Assembly (NCBI GenBank): GCA_963677925.2
Contig: CAXXYH010000003.1
Location: 352,001-416,000 of the forward strand
DNA length: 64,000 nt
From: Spirochaetia bacterium
GTDB lineage: Bacteria > Spirochaetota > Spirochaetia > UBA9216
Direction of reading: 5' to 3'
Shown: positions 1-64,000 of the stretch, piece after piece
Layout: every line of letters starts with the position of its first letter
Numbering within the stretch: position 1 is the stretch's first letter
Translations under genes and position numbers: made by a program
Notes under the pieces: generated by a model
Databases searched by the model: none
Told to the model about the DNA's origin: nothing
The model's input: only the letters and a program-made list of their open reading frames with translations

Positions 1-2
1 AA

Positions 3-371
3 TCAATTGATGACTTCGTAGGTCTTGCAGTTAAAAGTATCGTACCTGCCGAAGAACTCGATAGAGATTTCAAGGTTTACCCGCAGATCGATTACGATAA
101 ATGTGTAAGCTGCGGCAGATGCTATGTATCCTGTTTTGACGGAGCTCATCAGGCGATCACCTGGGATCAGGAAAATAGAAAAGTCGCCATTGATGAAGAT
201 AAGTGTGTAGGCTGTCATCTCTGTCTGCATGTATGTCCGGTTGCCGGCTGTATAACTCCGGGCAAAGTTGTTTTCAAACCCGAAGATCAGTTCGGAAAAG
301 GAAGCGAAGCAGTATATACAGAAAATGCTCCTTGTAAACGCGAAATAGTTGTCGGGGAGTATGACCAGTAA
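3..371 (+). CDS. preA: NAD-dependent dihydropyrimidine dehydrogenase subunit PreA, C-terminal part (5' truncated by window edge)
   Basis: Not in the ORF track. Frame +3 is open from the edge to TAA 369-371 and reads [52 protein letters not shown]...[19 protein letters not shown]. It has two 4Fe-4S motifs with the CxxCGRCYxSCxDGxHQAI signature of PreA. Confidence 0.85.
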
Positions 372-444
372 ACAATAAGAATTCAATTAAGAAACATTTA
401 TTGTTTAAGAGTAAACCAATATTCATAATACAATTTCTGATTTC

Positions 445-476
445 GGCTGACCGGCAACCCCGGTCAGCTTTTTTTT
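445..476 (+). terminator. intrinsic terminator after preA
   Basis: GCTGACCGG (446-454) / CCGGTCAGC (460-468) stem followed by a T-run. Confidence 0.8.
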
Positions 477-1365
477 ATTTTGGCAAAAATATCGATAGAA
501 ATGACTTTTTATCTTCAGTTCTTTTATTAAAACCTTCAATAGGCGTGTTCATCAAATATCCCATAACAAGCTGTTCTGCATTTTCCCTGTTATCGTTGTT
601 ATTGAAGATAAACTGATATTCATCAAGATATTCCTGAAGGAACTGCTCTGAGACATTATGATGACCGTTTCTAAGTCCGTATTTAACATCCTGCAGAACA
701 ATATGAATATTCATAAACTTTCCGCCGTAAGCGGTGATGGAGCTTTTCTGTTTAAACCTGTTTAATTCGAGCCAATTTCTTAAATACAGTTTTTGAGGGT
801 CAACGATAAATACTGTATTTTTATCAAAATTCTTTTTAAAATAATCCTTTATATTCATTTCATCAGGATTTTTAACCATTCTAAGAGAAAGCCTTTTCTC
901 ACCTGACATTTCAAGAGCTCCAAGAATACTTACTTTCCGGTAATCCTCTCCCTGCCCTCTTTTTATAATTTCATCAAACTCAACTTCTCCCACCAAATGT
1001 TCATCCTCTCTGTGAAAAGAGATTGCATACCTGATTTTTCTTAGTGCATTCCAGGCACTTCTGTAAGATCCCAGCGGGATCTCCCTGAATATTGTTTTTG
1101 CTGTTATAACCCTGTCGGCTGAATTGATCATCAGTTTGATTATACCTGACCATTGCTCAAGGCTTATATGAGATCGGTGAAGCATTGTCCCGGCAAGCGG
1201 TGATTTTTCAGATCGGCAATGTCTGCATACGGCAATTCTTTTTACAGGCTTTTCCCAGAATTCCTTCCCTCCGCAATTTTTGCAGACCATCCCTTCCGGA
1301 AACTTTAATTGAATTAAATTTTCAAAAGATTCCTGTTCTTTATGGTAATTTATGTTCTTTTTCAT
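475..1365 (-). mobile_element. IS1595-family transposase-like ORF, degenerate; no paired terminal inverted repeats seen
   Basis: Zn ribbon CKNC...CRHC, AGTMLHRS, SYRSAW, GEVEFDE, FIVD, NIHIVLQDVK and HHNVSEQFLQEYLDEY match IS1595-type DDE transposases. ATG 1365 preferred over TTG 1395. Confidence 0.75.
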
Positions 1366-1514
1366 AATTTTTTGAATTTTAACATTGTTTTTCAATATTG
1401 TGGTACTAAAGTGGATATGTTAGAGAATTTTCTGTATTGACAGTTTTTTTCTTTCACATTTAACCTGAATTAGAGTTATGCATTACTCAAAAAATAAAAA
1501 TATTCGGAGGAAAA

Positions 1515-1649
1515 ATGTTTGGTTTACCACCGGTAACAGCCCTTGTGCTGTTTGGTTTCCCGCTTTTCTGGCTTGTCTATACATTGATATTTTTCGTCAA
1601 AACCAGGAACTGGGTTGAAGACTCTGAAAAACAGGGAGGAAAGGAATAA
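1515..1649 (+). CDS. 44-aa single-TM small protein, probable accessory subunit of the downstream symporter
   Basis: Not in the ORF track. GGAGG RBS 1506-1510, ATG 1515, MFGLPPVTALVLFGFPLFWLVYTLIFFVKTRNWVEDSEKQGGKE; its TAA overlaps the next ATG (TAATG at 1647-1651). Confidence 0.8.
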   Translation: MFGLPPVTALVLFGFPLFWLVYTLIFFVKTRNWVEDSEKQGGKE

Positions 1650-3196
1650 TGAATCCTGTCGTCCTCGTATTTTTAATTATTTATTATGTGGTTGTTGTCC
1701 TAATCGGCTTTTGGGCCGTTAAAAAAGGCGGAGCCAAAGATCTTGAAGGTTATCTTCTTGGCGGCCGTCAGGTCGGCCCGCTGGTAACAGCAATGACTCT
1801 GCAGTCCACTTCCATGAGCGGTTACATGTTCCTGGGAGGCGGTTCTGAAGGATTCAGGGCCGGATACTGGGCAATATGGTATGCTTCAGGCGATATAGGA
1901 GGCGGTGTTGTCAATCTGTCTGTTATAGGCCGGAGAATGCGTAAACTGTCAAAAATACTCGGGTCTCTTACTTCAATAGAATATCTTGAACATCGGTATC
2001 CGCATCCTGCTACCAGAATTATCAGCGGAGGTCTTTCGGTCTTCCTTCTATATTTTTACGTTCTGGCACAGTTTATTGCCGGAGGAAAAGGTATGGCACT
2101 CGTTACAGGCCTTCCATACGGTGCGGCTCTAACTATTGCTGTAGGCATCATTATGCTGTACACATTCCTTGGCGGTTATTTTGCTGTTGCTTATACTGAC
2201 TTTTTCCAGAGTCTTGTGATGATTGTTGGTATGCTCTGGATATTTATTGCAACGCTTGTAAATGTAGGAGGTTTCACTGCTGCTAATATTGCAATTGGAG
2301 AACTTGATCCAACCTATCTTTCGATATGGGGAAAGGATCTTCAGTTTCATAACAACTGGGGAGAGATTTTAGGTGCAGTATTAATATTCTCAGTAGGTTA
2401 TATGGGATGGCCTCATGTTGTTACAAGACATATGGCAATGAAGAGTCCTAAAACTGCACGTATGGCAGCTGTTTATTCCACTATCTGGAATCTTTTCTTT
2501 GTCACAGCCCCCTATCTGCTCGGTATTTTCGCAATTCTTATTCTACCGAATCTTGCAGACCCTGAAATGGCAATCTTCACACTGGCACAGGAACTTCTGC
2601 CTCCTGCTGTAACCGGAATTGTTATGGCCGCAATAATGGCTGCCATTATGTCAACTGCAGATTCGATTCTTCTACAGGTCGGAACTATTGCTTCCAGAGA
2701 TATATTCCAGCGGTTCATTAACCCGAAAGCCTCTGACAGCCAGATGGTATGGGTTTCAAGATTTCTGGTAGCCGGAATGGGAATTATCGGCTTGGTAGTT
2801 GCCCTTGTAAGTCCTCCGGGAGTCTTTTCAATAGTTACTTTTACCACATCAGTTCTTGGTAGCGCCTTCCTGCCGGCATATGTATGTGCCGTGTGGTGGA
2901 AAAAAGCAAACACAAAGGGTGCTCTGGCTTCAATAGTCGGCGGTGCTTTAATGGCATTTATCGCCAAAAAGACATCAATTCCGCTGCACCCGATGCTTGC
3001 AGGACTTATTGTTTCATGGCTGCTGATGATAGTTGTCAGCCTTGCAACACAGAAATCATCACCAGTTGCAGAGCATATTATTAAGGCAATGAATGAGGCT
3101 GCAAGTTTAGGCCCCATCCCAAAAGAAATGCTTGCCAATGCTGATTTCGATCTCTCAGGTGAGGCAAGTGCCATCAATAAAAAATTAAAAAGCTGA
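1649..3196 (+). CDS. sodium:solute symporter (SSS, PutP-like)
   Basis: About 13 hydrophobic segments; YLLGGR, YTFLGGYFAVAYTDFFQS and AAIMAAIMSTADS are SSS motifs. Confidence 0.9.
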   Translation: MNPVVLVFLIIYYVVVVLIGFWAVKKGGAKDLEGYLLGGRQVGPLVTAMTLQSTSMSGYMFLGGGSEGFRAGYWAIWYASGDIGGGVVNLSVIGRRMRKLSKILGSLTSIEYLEHRYPHPATRIISGGLSVFLLYFYVLAQFIAGGKGMALVTGLPYGAALTIAVGIIMLYTFLGGYFAVAYTDFFQSLVMIVGMLWIFIATLVNVGGFTAANIAIGELDPTYLSIWGKDLQFHNNWGEILGAVLIFSVGYMGWPHVVTRHMAMKSPKTARMAAVYSTIWNLFFVTAPYLLGIFAILILPNLADPEMAIFTLAQELLPPAVTGIVMAAIMAAIMSTADSILLQVGTIASRDIFQRFINPKASDSQMVWVSRFLVAGMGIIGLVVALVSPPGVFSIVTFTTSVLGSAFLPAYVCAVWWKKANTKGALASIVGGALMAFIAKKTSIPLHPMLAGLIVSWLLMIVVSLATQKSSPVAEHIIKAMNEAASLGPIPKEMLANADFDLSGEASAINKKLKS

Positions 3197-3213
3197 TAAG
3201 CTCATAAATCCCT

Positions 3214-3248
3214 GGAACTCCCCTTACAAATCAGGGGAGTTCCTTTTT
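3214..3248 (+). terminator. intrinsic terminator
   Basis: GGAACTCCCCT / AGGGGAGTTCC 11-bp stem plus T-run. Confidence 0.8.
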
Positions 3249-3260
3249 CGGAGTTATTTA

Positions 3261-3746
3261 TTGTATATCGACGCTATTGAATCGACTATAACAAGAGAAG
3301 ACGCGGCCTCTATCCTGCAGGCAAAAACTGCCAGCATAATTCCCAGAGTTCAGAAACTGATATACTACCCTTATTACTGGGTATTTTTTTCTTTCAGAGT
3401 AAAAACTCTTTTCGGAATGGGCCGGGAAAATAAAGCATCATGTCTTGTCGATATGATTAATAATCAGGCATCAACAACTGATTCCTTTAAACATTTTGAA
3501 GTTGAAGTCCCTGATGAAAATATCCTTGAGAGTGATTTCAGCCGGGAGGAATCCTTAAAAACTGCCAGAACATATCTTAACCATGCCGCCATGCATAAAA
3601 TGAAGGCACTGGTAGTTCCGCAGGCAGAAATTATTGAAGAAAAAAAAATACATAAACCTTTCTGGATAGTAAAATGTTTTAACCAGGATAACAGTCATTT
3701 CACCATGATTGTTGATGCCGTAACAGGCAAATATCAGAATTTATAG
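3261..3746 (+). CDS. hypothetical protein
   Basis: 161-aa ORF, TTG start after GGAG; YYPYYW, HKPFW and C-terminal VDAVTGK motifs. Confidence 0.7.
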   Translation: MYIDAIESTITREDAASILQAKTASIIPRVQKLIYYPYYWVFFSFRVKTLFGMGRENKASCLVDMINNQASTTDSFKHFEVEVPDENILESDFSREESLKTARTYLNHAAMHKMKALVVPQAEIIEEKKIHKPFWIVKCFNQDNSHFTMIVDAVTGKYQNL

Positions 3747-3755
3747 GAGATATCT

Positions 3756-4538
3756 ATGCTGAAGTTCCTTTTTTTACCAGGTGCGCTTTTTCTCGGTGTT
3801 ATCCTGCTCAGGGTGGTCATCCCCTATATCTCAACTGCCGGCTGGAAAAGACTGCTGGACAGTTCACGATATGCAAAATTTCATAAAGACTTTCCAAAAG
3901 CAGATAAACTGCTGGAGAAGGCTGTTGAAAAGTATCCGGGCCAGCCTGAAGTATATCTTGAATATTTTCTCAACCATAGCGACACAAAGAATATAGCACA
4001 GAGATTCAGCATACTGAAAAATGGATATGAAAAAACAAAGGATACCGCTCTTGCCTTTTTCTTAGGTTCAACCTACCTTGAGCATGGAGATTTTGAATCA
4101 GCCGAGTTCTACCTCAGCAGCCCTGAATGCAGGGCATATATGCAGGCCAGACGTCTCACCTTGCTTCCTCAACTGTATTACGAACAGGGGCGCCACACTG
4201 AAGCTGAAAATGAATTTATAGATTTCTATTCAAATTTATTCGGTATTGCAAAAAAAGATTTTGAAAACAGCCTTGATCGCCTTTCACCCCAGGAACTGCT
4301 TACCCTTGCTATGATAAAAAAGGAATCTGGAAGTGACTATTCCGAAATACTGGAACTGGCACCAAAAAGCAGTTTTCATTCTGATATGAGCTGGAAGGAT
4401 CTTCTACAGTCCCTTAAAGAAAGTTTCAACGCTCTTGAACCGGCAGTTACAGGTATTAATGGCGATCCCGGAGAGTTCAACCGGCGAAGAAAGGATTATT
4501 ACAGCAGGCGGATTCAGCTTATTGAATCATATCTATAA
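3756..4538 (+). CDS. membrane-anchored TPR-like protein
   Basis: AGGAG RBS; N-terminal TM; helical repeats such as LGSTYLEHGDFESAEFYL and LYYEQGRHTEAE. Confidence 0.7.
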   Translation: MLKFLFLPGALFLGVILLRVVIPYISTAGWKRLLDSSRYAKFHKDFPKADKLLEKAVEKYPGQPEVYLEYFLNHSDTKNIAQRFSILKNGYEKTKDTALAFFLGSTYLEHGDFESAEFYLSSPECRAYMQARRLTLLPQLYYEQGRHTEAENEFIDFYSNLFGIAKKDFENSLDRLSPQELLTLAMIKKESGSDYSEILELAPKSSFHSDMSWKDLLQSLKESFNALEPAVTGINGDPGEFNRRRKDYYSRRIQLIESYL

Positions 4539-4573
4539 AAAAACCGCCGAATTTCTCCGGCGGTCGGTTTTTT
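4537..4573. terminator. bidirectional terminator
   Basis: A-run, CCGCCG/CGGCGG stem, T-run between convergent genes. Confidence 0.7.
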
Positions 4574-4588
4574 CAGATTTATTTAATC

Positions 4589-5911
4589 CTACAGCAGGTT
4601 CTCATCTACCCAGGTAGCAACCTTATCAAGGATATCAAAGGCTTCCTGAAGTTCAGCTTCTGTAATAATAAGAGGTGGTGAAACTGCAACCATATTTTCA
4701 TGTGAATATGTTACAAAACCGTTTTCTCTTAATTTACCAAGTATCTGTTTCATAAGACCTTTAGGATCTTTTGCATAAGGAACAAGCGGTCCATTGTTTT
4801 TATCAACAAACTCAACCATACCGAAAAGGCCGATATTTCTGCAGGGACCGACTGACGGATGCTTAGCCTGAAGTTCTGCCATCATCTTAGCCATCACAGG
4901 CCCCATCTTTTTGGAATTGTTAATTAGATCAAGTTCTTTGTAAACTTCAATTGTAGCAATACCGGCTGCACATCCAAGAAGGTGTGCGCTGTATGTAAGA
5001 CCGCAGTAGAGAACATTATCTTCAAAATGTTCAGCAATCGCTTTAGAAACTATTGCACCGCCGATTGGAGCATAACCGCATGTAACACCCTTTGCAAAAG
5101 TTACGATATCCGGCTTAACATCCCAGTTCATGAATGCAAACCATTCCCCGGTTCTTCCCCAGCCTGCCATAACTTCATCACAGACCATCATAATACCGTA
5201 TTTATCGCAAAGTGCTCTGACACCTTCAAGGTAACCCTTCGGCGGAATGAGAACACCGTTAGAACCAACTACAGTCTCAAGGAAAATAGCGGCAACATTG
5301 TTTTCGCCTTCCCAGATAATCTGTTCTTCAAGCTTTGCAAGACAGTATTTTGAATACTCTTCTTCGCTGCCGAATTTAATTACCGGTTCTCTTTCAATAT
5401 ACGGATTAAAGAATTTTACAAAACCGGCTATACCAGGTTCTGAAGGAAATCTTCTTGGTTCACCTGTAAGGTTTGCTGCACCATAGGTTGCACCGTGGTA
5501 TGATCGGTAACCGCTGAAAATCTTCTGCTTACCGGTAACCATTCTTGCAATCTTGATTGCATTCTCGTTTGCTTCCGCACCTGCGTTTGTAAAGAAGATT
5601 TTTCCCATAAAAGGAACAATTTCTTCAATGATTTTTCTTGCAAGTTCAGATCTTACATCAACTGCGTAAGCAGGTCCGATAAACGGCATTTTTTCAGCCT
5701 GGTCCTGAATAGCCTTGATGATCTTCTTGTTTCCATGACCAACGTTCATGTTAACAAGCTGAGATGACATATCATAGTATTTTTTACCATCTGCATCCCA
5801 GAAAAAGATTCCTTCCGCCTTATCAACCACTATTGGATTTAGTGCTTTCTGAGAACTCCATGAATGTAAATTGTATTTCTTATCTAGAGCCCTTATCTCT
5901 TCACCAGCCAT
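4589..5911 (-). CDS. class III PLP aminotransferase (beta-alanine/taurine-type omega-aminotransferase)
   Basis: SYHGAT, DEVMAGWGRTG, PDIVTFAKG (PLP lysine), GLTYSAH. Confidence 0.9.
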   Translation of the reverse strand: MAGEEIRALDKKYNLHSWSSQKALNPIVVDKAEGIFFWDADGKKYYDMSSQLVNMNVGHGNKKIIKAIQDQAEKMPFIGPAYAVDVRSELARKIIEEIVPFMGKIFFTNAGAEANENAIKIARMVTGKQKIFSGYRSYHGATYGAANLTGEPRRFPSEPGIAGFVKFFNPYIEREPVIKFGSEEEYSKYCLAKLEEQIIWEGENNVAAIFLETVVGSNGVLIPPKGYLEGVRALCDKYGIMMVCDEVMAGWGRTGEWFAFMNWDVKPDIVTFAKGVTCGYAPIGGAIVSKAIAEHFEDNVLYCGLTYSAHLLGCAAGIATIEVYKELDLINNSKKMGPVMAKMMAELQAKHPSVGPCRNIGLFGMVEFVDKNNGPLVPYAKDPKGLMKQILGKLRENGFVTYSHENMVAVSPPLIITEAELQEAFDILDKVATWVDENLL

Positions 5912-6029
5912 GCTTTACCCTCCATAGCTAAAGTTAAATATTGGTTAACCGGTAATTACTCCGGTAAATTAATTACAATCGCTGTACCACAGCTTTTGAA
6001 AAAAATCAATATTCTGATACAATATCCGC

Positions 6030-6215
6030 ATGAATAACGATGATAAAACATGCGACTACTGTGAAGCCCTTCAAGGTGACAGCTGCCAACTAGGTTATAA
6101 GCTGGAACCTCTTTATTTTTCAATCTGCTACCGGACTGATGGTTACAAACCGGAAACCGATTGCCCAGGGCCGTTTAAAAAAGGCGGCGAAAAAAATTTC
6201 CGCCGCCCTGAATAA
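6030..6215 (+). CDS. 61-aa cysteine-rich small protein, apparently leaderless
   Basis: CDYC plus three more Cys; TTGAAA (5996-6001)-16 nt-TG-extended TACAAT (6018-6023) ends 6 nt before the ATG; no RBS. Confidence 0.5.
   Translation: MNNDDKTCDYCEALQGDSCQLGYKLEPLYFSICYRTDGYKPETDCPGPFKKGGEKNFRRPE
6177..6207 (-). terminator. intrinsic terminator of the aldehyde dehydrogenase gene
   Basis: GGCGGCG/CGCCGCC stem; A-run at 6177-6182 gives a U-tract on the minus strand. Confidence 0.7.
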
Positions 6216-6228
6216 TCATTCAAAAGGC

Positions 6229-7626
6229 CTATTCGTACATTACTGTTCCGAAAAGTTCCTCATCACTCGGCATTGTATTTGCGATTTCATAAGAAACCCA
6301 TGTATAGTTAAGAAGGTGCTTGTAAGTGATGTTCTCAGAAGCAACGTTTCCGCCCCATGTACCGCAACCGAGAGTCATTGACATCGGCATACCGTTTGTC
6401 CATGCACCTGAGTTGGCAAGACACTGCGGCTGATTAACCATGATTCTTGAAACTTTTACTTTTCTACCAAGTTCCTTAACTTTCTTGTCATCAGTTGTAT
6501 GAATACCGCATGAGTGACCTGCACCTGAGTAGTCAGTAATTCTGTTTACGAGCTCAACTGCGTCTTCGAAAGTCTTGTATTTGTAAAGTGTTGTTACAGG
6601 TGAAAGTTTTTCGCCTGAGAAAGGAGCGTCAGCTCCAACTTCTGTTTCAGGAACCATGATGAAGCATTTGTCATCGCCCATTGAAAGACCGGCAAGTTTT
6701 GCGATCTTCTGAGCAGGCTGTGCAACAATGTTTCTTGAAAGTGTGTGACCATCTTCCCACATTGTATCCTGAAGTTTTTTCTTGTCGGCAGCATCAGCTA
6801 CATAGTAACCGCCTTCTGCTTCCATTGCTTTAACCATGTCATCATAGATGCCTTCCTGAATAAGGACAGCATTTTCAGTTGAACAGCTTGTAGCATGATC
6901 AAAAATCTTTGATCTTTTAATCTTGTTTGCTGCATCAGCAAGGTTTGCTGTAGTATCAATAATACTTACTGCATTTCCTGCACCTACACCGTAAGCAGGA
7001 GTACCGCTTGAGTAAGCTGCTTTAACCATTCCTGCACCGCCTGTAGCAACAACAAGGTCAGCCTGCTTCATAAGCTCATTACTGGCTTCTACAGAAACCT
7101 GATCAATGTTGATTACGAGGTCTTCAGGAAAACCGCCCTTTTTAAGAGTAGCTCTGATAGCATCAACAGCCATCTTGTTTGTACCCTTTGTTCTTGGGTG
7201 CGGAGAAAGGATGATTGCATTTCTGGTTTTAATTGCCCAGAGAGCCTTAACAAAAGGAGTAGCTTCAGGGTTTGTACAGGGTACAAGAGCTCCTACTGCT
7301 CCAATCGGCTTTGCAAACTTCAAAAGACCTTTCTCTTCATCAGTCTCAACAAGACCACAGGTCTTTTTACCCTTCATATCACGAAGAGTTCCCTTAACTT
7401 TTGAATAGATTTTAGCTACTTTGTCGGGAGCGAAACCCATTCCTGATTCTTCTGCAGCAAACTCACCGAGTTTTTTTGCGAATTCAGGATTACATCCGGC
7501 CCAGGCGACTCTAACACACATTTCATCAACCTGTTCCTGTGTAGCGAATTCTATTTCTTTCTGGGCTGCGTGTGCTCTGTCAATGAGACCGGCAATATAT
7601 GCAGCCGCTTCTTTTGGATCTGCCAT
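6229..7626 (-). CDS. CoA-acylating aldehyde dehydrogenase (SauS/EutE-like, stand-alone)
   Basis: PCTNPEATP, ATGGAGMVKAAYSSGTPAYGVGAGN, FDHATSCSTEN (catalytic Cys), GEKLSP, GHSCGIH, TLGCGTWGGN. ATG 7626 follows GGAGG. Confidence 0.9.
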   Translation of the reverse strand: MADPKEAAAYIAGLIDRAHAAQKEIEFATQEQVDEMCVRVAWAGCNPEFAKKLGEFAAEESGMGFAPDKVAKIYSKVKGTLRDMKGKKTCGLVETDEEKGLLKFAKPIGAVGALVPCTNPEATPFVKALWAIKTRNAIILSPHPRTKGTNKMAVDAIRATLKKGGFPEDLVINIDQVSVEASNELMKQADLVVATGGAGMVKAAYSSGTPAYGVGAGNAVSIIDTTANLADAANKIKRSKIFDHATSCSTENAVLIQEGIYDDMVKAMEAEGGYYVADAADKKKLQDTMWEDGHTLSRNIVAQPAQKIAKLAGLSMGDDKCFIMVPETEVGADAPFSGEKLSPVTTLYKYKTFEDAVELVNRITDYSGAGHSCGIHTTDDKKVKELGRKVKVSRIMVNQPQCLANSGAWTNGMPMSMTLGCGTWGGNVASENITYKHLLNYTWVSYEIANTMPSDEELFGTVMYE

Positions 7627-8021
7627 CTTTTCCTCCATTTTACGAGATATTAACTAGGACTATGACCAAACAGAATCATACCATCACCTTAATCCTCTTT
7701 CCTCCATAGGTCAAGGTTAGAATATAAGAAAAAAACAGTTTTTTTTAGCGCAAACATTTTTATAACAAATTTAACTTGACGGATCTTCCTAACATAACAT
7801 AAAATCATTTGTTGTATTTTCAGTGCTTTTATTTTAGTTGACTTTCATCCATAGAACTGATAAGGATATCTATATAAATGATGTTTAACACCAGAAGTTT
7901 TTTTTTATCACACACCACACACACTTTCGACGAACTTAATAATCCAGAATACTGCAGCACTTTTTTATATAGGGAGTAACAGGATGTTTATCATCCTGAA
8001 AAATATTTTTTTGGAGGATTT

Positions 8022-9545
8022 ATGAGCGACGAAGCAAACAAAGGCGGCGGATGGGTAATTTACCCTATCGGCAGCCGACCCAAGTGGGGACTTGCATTCC
8101 TTCTTGGTGCTCAGCAGTTCCTGACACAGTTCGGATCAACAGTAATTATTCCGATCATTGTCGGTGGAGCTATGGGGCTTCCTACTGAAGAACTAGCACT
8201 TCTTATTTCTACAATGTTCTTCTGTGCCGGAATTACAACCCTGATTCAGCAGTCACCTATTGGTAATAAACTGCCGATTCTGCAGGGTGGTACTTTCTCA
8301 TTCCTTGGACCTATGTTCGCAATTGTTGGTATGTGTGCAGCAGAGGGACTTGGATACGAGGTTATGATTCAGCAGGTTTGTGCAGCCGTAATGATTGCAT
8401 CACTGTTTGAAATTATAATTGGCTACACAGGACTTATGGGACTGATCAAAAGAGCATTCAGTCCGATAGTTATCGGTCCTACAATTGCAATGATTGGTCT
8501 TGCACTTTATGGAGTTGGTGCTCCATGGATGGCTGGAAACTGGGTTATTTCACTTATAACCTTTGTAGCAATCGTTGTTTTCTCACAGATTTTCTCAAGA
8601 AAGTCTAAGGTTTTTGCTCTTTTTCCGATACTTCTTGCTGTTATCCTCGGATGGCTCTGCTCACTTATCGGAACTTTTACCGGTCTTATTCCTGAAGGCG
8701 ATGCAGCTAACCTTAAAAACGGAATTGAACTCATTGGTTCAGCACCTGTTTTCTGGATTAAACCTGCTATTCCTTTCAAATGGGGATTCCCGTCATTTAA
8801 TGCTATTACAGCAGCAGGTGCACTTGGAATGCTCGCCGGTTATGTTGGGTCAATGATTGAATCAGTAGGTGACTACTACTCATGTGCAAGAATTGCAGAA
8901 GCACCTGTTCCTACAGCAAAAGTTATCTCTAAGGGTATCGGAGCTGAAGGTATCGGATGTCTTATTGCTTCAATATTCCAGACATGTAACGGTACAACTT
9001 CCTACTCGGAAAACATTGGATCAATCGGTCTTACAAGAGTTGCCAGCCGCCGTGTTATCAGGGCAGCCGGTATTATTCTTCTTGTACTCCCCTTCTTCGG
9101 TAAGTTCGGAATGGTTCTTGCAACTCTTCCTCAGCCTATCGTAGGAGCACTTTTCTTTGCTATGTTCGGTCTTATTGCTGCAACCGGTCTTTCCAACCTG
9201 CAGTTTACAAACCTTAACAATGCAAGAAACCTCTTTATTGTAGGTGTCGGTTTCTTTGCCGGACTTACAGTTCCTGCACATTTCAACGCTGCTTCCATGG
9301 TTGCCGGTGATGCCGGTTCTGCACAGTATGTTATAACCAACATACTTCAGACCATTTTCACAACCGGAATGGCTGTTACTGCTATCATTACCATGATACT
9401 TGACAACCTTCTTCCCGGAGCAACAAGAGAAGAAAGAGGTCTTACTGTATGGGAAGCTGAAGCCAGCGATGAAGCCTGGGAAAAGGCTGAAGCCGAGTGG
9501 GCGAAAATTCCTGTTGGTCAGGCTAACTGGCACGTTATGAAATAG
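8022..9545 (+). CDS. NCS2-family uracil/xanthine permease
   Basis: LQGGTFSF, IESVGDY, TTSYSENIGSIGLTRVASRRV (NAT signature); GGAGG RBS. Confidence 0.9.
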   Translation: MSDEANKGGGWVIYPIGSRPKWGLAFLLGAQQFLTQFGSTVIIPIIVGGAMGLPTEELALLISTMFFCAGITTLIQQSPIGNKLPILQGGTFSFLGPMFAIVGMCAAEGLGYEVMIQQVCAAVMIASLFEIIIGYTGLMGLIKRAFSPIVIGPTIAMIGLALYGVGAPWMAGNWVISLITFVAIVVFSQIFSRKSKVFALFPILLAVILGWLCSLIGTFTGLIPEGDAANLKNGIELIGSAPVFWIKPAIPFKWGFPSFNAITAAGALGMLAGYVGSMIESVGDYYSCARIAEAPVPTAKVISKGIGAEGIGCLIASIFQTCNGTTSYSENIGSIGLTRVASRRVIRAAGIILLVLPFFGKFGMVLATLPQPIVGALFFAMFGLIAATGLSNLQFTNLNNARNLFIVGVGFFAGLTVPAHFNAASMVAGDAGSAQYVITNILQTIFTTGMAVTAIITMILDNLLPGATREERGLTVWEAEASDEAWEKAEAEWAKIPVGQANWHVMK

Positions 9546-9561
9546 TATTTACTATTTATAG

Positions 9562-9588
9562 CAGGGGTGGAAACACCCCTGTTTATTT
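9562..9588 (+). terminator. intrinsic terminator
   Basis: CAGGGGTG-GAAA-CACCCCTG then TTTATTT. Confidence 0.7.
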
Positions 9589-9609
9589 AGTTTAGGATGG
9601 AGTTTCTGA

Positions 9610-9990
9610 TTGACAAATAAAAAGAGCCTGATTATTTATATTATACTAGCCCTGCTTATGGCACTTGACCTGTATTCGATTTTCAATGCAGGAAATCCCA
9701 ATTCGTTTATCAGACACTTGGTCCCCGATCCTGGATATGATTTTTTAATAACAGCGATAATCTCACTGTTGATTGTTGCAAGTGTTCTTATTCTGAACAG
9801 CGGCAGTAAAAACAACGATGATCCTGTATTCATGACACTTCGTGATAACAGCGATCATATTCAAAAACTCAGATCCAAGGGGAAAAGTGATGAAGAAATA
9901 GCCTCATCATTTGTTAAAAACCTTAAGGAAACAGGCGTAGTAAAAAAACTGGCTTATAAAAAAGCATTAAAATACTTAAAAAGGATCTGA
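9610..9990 (+). CDS. hypothetical membrane protein (2 TM)
   Basis: GGAG RBS, TTG start, two hydrophobic segments, basic C-terminus. Confidence 0.65.
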   Translation: MTNKKSLIIYIILALLMALDLYSIFNAGNPNSFIRHLVPDPGYDFLITAIISLLIVASVLILNSGSKNNDDPVFMTLRDNSDHIQKLRSKGKSDEEIASSFVKNLKETGVVKKLAYKKALKYLKRI

Positions 9991-9993
9991 TGA

Positions 9994-10434
9994 ATGGACT
10001 ATCTTGTAAACCTATCTCCTGTTGCTCTTGGTGTTATTATTTTTGCCATTGTTATTCTTATGGCTATCATCAGACATAGAGAAACAGGTTTTCTTACTTC
10101 AAAATATGATTCATCCAGTATAATACTCGCCTCTTACGGGGTTACTTTTTTCGGGCAGGAATCAAAAGTTGAAAAACCTAACAGAAAGACCGGAGCAATT
10201 GCACTGGTTAAAGACGGGATTTATTACCATTCCCGTTTTGGTAATATCGAACATTTTGTAAAAGCTTCCGACATCAAAAATATCGGTACTACTGATTTCT
10301 TTTGCGATAAAGCATTGAATGATACTGTTATTCAGGTATCTTTTAAGAATGATAAGGGTGAACTTGACCGTGTTGCTTACCGCATACCTTCACCGGCAAA
10401 ATGGATAGTAACATTAAAAAAACATCTTTTATAG
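9994..10434 (+). CDS. hypothetical membrane-anchored protein, possible PH-like domain
   Basis: N-terminal TM; GAIALVKDGIYYHS...DIKNI...W pattern is reminiscent of PH/GRAM folds. Confidence 0.65.
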   Translation: MDYLVNLSPVALGVIIFAIVILMAIIRHRETGFLTSKYDSSSIILASYGVTFFGQESKVEKPNRKTGAIALVKDGIYYHSRFGNIEHFVKASDIKNIGTTDFFCDKALNDTVIQVSFKNDKGELDRVAYRIPSPAKWIVTLKKHLL

Positions 10435-10665
10435 ATTTTTTTTAGTTATACATGTTTGCGTTATCATTGAATATTTGTTCTTTTTAACGATGGATTTAAG
10501 TCAAGGGTTGACATTCGTACCATTTTAAGCGAATTTAGTCCTTAATATCAGACAATGATACAATTTCCGGAGGGTATCCATCATTAAATTCCGTATTTAG
10601 TTTCCGTAATACGCTTCTTACGGTAAATTCATGGCAATCTTCTTATATAGAGGGAGGAGAAGAAA

Positions 10666-12216
10666 TTGGGTAACAAAGAAAAGTTACAGGAGTTTAAAGA
10701 CTTCAGAGCAAAAATGCAGAAGGGCGGCGGCGACGCCAGAATCAAAGCCCAGCATGATAAAGGGAAATTTACTGCCAGAGAAAGGATCACCGGACTTCTG
10801 GATGAGGGAAGTTTCGTTGAAAGCCAGGCATACATCCAGACCCGCACCAGCCAGTTCGGCATGGATAAAAACAAGTTTGCCGGCGACGGAGTCGTAACCG
10901 GAACAGGCAAGATGAACGGCAAGCAGGTATTCCTGTCAGCCCAGGATTTTACCGTTCTCGGCGGTTCACTTGGAGAAATGCATGCCGAAAAGATTGCAGA
11001 GGCCCAGAGCCTTGCACTAAAAAACGGTTCACCGTTTATCCAGGTCAACGATTCAGGCGGAGCAAGAATCCAGGAGGGAATACTCTCACTCAACGGATAC
11101 GCCAAAATTTTCAGGAATAACACCCTTTCATCAGGAGTTATCCCCCAGTTTTCAGTAATACTCGGTCCCTGTGCCGGAGGTGCAGTTTACTCACCGGCCA
11201 TCACCGACTTCATATTCATGGTAGACGGTTCAAGTCACATGTACATCACCGGTCCGGATGTAATAAAGACAGTAACCGGTGAGGTAATCAGCCACGAAGA
11301 CCTCGGCGGAGCATCAGCTCACTGTGCAAAAAGCGGAGTCGCCCACTTCCGTTTTTCATCCGAGCAGGAATGTTTTGATTTCATCAGAAGACTTATGGAC
11401 TACCTGCCTTCAAACAACACAGAGCAGCCGCCGGTAAGTGCCTGTACAGATTCACTTGAAAGAACCACACCCGAAATCATGTCGATCATCCCCGAAGAGG
11501 CAAGAAAGCCCTACGATGTACGCGACATAATCGGAAGCGCCTTTGACGCAGGTTCATTTCTTGAAGTACAGGAAGACTTCGCAAAAAGCGTAGTAGTAGG
11601 TTTTGCAAAACTCAACGGCCGCACTGTAGGTATCTTTGCAAACCAGCCTAAGTTCATGGCTGCCTCACTCGATATCAACTCATCAGATAAGGGAGCAAGA
11701 TTCATCCGCTTCTGTGATGCTTTCAATATTCCGGTAATCACACTTGTTGATGTTCCCGGCTACCTTCCCGGCGTTGCCCAGGAGCACGGCGGAATCATCA
11801 GACACGGAGCAAAGATCCTCTACGCAATAGCAGAGGCGACAGTGCCCAAGGTTTCACTGATTATGAGAAAGTCCTACGGCGGTTCAATGATAGCAATGTC
11901 ATCCAAGTCACTTGGATACGACAGAGTCCTAGCCTACCCGACAGCAGAAATAGCAGTAATGGGAGCAGAGGGCGCAGCAAACATCATATTCAGAAAGGAC
12001 ATCAACTCAGCATCGGATCCTGAAGCAAAGAGACAGGAAAAGATAGCAGAGTTCCAGACAGAGTTCATGAACCCCTACGTAGCCGCAGGCCTTGGTCTTG
12101 TAGACGATATAATCGACCCCGAATACACCCGTGCAGAACTCATCAGAGCGCTTGAGATCAACATCAAAAAGCGCGAAGACAGACCTGCCAAGAAACACGG
12201 CAATATACCACTGTAG
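10666..12216 (+). CDS. mmdA: acyl-CoA carboxyltransferase, Na+-transporting (methyl)malonyl-CoA decarboxylase alpha subunit
   Basis: QDFTVLGGSLG, DSGGARIQEG, GPCAGGAVYSPA, DVPGYLPG, KKHGNIPL; GGAGGAG RBS, TTG start. Confidence 0.9.
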   Translation: MGNKEKLQEFKDFRAKMQKGGGDARIKAQHDKGKFTARERITGLLDEGSFVESQAYIQTRTSQFGMDKNKFAGDGVVTGTGKMNGKQVFLSAQDFTVLGGSLGEMHAEKIAEAQSLALKNGSPFIQVNDSGGARIQEGILSLNGYAKIFRNNTLSSGVIPQFSVILGPCAGGAVYSPAITDFIFMVDGSSHMYITGPDVIKTVTGEVISHEDLGGASAHCAKSGVAHFRFSSEQECFDFIRRLMDYLPSNNTEQPPVSACTDSLERTTPEIMSIIPEEARKPYDVRDIIGSAFDAGSFLEVQEDFAKSVVVGFAKLNGRTVGIFANQPKFMAASLDINSSDKGARFIRFCDAFNIPVITLVDVPGYLPGVAQEHGGIIRHGAKILYAIAEATVPKVSLIMRKSYGGSMIAMSSKSLGYDRVLAYPTAEIAVMGAEGAANIIFRKDINSASDPEAKRQEKIAEFQTEFMNPYVAAGLGLVDDIIDPEYTRAELIRALEINIKKREDRPAKKHGNIPL

Positions 12217-12231
12217 GAGGCGGAGAATTTT

Positions 12232-12618
12232 ATGCAGGAAGAATTTATTTACAGTGTTATGACATCAATACTTGGAATACTGATAGTGTTTACACTGTTG
12301 GTCCTTCTGAGTCTGCTGATGGTTCTGATAAAGAAATTTGCAGACGGTGATACAGCCAAAAGCAAAGCGCCGAAATCTGCCGGGACATCTTCAGCAAAGA
12401 AGAGCGGCGGCCTGCCCCTGCCAGTAATAGTTGCAGCAGCAACTGCTACAATGGCCGATAACGCGAAATGGCTTTCGGCTGCGGTATCAGCGTTTCTGGC
12501 AGCTGAGGAAGATGAGCAGAATGCCCCAAAGGCTTCAGGATGGAGTTCAGCGGGAGCAGCAAAGTATGACCCGTGGGTCGCAAACAATAAAATCACAAGA
12601 AAAGCACCAGGAGTATAA
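12232..12618 (+). CDS. mmdD: decarboxylase delta subunit (OadG family)
   Basis: N-terminal TM GILIVFTLLVLL, linker, AAVSA segment, C-terminal Trp; lies between alpha and biotin carrier genes. Confidence 0.75.
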   Translation: MQEEFIYSVMTSILGILIVFTLLVLLSLLMVLIKKFADGDTAKSKAPKSAGTSSAKKSGGLPLPVIVAAATATMADNAKWLSAAVSAFLAAEEDEQNAPKASGWSSAGAAKYDPWVANNKITRKAPGV

Positions 12619-12623
12619 GAGTT

Positions 12624-13100
12624 ATGAGCAAGAATATTAAGTTTGAATATGAAGGAACCCTTTACGACATAAACGTAACAAGAAACGGAAATGTCCTTAC
12701 AATTGAGCATGAAGGCGATAGTTACCTTGTAAGCCTTGCAACCCCTGCAGGAGCAACAGCAGCTCCTGTAGCAGCGCCCGCTGCGCCTGCAGCTCCTGCT
12801 GCACCGGCAGCGCCTGCACCGGCAGCTGTAGCACCCTCTCCCGCAGCCGCCGCGCCGGCACCAGCCGCCGCCCCTGTAGCAGCCGGAGCCGGAACCGAGA
12901 AGGCTGCAATAACAGGAACAATCAAGGAAATCAAGGTAGCCCAGGGCGCAAGCGTAGCCAAGGGAGATCTTCTTCTGATAATGGAAGCAATGAAGATGGA
13001 CATTGAAGTATTTGCAAGCAACGCCGGTACAGTAAACGCCATCCATGTAACTCCGGGTACAAACGTAACCGAAGGACAGCCGCTTGTAGACATCGGCTAA
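12624..13100 (+). CDS. mmdC: biotin carboxyl carrier (gamma) subunit
   Basis: Ala/Pro-rich linker and EAMKM biotinylation motif. Confidence 0.9.
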   Translation: MSKNIKFEYEGTLYDINVTRNGNVLTIEHEGDSYLVSLATPAGATAAPVAAPAAPAAPAAPAAPAPAAVAPSPAAAAPAPAAAPVAAGAGTEKAAITGTIKEIKVAQGASVAKGDLLLIMEAMKMDIEVFASNAGTVNAIHVTPGTNVTEGQPLVDIG

Positions 13101-13109
13101 CGGAGGGAT

Positions 13110-14279
13110 TTGGTGAATTTCGTAGATCTAATATTAAGATTTCTAAGCAGCACCGCCTTCACGGCAATCACCTGGCAGAACCTGGTAATGATTGCAATCG
13201 GCTGTCTGCTTGTTTACCTTGCAATAGCAAAGGGTTATGAGCCGCTGCTGCTTATCCCGATAGGATTCGGAGCAATACTGGTAAACCTTCCGCTTACAGG
13301 GCTTTTGGAAGGACCAATCGGAGACCAGGCCGGCGGACTTATATATTACTTTTATCAGGGTGTTCAGCTTGGACTGTTCCCGCCGATTATCTTCATGGGA
13401 ATCGGAGCGATGACGGACTTCGGACCGCTTCTGGGCAAGCCTCAGACCTTCCTTCTTGGAGCAGCTGCACAGCTTGGTATATTTATAACCCTGCTTGGAG
13501 CAAAGGCACTTGGAGCAATACCCTTTCTTGCAGCGCATGATCTGGGCTTCAACTTTGCAGAGGCCTCTTCCATCGCAATAATCGGAGGGGCTGACGGTCC
13601 TACAGCTATATATCTCACATCAAAGCTTGCACCGCATCTGCTTGGACCTATTGCAGTAGCAGCCTATACGTATATGGCGCTTGTACCGATTATACAGCCG
13701 CCTATTATCAAGGCTCTTACAACCAAGAAGGAGAGACTTATCAGGATGGAGGATCCGAAGCCTGTTTCAAAACGGACCAAGATTCTTTTCCCGATAATCA
13801 CAACAATAGTTACAGCCCTGCTTATTCCTGCATCTGCACCGCTAATCGGAATGCTAATGCTTGGAAACCTTTTCAAGGAATGCGGAGTTGTAGACAGGCT
13901 TTCAAAGACAGCCCAGAACGAGCTTATCAACATAGTAACGATATTCCTTGGAATATCAGTAGGCTCAAAGATGTCAGCCGACCACTTCCTTACATTTGAG
14001 ACGATATTCATTATAGTCCTCGGATGTATAGCATTCGGAGTAGGAACCGGCGGCGGAGTTATGCTTGGAAAGCTGATGAGCAAGATAAGCGGCGGAAAGA
14101 TCAATCCGATGATCGGAGCCGCGGGAGTATCTGCTGTACCGATGGCTGCGCGGGTAGTACAGAAGGTCGGCCAGAAAGAAGATCCGGGCAACTTCCTGCT
14201 TATGAACGCAATGGGCCCCAACGTAGCCGGAGTTATAGGCTCTGCAATTGCTGCGGGTGTTCTATTGTCGCTTAATTAG
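13110..14279 (+). CDS. mmdB: Na+-transporting decarboxylase beta subunit
   Basis: [45 protein letters not shown] (OadB family). Confidence 0.93.
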
Positions 14280-14299
14280 TTTAAAAACGGTTTCAATTC

Positions 14300-14337
14300 A
14301 GGCTGTCCGTGAGTAATCTCCGGACAGCCTTTTTTTT
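14300..14337 (+). terminator. intrinsic terminator of the decarboxylase operon
   Basis: AGGCTGTCCG/CGGACAGCCT stem plus T-run. Confidence 0.8.
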
Positions 14338-15134
14338 CAGACACGCGGTGCTGTCGAAGGGTCCATAGGCTTACCGTTTTTATATACAAAAAAATAGGCA
14401 TCCGCCTTTCCGTCTGCTCCGCCCAGGATTCCGATAGAGCTTCCTGAAATAATCCGGTCTCCTACTTTTACAGTACTTTTCTCATTACCGCCGTAACCGT
14501 AGACGAGACCGTTATCAGACTCGACAAGAATCAGAAATTTATACATACCGTAATCGTCTGCCCAGACAACCGTACCGCTTGAGACAGCAGTAATACTGTC
14601 GCCTGGGTTTCCCGAAATCTGGATGCCTTTCAATTTCCCGTCAAGAGGTGCTCTGGCTCCGGTATGAGGCCATAGAACGTTTATTTCAGCTTTATCGGGT
14701 TCATCTGCAGTTTCAACTGCAGAACCCTCAGAACCCCCGTTCTCGGGCTTCTGAGCGATTACAACAGTCTTCTCATCGCTAAGACTGCCTGCAGGGATAG
14801 CCAGAATCTGTCCTGGATATAGCACATCTGAAATCTTCAGTTCATTACTGCTCAGCAGTTCCTCAAGACTGATATTATGCTTTCTTGCAATACCGTAAAA
14901 GGTGTCACCCTTCTTAACTGTATAGCCGGAGGGAATAAGGATTTTAATCCCGGGATATATCCTTGAAGCATTCTCTATATGGTTGTATTCCATCAGCTGC
15001 TGAACAGAAACATCATATTTTTTGCTCAAACTATAGAGGGTGTCGCCTTTCTGAATCAGATACTCAGAATCAGCATATACACTACCCGACACTGTAATTA
15101 TTAACGCTGCTGCTATAAACGGTACTCTTCTCAT
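14337..15134 (-). CDS. LysM-LysM-M23(LytM) protein with degenerate Zn site (NlpD-like)
   Basis: Signal peptide from ATG 15134; two LysM repeats (YLIQKGDTL, YTVKKGDTF); M23 fold with KGIQI and DAYF in place of HxGxD and HxH. Confidence 0.8.
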   Translation of the reverse strand: MRRVPFIAAALIITVSGSVYADSEYLIQKGDTLYSLSKKYDVSVQQLMEYNHIENASRIYPGIKILIPSGYTVKKGDTFYGIARKHNISLEELLSSNELKISDVLYPGQILAIPAGSLSDEKTVVIAQKPENGGSEGSAVETADEPDKAEINVLWPHTGARAPLDGKLKGIQISGNPGDSITAVSSGTVVWADDYGMYKFLILVESDNGLVYGYGGNEKSTVKVGDRIISGSSIGILGGADGKADAYFFVYKNGKPMDPSTAPRV

Positions 15135-15209
15135 CGTATTTAGATATTCGGCCAGCCTTCTTTTAAACTGAAAAACTATTAAAATCATAAAAAAGATTTT
15201 TATAACTTA

Positions 15210-15238
15210 TTGACAGTTTTTCTCCAGTTCGCTATATT
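15210..15238 (+). promoter_or_regulatory. sigma70 promoter for tRNA-Asp
   Basis: TTGACA-17 nt-TATATT. Confidence 0.7.
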
Positions 15239-15251
15239 ACATCTACCTTCT

Positions 15252-15325
15252 GGGGGCGTGGCGAAGCTGGTTATCGCGCCGGCCTGTCAAGCCGGAGATC
15301 GCGGGTTCAAGCCCCGTCGCTCCCG
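15252..15325 (+). tRNA. tRNA-Asp(GTC)
   Basis: Cloverleaf; anticodon arm CCGGC-CTGTCAA-GCCGG; GGTTCAAG T-loop; CCA not encoded. Confidence 0.95.
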
Positions 15326-15330
15326 AAAGT

Positions 15331-15360
15331 AGCCCTTAAAGATTTCTTTAAGGGCTTTTT
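15331..15360 (+). terminator. terminator-like hairpin between the two tRNAs
   Basis: AGCCCTTAAAG/CTTTAAGGGCT stem plus T-run. Confidence 0.6.
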
Positions 15361-15365
15361 ATTTA

Positions 15366-15437
15366 CGGGCTGTAGCGCAGGGGGAGCGCGCGCCGTTCGG
15401 GACGGCGAGGTCGGAGGTTCAAATCCTCTCAGCCCGA
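15366..15437 (+). tRNA. tRNA-Pro(CGG)
   Basis: Acceptor CGGGCTG/CAGCCCG; anticodon arm CGCCG-TTCGGGA-CGGCG; GGTTCAAAT. Confidence 0.95.
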
Positions 15438-15448
15438 TACCCCTTCAG

Positions 15449-16630
15449 TTATTCAATAACAGTTAACCTGGTATAATTCAGATTATTTTCAGACCACTCG
15501 ACCGCATCAGCTTTAATAATATCAAATAAAGGATCCCCGGCCTTATTCTCGCCTTTATATTCAGGAGTTTTTCCATCTGAAGTTATATTAAATTCAAGAA
15601 TATTATCACATGCCGACACTTTAACTGAACACTCTTTTTCAGTCTGCGACAGGATATGAAGGAAAATCAAACCGAGTTTAACCGCATTCTCTACTTTAAT
15701 TTCATAATCAGCTATTTCTTTTTTTACAACAACATCTTTTTCATCAAAGATTTCGCCGATCAAACCGTCTATAAATTTTTTAAGAGAGACTTTCTCTGAG
15801 GTTTTACTGAAATGGGAAAGACTATGTGAAAATGACAATATCTGTACGGCTTTCTTTATTATATCGAATCTGGTCTGAAAATCAGTAAACTGATAACTAT
15901 GTTCGTATATGCTGATTATACTCAGAATTGTCTGCAGATTGTTCCGGACATTATGATGAAGTTCCGACAGAAGGATTTCCAGTTCCAGGGTTCTTTCCTT
16001 AACTGCAGATTCAAGCATTGAATGTTCATTGTCAAGCATAAAGAGGTTGTAAAGCCTTTCATCATCTGTTTTTTCCCTTCTCCAAACCATTACACAGTAA
16101 AGTATCAAAGCAGCTACAATATTAGCAGTTAAAACCCGTTCCTCCAGTGACAGTTTATTCTGAATTACCAGAACAAGAACCATTATGAAATATGGAACTC
16201 CTGCAGCTGTCACCGATTTTTTAAATCCGACCCCGTCAAATAACCCGCATCCGAAAATAACAAGAATGCTTCCTGATGTTGTACCGGCAAGCCCAACTGC
16301 TGTATAGGAGTCTGAATTACTGATTACTTCCCAAAAAATAGCTGACATCATACAGGAAAGAGCAAGAATTATTATAAAACCGAACCATTGAATGATTTCA
16401 GGATTAAGTTTATTTAAAAATCGGCTCCATAAACTTTTTATTATAACAAAGAACAGCATCGGAAACATTCCAACAAGCCGCCAGGGCAGTACATTCCCGA
16501 GATTTACCGCAGTCCTGTCCAGCAATGTGAATATGAGTACAAGGGGCACTCCAATCATCGATATCAAAAATCCAGATTTAAGGATTTCCTTTTTCTTTGT
16601 TTTTATCCTGAACTTCCTGTATTCCTGCAT
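15449..16630 (-). CDS. multi-TM sensor with HisKA_2-type H-box and degenerate ATPase domain
   Basis: About 6 TM, coiled coil VKERTLEL, ELHHNVRNNLQ H-box; N and G boxes not recognisable. Confidence 0.7.
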   Translation of the reverse strand: MQEYRKFRIKTKKKEILKSGFLISMIGVPLVLIFTLLDRTAVNLGNVLPWRLVGMFPMLFFVIIKSLWSRFLNKLNPEIIQWFGFIIILALSCMMSAIFWEVISNSDSYTAVGLAGTTSGSILVIFGCGLFDGVGFKKSVTAAGVPYFIMVLVLVIQNKLSLEERVLTANIVAALILYCVMVWRREKTDDERLYNLFMLDNEHSMLESAVKERTLELEILLSELHHNVRNNLQTILSIISIYEHSYQFTDFQTRFDIIKKAVQILSFSHSLSHFSKTSEKVSLKKFIDGLIGEIFDEKDVVVKKEIADYEIKVENAVKLGLIFLHILSQTEKECSVKVSACDNILEFNITSDGKTPEYKGENKAGDPLFDIIKADAVEWSENNLNYTRLTVIE

Positions 16631-16798
16631 AATGTTATACTTTAAATTTAATTTATGGCTATGGAATTATCAATTGAGAATTGAAATATTTTACTATATC
16701 ACATGCTTTTACGAAAACTCATTATGATTGACACATTGCATTGCTCATGCTATTGTTTCCTGAATATTTTTACTTCAAATTTAAGGAATACTTTATTT

Positions 16799-18352
16799 AT
16801 GGCTTCCAGAGAACAGAAACGCAGATCACGTCATTTATCCAGTGAAAAAATTGATATGGCAGAGAAAAAAAAGGCAAACCACCCTGTAATGTGGATTGTC
16901 AGCCTTCTTACACTTGTAGTTATTATAGTTGCATTCGTAGGCGCACCTATAGCAGGTAGAATAAGTTCAGGCAACACTGCAGTTTTCGGTTCATACGATG
17001 GACAGGCGATTACATATTATGACGGCTCCTACTTTGCAGATCAGATTGCAAGCATAGCAGATAATTACAGCGATGCAATAACAGATGCCAATTCACAATT
17101 CATCCAGTATCAGGTATGGCGGACAGCCTTTGACAATACCGTTATAAGAACGGCCATGATTGTTGATGCACAAAACAGCGGCCTTAACGTGTCCGGTAAT
17201 GCAGTAGATAAAGCTATTGTCTCTTACGGACCGTTTATGGAAAATGGTGAATTCAGTGAGAATCTTTATTCACAGTCATCAAATATCGAAAAAAAGAATG
17301 TCCGGAGCAGGCTAAAAGAAGAATTGATTTTTAATGAATACCTTATGGATATTTATTCCATTAACGGAAGTGAAGCTGAAGCCGACTTTCTTAAAGAGAT
17401 TGCCGCAACAACAAAGAGCTTCAATTACGTAGTTTATAATTTCTCGGACTTTCCGCTTGAAAAAGCAGCCGAGTATGCAGAGACTAATTCAGATCTGTTT
17501 AAAAATGCAGCATTAAGCAAAATCACAATCAATACAGACCGTAAGGATGCAGAGCAGGTACTTGAAAAACTTAATGCCAACCCGGAAATGTTTTCTGAAC
17601 TTGCAAAAACTCAGTCCTCTGATCCTTATGCCGACAAAGGCGGAGAGATGGGCGAAACATACTACTACGAACTTAAAAATCTCATCTCCGATGCAGACGC
17701 TGTTGATTCTATCTTCAGCCTTCCAGTAAACGGAATCAGTGATATTGTTGAAAACGAAACTACCTGGGTTATTTATCAGGTAACATCTGAAATAGAGAAT
17801 CTTGATACTTCAAATGATTCTTCACTTGAAAAAGTTAAAACATATATGTCTCAGTTTGAAAAAGGTGTCATTGAAGATTACTTCACAGACCTTGCTCAGG
17901 AGTTCATTGATATAGCTTCTGCTTCAGGTTTTGAAAATGCAGGTATTCTTAAAAATACTGCTGTTCATGAGACCAATTATGCACCTTTGGTTTATGGCAA
18001 TCCTTCTGTTTCTTATTATGGCCAGAACATTCCTGTTTATACTCAGCTTTCAGATGCCGACGGAAACTCCTTTCTGTCAAATGCCTCTTTTAATGAATAT
18101 TTTCTAAAGAGTATAAATAAGCTTGAGAATGATGATGTATCAGAGCCACTTATTCTTAACAACCAGATTATTGTTATGCAGCTTAAAGATGTTAAAGAAG
18201 CGGAAGGTGATGAACTTGAGTCAATTCCATCAATGGTAGCATATAGTGCTCAGACCTGGCAGAGCGAAAGAGAACGTGATATCGTATTCGCATCTGATAA
18301 ACTCGAAGACAACTTCACAGAGGTGTTTACAAGAATTTTCGTTTCTAACTGA
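16799..18352 (+). CDS. SurA/PpiD-like membrane-anchored peptidyl-prolyl isomerase/chaperone
   Basis: ATG 16799 after AAGGA; N-terminal TM; FSELAKTQSSDPYADKGGEMG parvulin motif; TTGACA at 16728 and TATTGT at 16751. Confidence 0.75.
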   Translation: MASREQKRRSRHLSSEKIDMAEKKKANHPVMWIVSLLTLVVIIVAFVGAPIAGRISSGNTAVFGSYDGQAITYYDGSYFADQIASIADNYSDAITDANSQFIQYQVWRTAFDNTVIRTAMIVDAQNSGLNVSGNAVDKAIVSYGPFMENGEFSENLYSQSSNIEKKNVRSRLKEELIFNEYLMDIYSINGSEAEADFLKEIAATTKSFNYVVYNFSDFPLEKAAEYAETNSDLFKNAALSKITINTDRKDAEQVLEKLNANPEMFSELAKTQSSDPYADKGGEMGETYYYELKNLISDADAVDSIFSLPVNGISDIVENETTWVIYQVTSEIENLDTSNDSSLEKVKTYMSQFEKGVIEDYFTDLAQEFIDIASASGFENAGILKNTAVHETNYAPLVYGNPSVSYYGQNIPVYTQLSDADGNSFLSNASFNEYFLKSINKLENDDVSEPLILNNQIIVMQLKDVKEAEGDELESIPSMVAYSAQTWQSERERDIVFASDKLEDNFTEVFTRIFVSN

Positions 18353-18354
18353 TA

Positions 18355-19944
18355 ATGTTAGACAATAAACCGGTTCTGACAGTACGTGAAGGCATACAGA
18401 ATGTCAGCTATCAGAACCGGCTGTTGTACAAAGATGATATAAATATCATCATCAACTCTCTAAAATCAGCTCCTGATACACTGTATATTGTAATCTCACC
18501 ACTTTTATTTAAAGGTATTAAAGAACTTAAACGTTTCACTGGAACCAGTAAAAATATCCTTCTTATTGAAAACAATCATGAACTTTATAATTTTTCACTG
18601 AACTTCATGGAGCCTGAATTAAGGGACCTGCCCTACTTCTATACTGACAATAGTCCTTTACCGGCAGAAATTATTAATTTTTTAAATTCCGGTTCTTTTC
18701 GCAGGATCTGTCCTGTTTATCTTAATTCTTCCTATTTTTTTGATCGAAACTATTACAAAAATCTCGTGAATGAAATGAGCAGCTATATTCAGCGTTTATG
18801 GAAAAACAGACTTACCATGATACACATGGGACGTCTATGGAGCAGAAATATATTTCTCAATCTAGAATTTCTTCCTGATTCCTGTGAAATAAACAGTATT
18901 TATACAAACAAAAATGTCTTAGTTGCTGCAGCTGGAGAATCTTTAGAAATAGCAATCGAAGTCATAAAAGAGAATAGAGACCAATTTTTTTTAATTGCTG
19001 TAGACACAGCCCTGGGAACCTTATTATCAAACAGGATAACTCCTGATTTGTGCGTTGTTCTTGAAGCCCAGCACGCTAATCTCATGGACTTCTACTATCC
19101 TGAGGCTTTCAATATTCCTGCTGTTTTCGATTTAACATCATCACCGGAAGTTATCAGAAAGCATTGCGGAAAAAAATATTTTATTCTTTCTGAGTACACA
19201 GATACCAGTTTAATAAAGATACTTAAAGCTAACTATTTATGCCCGCCGCTTATTCCTCCTTTAGGTTCGGTTGGCATTGCTGCTCTCTACCTGGCTTTAA
19301 AAATAAGCTCTTCAGAGGTATTATTCACCGGTCTCGATTTTTCTTTTACCCCTGATAAATATCATTCAAACGGTTCTCCCACTCATAAACTATCACTGAT
19401 GAACTGGCAAAGGCTTAAGCCTCCTCAGTATTTTGAGGCGGTTCTTGCTCCCAACCGTCATAAATGCAAAGATAAATCGGGACGTACGGTTTTTACAGAT
19501 CCCATCATGGAATCATACTCAGAAAGAATTATTGAACTTGATAAAATTGATAAACGTCTTATTGATACAGCTGTCTATGGGCTTGAAGTTTGCTCAAAAC
19601 ATATTACTTTAAACGAAGTAACTGCAACAGTAAGCTCTATTGATATAAAAATTGAAAATGAAAAACATACAGGCTCTGTTTATAAAGCTGCAGCTATAAA
19701 AACTTTTATCAACAGTGAATTGGATAAACTAAACCGCGCTTCTGAAGAGGTGGTTGTATTTTTAAATGGAGAAGACAAAAGAAACGATGATTTAATTCAA
19801 AAATTAAAGGAATTAGATTACTGCTTTTATTTCTTTCCGGATTACAGAAACTCACCGGTCGTAGAAAGAAGTTTTCTTAAAAGATTCCTTGTTTCCAGCC
19901 GGTGGTTCAGCGAATATCTAAAAAAGATTACAGAAAAGATGTAG
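18355..19944 (+). CDS. motility-associated factor (Maf/DUF115, MptE-like domain) family protein
   Basis: VAAAGESL, IAVDTAL, PDLCVVLE, GSVG, FTGLDFSF motifs. Confidence 0.75.
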   Translation: MLDNKPVLTVREGIQNVSYQNRLLYKDDINIIINSLKSAPDTLYIVISPLLFKGIKELKRFTGTSKNILLIENNHELYNFSLNFMEPELRDLPYFYTDNSPLPAEIINFLNSGSFRRICPVYLNSSYFFDRNYYKNLVNEMSSYIQRLWKNRLTMIHMGRLWSRNIFLNLEFLPDSCEINSIYTNKNVLVAAAGESLEIAIEVIKENRDQFFLIAVDTALGTLLSNRITPDLCVVLEAQHANLMDFYYPEAFNIPAVFDLTSSPEVIRKHCGKKYFILSEYTDTSLIKILKANYLCPPLIPPLGSVGIAALYLALKISSSEVLFTGLDFSFTPDKYHSNGSPTHKLSLMNWQRLKPPQYFEAVLAPNRHKCKDKSGRTVFTDPIMESYSERIIELDKIDKRLIDTAVYGLEVCSKHITLNEVTATVSSIDIKIENEKHTGSVYKAAAIKTFINSELDKLNRASEEVVVFLNGEDKRNDDLIQKLKELDYCFYFFPDYRNSPVVERSFLKRFLVSSRWFSEYLKKITEKM

Positions 19945-19945
19945 A

Positions 19946-21751
19946 TCAGTTATCTTCAGTTTTAAGAACTGAAAGAAAAGCTTTCTGGGGCAGTTCTACA
20001 TTTCCAACCATCTTCAGACGCTTCTTTCCTTCCTTCTGCTTTTCAAGGAGTTTACGTTTTCTTGAAATATCACCGCCGTAACATTTTGCAGTAACATCCT
20101 TACGAAGAGCAGAGATGGTCTCTCTGGCAATGATATTGGAACCTATAGCGCCCTGAAGAGCTATTTTAAACTGATGTCTCGGAATTTCATCTTTCAGCTT
20201 CCGGCATGCTAGACGCGCACGTGCTGTTGCATTCTCACGGAATACAAGCTGTGAAAGCGCATCGACCTTATCTCCGTTGATCATTATATCAAGTTTTACA
20301 AGATCAGTAGTGCGGTAATCACGTATCTCATAATCAAAGGAGGCATAGCCTCTGCTTATTGATTTCAACCGGTCATAAAAGTCGAAGAGAACTTCCGCCA
20401 GAGGCATCTCATATGTAAGTTCGACACGTTTTTCATCAAGGTAATTCATTCCTGTCTGAACACCTCTTTTTTCCAGACACAGATTGATAATAGGCCCTAT
20501 ATATTCTTTCGGGCAGATAATTGCTGCTTTAATATAAGGCTCTTCTGTATGCTGGATTTTTGCGGGATCAGGGTACTCTGACGGGTTGTCAATGTTAACC
20601 AGCTCTCCATTATTGAGCTGTACCTTATAAGCTACAGAGGGTGCAGTTAATACTATTGAAAGGCCGAACTCCCTTTCAATACGTTCCTGAACAACTTCCA
20701 GATGAAGCATACCCAGAAATCCGCATCTAAAACCGAAACCAAGCGCTACAGAAGCATCCTTCTCGTAAATCAGCGAAGCATCATTAAGCTTGAGCTTATC
20801 TATAGCAGTATGAAGCTCTTCATAATCATCAGAGTTAACCGGATATATAGAAGAAAACACAACGGGCTTTACTTCCCGGAATCCTCCAAGCGGTCTATCA
20901 CAGGGATTTTTCTCACTTGTAACAGTATCACCAACGCGGATATCTGAAATATTCTTTATACCGGCAATAAAATATCCTACTTCACCGGCAGTAAGAAGAT
21001 CTTTTTTATTGAGTACGACCCTGAAAATGCCTGTTTCTTCGACCTTGTAGACTGTATCAGAGGCCATAAGCTTTATATTCATTCCCGGAGCTATTTTACC
21101 GTCAAAAACCCTGATATGAACAATAACTCCACGGTAGGGGTCATAATGTGAATCAAAAATTAAAGCTTTAAGCGGCTTTTCAACAGAACCATCCGGAGAA
21201 GGTATGTTTTCTACGATTGATTCAAGCAAATCTTCTATCCCGATTCCGTTCTTCGCAGAAACAAGCATTGCAGCATCGGGATCAAGACCAAGTTCATGAT
21301 CTATCTGATGCTTGACCATATCGATATCAGCACTGGGCAGATCAATTTTATTAATTACCGGAATAATTTCCAAATCGTACTCAATGGCCATGTACATATT
21401 CGCAAGTGTCTGAGCTTCAACGCCCTGGCTTGCATCAACAAGAAGAAGAGCGCCCTCACAAGATGAAATAGCTCTGGAGACTTCGTATGAAAAATCCACA
21501 TGACCGGGAGTATCAACAAGGTTAAGTTCATACTCAACCCCGTTTTTATCAATATAAGGAATTGTAACAGCCTGGGATTTAATTGTAATCCCCCGCTCCC
21601 GCTCAATATCCATACTGTCGAGTATCTGATTCTTATATTCACGTTCCGAGATTATCATTGCCTTTTCGATAAATCGGTCGGCAAGGGTTGATTTTCCGTG
21701 GTCTATATGCGCAATAATACAGAAATTTCGTATTTCAGCTGTGTTACTCAT
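19946..21751 (-). CDS. lepA: elongation factor 4
   Basis: [46 protein letters not shown]. Confidence 0.98.
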
Positions 21752-21837
21752 TATTGTATGATTTCTCCTTAACCATATTCAGGCATGGTCGGACTTCAGA
21801 TTTGTTTGTATGTATTATAATGATTTATAGAGTTATT

Positions 21838-22491
21838 TCAACCAGCATTATGCTTCATGGACCATTCGACAGCCCTTTGAATAAGTTCAATTCCGTCATT
21901 CAAATTGAGTTTTATTTTTAAATGAGATTTATAGGTCTCTATAGTTTTCACACTCAAATTCAGCTGTTCCGCTATACTTTTAGTTTTTAGACCGTTGCCT
22001 ATCATCTGAAAAACTTCAAATTCGCGGTCACTGAGAATATCTATCGGATCTACTTTATCCTTTCTTCCGCCGTATGCAAGGTTCTCGATCATTTTGGACT
22101 GCATTTTACTGCTAAGATAGATTTCTCCTCCTGCAACTTTTCCTACAGCTGTTATGATATCGTCTACTGCCTCAGCTTTCATGATAAAGCCTCTTGCGCC
22201 GGCTCTGAGAACTCTCTCTGCATAAATTTCCTCATCATGCAGACTGACAACAAGTACTTTTACCTCAGGACAGAGCGCCTGAAGATCCTTAATAAGTTCA
22301 ATACCGTTACTGTTTTTCAGAGACAAATCAACCATCGCAACGTCGGGTTTAAGTTTCTGAATCAGTTCGAGTGCTTCTGAGGCATCTTCAGCCTTGCCTA
22401 CAACTTCAAAATTCTTTTCGGAATTTATCAGTTTTGCAAAGCCTTCCCGCACAATTGGATGATCATCAACTATTATTATCCTCTTCAACAA
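21838..22491 (-). CDS. NarL/LuxR-family response regulator
   Basis: VDDHPIVREG receiver domain; LSDREFEVF...LSVKTIETY HTH. Confidence 0.92.
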   Translation of the reverse strand: MLKRIIIVDDHPIVREGFAKLINSEKNFEVVGKAEDASEALELIQKLKPDVAMVDLSLKNSNGIELIKDLQALCPEVKVLVVSLHDEEIYAERVLRAGARGFIMKAEAVDDIITAVGKVAGGEIYLSSKMQSKMIENLAYGGRKDKVDPIDILSDREFEVFQMIGNGLKTKSIAEQLNLSVKTIETYKSHLKIKLNLNDGIELIQRAVEWSMKHNAG

Positions 22492-24253
22492 CTTCTTTCT
22501 CCCCGTAGTTAAGCGGTACCCTGCAAATCACAAGAGTACCTTCTCCTTCTTCACTGTGTACAGACATTGAACCATTTATAATATTCGCCCTGTAACTCAT
22601 AATTCTTAAACCTATTCCGGCTTTTTTTGTTTCAGAAAAACCTTTTCCGTTATCTTTTATAGATAATATTAGTTCTGACTGTACTATATGCAGATAAATA
22701 AACAATTTCGTGCAGTTTGCATGCTTGGCAGCATTATTGATCGCTTCCTGAGCAATATGATACAACTGAGTTTCTGTAATGATACTCACAGGTTTTATTA
22801 AATCGTCAATCTGAGTTTCTACCGCCATCTGATAAACCCTTCTTGCAAAGTTGGCAAGATCCTCTAATGCATGAGGCAGCCCTTCAGTCTGAAGTTTTAT
22901 AGGCACAAGGCCTTTTGCAAGCTCCCGAGTCTGCATAATAGCATTTTTTATAAGGTCTTCAGTCTCTTTGAGTTTCTCGATAAAATCAGGCTGCTGTAAT
23001 GGTTTCAGTTCATTCTCAAGTGATTTTACATTCAGCAGAATTCCCGTAAGCTGCTGTCCAAGGCTGTCATGAAGGTCCTGACCTATTCTTTCCCGCTCTT
23101 TTTCACTTGTTTCAAGAACTTCCTTTTCAAGAGCCTTCTTTTCAGTGATATCTCTTGCAATAACAGATATACCGGTAATTTTCCCATCCTTATCCTTTAT
23201 CGGTGATGGAAGAATTGACATTTGTACAAGTTCACCATTCTTTCTTTGTCTGATTCCGTCATAGTGAAGAACAATTTCATGATTTTTCAACTTTTCTATC
23301 TTGTCGGTTAATTCATTCGGGTAATTAGACGGAGTTATCATGCTTATATTTTTACCAATCGCTTCAATCGGGGTATATCCGAAAACAGCTTCTGCACCGC
23401 TGTTCCAGGTCCGTATAGTACCGTCTGTTTTAATACCAATAATTGCATCACTTGAAGATTCCACAATCGATACTAGTCTGGAACTGATTGTTTCAATCTT
23501 TTTTCTTTCCTCTATATCCCTCAGTACATAAACATAACCCACAGGCTCTTTAAATGTATCCAAAAGTGTAGTTACAACAAACTCAACCCGTAGAAGATTT
23601 CCGCCTGTTTTATTTTTTAGTCTGTATTCGTTTTTAAACCGCTTTTTACGTTTTGTATGAAAGGGGTGAACATAGGCTTCATTATTATCATCAAGGAGCT
23701 TAAACCCTACCTGTTCTATATTTAATTTTGCATTAATATTTTTTTTAATTTTCAGAAGCTTTTCTGCGGGTTTATTGATGAATTGTATATTACCTTCCAT
23801 ATCTATTGTAATTACAGCATCTTCAATATTCTCCAGAGTAGTATTAAGGAGAAATTCATTCTCATGAACCTTTCTTTCAAGCTGACTTTTATATATAGCC
23901 ATCTCAATGGTCGAATGCAGTTCACTGTAATTGAATGATTTTGTAATATATCCATATGGAGCCGTTATCTTCGCTCTGGAAAGCGTAAGTTCATCGGTAT
24001 AGCCAGTTATATAGATTATCGGAATAGCGAAAGCCTTATTTATCTGTTCTGCGGTCTGTATACCATCCATCTCGCCGGACAGCTGGATATCCATTAGAAT
24101 AAGATCGGGTTTATCCCTCTTTATCATTTCCAGAGCTTCTTCTCCGGATGGAACAGCGTCAATTACGCTGTAACCCATTTCATGCAGAGTGTTGGCCATA
24201 TCGAGTGACAGGATACCCTCGTCTTCAACTATTAGAATCTTATTCTTATTCAT
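22466..24253 (-). CDS. cytoplasmic REC-PAS-PAS-HisKA_3 histidine kinase
   Basis: LIVEDE...LMDI receiver; two PAS domains; ERERIGQDLHDSLGQ; EAINNAAKHA, DNGKGF, GIGL. Confidence 0.92.
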   Translation of the reverse strand: MNKNKILIVEDEGILSLDMANTLHEMGYSVIDAVPSGEEALEMIKRDKPDLILMDIQLSGEMDGIQTAEQINKAFAIPIIYITGYTDELTLSRAKITAPYGYITKSFNYSELHSTIEMAIYKSQLERKVHENEFLLNTTLENIEDAVITIDMEGNIQFINKPAEKLLKIKKNINAKLNIEQVGFKLLDDNNEAYVHPFHTKRKKRFKNEYRLKNKTGGNLLRVEFVVTTLLDTFKEPVGYVYVLRDIEERKKIETISSRLVSIVESSSDAIIGIKTDGTIRTWNSGAEAVFGYTPIEAIGKNISMITPSNYPNELTDKIEKLKNHEIVLHYDGIRQRKNGELVQMSILPSPIKDKDGKITGISVIARDITEKKALEKEVLETSEKERERIGQDLHDSLGQQLTGILLNVKSLENELKPLQQPDFIEKLKETEDLIKNAIMQTRELAKGLVPIKLQTEGLPHALEDLANFARRVYQMAVETQIDDLIKPVSIITETQLYHIAQEAINNAAKHANCTKLFIYLHIVQSELILSIKDNGKGFSETKKAGIGLRIMSYRANIINGSMSVHSEEGEGTLVICRVPLNYGEKEVVEEDNNS

Positions 24254-26052
24254 AATATTCTGTTAATATCCAGATAACTCCCTAATTGTATAACAGTTTC
24301 AAGAAATCCTGCCTTTCTTTTTTTAATTTTTAAGTTCATTAGTATTATTTCATTCTCATCATCATAGTACCATGAACTTATACTGAACGGGTCATTAATC
24401 GACAAGCCGGTCTCATCAGCCGGCATTCCAGGATAAACTTCATTTATTATATATTCTTTACTGATAAAACCGGAATCCCCTTCACTTATCTGCATACCGA
24501 ATAATGCAGGTATTATAGAATATGGCTCCTCACCATGAATTGCATCAGCAAGGGGAATGTCAGGTCGTTCATCCGTTAAAACTATAATTTGCTTTTGAAC
24601 GGTACCGCTTTTAACGTCCAACCTGATAATACTTCCCGGCTGCTTTGAAATTAAAATTTCCTGTGCATCGGCAATACGGTTAACAGGTATTCCGTCAATA
24701 GAAACAATTCTGTCACCGGTTTCAAGCCTCCATCCGGAAAGACTTGAAGAAGGATCTATATAAAGAATATCGAGGTTTTCAGACCCAGTCTCATGACTTT
24801 CATACACGGCTGTTCCAATCCAGGATTTTTTCATTTTACCGCCGTCAAATAGATAAGGAAGTGCATGAACAACCCATCTTGATGGAATGATAAAGTTTAC
24901 ACCTTCAAACTGTTCAATACCGGCGAAAACAATCCCGACAAGATCGCCGTTTTCATCTACAACCGGCCCGCCGCTATTACCGGCATTTATAGGAACATCT
25001 ACCTGAATTGTATCTCCTATAGGAAGAAGTCTTCTATCCCCTGATGCCGAAATAATCCCGGATGTGATAGTTTTCTCGAGTCCGCCGGGAGAACCTATTG
25101 CATAAATCTTCTCACCAGGGGTAAAACTTCGTGTTTTAGAAAAGTTAAAAATAAACTCAGGCTCATAACTTGTTTTAAGAAGCGCCAGGTCCAGTGAAGA
25201 ATCATACCCGATAACCTCTGCAGGTATTCTGATATCAGAATTATCAGTTTTTATATAAAGTCTGGAATAACCTTCGTACTCAGGATCAACCTCACTTGCA
25301 ATAACGTGATAGTTGGTCATAAGATATCCGGATTTATCAATAAAAAATCCGCTGCCTATTACCCTGTCAGGATAACCCACTCCGCTTTCGATTCTAATCC
25401 CCCGGTTAACCCAGATTGTAGCGGTACCTTTCAGCATTTCAAACGGTTTTGGTTTCTCATCCAGTATTGATACAGCTTCTTCCAGTTCTCCTGCAAGCCC
25501 GGGATAATTATTAATAAGAAAATTGAGAACAGCCTTATTTTTCTGAGCCAAAGCAGTTTCAAAAATCAGATTAAACTGTTCAGCATCCAACTCTGCCTTC
25601 TGTTGTTTATTAATTATTCTGTCAAGAAAATATATCAGTCCCCGCGACTTCTCTCTGCCTTCAAGATATAAAACTGTCTGCTTAACGTACAGCTCACTTA
25701 AGTTGTACCCTGTTTCCAAACCGGCTGCACTCAATGAATTTAGATATGCGGCTGCAGTGTTATAATTATGATTCTCAACAGACTGGGTAAAAATTCCCAA
25801 CAGCCCGCTCCTTGCTTTTTCGTTGTAATCTAAAAGACTACTCCGGAATTCCGGGATAAGCTCCTCTTCATTTAATAACATTTCCGATCTCACAAGTATT
25901 TTCTGATACTCATTATCATCCAGATACTTATACAAGCTGGAAATTGTATTTTCATAGAATGTAGCCGAATTTATTTCTGCTTTATCATTAGTTACGCAGG
26001 AGAATATCAAGGGAAAACTGAGCAGGATACAGATTTTCAGCAAAAACTTCAT
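24250..26052 (-). CDS. HtrA-like S1C serine protease lipoprotein with PDZ domains
   Basis: Lipobox LIFSC; GSGF, TNYHV, DLALL and GNSGGP triad motifs; two PDZ-like regions. Confidence 0.88.
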   Translation of the reverse strand: MKFLLKICILLSFPLIFSCVTNDKAEINSATFYENTISSLYKYLDDNEYQKILVRSEMLLNEEELIPEFRSSLLDYNEKARSGLLGIFTQSVENHNYNTAAAYLNSLSAAGLETGYNLSELYVKQTVLYLEGREKSRGLIYFLDRIINKQQKAELDAEQFNLIFETALAQKNKAVLNFLINNYPGLAGELEEAVSILDEKPKPFEMLKGTATIWVNRGIRIESGVGYPDRVIGSGFFIDKSGYLMTNYHVIASEVDPEYEGYSRLYIKTDNSDIRIPAEVIGYDSSLDLALLKTSYEPEFIFNFSKTRSFTPGEKIYAIGSPGGLEKTITSGIISASGDRRLLPIGDTIQVDVPINAGNSGGPVVDENGDLVGIVFAGIEQFEGVNFIIPSRWVVHALPYLFDGGKMKKSWIGTAVYESHETGSENLDILYIDPSSSLSGWRLETGDRIVSIDGIPVNRIADAQEILISKQPGSIIRLDVKSGTVQKQIIVLTDERPDIPLADAIHGEEPYSIIPALFGMQISEGDSGFISKEYIINEVYPGMPADETGLSINDPFSISSWYYDDENEIILMNLKIKKRKAGFLETVIQLGSYLDINRIL

Positions 26053-26054
26053 TT

Positions 26055-27719
26055 TCAGTCCTTTTCTACAAGATCGAATTCTCCATTCATTTTAGAAGAA
26101 AACTCTTTATACACTGTACCATCTTTTTCATAAACTCTGCAGTCGTAAATGCCATCTTCATTAAAATCCCATAATGATATCTGCTGCTGACCGTCAAATT
26201 CAATTTTATACTCATATATTCCATTTGAATTTTCATCTGCCTCTATTGAAACAAGTTTTCCATTCACATAATTCTCTTTCATATCAACTAAATCATCGTA
26301 ATTAATATCTTTAAATCCCATCAGGGTCTCGTTCATACTCTGTATATACGTATAATTTCCGTTAAGTTCATTATAGACACGGAGAACCGAAATCTTTTCA
26401 TCCCGGCGGTTCCATTCCCTTATAAGCCGGTTCATAGTATCCGTCGAGTTTCGTGAACTGTACTCAGCGATCCGTACAGAATTATCGCTAAGATAATCTA
26501 TATTGCTGCCGGCTTCTATTATTTTTTCAGTATCAGGAGCAGTTCTTTTCAAACCTGAAGGCGCGGTTAAAAAATCAATACGGACGGAATTGGTTATCAT
26601 TGTATACACTTTAAGTATGCCGTTGCTTGTAATACTTATTTCATCGACAAATGGATAATTTGAGTAAGTTACTCTTATAAAATCTTTATCAGTGTAAAGT
26701 ACTTCTACGGGATAGCCTTTCTCGAATATTATAATAAGTTCAATTATACCATCCTGATTGTCATCTATACTTAGCCCTGTTAATAAACCGTTTTCATAAA
26801 GATAAAGCTCTTCATAGAAATTATCTCCATTGGTATCTTCATATATTTTACCTGTATATTCACTTTTAGCTTTTTTGATTATCTCTCTTCCGCTCAGCTG
26901 AGGGACAGACCTTTCAAGCTCAGCAGTCAATGTCCTTGATTCGAGAATATTTCTATTCAGCAGCTGTAAAATCCTGTTATCATCAAGTGTCCCGTTAAGA
27001 CGATAATCATTCAAAAGCACCTCTACTGAAGAACCGCCGTCACGCAGATAGCGTTCTATTACCGTCTTTTTATCACGATCATCCAAAAGCTTTACAGAAT
27101 CCGCCAGAACTTCAAGATATCCATTCTTATCATCAAAAAACAATTCATTTCTTATGAGTCTGTGAAGATAATCACCGCTTATTTTCGAATAGAGACCTGC
27201 AAACCGGTAATCATAAGGATATCTTTTTACTGCTCTCTCAAGAACATCCTGATACCTGTCATCATTCAGATATTTCAGACAAAGCACGTAAATGTACATC
27301 AAATCCACATCAGAATAAGAGGGATAATATTTTGTCTCAACAAAATCTACAAGTTTACCATACTGCTTTGTTCTGAACATCAGGAGGGAGAGTTCGGACA
27401 TACAGTCTGAAGTTGAAAAAATCAGCCAATCATCATATTCGAGTGCTGCAGACATATAGGCCTGGGCCATGGGGATCTTATTATCCCGTTTCCAGGCTAT
27501 CATACCTTTCAGGAAGGCGGAATCTGACGAAGTATCATAAAATTCATCAACTTTTTCAATCAGGGATTCGCTTAATTTATAGTCATCAAGCTGATACGCG
27601 GCAGCCGCCTTTTTAAGATAGACAATACTGATTTGGCGGTCGGTGGATACAGCAAAAACATTCCCGGATACAATAATCAGGAAAATTAAGATACATTTGT
27701 ATAATTTTATCAGAGACAT
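26055..27719 (-). CDS. exported hypothetical protein with TPR-like N-terminus and repeated DxNxDG motifs
   Basis: Signal peptide; DTNGDN, DDNQDG, DINYDD, DENSNG, DFNEDG. Confidence 0.75.
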   Translation of the reverse strand: MSLIKLYKCILIFLIIVSGNVFAVSTDRQISIVYLKKAAAAYQLDDYKLSESLIEKVDEFYDTSSDSAFLKGMIAWKRDNKIPMAQAYMSAALEYDDWLIFSTSDCMSELSLLMFRTKQYGKLVDFVETKYYPSYSDVDLMYIYVLCLKYLNDDRYQDVLERAVKRYPYDYRFAGLYSKISGDYLHRLIRNELFFDDKNGYLEVLADSVKLLDDRDKKTVIERYLRDGGSSVEVLLNDYRLNGTLDDNRILQLLNRNILESRTLTAELERSVPQLSGREIIKKAKSEYTGKIYEDTNGDNFYEELYLYENGLLTGLSIDDNQDGIIELIIIFEKGYPVEVLYTDKDFIRVTYSNYPFVDEISITSNGILKVYTMITNSVRIDFLTAPSGLKRTAPDTEKIIEAGSNIDYLSDNSVRIAEYSSRNSTDTMNRLIREWNRRDEKISVLRVYNELNGNYTYIQSMNETLMGFKDINYDDLVDMKENYVNGKLVSIEADENSNGIYEYKIEFDGQQQISLWDFNEDGIYDCRVYEKDGTVYKEFSSKMNGEFDLVEKD

Positions 27720-27758
27720 AAAAAAAACCCCCTCTCATTATCGGTATGAAGGGGGTTT
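27720..27758 (-). terminator. intrinsic terminator after ftsH
   Basis: AAACCCCCT/AGGGGGTTT stem; A-run gives a U-tract on the minus strand. Confidence 0.7.
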
Positions 27759-27785
27759 ATCTGCAAATTGTTTATGTAAAAATAC

Positions 27786-29672
27786 TTATGCAGTGAAATC
27801 GGCATTTTTTTCCGGCAGTGGTAAATCAAGAATCACTCTGATTCTAGCATCATCAAGAGTTTCTTCTTCAACCAGTGCATCAGCCAATTTCACAAGCTGA
27901 TCTTTATTCTTTGTAAGTATATCAGTTGTTTCTTTAAGACAGTTATTTAAAATCTGCTTTATTTCAGCGTCAATCATATTAGCTGTTTCTTCAGAATAAT
28001 CCTTGTGTCTGGCTATTTCCTTACCTATAAAAATAGGTTCTTCGTCGCTGCCGTATGAAACAAATCCCAGCTTTTCAGACATACCCCATTCAGTAACCAT
28101 TCTTCTGGCAAGATTGGTTGCCTGCTCAATATCGTTCTTGGTTCCTGTAGTAGTCTGGCCGTATTCAATATTTTCGGCTACATAGCCGCCCATTGCAATC
28201 TTGATTCGGTCCAGCAGCCAGCCTTTATTCTTTGAATAAGAATCCTTCTCCGGAAGCGACATTGCAAGCCCTAGAGCCTGTCCATGCGGAATAACTGTAA
28301 CCTTGTGCAGGGGATCAGCATATTCAAGATGATAGTGCAGTAGAGCGTGTCCGGCTTCATGATAAGCAGTAGCCCTTTTCTCTTCGGGGCTGATCATACG
28401 GGATTTACGTGCTACACCCAGGAGTATTTTGTCACGGGCTTCCTCAAAATGTTCGCTGCTGACCTCATCAACACCATGCCTGCCTGCAAAAAGAGCGGCT
28501 TCATTTACAAGGTTTGCAAGATCTGCACCTGATGTCCCGGGAGTAGCTCTGGCTATTCTTTCAAGATCTACATCCGGTGCAAGATTTATCTTCTTTGCAT
28601 GAATACCCAGTATCGCCTTTCTTTCAATTAAATCAGGCATATCGACAACCACCTGACGGTCAAATCTACCCGGCCTTAGAAGCGCAGGGTCAAGAACGTC
28701 GGGCCGGTTTGTGGCGGCAAGTATTATAACGCCGTCCTTTGTATCGAAACCGTCCATTTCTACAAGCATCTGATTCAGGGTCTGTTCACGCTCATCATGA
28801 CCGCCTCCGTAACCTGCACCCCTGGTGCGTCCTACAGCATCAAGCTCATCAATGAACAGAATACAGGGAGCATTCTTGCGGCCCTGATCAAAAAGATCCC
28901 GAACTCTGCTGGCTCCGACACCTACAAACATTTCCACAAAATCCGAACCTGACATATGAAAAAAGTTTACACCCGCTTCACCGGCAGCCGCCTTTGCAAG
29001 AAGTGTTTTACCAGTACCCGGCATACCTACTAGCAGAACCCCCTTAGGAACTCTTGCTCCGAGTTTTCTGAACTTTTCAGGATTCTTCAGAAAGTCGACA
29101 ACTTCCTCAAGTTCATACTTGGCTTCCTGCTGCCCTGCTACATCGGCAAAGGTAATTTTTTTATCATTCTGGGTGTATCGCTTGGCCTTGCTTTTTCCGA
29201 AAGAGAAAGCCTTGTTTCCGCCGCCCTGCATCTGCCGAAGCATAAACCAGATGAATGCAAAACCGATAAGCCAGGGAACTATCTGAATAAATATGGTGGC
29301 AGCTGTGTTTCCTTTTTCTGCCCCCTCAACTATGACATTTTTATCTGTCAGTTTCTGCATCAGATAATCGTCATAATATGGAATTTCAGTTTCAAATACG
29401 GTCTTCTGTCCTGAAGGACTGCTCAGCGTACCCTGAATTGTTTTGTTATCAAAAATCTTCACAGCAGAAATCTGCCCTTCATCCAGATAGTTAAGAAAAG
29501 TTGAGTACGGGATCTCCATACCTGCATCTGAATCATTCACAAGAAACAGAATAAAAAACATTACAATTAATGCAAGAAGAAAGAATAATGCAAATTTGTT
29601 ATTATTGTTGAAATCGAAACCGGGCTTTTTGGGTTCTTTCTCCGGTCTGTTGTTATCCTTTTGGTCACTCAC
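27786..29672 (-). CDS. ftsH: ATP-dependent zinc metalloprotease FtsH
   Basis: Two [32 protein letters not shown]. Confidence 0.98.
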
Positions 29673-31071
29673 CTGTTGTCTCCGTTAGCTTGCTTACTTT
29701 AAGATAAAAATCTTCAGTTTCATGACAGTCACCGCTGTCATAATCAGCAAGTTTATTATTATATCCAAGATGTTCACCTAAAACAGCAGCGACACCCTGT
29801 CTGTTTTCTATAACAGGAATAAGGTCTCTGTCTGCTGAAAGAACACCCCATTCACTGAATAATTTACCAAGATCTTTTAAACCTTCACGGATTCGGATTT
29901 TGTCACCTGAGCGGCAGTTTCTAACGACCATAGGGGAATCGGTCTTTCTGCAGCAGATTCTTAAATACCCGCAATCCCCGGGCGGCTCCTTTGAAACTTC
30001 AAGAAGAACCGAGTCTGCAATCCTTACAGTATCTTTATTCAGGTATAAAAGATAACTTTTTTTATGCTGATTTACAAGTCTTTGTACAAAAATATGATTA
30101 CGGGAAGTATATATCTGATAATCATTTGTCTTAAGAAGTATCATATTAGCCGGCCTGTTTTCAACAGAAACCGCAGCAGCAATAGAACTGTATGTAATAC
30201 GTTTTTCATCACTTATTTTTTTATCAGAAAGCAGCTTCATTAATGATTTTATCCTGATAATCCGGTGCTGTGAAAAAAAATCGGTCTTCCCTGTGCGGAA
30301 CACACCATTTTCAGATTCATCCCACACAATATTCTTCTTGACTATAGTCTCTATAAAATCATTATATTCAGCAGCCTGTGCAGTTAAAGACCTTATTCCT
30401 GTATATAATCCTGGAAAAGCATTTTTAATTTCGGGAATAAGATCATGCCTGATTCTATTGCGAAGAAAGTCGTTTTTATCATTTGTAGTATCAAGACTGA
30501 AACCAAGTTCTGTCTCGTCAATATAGGAAAGAACTTCAGATTTGGTAATACTAAGCATAGGCCGCAGAATCTTCCCGCGGACTGATGGGATCCCTGCCAG
30601 CCCCTGGATACCCGCTCCCTGAAACACGCGCATAAGAACAGTTTCAACCAGATCATCCATATTATGTCCTGTTGCAATATAGTCAACTTCATACCTTTCA
30701 GCACATTCTGCTAAAAACCTGTACCTGAAAAACCTGGCGGCATCTTCGATTCCGGTCCTGTATTCACTGGAATAAGTCGCTATCTCACCATCTGCAGCTT
30801 CACCAATTTCATATTCTATCCCCAGTCTTTTAGAAAAGTGTCTGATATAAGTCACTTCCGACTCAAGTTCTTCCGGCTCGCGAAGCTTATGATTAAAATA
30901 GCCACATACAATATGCAGATCATAATTCGGAATATTTTTTAATATATGAGCAAGTGCTGTTGAATCAGGACCGCCTGAAAAGGCCAGCAGAATTTTAACT
31001 TTAGAGGGAATGTTCTGAGAAATTAAAAAATCTTCAACTTTTTTTTCAACGATTTTTCTGATTGATTTCAT
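29665..31071 (-). CDS. tilS: tRNA(Ile)-lysidine synthetase
   Basis: AFSGGPDS PP-loop, ARxxRY, TGHNMDD, RNRIRH. Confidence 0.95.
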   Translation of the reverse strand: MKSIRKIVEKKVEDFLISQNIPSKVKILLAFSGGPDSTALAHILKNIPNYDLHIVCGYFNHKLREPEELESEVTYIRHFSKRLGIEYEIGEAADGEIATYSSEYRTGIEDAARFFRYRFLAECAERYEVDYIATGHNMDDLVETVLMRVFQGAGIQGLAGIPSVRGKILRPMLSITKSEVLSYIDETELGFSLDTTNDKNDFLRNRIRHDLIPEIKNAFPGLYTGIRSLTAQAAEYNDFIETIVKKNIVWDESENGVFRTGKTDFFSQHRIIRIKSLMKLLSDKKISDEKRITYSSIAAAVSVENRPANMILLKTNDYQIYTSRNHIFVQRLVNQHKKSYLLYLNKDTVRIADSVLLEVSKEPPGDCGYLRICCRKTDSPMVVRNCRSGDKIRIREGLKDLGKLFSEWGVLSADRDLIPVIENRQGVAAVLGEHLGYNNKLADYDSGDCHETEDFYLKVSKLTETTGE

Positions 31072-31627
31072 TCATAACCTGCTCAAAACTTTTCTCTGAC
31101 AGGTTTAAGAGCGCTTCAGCAGCCCTATCCAGGGAATCAGTGTATTCCTTAAGCTCCTGCCCTTCCATCCTGCCTAGAACATGCTCGATGGTATTATTGC
31201 TGTCTCTTCCGACACCAATATACATTCGTGCAAATTCACCGGTCCCCGCATATGCAATGATTGACTTAAGTCCGTTATGCCCGGCACTGGAACCATTCTT
31301 CTTGAGTCTGATTTTACCAGGTTTAAGATCCATATTGTCACAGACAATTATAACCTGATCAATTGAGGTTTTTGATTTCTGCATACAGTAATTAAGGACT
31401 TGTCCGGACAGGTTCATATAAGTCAGAGGCATGGCAAGTGATATGTCAGTATTCCCATGAATACCATGACCAATCATTACCGGTTTAAGAAAAGGTTTTT
31501 TGAAAGAGATACCAAGTTTCTCGGCGATTCTGTTAATTGTATCAAACCCGGCATTATGCCGTGTATTTTGATAATCAGGGCCGGGATTACCCAGCCCTAT
31601 TATAAGCAGTTTACTGTTATTCTGCAC
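31046..31627 (-). CDS. pth: peptidyl-tRNA hydrolase
   Basis: GLGNPG, TRHNAGF, TYMNLSG, GHNGLKS; GTG 31627 preferred as start. Confidence 0.95.
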   Translation of the reverse strand: MQNNSKLLIIGLGNPGPDYQNTRHNAGFDTINRIAEKLGISFKKPFLKPVMIGHGIHGNTDISLAMPLTYMNLSGQVLNYCMQKSKTSIDQVIIVCDNMDLKPGKIRLKKNGSSAGHNGLKSIIAYAGTGEFARMYIGVGRDSNNTIEHVLGRMEGQELKEYTDSLDRAAEALLNLSEKSFEQVMNEINQKNR

Positions 31628-32231
31628 TTTCCTCTGCTTCTTCGCCTTCAGCCTCATCTTCTTCAGCTGCTTCAACTGACTGTTTGACAACTGTTACAGA
31701 AACTACTGAAAGGTCCTCAGCACTGAGGATTTTAACTCCTTCAGGAACGACTACATCTCCAACATGGATAGCGTCTCCTGAAAGAAGATTCTTAACATCA
31801 ATTTCAATTGCTTCGGGAATATCCTTAGGAAGACATTCTACTTCAAACTCATGCATCTGCTGTTCAAGAACACCGCCTTCTTTAACACCCTTTGCAGTTC
31901 CAACAAGGTGAATAGGTACATGTGTTTTAAGAGTCTTACCTCTTTCAATCTCAAAGAAATCTACATGTTTAATCTGACCCTTGACAATATCTTCCTGAAA
32001 ATCCTTGATGAGAACATCATATTCTTTTCCTTCAACATTGACAGTAATAATTGTACTTTCAGAATTCTTTCCGAATTTTCTCATAAACTCTCTTTCATCA
32101 AGAGATACATGAACGGGTTCTGAATGCCCGTAAATAACTGCCGGAATTTTACCAGCGTTTCTGATCCTTTTGGCTGCACTCTTCCTGAACTCAGTTCTGG
32201 CTACAGCGCTGAAGGTTTTATTGTCTTCCAT
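31617..32231 (-). CDS. rplY: 50S ribosomal protein L25/Ctc
   Basis: IPAVIYG, HVDFF, GVKEGG, acidic tail. Confidence 0.95.
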   Translation of the reverse strand: MEDNKTFSAVARTEFRKSAAKRIRNAGKIPAVIYGHSEPVHVSLDEREFMRKFGKNSESTIITVNVEGKEYDVLIKDFQEDIVKGQIKHVDFFEIERGKTLKTHVPIHLVGTAKGVKEGGVLEQQMHEFEVECLPKDIPEAIEIDVKNLLSGDAIHVGDVVVPEGVKILSAEDLSVVSVTVVKQSVEAAEEDEAEGEEAEESAE

Positions 32232-32273
32232 TTCTGGTTCTCCTTACCCTGTTTTAAGTTGTTAATATTTATA

Positions 32274-32346
32274 CTGGGACGGCAGGATTCGAACCTGCGT
32301 ATGCCGGCTCCAAAAACCGGAGGCTTAACCGCTTGCCGACGTCCCA
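32274..32346 (-). tRNA. tRNA-Gln(TTG)
   Basis: Reverse complement TGGGACG...CCGGT-TTTTGGA-GCCGG...GGTTCGAATCC...CGTCCCAG. Confidence 0.95.
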
Positions 32347-32434
32347 AGAATAATTCATTTTCTGGTAACAGACAAGTTATAAGCCTACGATAGCGGAGTT
32401 TTTTTAGATAAGTACCTGTAATAGTTCGTATTAC

Positions 32435-32728
32435 TTAGATGTCCTCAGATTCCAGCATGATAGTTGAGTCATCTGTCAGAGCTTTTTCATACTCTTCAAG
32501 AATCCTCTGCTGAAGAAGACCACGGAAATCCGAATTTATCGGATGAGCTACATCTTTGTATTCTCCGGTTTTGGTCTTCCTGCTCGGCATCGCTATAAAC
32601 GCTCCATTTTTGCCTTCAATAACTTTAACATTGTGGACAACAAAACAATCCTCAAAAGTCACTGTTACATAAGCCCGCAGTTTCCCGTCAGCACTAACTC
32701 TCCGAATACGGATATCAGTAATGTCCAT
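32435..32728 (-). CDS. spoVG: SpoVG nucleic-acid-binding regulator
   Basis: [25 protein letters not shown]. Confidence 0.96.
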
Positions 32729-32763
32729 ACACCTCTCCTTGCTTGTACATTAATCAGGCATAA

Positions 32764-33645
32764 TTATTCTAATATGGCATATGGAATTCTATCAAGCGAT
32801 TTTATTTTCTTAACGAATTTATATTCGGTTTTAAGGGCTTCATAAGCCCTATCAGCATCATATTCACAGTCAAACAGACCAAAAACAACAGATCCGCTGC
32901 CTGTCAGGCTACTGTAGCAGGATCCCTGTGCATATAATTTACTGATAATATTTGAAAAAATATCATTACCATCACTAACTGCTGCAAGAAAATCATTGCA
33001 GAAAGAGGTCCTGAAAAGACCGGGTGCAGGTAAAACCTTTATCATAGTATCATCCGGAAGAAATGATTCTTTGTATTCTGCGGTACGCGCTAATTTTGAA
33101 TAAGCACCGCCTGTAGATATCTGAACATCAGGCTGTATGACAAGCATGTTATAAATACCATTAAAATCCAGAGCTTTGACTTTCTCACCGCGGCCCTTGA
33201 TTAAACTGTAAGGACTGCTGAAAAAAAGAGGAATATCACTGCCTATTCCGGCACCTATTTCCGAAAGCTGCTCTAAACTCATTGGATTACCTTCAAGAAA
33301 ATTCAAAGCCTTAAGTATTGCCGCCGCATCAGAAGATCCGCCGCCCATACCGGCCTGCGAAGGTATTTTCTTTTCTACCCTTACACGAATACCAATTTTA
33401 TTTCCGGATGCTTCACAATAGCTTTGCCAGGCTTTAAATATTAAATTATCCTGAGCTTTACAGTCAAAGCTACCTTCTATCTCGCATCTGTTACCAGTTT
33501 TCAAAGAACTTATGGACAAACTGTCGCAAAGATCAACAATTGTAACAAGCGAGCATATTTCATGATAACCATCCTGCCTTTTTCTTCCAACCTGCAGGTG
33601 CAGATTCAGTTTTGCAGGTGCCTCGATAAAACATACCCTGTCCAT
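32764..33645 (-). CDS. ispE: 4-diphosphocytidyl-2-C-methyl-D-erythritol kinase
   Basis: APAKLNLHL, KKIPSQAGMGGGSSDAA, LTGSGS. Confidence 0.95.
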   Translation of the reverse strand: MDRVCFIEAPAKLNLHLQVGRKRQDGYHEICSLVTIVDLCDSLSISSLKTGNRCEIEGSFDCKAQDNLIFKAWQSYCEASGNKIGIRVRVEKKIPSQAGMGGGSSDAAAILKALNFLEGNPMSLEQLSEIGAGIGSDIPLFFSSPYSLIKGRGEKVKALDFNGIYNMLVIQPDVQISTGGAYSKLARTAEYKESFLPDDTMIKVLPAPGLFRTSFCNDFLAAVSDGNDIFSNIISKLYAQGSCYSSLTGSGSVVFGLFDCEYDADRAYEALKTEYKFVKKIKSLDRIPYAILE

Positions 33646-33753
33646 AATGTCAGACTATTATACTGATAATAGTAATACTGTCAATTACTGTATATATAAC
33701 ATTTTATTCTAAATGATTTGACACAATGGATGTATATTCCTATACTTCATTTT

Positions 33754-34224
33754 ATGGGAAACAGTAATCTAGAGCTAATAAGTAATGCCTGTCTGGAAGT
33801 CTTTGTTGAGAACGGGCTAAGTCAGATAGACATAAATACCACAGGTGTATCTTTTGACAAATCCAACATAACAGCAACCATCGGAATTACCGGTGATGTA
33901 CACGGGCACCTAATCCTTTTTTCAAAACTCGACACCGCAGTTTCACTTGTAGAAGAGATTTTCAGAAACATGGGAATGCACGACGAAAAGATTGAACCCG
34001 GAGATCAGATGTTCAAGGAAACATTTGCCGAACTTCTCAATCAGCTTGGAGGAAGATCCACCATTAAACTTTCAGAAGCCGGTATTGACTCCGATATCAC
34101 CCCTCCAACTATCATTAAGGGTGATAATATTTTCATTGATACCAAGTCATACGGTTCAACAGCTATAATAAAAATTGCCGGGAATTTCGGAAGTATGGGA
34201 CTCTTTGTCGGACTTAAAAATTAA
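33754..34224 (+). CDS. cheX: CheX-family chemotaxis phosphatase
   Basis: IGITGDVHG, ELLNQLGG (ExxN), DITPPTII. The ORF-track start TTG 33718 is the -35 box TTGACA; ATG 33754 follows TATACT 33741-33746. Confidence 0.85.
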   Translation: MGNSNLELISNACLEVFVENGLSQIDINTTGVSFDKSNITATIGITGDVHGHLILFSKLDTAVSLVEEIFRNMGMHDEKIEPGDQMFKETFAELLNQLGGRSTIKLSEAGIDSDITPPTIIKGDNIFIDTKSYGSTAIIKIAGNFGSMGLFVGLKN

Positions 34225-34318
34225 TACAACAAATTAAATAAATATAGTTGACAATAGCCTTTTCTTCTACTTAGATTAAGTTTAAGAGAATAACAATAGT
34301 TCATGGAGAGGGCTTAAC

Positions 34319-34600
34319 ATGTCTGAAGGAAACGACTTCTATTACGCCAGTGATGATGATTTTGATGATCGGTATCACGATGATGATGACTTCTACGAAG
34401 ACAATTTTGACAATTATGATTCAGAATATGATGAAGAGTACGACGAGTTTGACGAAGACGACGAAGAGCTTGAAAACTCTGCAGATGAGGATTTTGAAGA
34501 GGAAGAGTACAACGATTCATACGATGATGATCTGGAATATGACGACGATGACGATCTGGAATATGACGGAGGCGTTGATTACGACGATTTTGACGAATAA
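34319..34600 (+). CDS. 93-aa hyperacidic Asp/Glu/Tyr/Phe-rich protein
   Basis: TTGACA at 34248 with TAGATT 18 nt later, GGAGAGG RBS, ATG 34319; by my count 52 of 93 residues are D/E; fills the gap between cheX and rsfS. Confidence 0.75.
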   Translation: MSEGNDFYYASDDDFDDRYHDDDDFYEDNFDNYDSEYDEEYDEFDEDDEELENSADEDFEEEEYNDSYDDDLEYDDDDDLEYDGGVDYDDFDE

Positions 34601-34941
34601 ACAGATTTCCCATTAAACCAGAGCTTTTCAAGATCATAAAAATCTCTGGTTTCTTCATCAAATAGATGAATAACCATAAATCCGCAGTCGATGAAAAGCC
34701 ATGAGTAATCATCGACTTTTTTATGCCTGTTTCGGAACTCAAGTTCATTTTCAGATAGATAATTCCTAATATTTTTCAGCAAACCTCTCATATGCCCCTG
34801 ACTGTTTACAGTGGCTATTATGAAATAATCAGTCCAGCTGTTCTGATCGCGTAAATCTATTGCTATAACATCCCTGGCTTTATGTTCTTCTATTATCTGT
34901 GCAGTCTGGCGTACCAGCTCATTCTTTGCAGTATCTTCCAT
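34579..34941 (-). CDS. rsfS: ribosome silencing factor
   Basis: TDYFIIAT, WLFIDCG, IHLF, RDFYDLEKLW. Confidence 0.93.
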   Translation of the reverse strand: MEDTAKNELVRQTAQIIEEHKARDVIAIDLRDQNSWTDYFIIATVNSQGHMRGLLKNIRNYLSENELEFRNRHKKVDDYSWLFIDCGFMVIHLFDEETRDFYDLEKLWFNGKSVYSSKSS

Positions 34942-36115
34942 CAAAATCCTTACCTAAAATTATAATAACATCATATTCATATTCGTTTATATCTTCGGGC
35001 AATTCAATACCCTCGGAACCGGCAAGTACATTGCCGCATTTTATTATGTTAGCAGCACGCTGAGCCTGCGCTATATCACTTCCTCTGTTTATCACAAGAG
35101 TCTTTTCAATCTCACCGTCATAATTTCCAATATTCGCAACATCATAACCAAAACTCTGAAAAACCTGCGAAGTTCTGGAAGCCAGTCCGTTTACAGCTGT
35201 TCCATTAAGTATCTGGAGAGCAATATTCAGTTCATCGGTACTTACAACCTCTATATTTGCAATGGAACTGACAGTCTGTTTAACAGTTTCTTTCAGAAGA
35301 TTGCCGTCATAGTGCCTGAAAAGCAGAACCTGATCATCAACAGACCTCTTCACCCCTAAAACCCGCTGAAAAACTATTCGACCAGTATCCATTTTTTCAG
35401 ATTCTGTTATAAAGGCTCTGAATGAATCACGGTCAATATTGGTCTCCATAGTCTTATAAAGGTAAGGAAACATCCGGTTATTCAGAAGCTCTGAACCTCT
35501 ATCCTGAAAAGTTTTTAAAAGTGACTGAATAAACTTTTCATGCCGTCCGCTTTTATCAATATCCGATTCTTCAGGATCCTCATAAGTTAGAAATGTTTCA
35601 GCCTTATCGCCGTCAAGTATAATACTTCCGGAAGGTAAAAGAACTGTGCGTCCGGGTTCCAGAATCTCAACCGGATTGGCTATAAACATTTCAAGCCCTT
35701 CAACAACATCAATCATGTCAGGAACTTCGCTGATATCCATCAATATATAAAAAGGTATTTCCTGATCGGTAATATTTTCAAGCTCAGAAATATACTCATC
35801 AGGATTTCCGGGCTCAAACAAAGTATCAATCCTGTCAATTTTCCCAAGTTTCTGAATAATAACCCCGGTTTCGCCGGGAATATCAAGCAGAGCCGCCTTA
35901 GCTGTTGCCGGATTATAAAACAGAATTTCAGTAAAAAGCAGCTTATCTTCATCATGAACAAGTATAACTATATTAATCTCATCACCGTTAACAACCATTT
36001 CAGTAATCTGATCAGTTCTGGTTCTGTCAAGAACAAGAAACACGGTAACTCCGATTATAATTACAATTACAACAAGGATAATCCAGCTTTTTTCAAATTC
36101 TATTTTATTCTTCAA
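34919..36115 (-). CDS. LCP-family protein with C-terminal LytR_C domain
   Basis: N-terminal TM; LLDIPGET, LDGDKA; ILNGTAVNGLA...IILGKDF. Confidence 0.8.
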   Translation of the reverse strand: MKNKIEFEKSWIILVVIVIIIGVTVFLVLDRTRTDQITEMVVNGDEINIVILVHDEDKLLFTEILFYNPATAKAALLDIPGETGVIIQKLGKIDRIDTLFEPGNPDEYISELENITDQEIPFYILMDISEVPDMIDVVEGLEMFIANPVEILEPGRTVLLPSGSIILDGDKAETFLTYEDPEESDIDKSGRHEKFIQSLLKTFQDRGSELLNNRMFPYLYKTMETNIDRDSFRAFITESEKMDTGRIVFQRVLGVKRSVDDQVLLFRHYDGNLLKETVKQTVSSIANIEVVSTDELNIALQILNGTAVNGLASRTSQVFQSFGYDVANIGNYDGEIEKTLVINRGSDIAQAQRAANIIKCGNVLAGSEGIELPEDINEYEYDVIIILGKDFDGRYCKE

Positions 36116-36116
36116 A

Positions 36117-36686
36117 TCAGCTCACCTTTTTTTCGAGTTCATGATATAACATAAAAGTCTGTTCAGCAACCGAATAGCCTTTAGAGCGACAGTAGGCAAT
36201 ACTGTTTCGCACAACTTCCATGACCAGCCGGTTTAGATTCATTTCACGAATACGGGCCCTGAAATTATTATCTATATGAGTCCGTCCCGGTTCAATATAA
36301 TCAGCAACATACAAAACAGAAGACAGTTCAGACATATCTCGTTTCCCGGTCGTATGCCATCTTATAGCCTCCAGGATATCTTCATCCTGAATATTAAACT
36401 GTTCCTTTGCAATAACAGCTCCTGCTCTTCCATGTAAAAGTACAGGATATTCTTTTTCAATATCACTTATACCATATCCGTCATTCTTTACTTTATCGAA
36501 CACCGTATCGTAATCAAGCTCACGTCCAATATCATGAAGCAGCCCTGCAACTCTTCCTTTTTCAGGATCACAGCCGTATAAACGACAGAGTTTTTCAGCA
36601 GTTTCAGCAGTACGTCTTGAATGCAGAAATCTTTTTTCCTTCAAATTGTTTCTGAGATAATTTTCTATCTCTTCTTCAACAGGCAT
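36117..36686 (-). CDS. yqeK: HD-domain Ap4A hydrolase YqeK
   Basis: RFLHS, GLLHD, LLHG, WHTTG, ADYIEPGR; ATG 36686 directly after the nadD stop. Confidence 0.9.
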   Translation of the reverse strand: MPVEEEIENYLRNNLKEKRFLHSRRTAETAEKLCRLYGCDPEKGRVAGLLHDIGRELDYDTVFDKVKNDGYGISDIEKEYPVLLHGRAGAVIAKEQFNIQDEDILEAIRWHTTGKRDMSELSSVLYVADYIEPGRTHIDNNFRARIREMNLNRLVMEVVRNSIAYCRSKGYSVAEQTFMLYHELEKKVS

Positions 36687-36687
36687 A

Positions 36688-37272
36688 TTAACTGTCTCCG
36701 TATAATTTATTCTCCAGAATATATTCATAAACGCCGTCAGGCATTAAAAATCGACAGGCTCTGCCTGTTTTTATCCGGTTTCGAATATCGCTGGATGAGA
36801 TTTCTAAATAGAGATTTTCAAAAGTAATATGTTCGTAACTAAAATTTCCAGAAACGCCCTCCCCTCTGTCGGCTATTATAAGCCTTGCCTCAGAGGCAAT
36901 TTCTTCCGGACATTTCCATTTTTCGAACCCGTTTACAAGATCATCTCCTATGAGTAATCCCGGTCTCTCGTTTAAATTATACTTTTTTCTGATATACCGT
37001 ATTGTATCAATAGTATATGAAACACCACCCCTGTCTATCTCACAGGTTTCTATAATGAATCTGCGGTCTTTAACGGCCAGTTCAAGCATTCTGATCCGAT
37101 GCTCTGGAGATATAACCTGTTTTTCTTTTTTATGAGGTGATATGAAGGACGGAACAAGAATAAGCCGTTCCGCCTTATAATGCAGTAAAACATCCTCTGC
37201 AAGCTGCATATGCCCATTATGCACAGGATCATAGGTTCCGCCCGCAATAATAGTTTTTATCTGTTCAGCCAT
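36688..37272 (-). CDS. nadD: nicotinate-nucleotide adenylyltransferase
   Basis: GGTYDPVHNGH, SPHK, SYTIDT, ISSSDIR. Confidence 0.95.
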   Translation of the reverse strand: MAEQIKTIIAGGTYDPVHNGHMQLAEDVLLHYKAERLILVPSFISPHKKEKQVISPEHRIRMLELAVKDRRFIIETCEIDRGGVSYTIDTIRYIRKKYNLNERPGLLIGDDLVNGFEKWKCPEEIASEARLIIADRGEGVSGNFSYEHITFENLYLEISSSDIRNRIKTGRACRFLMPDGVYEYILENKLYGDS

Positions 37273-37277
37273 AGCCT

Positions 37278-38258
<981 letters not shown>

Positions 38259-38265
38259 TTATTAC

Positions 38266-38520
38266 TTATTCGCCTGGAACTACAGAAACGAACTTCCTTC
38301 CCATTCTGTCTTTAAATTCTACTGTCCCGTCAACTTTTGCGAAAAGTGTATCATCTTTTCCCTTGCCGACATTAGTTCCCGGATGAATTTTTGTGCCGCG
38401 CTGTCTAACGAGGATCTCTCCTCCGTTTACTACTTCGCCGCCGAATCTTTTTACACCCAGTCTCTGAGCGTTGGAATCTCTTCCGTTTTTACTGCTTCCG
38501 CCACCTTTTTTATGTGCCAT
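38266..38520 (-). CDS. rpmA: 50S ribosomal protein L27
   Basis: [21 protein letters not shown]. Confidence 0.98.
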
Positions 38521-38542
38521 TTACAGCTCCTTGATTACTGAA

Positions 38543-38866
38543 TTATAGAAATTTAATGATGCATTCATCAGGATAATCTTTCTCTGTTTCAATAAGTCCT
38601 GCTAAAAGCACATCAGTGAGACCTTTCAGCCAGTCACTGTTGAGCTTTGATGCATCAACTGAAAATTCAAGACTGCCGGGCCGGTCTGCGCTTCCCCTCA
38701 GAATTGCAGTACCGCAGCATTCAAATGCTCTGACAGCCCCGCGCAGCTGTGCTGAAACAGCCGCACATGCAATGCTCACTCCATCATCACGCATTTCTGC
38801 ATGACCTACGGACTTAAGCTTCTCAAGATTACCGCTTTTATCAAGCGTAATCTCCAGATTTATCAA
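38543..38866 (-). CDS. prp: ribosomal-processing cysteine protease Prp-like protein
   Basis: GHA...IACAAVS motif and C-terminal YP; lies between rplU and rpmA. Confidence 0.85.
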   Translation of the reverse strand: MINLEITLDKSGNLEKLKSVGHAEMRDDGVSIACAAVSAQLRGAVRAFECCGTAILRGSADRPGSLEFSVDASKLNSDWLKGLTDVLLAGLIETEKDYPDECIIKFL

Positions 38867-38867
38867 G

Positions 38868-39179
38868 TCAGGCTCCGACTATATCTTCTACTCTGACTGT
38901 TGTGTACTGCTGTCTGTGACCCTTTCTAAGACTGTAGTTTTTTCTTCTCTTATATTTGAAGATTTTAACCTTCTTGCCTTTTACCTGATCTTCAACAACT
39001 GCTGTTACTTTGGCACCTGCAACATATGGAGTACCGACTTTAACATCGTCTCCGCTTAAAAACAGAACGGAATCAAACTCAACTTTTGAGCCGTTTTCGC
39101 TATCTATTTTATCAACCCTGAGCAGGCTGCCTTTTTCCGCTTTGTACTGTTTTCCCTTAATTTCAACCAGTGCGTACAT
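38868..39179 (-). CDS. rplU: 50S ribosomal protein L21
   Basis: MYALVEIKGKQY, KYKRRKNY, GHRQ. Confidence 0.98.
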   Translation of the reverse strand: MYALVEIKGKQYKAEKGSLLRVDKIDSENGSKVEFDSVLFLSGDDVKVGTPYVAGAKVTAVVEDQVKGKKVKIFKYKRRKNYSLRKGHRQQYTTVRVEDIVGA

Positions 39180-39253
39180 TTATCCAACCTTAATCTAAAT
39201 TATCTGAATTGATTATATACCATGATAATAGACAAATAGTCAAGACAGAGTAT

Positions 39254-40441
39254 TTACAATACCTGCCCAACACCTATAACCTGAAAAAAATCATATTCAC
39301 TATATATTATTCCCATAATCTCAACTATTTCATCTTTCTGATTTTTCAACGGAATTCCGAATAGAAGCAGTTCCTGAGTCTCATCATTTGAAATATACAA
39401 ATGCCTGGAGCTGCATGTTTCACCGGATTTAATAGTTTCATCAATGAGTTCACTCCAGTTTTCCGACAGTGAACCCCATACTTTCCCAACAGGTTTACCG
39501 TAAAAATCATTCGGCGGCATGCCTGTAATTGATTGTATTTGACTGTTTGCATACCTGATTTTTTTTTCGAGATCAAAAATAACTATTACAGCAGGAATAC
39601 TGTCAAGTGCAGAATTAAGCCGCTGCTGTGACTCAATAAGAGCAGATTCAGCTCTGTACCGTTTGGTAATATCACGGCCTATGCCCAGAACCCCTACAAT
39701 ACTGCCCTTCCGGTCATAGACCGGAGTTTTAATTGTTTCAAGAAGTATTTTATTTTTTCCATCAGGGAATTCTATCCACTCTTCGTTCATCGTGGGCTTA
39801 CCTGCTGCCATAGCTTTCTTATCATTTTTCCTGAAAAAATCAGCCTGCTTTGTATCAACAAAGTCATAATCGGTTTTTCCCCGGATTTCATTTTCTGAGG
39901 CACCGTAATAAGCTTCAAATTTTGGATTACATGAGAGGAAAACTCCATCTGAATCCTTCAGCCAGACCATATCAGGAATTGTATTGATAAGAAGTTTCAT
40001 TTTTGTATCTGACTCAATTACATTTACATTGGCGTTATATAGTTCAAATGCCATTTCGATTGACGATTCAAGAATAAAATCACCGGAATTCTTTAATAGA
40101 TATCCATACCGTGTTATTCCCCGGACTTTTTCAACCATTTCCCGTTCAGAATGCGAAGTCAGAAAAACAATCGGAATAAACTTATGGCGGAGTATTTCAC
40201 GGGCAGCCTCAGTTCCATCCATACCGTCACCAAGATCAATATCCATCAGGATCAGGTCGGCTTTTTCGTTCAGAGCTTTCTGTACGGCTTCATCACCTGA
40301 AACGGCAGTAATAACATCATATCCAAAAGATTGAATACTCACTTTTTCAGCCATCGCGATGATAACTTCGTCTTCAACGAGTAGTATAGTTTTTCTGCCT
40401 TCCTTTGACATAAGTTTCTCCCAATTATATTCGATGACCAT
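39254..40441 (-). CDS. REC-PAS-PAS signalling protein without output domain
   Basis: LLVEDE...LMDI receiver followed by two PAS domains; no kinase, HTH or GGDEF domain; start may be the later Met (MSKEG). Confidence 0.8.
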   Translation of the reverse strand: MVIEYNWEKLMSKEGRKTILLVEDEVIIAMAEKVSIQSFGYDVITAVSGDEAVQKALNEKADLILMDIDLGDGMDGTEAAREILRHKFIPIVFLTSHSEREMVEKVRGITRYGYLLKNSGDFILESSIEMAFELYNANVNVIESDTKMKLLINTIPDMVWLKDSDGVFLSCNPKFEAYYGASENEIRGKTDYDFVDTKQADFFRKNDKKAMAAGKPTMNEEWIEFPDGKNKILLETIKTPVYDRKGSIVGVLGIGRDITKRYRAESALIESQQRLNSALDSIPAVIVIFDLEKKIRYANSQIQSITGMPPNDFYGKPVGKVWGSLSENWSELIDETIKSGETCSSRHLYISNDETQELLLFGIPLKNQKDEIVEIMGIIYSEYDFFQVIGVGQVL

Positions 40442-40489
40442 GCCTGGGTTAACTATACTTTCTATTTTAAAGGGTATTTTTCTAAATGG

Positions 40490-42259
40490 CTACATTTTCT
40501 GTAAAAATGGTATACCTACAAGCTTAAATGCATTTTTAAGTACCTGCAGAACAGCCCTTGATAATTCAAGTCTGGCGAGTGCAAGCGCTTTATCTTCACA
40601 GTTAAGCACCGGATTATCATGGTAAAACCTTGAAAAATTCCTTGCAAGTTCATACAGGAAAGATGTAATTGCCGAGGGATTAAGCTCGGCACCTGCCTGA
40701 AAGACTGCTTCAGGGTATGATGAAAGATTTTTAAGCAGTTCCTTCTCGTCATCACCGTCAAGTAGGCTGTAGTCAGGATTAACTCCGTCAAAATCAGCCT
40801 TACGCTCTTCAAACTTCCTGAACATACTTGAGATTCTTGCTCCCATATACTGAAGATAGGGACCTGTATTTCCGTTAAAAGACAGAGATTCTTTAGGATT
40901 AAAGATCATATCTTTTGAAGGTGTGGTTTGGAGCAGATAGTAGTTCAGAGCTCCGAGTGCTATAGCCTTCGAAGTTTCTTCAAGATCTTCCACCTCATCT
41001 TCACGTTCCTTGTTTTTAATTTCATTTCCGGCAAGATTGATTAAATCTGCAACAAGATCATCTGCATCAACAACGGTACCTTCCCTTGATTTCATCTTGC
41101 CTTCTGGAAGGTTAACCATTCCATAGGAAAGATGAACAAGGTCTTCAGCCCATTTAAAGCCCAATTTTTTAAGGATATAAAAAAGAACCGCAAAATGATA
41201 CTTCTGTTCTGAACCGACAACATAAATCAGCTTGTCAAAGGGCCAGTCTTCATGTCTGGCCTTGGCGGTACCGATATCCTGGGTCATATAAAGAGAAGTG
41301 CCGTCTCCGCGCAGAAGGACTTTTTTATCGAGTTTTATTTCTGATAAATCTGCCCACACTGAACCATCCTCTTCCTTATAGAAGATTCCGTCTTCAAGTC
41401 CCTTCAGAACTTCATCCTTCCCGCTCGAATATGTTTTGCTTTCATAATAAACTCGATCAAAACTGATTCCGGTTTTATCATATGTTTCCTGAATTCCGTC
41501 AATTGTCCACTTATTCATGGTTTTCCAGAGTTCATTAACTTCAGTATCGCCGTCCTCCCAGGCCTTGAGCATTTGCTGAGCCTGCGGGAGTGCTTTATCA
41601 TCGGTTTTGGACCACTGATCGAACTTTACGTAATAATCGCCTACAAAATGGTCACTCTTGATATTCTCACTTTCCGGAGTAGTTCCATTACCGAATGTCT
41701 TGTATGCAAGCATTGATTTACATATATGAATGCCCCGGTCATTGATAAGGTTAACCTTGCATACTTCAGCACCGTTTTCTTCAATTATTCTGGAAACACA
41801 GGCACCGATTGAATCATTCCGTAAATGACCAAGATGAAGAGGCTTATTTGTATTCGGACATGAAAACTCAACCATAACCTTTTTTCCTGAATAAAGATCT
41901 GATTTACCATAGGATTCATTGTCACTGAATATCTTTTCCAGGATATCACCCGCATTAGAGGCAATATTAAGCCGGATATTTACATAAGGTCCTGCTGTCT
42001 CGGCTTTTCCAGCTCCGCTTACAGCTGAATCAGCATTTATAAGTCCTGCTACAGCTTCAGCTATCTGCTGCGGTGATTTCCTTAGAGTTTTTGCATATGG
42101 AAACATCGCAAAGGCAAAATCGCCCATATCCGGTTTAGGAGGATTACCGATCATTACTTCAGAAGCTGATGAAAGCTCTAATTCCAGCCCGCAGTCCTGC
42201 GCATGCTTCTTTAATGAGTTATAGATGTGTTCTTTCCAGACTTCCTTCATATCTGTCAT
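40490..42259 (-). CDS. argS: arginine--tRNA ligase
   Basis: PNTNKPLHLGH, GKMKSREG, GNTGPYLQY, C-terminal anticodon-binding domain. Confidence 0.97.
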   Translation of the reverse strand: MTDMKEVWKEHIYNSLKKHAQDCGLELELSSASEVMIGNPPKPDMGDFAFAMFPYAKTLRKSPQQIAEAVAGLINADSAVSGAGKAETAGPYVNIRLNIASNAGDILEKIFSDNESYGKSDLYSGKKVMVEFSCPNTNKPLHLGHLRNDSIGACVSRIIEENGAEVCKVNLINDRGIHICKSMLAYKTFGNGTTPESENIKSDHFVGDYYVKFDQWSKTDDKALPQAQQMLKAWEDGDTEVNELWKTMNKWTIDGIQETYDKTGISFDRVYYESKTYSSGKDEVLKGLEDGIFYKEEDGSVWADLSEIKLDKKVLLRGDGTSLYMTQDIGTAKARHEDWPFDKLIYVVGSEQKYHFAVLFYILKKLGFKWAEDLVHLSYGMVNLPEGKMKSREGTVVDADDLVADLINLAGNEIKNKEREDEVEDLEETSKAIALGALNYYLLQTTPSKDMIFNPKESLSFNGNTGPYLQYMGARISSMFRKFEERKADFDGVNPDYSLLDGDDEKELLKNLSSYPEAVFQAGAELNPSAITSFLYELARNFSRFYHDNPVLNCEDKALALARLELSRAVLQVLKNAFKLVGIPFLQKM

Positions 42260-42309
42260 GATCTGGTACCCTCCGGAGATGTATAGATAAAGTAGCTTAT
42301 AATGTCATA

Positions 42310-43026
42310 TTAAACTGATGGATTCAAGATACTGCCGACTATCATGCGGTTAAAGTTATCAGGACCTTCCCTTCTGAATGAGCCGAACCGTTTATCACAG
42401 CAAGTACAGTAATTTTTATCTGTAACCATACCAACTCCTTCATCAGCAAGGATTTTCAAATTTGCATTCTTTAGCGATAAATATGGACCGTCACTTTTTA
42501 TTACTACAGAGCTGCTTCCCCATTCTTTGGAAAATTTTTCCGCCCGGTTTTGATCTACTTTATAACAGCAGTCTCCTATTGAGGGTCCAAGTACAACGTG
42601 CAGCTCTTCCGGCTTACTTCCATAAATATCCTTCATAATGGATATTGCATTTTTAACTATTCCGGTTCCCTGCCACCCGCTATGAAGCAGAGTGCGTACC
42701 ATATTGTGGGAGTCATAGATAAATATAGGCATACAGTCTGCAACGGTAATAAGTGGAATTATCTTAGCTGAAGCTGTAACCATACCGTCTGCTTCTATAT
42801 GAACAATGCTTTCCCTATCTTCATAATCTGACACATTAACAACTTTGCGCGTATGCAGCTGAGTAACAGTACAGACTCTTGAATAATCAATTCCCATATC
42901 TTTAAAAAAACTGATTCTGTTAATGTTGCCTGTATCATCAGACTGCCCCATACTTCCGGCAGCCCTTAGCGACATAAAACATGTGCAGCCCCGGCCGTCA
43001 TTAAATAATTCTATATTAGTTTCCAA
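42310..43026 (-). CDS. pgeF: YfiH/PgeF (polyphenol-oxidase-like) family protein
   Basis: QLH, EADG, ADCMP, HSGWQG, GPSIGxCCY, CTCC, SFRR. Confidence 0.9.
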   Translation of the reverse strand: METNIELFNDGRGCTCFMSLRAAGSMGQSDDTGNINRISFFKDMGIDYSRVCTVTQLHTRKVVNVSDYEDRESIVHIEADGMVTASAKIIPLITVADCMPIFIYDSHNMVRTLLHSGWQGTGIVKNAISIMKDIYGSKPEELHVVLGPSIGDCCYKVDQNRAEKFSKEWGSSSVVIKSDGPYLSLKNANLKILADEGVGMVTDKNYCTCCDKRFGSFRREGPDNFNRMIVGSILNPSV

Positions 43027-43034
43027 AAATTTTA

Positions 43035-44711
43035 CTACCTGCCTTCTTCTTCTAGATCCATGATATCACCTAGAATCCGGCATGAATCTTCAAGTTTTGT
43101 GTACACATTATTAAGATCAATAATAAAATCACGGCTCTCTACAGTTACCAGACGGTTTATATTAGAAAGACTGTCGTACTGTCCTCCGGCCCTGCCGTGC
43201 AGAATTCCGTATAAAATCAGTTTAAGCATTGCCATTGCTTCAATTCCGGTACGGATTATCTCTCTAGCCTCCATATCAGCGGCTTCAATGAATGAAGCTT
43301 CTTTCTTCCTGCGTACACTTGTACCAGCCATTTCCTGCTCTATAGATGCAAGCTGAGAACCGATTTCACCCTGAGGAGACATTTTCTGATCAAATTTGTT
43401 AAGTTTCTCATACAAACCAAGAAGTCTGGAATATGAATCAGTAAAATCATCCTTATTCTGTTTTTTATAAAAGCGGCCGTCAACAAGAATTTTTTTTAAG
43501 ATCTCATTCATACTGGAACTGAACTGCTCTCTTATGAAATCATTTAAAAAGCCGGTACTGTACTGGTAGGTGTATTTATAATGTTCAAGTTCAGGCAGCT
43601 TATCACTCTTATTAAAACGCCTGAGTTCTTCATAAATTCTAAGTTTTCTTTTCTCAGCACTGTATTTACGAAAAGCAATATCAGCGAGATTATTCCAGTA
43701 TCTTGTATATATATTATACCAGTCTTCACCACCTGAAACCTTTACCGGCTGGTAGCCTATATTCTCAGTAATCAGCTTCATAAGCTTAACCGGCATAGTT
43801 CTCTTATTAAACTTTTTTACTGCCTCAAGATTTCTTTTTGAATTATTTAAAAATTTCTTAAGATCATTCTGAAAAGTTTCTTCATCGGTTTCCCGCAGAT
43901 CCTGATTCACAAACAGAAATATTGCTTCAAGTACGATAGCATCAGGCGATATTCTGAATGATGTCAGTATATTTGTCAGTTTTTCAAGCATGTTTCTTGC
44001 AGCACCGAAAAAACAATTTGTTTCACCGTTTTTAGCTCTCTCACGGAACTGCCCGAGCAAGGCTTCAAAATCATATGATACCAGTTCTCCCAGCAGATGC
44101 AGAGTCTGTGCGTGGAGATACATGGTTTTCCTTAAATCTCCTGATACCAGATCAAGAGTACTTTCCAGACTGATACTCACTTCACGTTTAATATCAGACA
44201 GATTACTTAAACCGGTTCTTTTTTCAGCTTCCTCAAAGGATACAGCCATGCTCAGCTGCTGATGAATTTCCGGCATCTGCAGACTCCCGAGAAAGATTAT
44301 AAAATCCTCACGGTTTGTGAAATATGAATTCTTCAGCCAGCTGTCAAAATACCGTACTGACTCTGCGAGTTTCAGCAGTTCCTCGCGGAAGGGAGGAAGA
44401 AGCTGTCCGTTTTTATACGAAATTATGCCGCCGCATTCCGATTTAATTTCCCGTTCTATTTTTTTTAAAATAATTTCTTCTGTCAGCTGAAGTTTATCCT
44501 CACCTGAGATTATGGATCTGAAAAAGATTATTATCCTTTCAATAAATCCCATAGAATAGAATTCTTTTTCAAGGTCCACTTCCTCTCCGCGGCTGAAATC
44601 AATCATGGGCTCCTGAAAAACCTCTACAGGACCGATTTTACTTAGCAGTTCCTTTCTTTCTACAGGCGTAAGTTCAAGTACTAATCTGTTAAATACATCT
44701 TTGTCTTTCAT
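43035..44711 (-). CDS. conserved helical hypothetical protein (DUF5312-like)
   Basis: Long ORF with GGEDW, GRFYK and YDSLSN motifs; ATG 44711 avoids overlap with the upstream gene; family assignment is from memory. Confidence 0.65.
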   Translation of the reverse strand: MKDKDVFNRLVLELTPVERKELLSKIGPVEVFQEPMIDFSRGEEVDLEKEFYSMGFIERIIIFFRSIISGEDKLQLTEEIILKKIEREIKSECGGIISYKNGQLLPPFREELLKLAESVRYFDSWLKNSYFTNREDFIIFLGSLQMPEIHQQLSMAVSFEEAEKRTGLSNLSDIKREVSISLESTLDLVSGDLRKTMYLHAQTLHLLGELVSYDFEALLGQFRERAKNGETNCFFGAARNMLEKLTNILTSFRISPDAIVLEAIFLFVNQDLRETDEETFQNDLKKFLNNSKRNLEAVKKFNKRTMPVKLMKLITENIGYQPVKVSGGEDWYNIYTRYWNNLADIAFRKYSAEKRKLRIYEELRRFNKSDKLPELEHYKYTYQYSTGFLNDFIREQFSSSMNEILKKILVDGRFYKKQNKDDFTDSYSRLLGLYEKLNKFDQKMSPQGEIGSQLASIEQEMAGTSVRRKKEASFIEAADMEAREIIRTGIEAMAMLKLILYGILHGRAGGQYDSLSNINRLVTVESRDFIIDLNNVYTKLEDSCRILGDIMDLEEEGR

Positions 44712-44733
44712 CTTGCTACAGTCATTTATCGGC

Positions 44734-45354
44734 TTATCGGCTGTATATATACACTCCCCGTTCCTGAGAAATAACAAAACCTACCTTTTCCATATAGCGT
44801 CTATGTATTTCAGAAGTATCAGCAGGAGCAGTTATTTCATAGGCGTCAGGAAACATTTCAGCTGCTTTTTTCAAAAAATATGCTGCATTCTTCATATCCC
44901 GGTACGCAGGTACGGCATAATCAAGATTTATTTTTATGGTGTTTTCCTCTTCTCTGTACAGAATAAGTGATGCAGGATTCATATCCCGAAGAACAAACAC
45001 TGCCTGTGATTTTTTAAAATCATTTTCACAGAAATCAGGTACAAATTTGCAAATATCAGCTCTGTAAAAATCAACAAATTTTTTAAGATATGGCGAATCT
45101 GCAGCGGAGTCTACTTTCATGATTTCAAAAAAGCTCTCCGTCCTGCTCATAGTGATAATATAGTAGAGATCAATGGCAACAATAAAACCGTTAAGTCCGG
45201 CAACCGGCCATGCTCTTATAAAGATTCCGTATACTGTAAAGGCCAACGATCCGACAAGATTCAGTATTCTGAGTTTTTTAACGTTCTTCTGCATCAGCGA
45301 TATAGCTACTATAACCGACGACAATGTTCCGAAATATTCTATAATCAGTTCCAT
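44734..45354 (-). CDS. YgjV-like inner-membrane protein with soluble C-terminal domain
   Basis: Three TM with LRILNLVGS; C-terminal LDYAVPAYRD...YMEKVGF resembles a GNAT-like fold. Confidence 0.75.
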   Translation of the reverse strand: MELIIEYFGTLSSVIVAISLMQKNVKKLRILNLVGSLAFTVYGIFIRAWPVAGLNGFIVAIDLYYIITMSRTESFFEIMKVDSAADSPYLKKFVDFYRADICKFVPDFCENDFKKSQAVFVLRDMNPASLILYREEENTIKINLDYAVPAYRDMKNAAYFLKKAAEMFPDAYEITAPADTSEIHRRYMEKVGFVISQERGVYIYSR

Positions 45355-45411
45355 ACTTTAAATTATAACAGCATGAACGTCCAATTCAAAACTTAAAATT
45401 CTATCATATGG

Positions 45412-45440
45412 TTGACAAAAGGCAGATTCCCTATTAATCT
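45412..45440 (+). promoter_or_regulatory. sigma70 promoter of the ilvBN-leuA-cimA operon
   Basis: TTGACA (45412-45417)-17 nt-TAATCT (45435-45440). Confidence 0.75.
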
Positions 45441-45446
45441 TTCATC

Positions 45447-45539
45447 ATGTTTAATAACATCGTTTCCGGCAAATCAATTATCTCTATACTCAGCATTATT
45501 ATTATTCTACTATCAGGCTACTCAATGCAGGGAGATTGA
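45447..45539 (+). CDS. Ile/Leu-rich attenuator leader peptide (30 aa)
   Basis: MFNNIVSGKSIISILSIIIILLSGYSMQGD, including the run ATT ATT ATT ATT CTA CTA; lies directly before a terminator. Confidence 0.85.
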   Translation: MFNNIVSGKSIISILSIIIILLSGYSMQGD

Positions 45540-45560
45540 CTTACCGGAAACTGAATTTCC

Positions 45561-45596
45561 AACCGTTCTTCCTGCAAGGGGGGAACGGTTTTTTTT
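45561..45596 (+). terminator. attenuator terminator
   Basis: AACCGTTCTTCCT-GCAA-GGGGGGAACGGTT plus T-run, ending just before the ilvB RBS; TGCAGGGAGA (45526-45535) can pair with TCTTCCTGCA (45567-45576) as an antiterminator. Confidence 0.85.
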
Positions 45597-45612
45597 ATTT
45601 AAGGAGGAAAAA

Positions 45613-47367
45613 ATGGTATTTAAAGGCTCTGAGCTTATCGTTGAAGCATTGCGCAGGGAAAATATCGACACAATTTTCGGCTATCCCGGCGGAGTAGTAA
45701 TACCAGTTTTCGACGTACTGTATGACGCCAAGGATATCAACGTAATCCTGACCAGACACGAGCAGGCTGCTGTTCATGCAGCTGATGCCTATGCAAGAAC
45801 TACCGGCAAAACCGGTGTATGTCTGGTAACCAGCGGTCCGGGTGTAACCAACACAATAACAGGACTTGCTACAGCAAATTTCGACAGTGTACCCCTTGTC
45901 TGTATATCCGGTCAGGTTCCAAGAAAAATGATTGGAAATGATGCTTTTCAGGAAGCCGACACAGTTGGTTTAACCAGACCGGTTACAAAACATAATTATA
46001 TAGTCACAGAAAGAGAGAAACTCGGTAAAACACTTAAAGATGCGTTTTACATAGCCTCAACCGGTCGTCCCGGCCCTGTTGTGATTGATATTCCGAAAGA
46101 TATCATTCTCCAGCCTGAAGAGGAAAGCTACCCTGAAACTGTAAGCATTATGGGCTATGCTCCGCCTGAGAAAGGTCATAAGGGACAGATAAAAAGGGCG
46201 GCGAATCTTATCAACAAGGCAAAGAAACCTGTCCTTTTTGCAGGCGGCGGAATCAATGTTGGAAATGCCGCTGAAGTTTTCCGTGAAATTGTAAAGAAAA
46301 CCGGAATCCCTGCAGTCAACTCACTTATGGGTATTGGTTCACTTGAAACAGAAAATCCGCTCAACCTCGGAATGCTTGGCATGCACGGAACATATGCTGC
46401 TAACAGGGCAATTACTGACAGCGACGTAATTTTCGGTATCGGTGTACGATTTGATGACAGGGTTACCATGGAGCTTGATAAATTTGCTCCCCATGCCAAG
46501 ATAGTCCATCTTGATATTGATCCCGCAGCTATAGCGAGAAATGTGGCCGTTGAAGTGCCCATCGTCGGTGACGCCCAGAGTGTTCTGACAGATATGCTAC
46601 CCATGCTTGAGCCGTTAGGCAATCCTGCATGGACAGAACAGATTAAGGCATGGAAGGAAGAAGCGGTTTGCAGAAATGCATATGAAGGCTTTCATTTAAA
46701 AGAGGAACCATCAGAACATTTAATGCCGCTTGAAGTTCTTGAAACTGTAAACAAGGCATTTCCGGAAGCAATTGTTACAACTGAAGTCGGGCAGAATCAG
46801 ATGTGGACAGCCCTTTACTGGGAATTTAAAAATCCGAGAACCTTCGTAACCTCAGGAGGACTTGGAACAATGGGCTACGGCTTTCCGGCAGCTGTAGGTG
46901 CTGCAATCGCAAACCGTGACAAGCGTGTAGTAGCAGTATCCGGCGACGGGTCATTCCAGATGAATCTTCAGGAAATGGCAACTGCGGTAAAAAACAACCT
47001 GCCGATCATCATCCTTATTCTCAACAACGGTTATCTTGGAATGGTAAGACAGTGGCAGAAAATGTTTCAGAAGGGACGGTATTCTTCCACACATCTTAAT
47101 GATTTAAAATATGACGGTGAAAAACCGGCTTATGAAGCGACTCCGGATTTCGTAAAGCTGGCTGAGGCATACACAGCCCGCGGTTTCAGAGTAAATACCA
47201 TTGATGAGCTTGAAAAAGCTCTTATAGAAATTAAAGATATAAATGACAAACCGGTTATTATTGACTGTATAATTGAACCTGAAGCAGATGTCTGGCCTAT
47301 GGTACCTCCTGGAGCCGGCCTGGGCGAAATGGTTTTCAGCCTTGATTCCGGGGAGGATAAAAAATGA
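45613..47367 (+). CDS. ilvB: acetolactate synthase large subunit
   Basis: FGYPGG, RHEQ, TSGPG, GDGSFQMN...NNGYLGMVRQWQ; AAGGAGG then ATG 45613 (the ORF-track start at 45412 is the promoter -35 box). Confidence 0.96.
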   Translation: MVFKGSELIVEALRRENIDTIFGYPGGVVIPVFDVLYDAKDINVILTRHEQAAVHAADAYARTTGKTGVCLVTSGPGVTNTITGLATANFDSVPLVCISGQVPRKMIGNDAFQEADTVGLTRPVTKHNYIVTEREKLGKTLKDAFYIASTGRPGPVVIDIPKDIILQPEEESYPETVSIMGYAPPEKGHKGQIKRAANLINKAKKPVLFAGGGINVGNAAEVFREIVKKTGIPAVNSLMGIGSLETENPLNLGMLGMHGTYAANRAITDSDVIFGIGVRFDDRVTMELDKFAPHAKIVHLDIDPAAIARNVAVEVPIVGDAQSVLTDMLPMLEPLGNPAWTEQIKAWKEEAVCRNAYEGFHLKEEPSEHLMPLEVLETVNKAFPEAIVTTEVGQNQMWTALYWEFKNPRTFVTSGGLGTMGYGFPAAVGAAIANRDKRVVAVSGDGSFQMNLQEMATAVKNNLPIIILILNNGYLGMVRQWQKMFQKGRYSSTHLNDLKYDGEKPAYEATPDFVKLAEAYTARGFRVNTIDELEKALIEIKDINDKPVIIDCIIEPEADVWPMVPPGAGLGEMVFSLDSGEDKK

Positions 47368-47879
47368 ATCATGTAATTTCACTTCTCGTTGAAAATAATG
47401 CCGGCGTGCTTGCCAGGATTTCCGGACTTCTCAGCGGACGGGGATATAATGTGGAAAGCTTCTCATCCGGCCCTACCCTCGACCCGGCAATTACAAGAAT
47501 AACACTGGTATGCCGTGGAGATGATACAATCATTGACCAGATAAAAAAACAGCTTAACAAGCTTATTGAAGTTATCAAGGTTACCGATCTTACAAGCAAA
47601 GACACTATCGCAAGACAGTTTGCACTGATTAAGATATCAGTACTTCCGGGGAACCGTGGAGAAATAATACAGCTGGCTGAAGTCTTTGATGCAAAGGTTA
47701 TGGATGTCGGCAGTAATACGATGGTTCTTGAGATTACCGGCAGCGCAAAAAAAATCGATGATCTTGTTATGCTTTTGGACGGCCACGTTTCTGAAATTGC
47801 AAGAAGCGGCCTGGTCTCTATAGAAAGAGGAAGAAAGATAAGCGGTACTGCTAAAAGTGCCAGGGAAAAGGAGTATTAG
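47364..47879 (+). CDS. ilvN: acetolactate synthase small subunit
   Basis: VENNAGVLARISGL, QIKKQLNKLIEV, EIARSG. Confidence 0.95.
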   Translation: MNHVISLLVENNAGVLARISGLLSGRGYNVESFSSGPTLDPAITRITLVCRGDDTIIDQIKKQLNKLIEVIKVTDLTSKDTIARQFALIKISVLPGNRGEIIQLAEVFDAKVMDVGSNTMVLEITGSAKKIDDLVMLLDGHVSEIARSGLVSIERGRKISGTAKSAREKEY

Positions 47880-47884
47880 ACATT

Positions 47885-49405
47885 ATGGAAAATATCAGGA
47901 TTTTTGACACCACGCTCAGAGACGGAGAACAGGCGCCCGGCGCGTCTATGACCATTGAACAGAAATATGAATTCGCACTTCAGCTTTCAAGGCTCGGTGT
48001 TGATATTATAGAAGCAGGTTTTCCGGTTTCTTCTCCCCATCAATTTGACGCCTGTAAGCTTATTGCTGAAAATGTAAAAGGAACAACCATTTGCGGACTT
48101 GCAAGGGCTGTTGAAAAGGATATTGACGCAGCTTATGAGTCAATAGGCAAGGCTGAAAATCCAAGACTTCACACCTTTATTGCAACATCACCAATCCATA
48201 TGAAATACAAACTGAACATGGAACCGGATAAAGTTGTAGAAAATGCTGTAAAGGCAGTCACCTATGCCAGAAACAAATTTCCCGAGGTTGAGTTTTCTCC
48301 GGAAGACGGAACAAGAAGCGAGCTTGAGTTTCTTTACAGAATTCTTGAAAAGGTAATTGATGCCGGAGCAACAATCCTGAACATCCCAGATACTGTCGGT
48401 TACACAATGCCTGATGAATACGGTTCATTTATAAGTTCAATCATGAATAATGTTCCGAATATTGATAAGGCTATCATAAGCGTTCATTGTCACAATGACC
48501 TTGGAATGGCTGTAGCTAACACTCTTTCAGCTATAAAGAACGGCGCAAGGCAGGCAGAGGTTTCTGTTAACGGTATAGGAGAAAGAGCCGGTAATGCAAG
48601 CCTTGAAGAGCTGGTTATGGCACTTAATGTAAGAAAGGATATTCACGGTATCGAAACAGGAATCGATACGAAGCAGCTGTATTACACTTCAAGAATGCTT
48701 TCGATGATCATCGGCAGTCCGCTTCCCAGAAACAAGCCCATTGTAGGCGCCAATGCCTTCAGCCATGAATCAGGAATACATCAGGACGGAATGCTTAAAA
48801 ACCGTGAAACTTATGAGATAATGACTCCTGAATCTGTAGGACGTGAAAACAGTGAGATTGTACTTGGAAGACATTCAGGCAAACACGGTTTCAAAAAGCG
48901 GATCGGAGAACTTGGAATTGCCCTTTCTGATGAGGAAATGGATTCAGCTTTTCAGGTATTTCTTAAACTGGCTGACAGAAAGAAAGAAGTATTTGATGAA
49001 GATATACTTTCTATCTGCGGTTCTGTACTTGGAAAAGAAACCTCAATTTATTCTCTTGAGTATTTTAAGATGTCTGTAGGTACTAACATGACTCCTACTG
49101 CTGAAGTAAAGATTAAAATAGAAGGTGAAACCTTTGAAGGTTCAGCCGAGGGTGACGGTTCGGTTTCCGCAATTTTTAATGCTTTGGAAAAAGCCACCGG
49201 GATACAGACTAAACTCGAAGAATATCATGTTCACGCAGTGACTTCCGGAAAACTTGCTATCGGAGAAGTTAATATTACAGTTGATATTGCAGGCAAGAAA
49301 TTCCAGGGTAAGGGTTCTTCAACCGATACCATGAAAGCAAGCGCCAGAGCGTATATAAGCGCACTTAACCGGTATAAAATGGCGCAGCAGAATAACGGGG
49401 CATAA
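47885..49405 (+). CDS. leuA: 2-isopropylmalate synthase
   Basis: FDTTLRDGEQAPG, HCHNDLG, GERAGNA, HESGIHQDG. Confidence 0.95.
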   Translation: MENIRIFDTTLRDGEQAPGASMTIEQKYEFALQLSRLGVDIIEAGFPVSSPHQFDACKLIAENVKGTTICGLARAVEKDIDAAYESIGKAENPRLHTFIATSPIHMKYKLNMEPDKVVENAVKAVTYARNKFPEVEFSPEDGTRSELEFLYRILEKVIDAGATILNIPDTVGYTMPDEYGSFISSIMNNVPNIDKAIISVHCHNDLGMAVANTLSAIKNGARQAEVSVNGIGERAGNASLEELVMALNVRKDIHGIETGIDTKQLYYTSRMLSMIIGSPLPRNKPIVGANAFSHESGIHQDGMLKNRETYEIMTPESVGRENSEIVLGRHSGKHGFKKRIGELGIALSDEEMDSAFQVFLKLADRKKEVFDEDILSICGSVLGKETSIYSLEYFKMSVGTNMTPTAEVKIKIEGETFEGSAEGDGSVSAIFNALEKATGIQTKLEEYHVHAVTSGKLAIGEVNITVDIAGKKFQGKGSSTDTMKASARAYISALNRYKMAQQNNGA

Positions 49406-49406
49406 G

Positions 49407-50984
49407 ATGCATGTAGATATATACGATACAACACTTCGGGACGGCATGCAGGGAATCGAAGTAAGCTTTACTCTGGCTGACAAGATACAGATTGCAAAGT
49501 CACTTGATGATATTAACGTGGACTATATAGAGGGAGGTTTTCCCTTTGCTAATGAAAAGGAAGCTGCATTTTTTGAAGGTGTTAAAAAAGAAAAATTTCA
49601 CCATGCAAAAATTGTAGCCTTCGGATCAACCCGCGGCCCGAAAAACACTGCGGCGGAAGATCCGCATCTGAATGCCCTGCTCTCCGCCGACACTCCTGCG
49701 GTTACAATTGTCGGCAAATCATGGAAGGCTCATGTAACAAAGGTTCTGCACGCCAATGCTGAACAGAATCTTGAGATGATTGTTGATTCAATTGAATACT
49801 GCAAAAAGCATACTGATGAAGTGATTCTTGATCTTGAGCATTTCTTTGACGGATTCAAAGACGACCCGGAGTACTCAATGCTTCTAATGCGGGAGGCTAC
49901 AAAAGCGGGTGCAGACTGCCTTGTTTTATGCGATACAAACGGAGGGACTCTTCCGAATGAAGTATGGAAGATAATAAACGGCATTCCCGTTAAGGAGCTG
50001 GCACGGATTGGTGTACACTACCATGACGACTGCGGTACCGCTGTAGCAAACTCTATAATAAGCCTTGATTTGGGAGCAACCCACATTCAGGGTACTATTA
50101 ATGGCTGGGGAGAACGCTGCGGAAATGCGAACCTCTGTTCCATTACGCCAAATATTGCTTTTAAAACAGATTATAAGATCAACATGGCAAAGAAGCTTCA
50201 GGAGCTTACTTCTCTTTCAAGGTTTGTTGCCGAAAAAGCCAATATCATTCCTGACAAGAGAGCTCCCTATGTTGGAATTGCCGCTTTCAGTCACAAGGCC
50301 GGACAGCATGCCGATGTAATTTCCAAGGCTCCGGAGCTGATGGAGCATCTTGACGGCAGCAAAGTAGGAAATGAAAGAAGAATTCTTCTCTCGGAACTTG
50401 CGGGTAAATCAACTATTGTAAAAAAGATTGCAAAATACGGAGATTTTGATAAAAAATCACCCGAGGTTGTTGATATTATTAACGAACTTAAGAACAGGGA
50501 AAGCAACGGTTATGAATACGAGGCGGCTGAAGCATCCTTCTACCTCCTGGTATGGAAAAAACTTGGTATATACAAGCAGCTTTCGGAGCTGAATAATTAC
50601 CATCTTGAATCTTTCAAGACCGGGGGACTTCCTTCAAAGACGGTCGGCCGTGTATTTCTTGAAACGCTTGATAAAAATGTAATGGGAGCCGGACTCGGCA
50701 TAGGACCTGTAGAGACCCTTGATATGGCTCTAAGGGATGCCCTGAAGCCCTTTTTCCCTTTTATATCTAAAATATCACTTGTAGACTATAAAGTACGCGT
50801 ACTGAACCCTGAACAGGCTTCAGCAGCCAAAGTAAGGGTATTTATCACCTCGTCTGATGTTAATAACAGCTGGGACACCGTTGGAGTTTCAGAGAATATA
50901 GTGGAAGCCTCATGGGAGGCTCTGATTGACAGTTTTGATTATTACTACAACAGATATGTCTGCAAACTGAAAAAAGACTGCTGA
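49407..50984 (+). CDS. cimA: citramalate synthase
   Basis: YDTTLRDGMQG, AFGST, VGKSW, EHFFDG, LCDTNGG, GERCGNANL, SELAGKS, WDTVGVSENIVEASW. Confidence 0.88.
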   Translation: MHVDIYDTTLRDGMQGIEVSFTLADKIQIAKSLDDINVDYIEGGFPFANEKEAAFFEGVKKEKFHHAKIVAFGSTRGPKNTAAEDPHLNALLSADTPAVTIVGKSWKAHVTKVLHANAEQNLEMIVDSIEYCKKHTDEVILDLEHFFDGFKDDPEYSMLLMREATKAGADCLVLCDTNGGTLPNEVWKIINGIPVKELARIGVHYHDDCGTAVANSIISLDLGATHIQGTINGWGERCGNANLCSITPNIAFKTDYKINMAKKLQELTSLSRFVAEKANIIPDKRAPYVGIAAFSHKAGQHADVISKAPELMEHLDGSKVGNERRILLSELAGKSTIVKKIAKYGDFDKKSPEVVDIINELKNRESNGYEYEAAEASFYLLVWKKLGIYKQLSELNNYHLESFKTGGLPSKTVGRVFLETLDKNVMGAGLGIGPVETLDMALRDALKPFFPFISKISLVDYKVRVLNPEQASAAKVRVFITSSDVNNSWDTVGVSENIVEASWEALIDSFDYYYNRYVCKLKKDC

Positions 50985-51006
50985 GCTTTTCAAAGCTGCA
51001 TGATAT

Positions 51007-51046
51007 AAAAAAGCCCCCGTTTGATGAAACAAACGGGGGCTTTTTT
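51007..51046. terminator. bidirectional terminator
   Basis: AAAAAAGCCCCCGTTTG / CAAACGGGGGCTTTTTT. Confidence 0.85.
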
Positions 51047-51060
51047 CTTGTATTCAGCTT

Positions 51061-51825
51061 TTATCTTGTAACCACATCCAGGCTTCCGGTAGAGACTTTT
51101 GCATCAATACTGTAAGCTGCAAAAGAACTCTGGCTCCAGTCGATATCAATCGAACCTGTGGCAACTGATGTATACAGACCTAAATCAAGTCCGTACTCAA
51201 CTCTTACAGTACTGTCACCTGTCACAACAGTCAGCGATTTGTTGCAGGAATCATCAGTGATTGAGACATCGAGGCTTCCGGTAACTACATATACAGTGTG
51301 AAGAATATCTATGTCATCGGAATAAAACTGGCCAGTTGTAACTTCGGCATATTCAAGCTCATAGGCACGGCTTACAGATACTTCACCGGTAGTTACTGTA
51401 ATATCATCGATATATATATCAGCATCAATTTCAACATTACCAGTAGTGTTATCAACTGAGACAATCATACCGACAGGTACATATACGGTAATATCAAACT
51501 GAACATCGGTACCTGGGAGTGACCCGCTGTAAGATTCAATGGTAAGTGTACCGGTATCAGTACTGCTTATTCCTGCTTCATACAGCTGTGATTCATATCT
51601 TGTTTTTATAGTGGCTTCAACAAGCACCTCTGCATCTTCAGTTGTATATACTTTAACGTTTCCGGTGCTGTTTTCCACAATTACCTTATTTGCTGCAGGT
51701 ACCGAGAAACTCTGACTTGTATTCCGGCTGTAATTGAGATCCCAGGCCGGAAAATCAATATAGATATCACAACCGGCAAAAACCAATGCGGTCAGAATTA
51801 TCATTAAAGTTAAAATCTTTTTCAT
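51061..51825 (-). CDS. lipoprotein with DUF4097-like beta-strand repeats
   Basis: Lipobox FAGC; repeated V-x-T-G-x-V/L units. Confidence 0.75.
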   Translation of the reverse strand: MKKILTLMIILTALVFAGCDIYIDFPAWDLNYSRNTSQSFSVPAANKVIVENSTGNVKVYTTEDAEVLVEATIKTRYESQLYEAGISSTDTGTLTIESYSGSLPGTDVQFDITVYVPVGMIVSVDNTTGNVEIDADIYIDDITVTTGEVSVSRAYELEYAEVTTGQFYSDDIDILHTVYVVTGSLDVSITDDSCNKSLTVVTGDSTVRVEYGLDLGLYTSVATGSIDIDWSQSSFAAYSIDAKVSTGSLDVVTR

Positions 51826-51893
51826 ACGATCTCCTTCAGAACGTGTTTAAATTTTAAACACAGCCGAAGCAGAGAACTGTTACTCGAAAGATG

Positions 51894-51930
51894 AAAAAAC
51901 CCCGCTAATAATATTTATATAGCGGGGTTT
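51894..51930 (-). terminator. terminator after the flavoprotein gene
   Basis: AAACCCCGCTA/TAGCGGGGTTT stem; A-run gives a U-tract on the minus strand. Confidence 0.75.
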
Positions 51931-51976
51931 CTGATTAAATCTGCATTGAGCAGATCCAATTTGAATTTATGCGGCC

Positions 51977-53833
51977 CTACTTAGCCAGCCATGTTTCAAT
52001 TTCTCTTACTGCAAGCCTTGCACTTGTCACTGAAAATCCGCTGGCTGCACCATTGGCAATTCTCATATCGTATGTATCACCGTAGAGTCCGCCGGCATCA
52101 AGCCCGATAGCATAGAGCCCCGGAACCTTTTCACCTGATTTGTTGATAACTTCAAGGTTCTCTGTAACTCTTGCTCCGCCGACAGTGGCATACATTCCCA
52201 GAATTACTCTTACAGCATAGTAAGGAGCCTTCTCAATGGAATATAGAGCCCTTTCTTCAAGATAGAATTCCGGATCTACTCCATCAGCAGTGTATCTGTT
52301 CATATTTGCAACACTTTTTTTTAGGTTTTCAAGATTCATACCAGTCTGAGCAGACAGATCTTCAAGTGTTTCTGCCTTGAACATCCAGTCGTTATTTTCA
52401 GCAAGTGCTTTATCGAGACCTTCCTGAAGTCCCGGAAGCTGTCCCGGGAAACCGAATCCGAAGCGCTGACCTTTGGTCTTGAACTCATCTAGGGTTTTCT
52501 GGTCGAAGATTACATATGCGGTACCGCCGATCTGCTCGGTAGCATTTGAACGGAATTCGATAGGCAGTCTTTCATTCATGTACCTTTCACCCTGCTGAGA
52601 GAGTGTCATAAGACCTTCGTTGTATATAACTCCGAGAATTCCGGGATATTTAGTATCTGGGCCCATCTGCTGACTGATAGGTATCGGCATTACAAGACCG
52701 GCGCCGAGAACAGCAGTCATTCCGACAAGCTGTGCATCTACCTGCTCAAGCATTTTGATGCCGTCCCCTTCACGTCCGCCTGCTCCGATATTCAGATAGC
52801 CCGGAAACCTGAGGTACTTCTCTTTCATTTCTTCATTACTTGAAAAACCGCCTGAAGCAAGAATTACTGCACCTGCATTTATTTCAAGCCTTGTTCCGTC
52901 ACCTTTTTCAGCCACAACTCCGCAAACTTCTCCATCTTTGATAATGAGTTCTCTTCCCGGAGTTTCATAAAGGATTTCACCATTGCTGCTGTTTTCAATT
53001 CTTTCAGTAATATTGTTTACAGCAAGACGGCCGGCCTGACCTCCGTCAAACAGATGCCATGCAGGGTAACCGTCCGGCGGATTTGCTGTAATAACACCTC
53101 GAAACTTAACACCACGGTCCATAAGCCATTCAATTGAATCGCCGGTATTTTCGTAAAAAGCCTTAAGCAGTTTTGCATTTGCAAGCCAGTGGTGAAATTC
53201 CTCAGACTGCTTAAAAATCTTTTCAACTGTCATCTCAATTCCGGCTTCTTTCTGAAGCGGACTGTTCATACCGAAAGTACCTTCAGCATAATTAAACCCG
53301 CCTCCGGTGTATGAAAGCTTTTCGAGAAGTACAACATTATAACCTGCTTCAACAGCAGCCAGAGTCGCAGTAAGGCCTGCCCCTCCTGCACCGATGACAA
53401 CAATATCGCAGTCACGGGTTTCAGTAGATACTGATTTTGCCCGGCCGGTCATATCAGCCATTTTTTCAGGATCTCCCCCTGCCATAACAACTGCTGCTGC
53501 TACAGCATCAATTATTGCCTGGCTTGCAACAGTAGCTCCTGAAACAGTATCAACCTTGACAGTCTGCTGCTTTACGATTGTTTCAGGCATAAGCGCTACA
53601 GCCTTGTCTGCAACACCTTCAGTTTCTGAGTTTTCAAGAACCGTTACCGAGATTATCTCTGATTCACTGAAAATAACTTCGACCTTTACTTTTCCATTAT
53701 GCCCGTCTGCTTCAGTAACATAAGTTCCGGGAGTATACTTTTCTTTTGAGCTGCTTACACATGACACAAGGCCTGTGATTACGATGGCAGCAATAAAGAA
53801 CAGAATACCTGCCTTTTTGATAGCTTTTCTCAT
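51977..53833 (-). CDS. lipoprotein with FMN-binding domain and FAD-dependent flavocytochrome-c/fumarate-reductase-superfamily domain
   Basis: Lipobox LVSC; GHNG...DTVSGAT flavinylation motif; VVIGAGGAG, ILASGGF, GERYMNE, PYYA, PGLYAIG. Confidence 0.88.
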   Translation of the reverse strand: MRKAIKKAGILFFIAAIVITGLVSCVSSSKEKYTPGTYVTEADGHNGKVKVEVIFSESEIISVTVLENSETEGVADKAVALMPETIVKQQTVKVDTVSGATVASQAIIDAVAAAVVMAGGDPEKMADMTGRAKSVSTETRDCDIVVIGAGGAGLTATLAAVEAGYNVVLLEKLSYTGGGFNYAEGTFGMNSPLQKEAGIEMTVEKIFKQSEEFHHWLANAKLLKAFYENTGDSIEWLMDRGVKFRGVITANPPDGYPAWHLFDGGQAGRLAVNNITERIENSSNGEILYETPGRELIIKDGEVCGVVAEKGDGTRLEINAGAVILASGGFSSNEEMKEKYLRFPGYLNIGAGGREGDGIKMLEQVDAQLVGMTAVLGAGLVMPIPISQQMGPDTKYPGILGVIYNEGLMTLSQQGERYMNERLPIEFRSNATEQIGGTAYVIFDQKTLDEFKTKGQRFGFGFPGQLPGLQEGLDKALAENNDWMFKAETLEDLSAQTGMNLENLKKSVANMNRYTADGVDPEFYLEERALYSIEKAPYYAVRVILGMYATVGGARVTENLEVINKSGEKVPGLYAIGLDAGGLYGDTYDMRIANGAASGFSVTSARLAVREIETWLAK

Positions 53834-53862
53834 GAAATTCTCCTGTATCTGAATTTATGAGT

Positions 53863-53893
53863 ATTCTAAAGCTTCAAGCTACTTGAAGGTCAA
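53863..53893 (-). promoter_or_regulatory. MerR-type promoter/operator
   Basis: Minus strand TTGACC-19 nt-TAGAAT with the dyad CTTCAAG-N3-CTTGAAG (53872-53888) across the spacer. Confidence 0.85.
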
Positions 53894-53903
53894 GATATAA
53901 TTA

Positions 53904-54737
53904 TTATTTTATCGGTAAATATATAACGTATAGATAGGCAGGCTCTTTTTCGCTATGCTCTATACCCAGAAAATGCCCGTAAAGCTCGTTTGGTATGGCA
54001 GATTCAGGATTCCCCAGGACTGCCAGAATTTGCTGGATTTCAGGTTGAGTAAAAAAACTGGCGGTTGACCTTCTAACGGCTGTCATAAGACATTTCCGAG
54101 GCTTGTAATATTGAACTGGAGCAGAAACATTAAGACGATATTTATCGGCTAAATCTTCAGATACTGAAAATCCCCAGTTTCCAATATCCCCTTCCTGCAT
54201 AGCTTTGGGGGAACAATCTATTCGAACGGAATATTTAATAAAAGGAAGATGCTCCATCCATTGTTTTACAATAGTTTTTATTCCGGAATTTATTTTCAAT
54301 TTTCCCTCGGCAATATTACCGATGAAATAATATCCCGGATTATCAATTACCCTAGTCATGCCCTGAAGCGAAGCAGCAATTTCACATAATTCTATATATG
54401 AATCAAGCGCTTTTTGTACTGCTTTAAGTTTTGCTATCTCTTTTTCAAGAGTTTCGGATTGAGTTTTAAGGATTTCTAAATTCCGATCATGTGTATTTGT
54501 TGTAACCATACCGCTGATTTCTTCAAGTTTGAGATCATAACTTCGGTACATTCTTGACATTAGAATATTGCAGGATTGAGCTGGTGTGAAGACCCTGTAA
54601 TTATTTTCAATATTCTTTTCCGGTGAGATGATTCCATGCGTTTCATAGAATCTGAGAGTTGAAGAAGGTGTACCGATCAGACTGGATATCTCTCCTATCT
54701 GAATTTTATCTTCTTTGTTTACACCTTCTTCACTCAT
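53904..54737 (-). CDS. MerR-family transcriptional regulator with C-terminal effector domain
   Basis: IGEIS...TLRFYETHGII...NNYRVF HTH, coiled coil, C-terminal domain; ATG 54737 lies 7 nt after the carB stop. Confidence 0.88.
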   Translation of the reverse strand: MSEEGVNKEDKIQIGEISSLIGTPSSTLRFYETHGIISPEKNIENNYRVFTPAQSCNILMSRMYRSYDLKLEEISGMVTTNTHDRNLEILKTQSETLEKEIAKLKAVQKALDSYIELCEIAASLQGMTRVIDNPGYYFIGNIAEGKLKINSGIKTIVKQWMEHLPFIKYSVRIDCSPKAMQEGDIGNWGFSVSEDLADKYRLNVSAPVQYYKPRKCLMTAVRRSTASFFTQPEIQQILAVLGNPESAIPNELYGHFLGIEHSEKEPAYLYVIYLPIK

Positions 54738-54744
54738 ATTATCT

Positions 54745-57700
54745 TTATAACGCGCGTACTTCCGCTTTTTCTTCAAGCAGGTATTTTATACCTACTGCTG
54801 CAGCCTGCGCCGCTGAAGTAGTAGTGGTGTACGGGATTTTACTCCTGACAGCTTCGATTCTGATTTCATGGTCACCCTTCTGAGAAAAGCGTCCCAGCGG
54901 TGTATTCACCAGAAGACTTATTCGTCCGGCACGCATGTGATCCACAACATTCGGTCTTCCGTCATGAACTTTAAGGACTACCTCAGGGAATATGCCGTTT
55001 GAAAAAAGAAATTCTGCGGTTCCCCTGGTTGCTGCGAACTCAAAACCAAGCTCATCAAGCTGTTTAACTATTGGTAGCATGGTTTCCTTGTCTCTGTCGT
55101 GAACAGAAACGAAGACCTTTCCGTCGGAAGGTTTTGGAAGATATACAGAGGCTGCGGCGCTTGCCTTTGCAAAGGCTTCTCCGAAGGTCTCTCCGGTACC
55201 GATAACCTCACCGGTACTTTTCATCTCCGGGCCCAGAAGCGGATCAAGGTCTGCAAATCGGTCAAATGAGAAAACAGCTTCCTTGACAGCCCAGCCTGTA
55301 CGGCACTGACCGATTCCGGTTCCGTTTACTGTGAGCCCCTGTTTTTCAAGATCTATCCCCTTCCAAACCTTGACCGCGGTATCGATAAGATCAACACCTG
55401 AAGCCTTGGAAAGAAAAGGAATTGTACGGGAAGCTCTGGGATTGACCTCCAGAATATACAGGACACCGTCTTTAAGAGCAAACTGGATATTAAGAAAGCC
55501 TTTAACGCCAAGTTCCCGGCCGATTTTATATGCAGCCTGAACCATCTCTTCCTCTGCTTTTTTCTCAGTTTTAAACGGAGGAAAGACACAGGCGGAATCA
55601 CCTGAATGAACTCCTGCTGCTTCTATATGCTGCATTATACCGGCTATGTAGACATTGCTGCCGTCAGAGATTGCGTCCACGTCATACTCAAATGCATCTT
55701 CAAGAAACTGGTCAACAAGAACCGGACGTTCCTTCGACATTTCAATACCTTTCAATAGAAACTCGGCAAGCTCTTCACGTTTGTAGGCAACAAACATGCT
55801 GCGTCCGCCCAGAACAAAGGACGGCCGAAGGAGTACAGGAAAACCGATTTCTTCTGAATATTTAAGAACCTCGTCCGCATTTGCGGCCATTCTGTTATTC
55901 GGCTGAGTGAGGTTTAGTTTCTTCATGAGATTGGAGAAAAGCCCACGGTCTTCAACATCATAGATACTGTCAACTGAGGTTCCTACAATCTCTGCTCCTG
56001 AAGCTTCAAGCTCCCTGGCAATGTTGAGAGGAATCTGACCTCCAAGCTGAACAACAACCTTCTTTGTCTTTTCCTTTTTCATTATCTCATGAACATATTC
56101 GTAATTCAGAGGTTCAATATAGAGCCTGTCGGAAACATTGAAGTCTGTTGAAACTGTCTCAGGGTTTGAGTTCACAAGTATTGTTTTTGTTCCCTGATTC
56201 TGATATGCCAGTGAAGCCAGAGTACATGAGGTATCGAATTCAAGGCCCTGCCCTATACGGTTCGGACCGCTTCCAAGGATTATAACTGAATCCTCATCTA
56301 GAGGTTCACCTTCATCGACCTCACCATAGGTTGAGTAGAAATAAGGTGTATTTGCAGAAAATTCCCCGGCACATGTATCTACGAAGTGGTATACGGCATT
56401 TATACCGTTTTCAGAACGCATTGCAGAAATCTCTTCTTCGGTATTTCCGGAGATCTTTGCAATCCGCTTATCTGATATACCATAGCGTTTAGCTTCAAGA
56501 AGGTTGTCATTATTAACTCCTTCTTTACCGATTTTTTCTTCAAGTTCTATCTGTTCGAGCATCTGGTAAAGAAACCAGCGATCAAAACCGGTTGTTTTTT
56601 CAATTTTCGGTATAGCACGTGCGCCTTCCCTGCAGAGAACTGTATAGATTGCAAAAATCCTGAGCGGATGCTGTTTTTCAAGCATCTCATCAAGTCCGTT
56701 GTAACCCATATCAAGCATCCGCAGACCGTCGTAGCCCATCTCAGCTGAGCGGAGAGCCTTGTTCAGAGTTTCCATGAAGGTACGTCCGAGCGCAAGCGAT
56801 TCGCCGACAGATTTCATCTGGGTTCCCAGACTCTTGTATCCCGTAGGAAATTTTTCCAGTTCAAATCTTGGAACCTTTACAGCGCAATAGTCCAGTGTCG
56901 GTTCAAAGCAGGATACGGTTTTTCCGGTTATCTCGTTAATTATTTCATCCATAGTGTAGCCGACTGCAAGTTTTGCTGAACAGCGTGCAATAGGAAAACC
57001 GGTAGCCTTACTGGCAAGAGCCGAAGAACGGGAAACACGGGGATTCATTTCTATGATTATCATTCTTCCGGTTTCGGGATTTACAGCAAATTGTACGTTT
57101 GAACCTCCGCAGTCAACTCCGATTGCCCTGAGTGTTTCAATTGATGCAGTACGCATCTTCTGGTATTCACGGTCTGAGAGTGTCTGAATAGGAGCTACTG
57201 TTATACTGTCACCTGTATGAACCCCCATCGGGTCGATATTTTCAATTGAACAGATAATTACAGCATTATCAGCCTTGTCACGCATTACCTCGAGCTCGAA
57301 TTCCTTCCAGCCGATTAATGATTCTTCAATAAGAACCTGATGAACAGGGCTTTCACGCAGTGCTTTTTCAAGAAGACCTTCAAAATCTTCTTTCTTCTCG
57401 GCAATTGCTCCACCGCGTCCGCCGAGAGTAAAACTGGGCCGCAGTATAAGCGGAAAGCCTGTTTCCTCTGCAAACTTCTTGCCGTCTGCTATGGTTTTTA
57501 CCGTTGCAGATTTTGGTGTATCAAGACCGATGGCGTTGACTGTTTCCTTGAAAAGCTGCCTGTCCTCGGCAAGTTCAATTGCCCGGACACCGGCTCCAAT
57601 CAGTTCAACATTATATTTTTTAAGTATCCCGAGCTTTTCAAGTTCCAGGGTAAGGTTAAGCGCTGTCTGGCCGCCCATTGTAGGAAGCAGAGCATCGGGT

Positions 57701-57945
57701 TTTTCCTTTTTGATTATCTCTTCCATGTAAACCGGTTCAAGAGGCTCCATGTAGACAACATCAGCAATTCCGGGAGTTGTCATTACGGTTGCAGGATTAG
57801 GATTTGCAAGGACTACCTTGTATCCCTCTTCCTTCAGAGCCTTTACAGCCTGCGTACCTGAATAATCAAACTCACAGGCCTGCCCTATTACTATAGGACC
57901 GGATCCAATAATAAGAATGGTTTTTATATCTTTTCTAGCCGGCAT
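54745..57945 (-). CDS. carB: carbamoyl-phosphate synthase large subunit
   Basis: [18 protein letters not shown], duplicated ATP-grasp domains, MKSTGEV, MGS domain. Confidence 0.98.
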
Positions 57946-57956
57946 CTGAAACTCCT

Positions 57957-59078
57957 TTAAGCCTTTGCCATCTCAACGTATTTATCAAATATCCAGGAAG
58001 TATCCTCAGGTCCCGGTGCAGCTTCAGGATGAAACTGTACGCAGGCAATATTTCTTTTCTGATTGATAATTCCCTCTACTGTTTTATCGTTTGCATTCAT
58101 GAACCATATGTCGGTACCTTCCGGAAGTGATTCCGGTTTCACAGCAAACCCGTGGTTCTGACTTGTAACAAAAACCCTTCCCGTGAGCTCGTCGCGTACA
58201 GGGTTGTTTATACCGTGATGGCCGAATTTCATTTTGTAGGTTTCTGCACCAAGAGCAAGAGATATAAGCTGATGCCCCAGACAGATTCCGCATACCGGAA
58301 GCTTGTCAAATAGGCCCTGAACCAGTTTAATCTGGTCCTTTAGAACTGCGGGGTCACCGGGCCCATTGGAGAAAAGTACAGCGTCGGTTTTAGCTGAAAG
58401 TATTTCCTCTGCACTTGCCGTTGAAGGAAAAAGTTCAACGGTGACACCGCGTGAAGTAAGTTCCCTGATGATATTGGATTTTATTCCGCAGTCAACTACG
58501 GCAAACTTTAGTTTCTGACCGGCGTTAATTGTAAGTCGTTCACTTGTACCGACATCGCCTATCAGATTCTGTCCCTGCATATCAGGCATAGACTTGAGTG
58601 CTGCAACTGCTTTTTCTATGGCAGCCTTATCATCGGTACCGTCTGTTTTTATAATACAGCCTTTTAAGCTTCCGCCTTCACGCAGTTTCAGTGTCAGAGC
58701 CCTTGTATCGATATCGCTTATAGCTGATATATTATTAGCTTTGAAATAATCGTCGATGCTGCCGCGGCTTCCGGGAACCGACCCGCGGTATACAGATCTG
58801 ACTACAAAGCCGCGAATCTTTACCGGGTTTCGCTCTTTACCCTCAGGTCCGCTTTCGGACCATTCTTCATCAATGCCGTAATTCCCGATATGCGGATATG
58901 TCATCATTACAATTTGACCTGTATATGATGGATCGGTAAATATCTCATGATATCCGCTCATTCCGGTGTTAAAAACAACTTCACCCTCTGAAAGCTGTCC
59001 GGGATCAGCACCGAAGCACCTGCCGGGAAAAGCTGTTCCGTCTTCTAATACAAGATATCCGTTTCTGTTCATAGTCAT
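57957..59078 (-). CDS. carA: carbamoyl-phosphate synthase small subunit
   Basis: GEVVFNT, TDPSY, SNGPGDP, GICLGHQ, QFHPEA. Confidence 0.98.
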
Positions 59079-59084
59079 AATCCT

Positions 59085-59123
59085 GATTTATAAATATACA
59101 TAAATAATGTATATTTATACATT
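59085..59123. promoter_or_regulatory. two tandem ARG boxes (putative ArgR operator)
   Basis: GATTTATAAATATACATA (59085-59102), 3-bp spacer, AATGTATATTTATACATT (59106-59123), directly upstream of carA. Confidence 0.75.
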
Positions 59124-59130
59124 GCTCTTT

Positions 59131-59161
59131 AAAAAAATACCGGCAAACAAAGCCGGTTTTT
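59131..59161 (-). terminator. terminator after tRNA-Glu
   Basis: ACCGGC/GCCGGT stem flanked by A and T runs. Confidence 0.65.
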
Positions 59162-59232
59162 AGTCCCTAGGGGAATCGAACCCCTCTTTGAAGAATGAGA
59201 ATCTCCTGTCCTAGCCGATAGACGAAGGGACC
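59161..59232 (-). tRNA. tRNA-Glu(CTC)
   Basis: Reverse complement GGTCCCT...GGAGA-TTCTCAT-TCTTC...GGTTCGATTCC...AGGGACTA. Confidence 0.93.
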
Positions 59233-59392
59233 GAAAAATCCTTAGGATTTTTTTGAAGTTTCCTATGGAAACGTCAATAAATTATCCGGAAGTTTGTTAA
59301 ACAAACTTTAAGCAAAAGCTGCAAAACAAAGGAATTAAAAAAGTTCTTTAAAAGAACTTCAAGAAATGAGCTGCATTGCAGCTCATTTCCGA

Positions 59393-59463
59393 CTGCCCGA
59401 GAAGGACTCGAACCCTCACAAACGGAACCAGAATCCGTCGTGCTACCATTACACAATCGGGCA
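59393..59463 (-). tRNA. tRNA-Gln(CTG)
   Basis: Reverse complement TGCCCGA...ACGGA-TTCTGGT-TCCGT...GGTTCGAGTCC...TCGGGCAG; upstream TTGACA-17 nt-TAGATT. Confidence 0.95.
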
Positions 59464-59508
59464 ATTTATGTTGCCATAATCTACTAAAATTGATAGTTAG
59501 TGTCAATA

Positions 59509-60042
59509 CTATTCGCTATGGTAATTTATTAAGGTTGTTATATTTATTCCCTCAAGTACCTTTTCATAATTAAGAAACGGCAGCCCTACTACTCCGAAGG
59601 CATCATTCACCTTTGCGCCGGCCTCTTCAAGCAGTTCTGCGGCAGCTTTCAGAGTACCCCCAGTTGCAATCAGGTCATCAACAAGCAGAACATTACTGCC
59701 GGGGACAACATCAGATTTATGAATTTGTATAGAGTCTTCACCGTATTCCAACGCGTAAGTTTTGGTCAGAGTCTCTCCCGGCAGCTTTCCTTTTTTTCTT
59801 ATCAGAATTAAAGGAATTCCCAGCTTCTCACAGAATGGAGCTGCAAATAAAAAACCTCTGGCTTCGGCTGCTGCAACAGCATCAATTTTCTTATTTTTAT
59901 ACAGGGTCACCATACTATCAATACAATGTCTGAAAGCCATGGGATTTGTAAGAATACTGGTGATATCGTAAAACAGAATTCCCTCATGAGGAAAATCAGG
60001 AACCTTTCTGATAGCATCATCAAGAATAAATTCTTTACTCAT
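59509..60042 (-). CDS. apt: adenine phosphoribosyltransferase
   Basis: PDFP...FYDIT, EARGF, RKKGKLP, LEYG, VDDLIATGGT. Confidence 0.96.
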   Translation of the reverse strand: MSKEFILDDAIRKVPDFPHEGILFYDITSILTNPMAFRHCIDSMVTLYKNKKIDAVAAAEARGFLFAAPFCEKLGIPLILIRKKGKLPGETLTKTYALEYGEDSIQIHKSDVVPGSNVLLVDDLIATGGTLKAAAELLEEAGAKVNDAFGVVGLPFLNYEKVLEGINITTLINYHSE

Positions 60043-60181
60043 AGTATTTCCTTAATTTAAAAATCAGCCTAATTATTAGTTACCCGCTCCTTATTGTCAA
60101 CAGTTTAAACCGTATGTAAACTGCTCTTAATAATTATTTTTTCAGCTTGATCTTTGACCTGCACTCATCTATGATTTTTCA

Positions 60182-61012
60182 ATGGATTTGGACTTTTATA
60201 AACTTCAAACAGCAGGCAATGACCTGATACTGATAAACTTTACAGGTAAGCTTTTTCCTTCAGACCATGAACTTAGAGAAATGTCCCGGAAGATATGCCG
60301 CAGAGATTATGGAATAGGCAGCAACGGTCTGATAGCAATGACCAGTGAGGGAATTGATAAGATAAAAGCCAGTTTTCTGACTCCTTCCGGAGAGTTTGCT
60401 GATGTAGTAAATGACGCCCTTATGTGTCTTGCCAGGTATATTTTTGATTCAGGCTTTTCTGGTAAGGATGATTTTTCAGTCGAACTAAACGGAAGGCTTC
60501 ATAAAGTAGGAGTAATTGACAGTACTTTTTTTAGAATTAGCCTTGGATATCCCTTAAATTCGGAGGGTCTTCCCCTTATAGAACGTCCGGAGGAGGACTA
60601 CCTTGTGAATCTCAGCTCCGGCGGTAAAAAGATTCCCTCGACAATTATACAGCTGGGGAAACCAGGCGTCGTCATCTACACTGAAAACAGATCCTTTCCT
60701 AAACTGAAAGAGATTGCTGATGAATTAATCATTCCTGATAAACTTTCTGAAGATATGCAGGTTATATTTGCAACAGTAAACAGCCGTGATGATCTGGAAG
60801 TGTTTATCAGAAAAAGCCGGAATGACGACTTTCTCTCATCATGCGCTATAGCAGCTGTAGCTTCTGTGGTGAATGGTTTTTCAAACAGGGATACTGCGGT
60901 TCATCACAAGCAGAGCGAGATGTTCTTTCAATGGATGCAGCCGACAAACGAAGTTTTCATAACCAGTTCGGCCGAATATCTGTTTACCGGATCTTTTTAC
61001 TACGAGACATAG
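60182..61012 (+). CDS. diaminopimelate-epimerase-like protein with degenerate catalytic motifs
   Basis: FYKLQTAGNDL and ICRRDYGIGSNGLI match the DapF N-terminus, but MCGNG and ACGTG are replaced by VVNDALMC and FLSSCAIA. Confidence 0.7.
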   Translation: MDLDFYKLQTAGNDLILINFTGKLFPSDHELREMSRKICRRDYGIGSNGLIAMTSEGIDKIKASFLTPSGEFADVVNDALMCLARYIFDSGFSGKDDFSVELNGRLHKVGVIDSTFFRISLGYPLNSEGLPLIERPEEDYLVNLSSGGKKIPSTIIQLGKPGVVIYTENRSFPKLKEIADELIIPDKLSEDMQVIFATVNSRDDLEVFIRKSRNDDFLSSCAIAAVASVVNGFSNRDTAVHHKQSEMFFQWMQPTNEVFITSSAEYLFTGSFYYET

Positions 61013-61015
61013 AAC

Positions 61016-62374
61016 TCAGATGTCTATATCGTAATCCTGCAGCTTGCGGTGGAGAGTTTTCCTTCCGATTCCCAGGATTTCAGCAGTTTTAGTTTTATTT
61101 CCCTGCTCCATATTAAGAGTCTCTAAGATAATCTGCTTCTCGGCTGCAGAAAGTGAAGTTCCGGTACATATACGAATGCAGTTTTCCTCTGCTGTTTCCA
61201 GTATAGAAGGCGGAAGATCGTCAACCGTTATTACATCGCCCTTGCACATTACAACGGCGCTTTCGACAGCATTCCGCAGTTCCCTGACATTACCGGGCCA
61301 GCTGTAATTATGAATTGCAACTCTGGCCTTGTTTTCAAAACCGTCAATCTGCCGTCCGTTTTCATCTGCAAATTCCCGAAGGAATGCCGAAGCCATCAGC
61401 GAAATATCTTCTTTTCTTTCCCGAAGCGGCGGGACATGTATATTTACGACATTAAGCCTGTAAAACAGGTCTTCACGGAAATTACCCTTCTCAATTTCAG
61501 ACTTTAGATCACGGTTAGTAGCAGAGATGATTCTTGTATCAATTTCAACGGTTTCTTCACCACCGACACGTTCAAAAGTTTTTTCCTGAAGGACCCTGAG
61601 TATTTTAATCTGAGTCGACTGATTAATTTCACCTATTTCATCCAGAAAAATAGAACCCAGATGCGACAGTTCAAATCGTCCCCGTTTTCTGGAGACTGCT
61701 CCGGTAAAGGCGCCCTTTTCATGACCGAAAAGCTCGCTTTCAAGCAGGCTTTCTGAAAGGGCTGCACAGTGAACCTTAATAAAGGGTTTGTCCTTACGGT
61801 CTGAAAGCTGATGGATTGCATCGGCAATCAGTTCCTTTCCTACTCCGCTTTCCCCGGTAATCAGTACAGAGGCACGGGTGGACGCAACTTGTTCAACGAC
61901 CTCCATTACCCTCATCATTGCACTGCTTTTACCGATTATCCGTGAATATTTCTGTTTGGATTTAAGCCTGTCAACTTCGTCCTTAAGGGCACGGTGTTCC
62001 AGTACAAGCTCACGTCCTTCAAGTGCTCGTTTAACAAGCAGAGTAAGGCGGTTCAGATTGACCGGCTTGGTGAGAAAATCATATGCTCCGTCGCGCATAG
62101 CGGTAACTGCGGTTTCAATAGTTCCGTGGCCCGTCAGAACAATAACCGGAAGTCCCGGATATGAGGATATTGTTTTTTTTAGCAGTTCCTGACCGCTTAC
62201 AACCGGCATTCTAAGGTCGGTTATTATCAAATCAATATCCTTTGAATTAAGAAGGTTCAAAGCTTCCTGACCGTCAGCAGCGAGGAAGACATTGTATCCG
62301 TCCATCTCCAGCGACATGGCAAGGCCTTCTCGAATATTCTTTTCATCATCGGCAATCAGTAAATTAAATCCCAT
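61016..62374 (-). CDS. sigma54-dependent response regulator (NtrC/AtoC family, Rrp2-like)
   Basis: Receiver domain, GESGVGKE, GAFTGA, FLDEIGE, WPGNVREL, Fis-type HTH; ATG 62374 preferred (ORF track 62386). Confidence 0.93.
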   Translation of the reverse strand: MGFNLLIADDEKNIREGLAMSLEMDGYNVFLAADGQEALNLLNSKDIDLIITDLRMPVVSGQELLKKTISSYPGLPVIVLTGHGTIETAVTAMRDGAYDFLTKPVNLNRLTLLVKRALEGRELVLEHRALKDEVDRLKSKQKYSRIIGKSSAMMRVMEVVEQVASTRASVLITGESGVGKELIADAIHQLSDRKDKPFIKVHCAALSESLLESELFGHEKGAFTGAVSRKRGRFELSHLGSIFLDEIGEINQSTQIKILRVLQEKTFERVGGEETVEIDTRIISATNRDLKSEIEKGNFREDLFYRLNVVNIHVPPLRERKEDISLMASAFLREFADENGRQIDGFENKARVAIHNYSWPGNVRELRNAVESAVVMCKGDVITVDDLPPSILETAEENCIRICTGTSLSAAEKQIILETLNMEQGNKTKTAEILGIGRKTLHRKLQDYDIDI

Positions 62375-62375
62375 A

Positions 62376-63539
62376 TCAAGCTCCATCCCAGCTTATTAAG
62401 TGGCGTTCCTTCTGCGGAACAGGAAATCTCAGTATAAATACAGTTCCTTCTCCAACTTTTGATTTAAGCTGAATCTCTCCGTCATGTTCCTTTATTATCT
62501 TGTAAACAAGAGTCAGCCCCAATCCTGAACCGAAATCTTTCGTAGTAAAGTAGGGTTCAAAGATTTTATTAAGATTTTCTTCGGGAATACCTTCTCCATC
62601 ATCCTTTACCTGTAGTACTACTGAATCTTCCTGACGGGCTGTTGAAAGATTCAGATGCCCTCCATTTTCCATGGCGTTTTTAGCATTTTTTACGATGTTA
62701 AGAATTGCCTGTTTAATAAGCTTTTCATCTATCTGCAGCAGAGGAATATCCTCTTCAAAATCAGTTTCAATTTCTATGTTTGATTCATCAAGTTCAGGTT
62801 TTACAAAATTTAAAATATCTGTAAGTATTTCATTAAGGCATTCATCTTTGAGATTCACATCCATAGGCCGGACAGCAAATAAAAAATCGACGACGATACT
62901 GTTAAGCCTTTCAACCTCTTCACTCAAGACGTTGAGATTCCGGTTGAAAAATTCAGGATCAGGCACTGAATCCCTGGCAAGTGCTTTCTGCATAAGCTGG
63001 ATATGGATTCCTATTGCACCAAGGGGATTTTTAATTTCATGTGCAACACCGGCGGTAAAGGTTGTCAGTGAGGCCAGACTTTCAGCACGTCTTAAACGGG
63101 CTTCATTAACTTTTCTCTGAGTAATATCCTTTAGATAAATAAGGTTTCCTGAAATTTCACCTCTTAATAAAAGAGGAAGAATGCTGCAGGTGATGATCCT
63201 CGGGCCGCCGGCCGCATCAAAGGCAAATTCGCGATCATGAACAGTTTCCTGCTTCGCCTCACTCTCCGATACAAGTTTTCTTATTTCCGGGTCAAGAATC
63301 ACATCATTGTAGTGATTATCAATAAGCTCACCGCGCGAAAGCGGTATTATTCTTCGGGAAGCCCTGTTCGCAAAGGAAATTATTCCTTCCTTGTTTACAA
63401 CAATAACTCCGGCAGTCATGGACTGCATGGCGCTTTCGAGTATTTCGTTTTCTGCAGCCAGTTCTTTTACAAGCTTTTCAATCTGCTTTTTATCCAGTTT
63501 CTCAAACATGCTGAGAGCACGCGACAGAAATTTCCTCAT
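62376..63539 (-). CDS. PAS-domain sensor histidine kinase (Hk2-like)
   Basis: PAS, VAHEIKNPL, NIVKNA, DDGEGI, FEPYFTTK, GSGLGL. Confidence 0.93.
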   Translation of the reverse strand: MRKFLSRALSMFEKLDKKQIEKLVKELAAENEILESAMQSMTAGVIVVNKEGIISFANRASRRIIPLSRGELIDNHYNDVILDPEIRKLVSESEAKQETVHDREFAFDAAGGPRIITCSILPLLLRGEISGNLIYLKDITQRKVNEARLRRAESLASLTTFTAGVAHEIKNPLGAIGIHIQLMQKALARDSVPDPEFFNRNLNVLSEEVERLNSIVVDFLFAVRPMDVNLKDECLNEILTDILNFVKPELDESNIEIETDFEEDIPLLQIDEKLIKQAILNIVKNAKNAMENGGHLNLSTARQEDSVVLQVKDDGEGIPEENLNKIFEPYFTTKDFGSGLGLTLVYKIIKEHDGEIQLKSKVGEGTVFILRFPVPQKERHLISWDGA

Positions 63540-63551
63540 AAAATCACCCCG

Positions 63552-63998
63552 TCAAACCGCAGTAAGTTCTTTCAAATCATAAAACATAGCTTCAAGAACA
63601 AGCTGTGTCGACTGATTGAAGGAATCACGTCTGGCGGCAGATTCTTTTATAATCCGGTTCACAGCAGCTGCCCGGACGGCAGTTATACTTCCCTGCCTGA
63701 GAAGAGTGCCTGTAAGCATTGAGAGCTCTTCCATGAAAAGGTTGAAGAGTCTTCTCTGTTTGAATACTTCTTTCAGACTGTTCGAACTGTTAAATTCATG
63801 ATATCCGGATTCAGAACTGATAAGGCTGCCGAATTCAGCAGCGGCGGTTCTGATAAGTCCCATATCCGCCTTGCGTCCGATAAAATATTCACGTATTGAT
63901 TTATATTCCGGATTTTCCTCCCTGAATATACGCTTTATAACTTCAGCGGATGATTCCTCATTCCTTGGTACAAAATCATAAACTCTTACTCTGGAAAG
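63552..63998 (-). CDS. DNA polymerase III clamp-loader-like (delta'/gamma-tau family) protein, C-terminal part (5' truncated by window edge)
   Basis: Frame is open to the edge and begins LSRVRVYDF (sensor-1-like SR motif); ends ...QLVLEAMF; sits upstream of the HK/RR pair as recalled for Treponema. Confidence 0.55.
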   Translation of the reverse strand, partial: LSRVRVYDFVPRNEESSAEVIKRIFREENPEYKSIREYFIGRKADMGLIRTAAAEFGSLISSESGYHEFNSSNSLKEVFKQRRLFNLFMEELSMLTGTLLRQGSITAVRAAAVNRIIKESAARRDSFNQSTQLVLEAMFYDLKELTAV

Positions 63999-64000
63999 AA

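Follow-up and report, generated by a model that had tools for sequence, protein, structure and literature searches.

The locus described here appears to encode the final steps of an anaerobic route that would keep malonate semialdehyde as a CoA thioester and decarboxylate it by a Na+ pump, a reading drawn from sequence to which we assign a probability of about 0.62. It lies in Spirochaetia bacterium UBA9216 (assembly GCA_963677925.2, contig CAXXYH010000003.1, positions 352,001–416,000, forward strand), and the 64,000-nt stretch analysed is referred to as the window. We found no published account of this route in the open literature. A first-pass annotation had proposed its core, namely semialdehyde oxidation to malonyl-CoA followed by the Na+ pump, and this proposal is favoured by three independent comparative findings: the genomic contexts of the dehydrogenase, its separation from SauS, and the lack of a methylmalonyl-CoA mutase together with a twin of the decarboxylase genes.

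Open reading frame calls and Pfam and NCBIfam profile searches recover every gene named in that annotation, at or near its reported position. The window opens on the 3′ end of preA (3–371, + strand; NF006183 PreA, 124.7 bits; 4Fe–4S dicluster), encoding the FMN/Fe–S subunit of NAD-dependent dihydropyrimidine dehydrogenase. Sequence upstream of position 1, numbered in the coordinates of L001 (L numbers denote loci of dehydrogenase homologues), holds the upstream part of the gene (L001:19064–19999; NF006183, 451.4 bits, above the 335 cut-off) and, abutting it outside the window, a PreT/GltD-like gene (L001:17763–19061). The caveat that preT, dihydropyrimidinase and ureidopropionase were missing is thus lifted for preT, adjacent to preA. 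It stands in part for the others: the genome encodes two dihydropyrimidinases (TIGR02033, 571 and 516 bits, above 393) and two M20 carbamoylases/amidases (TIGR01879), yet these are unlinked, lying 20–62 kb away on the same contig as solitary genes in unrelated contexts, which counts against the main reading.

Downstream of preA are a terminator-like hairpin (445–469, +; 10 pairs, T-run), an IS1595-family transposase-like gene (475–1395, −; NF033547, 83 bits, above 75) and an SSS-family Na+/solute symporter (1649–3196, +; PF00474, 230.9 bits), which falls below the cut-offs of the PutP and PanF models and is a candidate importer of β-alanine or a related solute. A terminator (3214–3243) is followed by genes for a 161-aa protein with no family in Pfam or NCBIfam (3261–3746, +) and a TPR protein identified by the same searches (3756–4538, +). 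A bidirectional terminator-like hairpin, seen on both strands (4542–4565), separates the latter from a class-III (ω) aminotransferase (4589–5911, −; PF00202, 292 bits; PRK06062, 529.9 bits, above 472). The CoA-acylating aldehyde dehydrogenase (6229–7638, −) is directly followed by an intrinsic terminator, a hairpin with a T-run (6176–6208, −; the fold of window:6165–6232 (−) gives −28.1 kcal/mol, z = −3.8). Divergent from it runs an NCS2 nucleobase:cation symporter (8022–9545, +; PF00860, 248 bits), scoring 212 bits against the pbuX xanthine-permease model (below 414) and 79 bits against the uracil-permease model (below 477); by these scores it seems to resemble xanthine more than uracil permeases, counting against a uracil reading. 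A terminator-like site (9560–9583) and two small membrane proteins that match neither Pfam nor NCBIfam, u126 (126 aa, 9610–9990, +) and u146 (146 aa, 9994–10434, +), precede the decarboxylase genes. That the genes form several transcription units, as the annotation had cautioned, is evident from the terminator-like hairpins after preA, SSS, TPR/aminotransferase, dehydrogenase and NCS2. The module comprises at least six such units, so joint regulation is a candidate only, and this too weighs against the main reading.

The decarboxylase block consists of a carboxyltransferase α subunit, mmdA (10666–12216, +; PF01039, 632.8 bits), an mmdD-like small membrane subunit of the OAD_gamma type with an N-terminal hydrophobic stretch (12232–12618, +; PF04277, 26.0 bits, below 27; TIGR01195, 31.4 bits, below 36.05), the biotin carrier mmdC with its Ala/Pro linker and EAMKM biotinylation motif (12624–13100, +; PF00364, 59.6 bits) and a Na+-translocating carboxybiotin decarboxylase β subunit (13110–14279, +; PF03977, 539.1 bits; TIGR01109, 520.4 bits, above 190.6). 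The Na+-translocating methylmalonyl-CoA decarboxylases of Veillonella and Propionigenium are built from a carboxyltransferase, a small membrane subunit, a biotin carrier and a β pump. Our block shares this subunit set and a β subunit above the TIGR01109 cut-off; it differs in that MmdA scores 781.3 bits, under the curated TIGR01117 mmdA cut-off of 998.8, which weighs against the main reading, and in that the 99.6%-complete genome has no methylmalonyl-CoA mutase (PF01642), which removes the classical role in converting succinate to propionate. The genomes of the three closest relatives likewise lack a PF01642 mutase.

Comparing window positions 1–16000 with the genome by blastn revealed a second mmdADCB copy (C3:1249620–1253267) that is 99.0% identical over 3,648 bp to positions 10687–14334 (+). 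It is preceded by genes for HutP, a family-III CoA-transferase, and MadL and MadM of the malonate symporter MadLM; the genome contains two carboxyltransferases and two β subunits in all. Because there is no mutase and the twin sits behind a malonate symporter and a CoA-transferase, we interpret the pump as acting on malonyl-CoA and propose that its carboxyltransferase subunit is specific for malonyl-CoA. Sporomusa malonica ferments malonate via malonyl-CoA, and Malonomonas rubra has a Na+-pumping malonate decarboxylase working on ACP-bound malonate. The second copy with MadLM and the CoA-transferase looks like such a malonate system. The window module would resemble them in driving Na+ export by decarboxylation of activated malonate; its malonyl-CoA would come from aldehyde oxidation instead of free malonate, and would be CoA-bound where that of Malonomonas is ACP-bound. 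No MadM was found in five relatives whose gene arrangement matches that of the window, which suggests that the window position of the mmd genes is the older one.

The dehydrogenase is of the AdhE/EutE/SucD type, and its catalytic cysteine is invariant in the homologue alignment. Its nearest solved structure is 8cei, an acylating succinate-semialdehyde dehydrogenase. The closest curated family is SauS (NF047625; 553.6 bits, below the 600 cut-off), and many homologues carry the automatic JGI name 'sulfoacetaldehyde dehydrogenase'. Taurine and sulfoacetaldehyde are isosteres of β-alanine and malonate semialdehyde, so homology does not separate a taurine from a β-alanine reading. For comparison we sampled 400 genomes from another class and used the proteins above the SauS cut-off that 20 of them encode. 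In a quick LG+G4 tree these 20 proteins form one clade (support 100), sister to an 81-row clade that contains the window protein (support 94, not starred); on this sequence evidence the window clade is a sister to true SauS, separate from it. Six alignment positions are fixed differently between the window clade and SauS (H147/S, G201/S, P404/A, Q405/H, S410/G and L423/M). Twelve of the 20 SauS loci were inspected: none has mmdA, aminotransferase, iol or pyd genes nearby, ten have an AMP-forming ligase, and 11 have, next to SauS, the s1 gene of a putative transporter encoded by three genes (s2-s5-s1, without an NCBIfam match). This is the kind of context described in the available portion of PMC10413351, where SauS accompanies a SauXYZ transporter with the TctC-family binding protein SauZ and the ligase SauT. 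The window protein shares the fold class of SauS, whose substrate is the sulfonate isostere of malonate semialdehyde; it departs from SauS in its score, its sister clade and the absence of CoA ligase and transporter-like genes from its operon. We propose that it is a (methyl)malonate-semialdehyde dehydrogenase forming (methyl)malonyl-CoA.

Genomic context points the same way. We collected 78 full-length homologues (50–84% identity) from Spirochaetota, Bacillota, Bacteroidota, Verrucomicrobiota, Chloroflexota, Pseudomonadota and others. An mmdA-like carboxyltransferase directly adjoins the dehydrogenase in 16/78 loci and lies within 10 kb in 24/78, and the clade recurs in pyrimidine clusters. 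Against the main reading, 54/78 loci have no mmdA within 10 kb and 27/78 have no scored context at all, many of these being on short contigs. The dehydrogenase takes the place of IolA/MmsA in inositol clusters (13/78 loci with at least three of IolB/C/D/E/G/J), in valine-type clusters with an acyl-CoA dehydrogenase and an ECH_2 hydrolase (2/78 by tally, to which gene order adds L075) and in clusters for pyrimidine breakdown. Genes for preT, preA or dihydropyrimidinase-like proteins are near it in 11/78 loci, a tally that counts weak matches of 25–36% identity (L035, L040 and L041) as well as five loci too closely related to the window to be independent of it. The L025 cluster combines preA, preT, an NCS1 permease, dihydropyrimidinase, a sigma-54 regulator, the aldehyde dehydrogenase, an aminotransferase and an M20 amidase; those of L042 and L087 resemble it. 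An OAD_beta gene is found elsewhere, one in each, in 5/5 inspected genomes with a dehydrogenase–mmdA pair and in 4/5 further genomes bearing the dehydrogenase, which is weak evidence since the gene is common across the phylum (124/301 genomes).

The aminotransferase directly adjoins the dehydrogenase in 15/78 loci, among them the full pyrimidine clusters L025 and L042. Among characterised enzymes it is closest to a taurine:2-oxoglutarate aminotransferase (Toa; PDB 6jix, 477 bits, about 55% identity), which counts against the main reading; the L025 and L042 enzymes are closer to the window enzyme than Toa is (63–70%). We propose that it is a PydD-like β-alanine:2-oxoglutarate aminotransferase, though it may act on taurine instead.

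Gene order persists in related spirochaetes down to 63–70% dehydrogenase identity and is retained in rearranged loci (L010, L011, L014–L017 and L022), so it is more than chance. preTA adjoins the module in L010, L011 and L014–L016. The SSS symporter (77–83% identity) and the 161-aa and TPR genes are syntenic in L010, L011, L014 and L015; IS1595-like homologues lie between SSS and preA in L010 and L011 (56–57% identity) and in L014 (34%). Between NCS2 and mmdA, u126 and u146 are syntenic in L010, L011, L014, L016, L017 and L022, with u126 alone on the short contig of L012; in the Atlas, both belong to 'hypothetical' clusters only. Through the rearrangements in L017 and L022, the NCS2–u126–u146–mmd block remains beside the dehydrogenase–aminotransferase pair.

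Three other readings have to be set against the Na+-pump route. A taurine aminotransferase and an acylating sulfoacetaldehyde dehydrogenase would yield sulfoacetyl-CoA and then sulfoacetate with a gain of ATP, leaving preTA, NCS2 and mmd unrelated. The nearest characterised relatives of the two enzymes, 6jix and SauS, are exactly such a pair, the automatic names agree, and a phosphate butyryltransferase-like gene about 5 kb upstream of preT, kept in L015, would fit; oxidative use of SauS homologues is mentioned in the available portion of PMC10413351. We nevertheless consider sulfoacetate formation very unlikely. The dehydrogenase falls under the SauS cut-off and outside the SauS clade, window neighbours occur at 0/12 inspected SauS loci, and the SauS ligase and transporter-like genes are absent from the window. 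The inositol, pyrimidine, valine and carboxyltransferase contexts of the clade have no sulfonate use, no Xsc is found in the genome (best 341.5 bits against 676.4), and the aminotransferases closer than Toa stand in full pyrimidine clusters.

MmsA decarboxylates on the enzyme. By analogy, the malonyl-thioester intermediate might lose CO2 on the window dehydrogenase too, which would count against the main reading: an MmsA/IolA analogue would convert malonate semialdehyde to acetyl-CoA and CO2, and mmd would serve malonate or another carboxylated acyl-CoA, being nearby by chance or shared regulation. Such on-enzyme loss is feasible by MmsA chemistry, the 54 loci without mmdA include most inositol clusters, dehydrogenase and mmd form separate units on opposite strands, and the mmd twin has a clear substrate source of its own in malonate. 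We judge this unlikely even so, because, were no carboxylated CoA ester set free, a carboxyltransferase would hardly be expected right beside the dehydrogenase in 16/78 loci from several phyla; the β subunit in all five tested genomes with that adjacency, the mmd block kept beside the pair through rearrangement and the MadM-less relatives with mmd genes at the window position also speak against it. In a third reading, imported β-alanine or 3-aminoisobutyrate, perhaps entering through SSS, could feed the proposed enzymes, with PreTA and NCS2 serving, for example, purine or salvage metabolism. The solitary, unlinked dihydropyrimidinase and carbamoylase genes and the xanthine-like NCS2 agree with this, as does the dehydrogenase–mmdA pair linked in L040 and L041 with a xanthine-dehydrogenase-like Mo enzyme; E. 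coli PreTA stands outside any full pathway in the available text of PMC7332683. It is still doubtful in our view, given preTA beside the module in five relatives and the unrelated clusters L025 and L042, where preTA joins dihydropyrimidinase, M20 amidase and an NCS1 permease.

On the preferred Na+-pump reading, NCS2 would import a nucleobase; if this is uracil, PreTA would reduce it, and the dihydropyrimidinase and M20 carbamoylase encoded elsewhere on the contig would release β-alanine. From its context, the aminotransferase would pass the amino group to 2-oxoglutarate, leaving malonate semialdehyde, which the SauS-like dehydrogenase, as recurrent carboxyltransferase adjacency suggests, would oxidise to malonyl-CoA, using CoA and NAD(P)+ and retaining the CO2. 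MmdADCB would move the carboxyl group to biotin and decarboxylate it at the membrane, exporting Na+ and yielding acetyl-CoA; for this step, family membership of the β subunit and biotin carrier is established, and malonyl-CoA as substrate is suggested by the malonate-operon twin and the missing mutase. Acetyl-CoA could give ATP via acetyl phosphate. Thymine or 3-aminoisobutyrate may, speculatively, pass through methylmalonyl-CoA to propionyl-CoA by the same enzymes.

The available text of PMC7332683 describes reductive pyrimidine degradation clusters in Bacillus, Lysinibacillus and Clostridium, with a PydD/PydE extension or MSDH. The window route would share their dihydropyrimidine dehydrogenase, dihydropyrimidinase, carbamoylase and class-III β-alanine aminotransferase, down to malonate semialdehyde. 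The known endings are reduction to 3-hydroxypropionate (PydE) or oxidative decarboxylation to acetyl-CoA (MSDH/MmsA). In the window these are replaced by an acylating dehydrogenase of the AdhE type and a biotin decarboxylase in the membrane, and the genome has no MmsA/IolA-type enzyme (MMSDH) above cut-off (best 323.5 bits against 448.5), so no other sink for the semialdehyde was found. Like the NCM pathway, the route would transaminate β-alanine to 3-oxopropanoate and oxidise this to malonyl-CoA; NCM is engineered and biosynthetic, combining BauA with a malonyl-CoA reductase domain run in reverse, whereas the present route would be natural and catabolic, with an unrelated dehydrogenase. In Anaerostipes, 3-oxopropionate from inositol is activated by a CoA-transferase and reduced to propionate, as set out in the available part of PMC8355322. 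That fate is likewise anaerobic and IolA-free, whereas the present clade would oxidise 3-oxopropionate to malonyl-CoA.

The two iol clusters of the genome lack IolA, IolC and IolJ, and the same dehydrogenase and pump probably take malonate semialdehyde from these IolA-less clusters too. The module thus looks broader than pyrimidine catabolism, a malonate-semialdehyde hub that also serves two inositol clusters. If the proposed route is correct, a decarboxylation wasted by other bacteria would yield energy here.

ORF listing and family scans of the window (G000:C3:352001–416000; genome 5.04 Mb, 99.6% complete, a spirochaete by its named homologues) recover every gene named in the first-pass annotation, which had proposed a route from uracil through β-alanine and malonyl-CoA to Na+-pumping decarboxylation. 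These are the 3′ end of preA (3–371), an SSS symporter (1649–3196), a class-III aminotransferase (4589–5911, minus strand), an AdhE/EutE-type CoA-acylating aldehyde dehydrogenase (ALDH; 6229–7638, minus strand), an NCS2 permease (8022–9545) and the mmdADCB decarboxylase genes, comprising carboxyltransferase (10666–12216), small membrane subunit (12232–12618), biotin carrier with an EAMKM sequence (12624–13100) and Na+-pump β subunit (13110–14279). Genes that the annotation did not mention are an IS1595-family transposase-like gene (475–1395, minus strand), a 161-residue protein and a TPR protein (3261–4538) and two small membrane proteins, u126 and u146 (9610–10434), which match no Pfam or NCBIfam family and fall only into Atlas clusters labelled hypothetical.

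The genes were expected to form several transcription units, and terminator-like hairpins bear this out: they follow preA, SSS and NCS2, and one bidirectional site is shared by the TPR gene and the aminotransferase gene. The dehydrogenase gene, which is monocistronic in the window, has a strong hairpin and T-run on its 3′ side (−28.1 kcal/mol, z = −3.8); this gene and the aminotransferase gene are divergent from the NCS2-u126-u146-mmdADCB series. No riboswitch or regulatory RNA was found by Rfam in 1–15300, the only matches being a chance-level sRNA and a tRNA at 15252–15300 (plus strand, 33.4 bits), truncated where the scan stops. Between the genes for the aminotransferase and the dehydrogenase, a cysteine-rich ORF of ~60 codons (~6030–6215, plus strand) was seen by eye only, with a promoter-like site ahead of it (5996–6023). 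The IS1595-like gene recurs between SSS and preA in loci L010 and L011 (56–57% identity) and, at 34%, in L014. To keep its place yet diverge this far would be unusual for a mobile element, which suggests that the gene has been domesticated. Within 10001–15000, the mmd genes have a G+C content of 0.48–0.51, against 0.36–0.44 for the remainder of the first 20 kb. The biotin carrier's Ala/Pro-rich linker accounts for part of this difference; the codon usage of highly expressed genes, or foreign origin, may also contribute.

The dehydrogenase is an AdhE-N/EutE/SucD-type protein, judged by full-length similarity (426.5 bits to the AdhE model, 364.4 to the EutE-type model and 328.5 to the SucD structure 8cei) and by a catalytic cysteine, C248, that is invariant in an alignment of 16 homologues. 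It does not belong to the MmsA/IolA family: the best whole-genome match to TIGR01722 lies elsewhere and scores 323.5 bits against a cut-off of 448.5. Among curated families, that of the acylating sulfoacetaldehyde dehydrogenase SauS (NF047625) matches best, but the window protein scores 553.6 bits, below the cut-off of 600. Many homologues are automatically named either "sulfoacetaldehyde dehydrogenase" or "aldehyde dehydrogenase family protein".

To place the protein relative to SauS, 400 genomes of the class holding locus L078 were sampled (G258 went unscored), and 20 encode a protein above the SauS cut-off, at 626–792 bits. We took 18 kb around 12 of these 20 genes, choosing long contigs. 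Beside SauS, 11 of the 12 loci carry s1, one of three genes (s2-s5-s1, without an NCBIfam match) that would form a transporter set, and an AMP-forming acyl-CoA ligase accompanies it in 10; an mmdA-like gene, aminotransferase, iol or pyd genes occur in none. These loci resemble the SauXYZ (TctC-family) transporter and SauT context described in PMC10413351. The window, as scanned with Pfam and NCBIfam, contains neither a sulfoacetate-CoA ligase nor a sulfoacetate transporter.

A quick maximum-likelihood search (LG+G4) was run on 104 rows: the window protein, 78 homologues, the 20 SauS proteins, two sub-cut-off proteins and three same-genome paralogues as outgroup; L130, whose genome G049 is flagged as unpublished, and the partial gene L132 are absent, and none of the conclusions here depends on G049. 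The SauS rows form one clade (support 100), and the other 81 rows, including the window protein, are its sister (support 94). The window protein sits in a starred subclade of 34 rows that is home to most of the members adjacent to a carboxyltransferase gene. Six alignment positions are fixed differently between the SauS and window clades; a search for cationic residues common to both anionic-substrate clades, yet absent from the genome's three acetaldehyde-type paralogues, found none. Assignment of the dehydrogenase as SauS itself thus fails on score, clade and operon, all three of the points on which it could be examined. Its mode of action is nonetheless predicted to be SauS-like, that of an acylating dehydrogenase of a β-anionic acetaldehyde.

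Gene neighbourhoods help to define which aldehyde this would be. ORFs were called and clustered in 80 loci from many phyla carrying homologues at 50–84% identity, recurrent neighbour clusters were named by NCBIfam, Pfam and blastp, and two loci without a full-length ALDH ORF were dropped, leaving 78. An mmdA-like carboxyltransferase gene is the immediate neighbour in 16 of the 78, mostly directly downstream on the same strand, and an aminotransferase gene in 15. Thirteen loci belong to clusters that contain three or more of IolB, IolC, IolD, IolE, IolG and an IolJ-like aldolase, most of which have no second aldehyde dehydrogenase that we noticed. Genes for an acyl-CoA dehydrogenase and ECH_2 hydrolase, the valine-catabolic setting of MmsA, accompany ALDH in L078 and L088 (2/78 by tally), with L075 added by gene order. 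A complete pyrimidine cluster occurs in L025, where preA, preT, an NCS1 permease, dihydropyrimidinase and a sigma-54 regulator are joined by ALDH, the aminotransferase and an M20 amidase; similar clusters are seen in L042 and L087. Other neighbours are a transaldolase-like gene (7/78) and GlcDEF-like oxidase genes (3/78), and 27 of the 78 loci, many on short contigs, show none of the scored contexts. The ALDH clade would thus occupy the place of IolA/MmsA in three unrelated pathways that yield (methyl)malonate semialdehyde, the strongest evidence for its substrate. Because the recurrent partner is a carboxyltransferase, the product of the dehydrogenase should retain its carboxyl group, pointing to (methyl)malonyl-CoA.

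Co-occurrence of the clade with pyrimidine and mmd genes, a check proposed at first pass, was counted at the level of loci: mmdA-like genes lie within 10 kb in 24 of the 78, and preT, preA or dihydropyrimidinase-like genes are nearby in 11, a count that takes in L035, L040 and L041, with weak matches of 25–36% identity, and five close relatives that do not count as independent of the window. Phylum-wide occurrence is too sparse for the same comparison. The ALDH clade and the aminotransferase are each found in 5 of 301 sampled genomes, the window's own included in the ALDH count. OAD_beta is present in all five ALDH-bearing genomes but also in 124 of the 301 overall, so its co-presence adds little and is weak evidence; in G432 and G499, the ALDH and OAD_beta genes are at most ~3.5 kb apart. 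Where ALDH is paired with mmdA, one β-subunit gene lies elsewhere in all five genomes examined, and likewise in four of five further ALDH-bearing genomes.

Other arrangements were noticed among these loci. L033, L056 and L059 place ALDH beside GlcD/GlcF-like FAD and CCG-domain oxidase genes, to which L056 and L059 add genes for a TRAP transporter and an mmdA-like protein. Such loci could encode a route from a hydroxy acid, perhaps 3-hydroxypropionate, to malonate semialdehyde. L040 and L041 (Sphaerochaetaceae) share a row of xanthine-dehydrogenase-like Mo enzyme, M20 amidase, ALDH, mmdA-like gene and dihydropyrimidinase-like amidohydrolase (30% identity), a possible connection with anaerobic breakdown of purines or oxidative breakdown of pyrimidines.

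The decarboxylase was compared with family models subunit by subunit. The β (pump) subunit scores 520.4 bits to TIGR01109 (cut-off 190.6) and 539.1 to PF03977, and the biotin carrier scores 59.6 bits to PF00364 and contains the biotinyl-lysine motif EAMKM. The candidate small γ/δ membrane subunit falls slightly short of its models (PF04277, 26.0 against 27; TIGR01195, 31.4 against 36.05). The α subunit is a PF01039 member (632.8 bits) that reaches 781.3 bits to the mmdA model TIGR01117, below the 998.8 cut-off, which fits a shifted specificity. The Veillonella enzyme is known to accept malonyl-CoA. A housekeeping role for the mmd genes in fermenting succinate to propionate was considered and rejected: a search of the 99.6%-complete genome for methylmalonyl-CoA mutase (PF01642) found none, although 8 of 14 controls match, so the classical source of methylmalonyl-CoA, from succinyl-CoA, is missing. 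The mutase is also absent from the genomes of the three closest relatives and present in two more distant ones.

The genome has exactly two carboxyltransferase and two β-subunit genes, one of each in a twin copy of window 10687–14334 (3,648 bp, 99.0% identity). The twin mmdADCB follows, on the same strand, genes for HutP, a family-III CoA-transferase, MadL and MadM in an apparent operon (G000:C3:1249620–1256469, equivalent to L109:8620–15469, the twin locus). MadM, with MadL, is a malonate/Na+ symporter component, and the series looks like a malonate-fermentation operon—uptake of malonate, activation to malonyl-CoA and decarboxylation. A near-identical enzyme therefore appears in a pathway whose only plausible decarboxylase substrate is malonyl-CoA, which bears on the substrate of the pump in the window. 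A search for MadM in five relatives with the window arrangement was negative, so the position of mmd beside NCS2 would be the older and the malonate operon a newer use.

The dehydrogenase and pump may serve more than pyrimidines. Two myo-inositol clusters on contig C4 (C4:1618700–1630508 and C4:1052087–1064963) encode IolB, IolD, IolE, IolG and ABC transporter components; IolA, IolC and IolJ were not found in either. The former cluster includes a transaldolase-like gene with 63% identity to a neighbour of ALDH-mmdA pairs in other loci: such a gene adjoins the pair in L026, L027, L030, L035 and L065, and lies within the clusters of L024 and L039, both without IolC. The pattern is suggestive of inositol catabolism that runs on a transaldolase and without a kinase. 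No MmsA/IolA-type dehydrogenase above cut-off exists in the genome, and the window dehydrogenase is, from gene content, the only candidate for removing the malonate semialdehyde expected from the two inositol clusters. As the sole candidate sink, the dehydrogenase and pump are best read as a hub, with pyrimidine/β-alanine as one feeder.

Malonyl-CoA may also be wanted for its own sake. Biotin carboxylase (PF02785) has no match in the genome (13 of 14 controls match), AccD is absent from it and no carboxyltransferases other than the two mmdA copies are present; seemingly, then, there is no acetyl-CoA carboxylase. The genome nevertheless has a full-length FabD-like gene (C3:840005–840874; 248 bits, slightly below 260.9) and, at C4:883919, a PKS-like acyltransferase domain. 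Candidate malonyl-CoA sources are the dehydrogenase route, malonate CoA-transferase or the pump in reverse; ALDH may therefore also supply malonyl-CoA for lipid synthesis in this spirochaete.

Upstream of the window, the 20 kb of L001 partly supply the missing pyrimidine genes for which the first-pass annotation had suggested a search: a GltD/PreT-like gene is there, and an adjacent dihydropyrimidinase or carbamoylase gene is not. The PreT-like gene abuts preA (PreA model 451.4 bits, cut-off 335), and so completes the dihydropyrimidine dehydrogenase pair; the PreT equivalog model is not among the matches listed. Two putative dihydropyrimidinases are encoded elsewhere (TIGR02033, 571.1 and 515.9 bits against 393.25), at C3:289587–290960 and C3:435884–437245, ~62 kb before and 20 kb after the window, as are two M20 carbamoylase-family amidases (TIGR01879, 373.1 and 344.6 bits against 204), one of them 40 kb upstream beside glutamate dehydrogenase. 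All four are solitary and unclustered with the locus. On paper the pyrimidine pathway could thus be completed in this genome, with clustering only in other lineages (L025 and L042). The NCS2 permease falls below the cut-offs of the uracil and xanthine permease models alike, with the xanthine model the nearer match, so uracil is a candidate base only. A phosphate butyryltransferase-like gene (L001:12167–13081, plus strand; 372 bits against 399 for the best-matching model) lies ~5 kb upstream of preT, with a counterpart near preT in L015 (64% identity), and could convert acyl-CoA to acyl-phosphate for ATP gain.

The aminotransferase raises the main weakness of the carboxylate reading. It is ~55% identical (477.4 bits) to 6jix, the solved structure of taurine:2-oxoglutarate aminotransferase (Toa) from Bifidobacterium kashiwanohense, and its partner dehydrogenase is SauS-like, such that a taurine route, an alternative already flagged at first pass, is coherent. 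Taurine and β-alanine are isosteric, as are sulfoacetaldehyde and malonate semialdehyde, and similarity in sequence cannot decide between them. Context discriminates better: aminotransferases closer to the window's than Toa is (63–70% identity) are found in full pyrimidine clusters, no sulfonate-specific gene was noticed in the clusters named here, and sulfoacetyl-CoA would be of no use to a carboxyltransferase. We regard the taurine route as improbable. Xsc was not found in the genome by profile search. Three genomes of one genus encode aminotransferases 53–54% identical to the window's, followed by an Fe-alcohol dehydrogenase, a context compatible with Toa/TauF and PydD/PydE alike.

Conversion of malonate semialdehyde to malonyl-CoA, followed by Na+-pumping decarboxylation, is our preferred reading, with a probability of roughly 0.6. 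The core of the original proposal is thereby supported by comparative genomics, through the ALDH contexts, the separation from SauS, the twin malonate operon and the lack of a mutase. Uracil as the source is the least certain link, followed by the substrate of the aminotransferase. For the broader proposal the odds are about even: a widespread, uncharacterised ALDH clade, sister to SauS, would replace MmsA/IolA in anaerobes and, with the pump, let the last decarboxylation of several pathways form an ion gradient, while perhaps also providing malonyl-CoA for lipids here. Together, ALDH and pump would serve the breakdown of uracil/β-alanine, of myo-inositol (including the variant that has a transaldolase and lacks IolC and IolJ), of hydroxy acids and of valine.

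That decarboxylation of a malonyl or methylmalonyl thioester can drive a Na+ pump is classical knowledge. In searches of open full texts, we found no description of malonate semialdehyde being channelled through malonyl-CoA to such a pump. The novelty would lie in how known catabolic pathways end, with a pump of known type joined to a functionally new clade within a known enzyme family. Malonate semialdehyde is a common end of pyrimidine, β-alanine, inositol and (in its methyl form) valine breakdown; textbook enzymes lose the free energy of its decarboxylation, and energy margins in anaerobes are narrow. According to PMC7332683, the reductive pyrimidine pathway is known to end in PydD/PydE or in MSDH. 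The review PMC12799670 describes an engineered "non-carboxylative malonyl-CoA pathway" from β-alanine via 3-oxopropanoate to malonyl-CoA by a reversed malonyl-CoA reductase, of which the proposed route would be the natural counterpart. If correct, the malonyl-CoA and Na+ pump route would recover part of an ATP per molecule, explain the missing IolA/MmsA in many anaerobes with inositol or pyrimidine clusters, and give a function to a large clade now known only by automatic names. It would also offer a natural enzyme for the β-alanine-to-malonyl-CoA shortcut.
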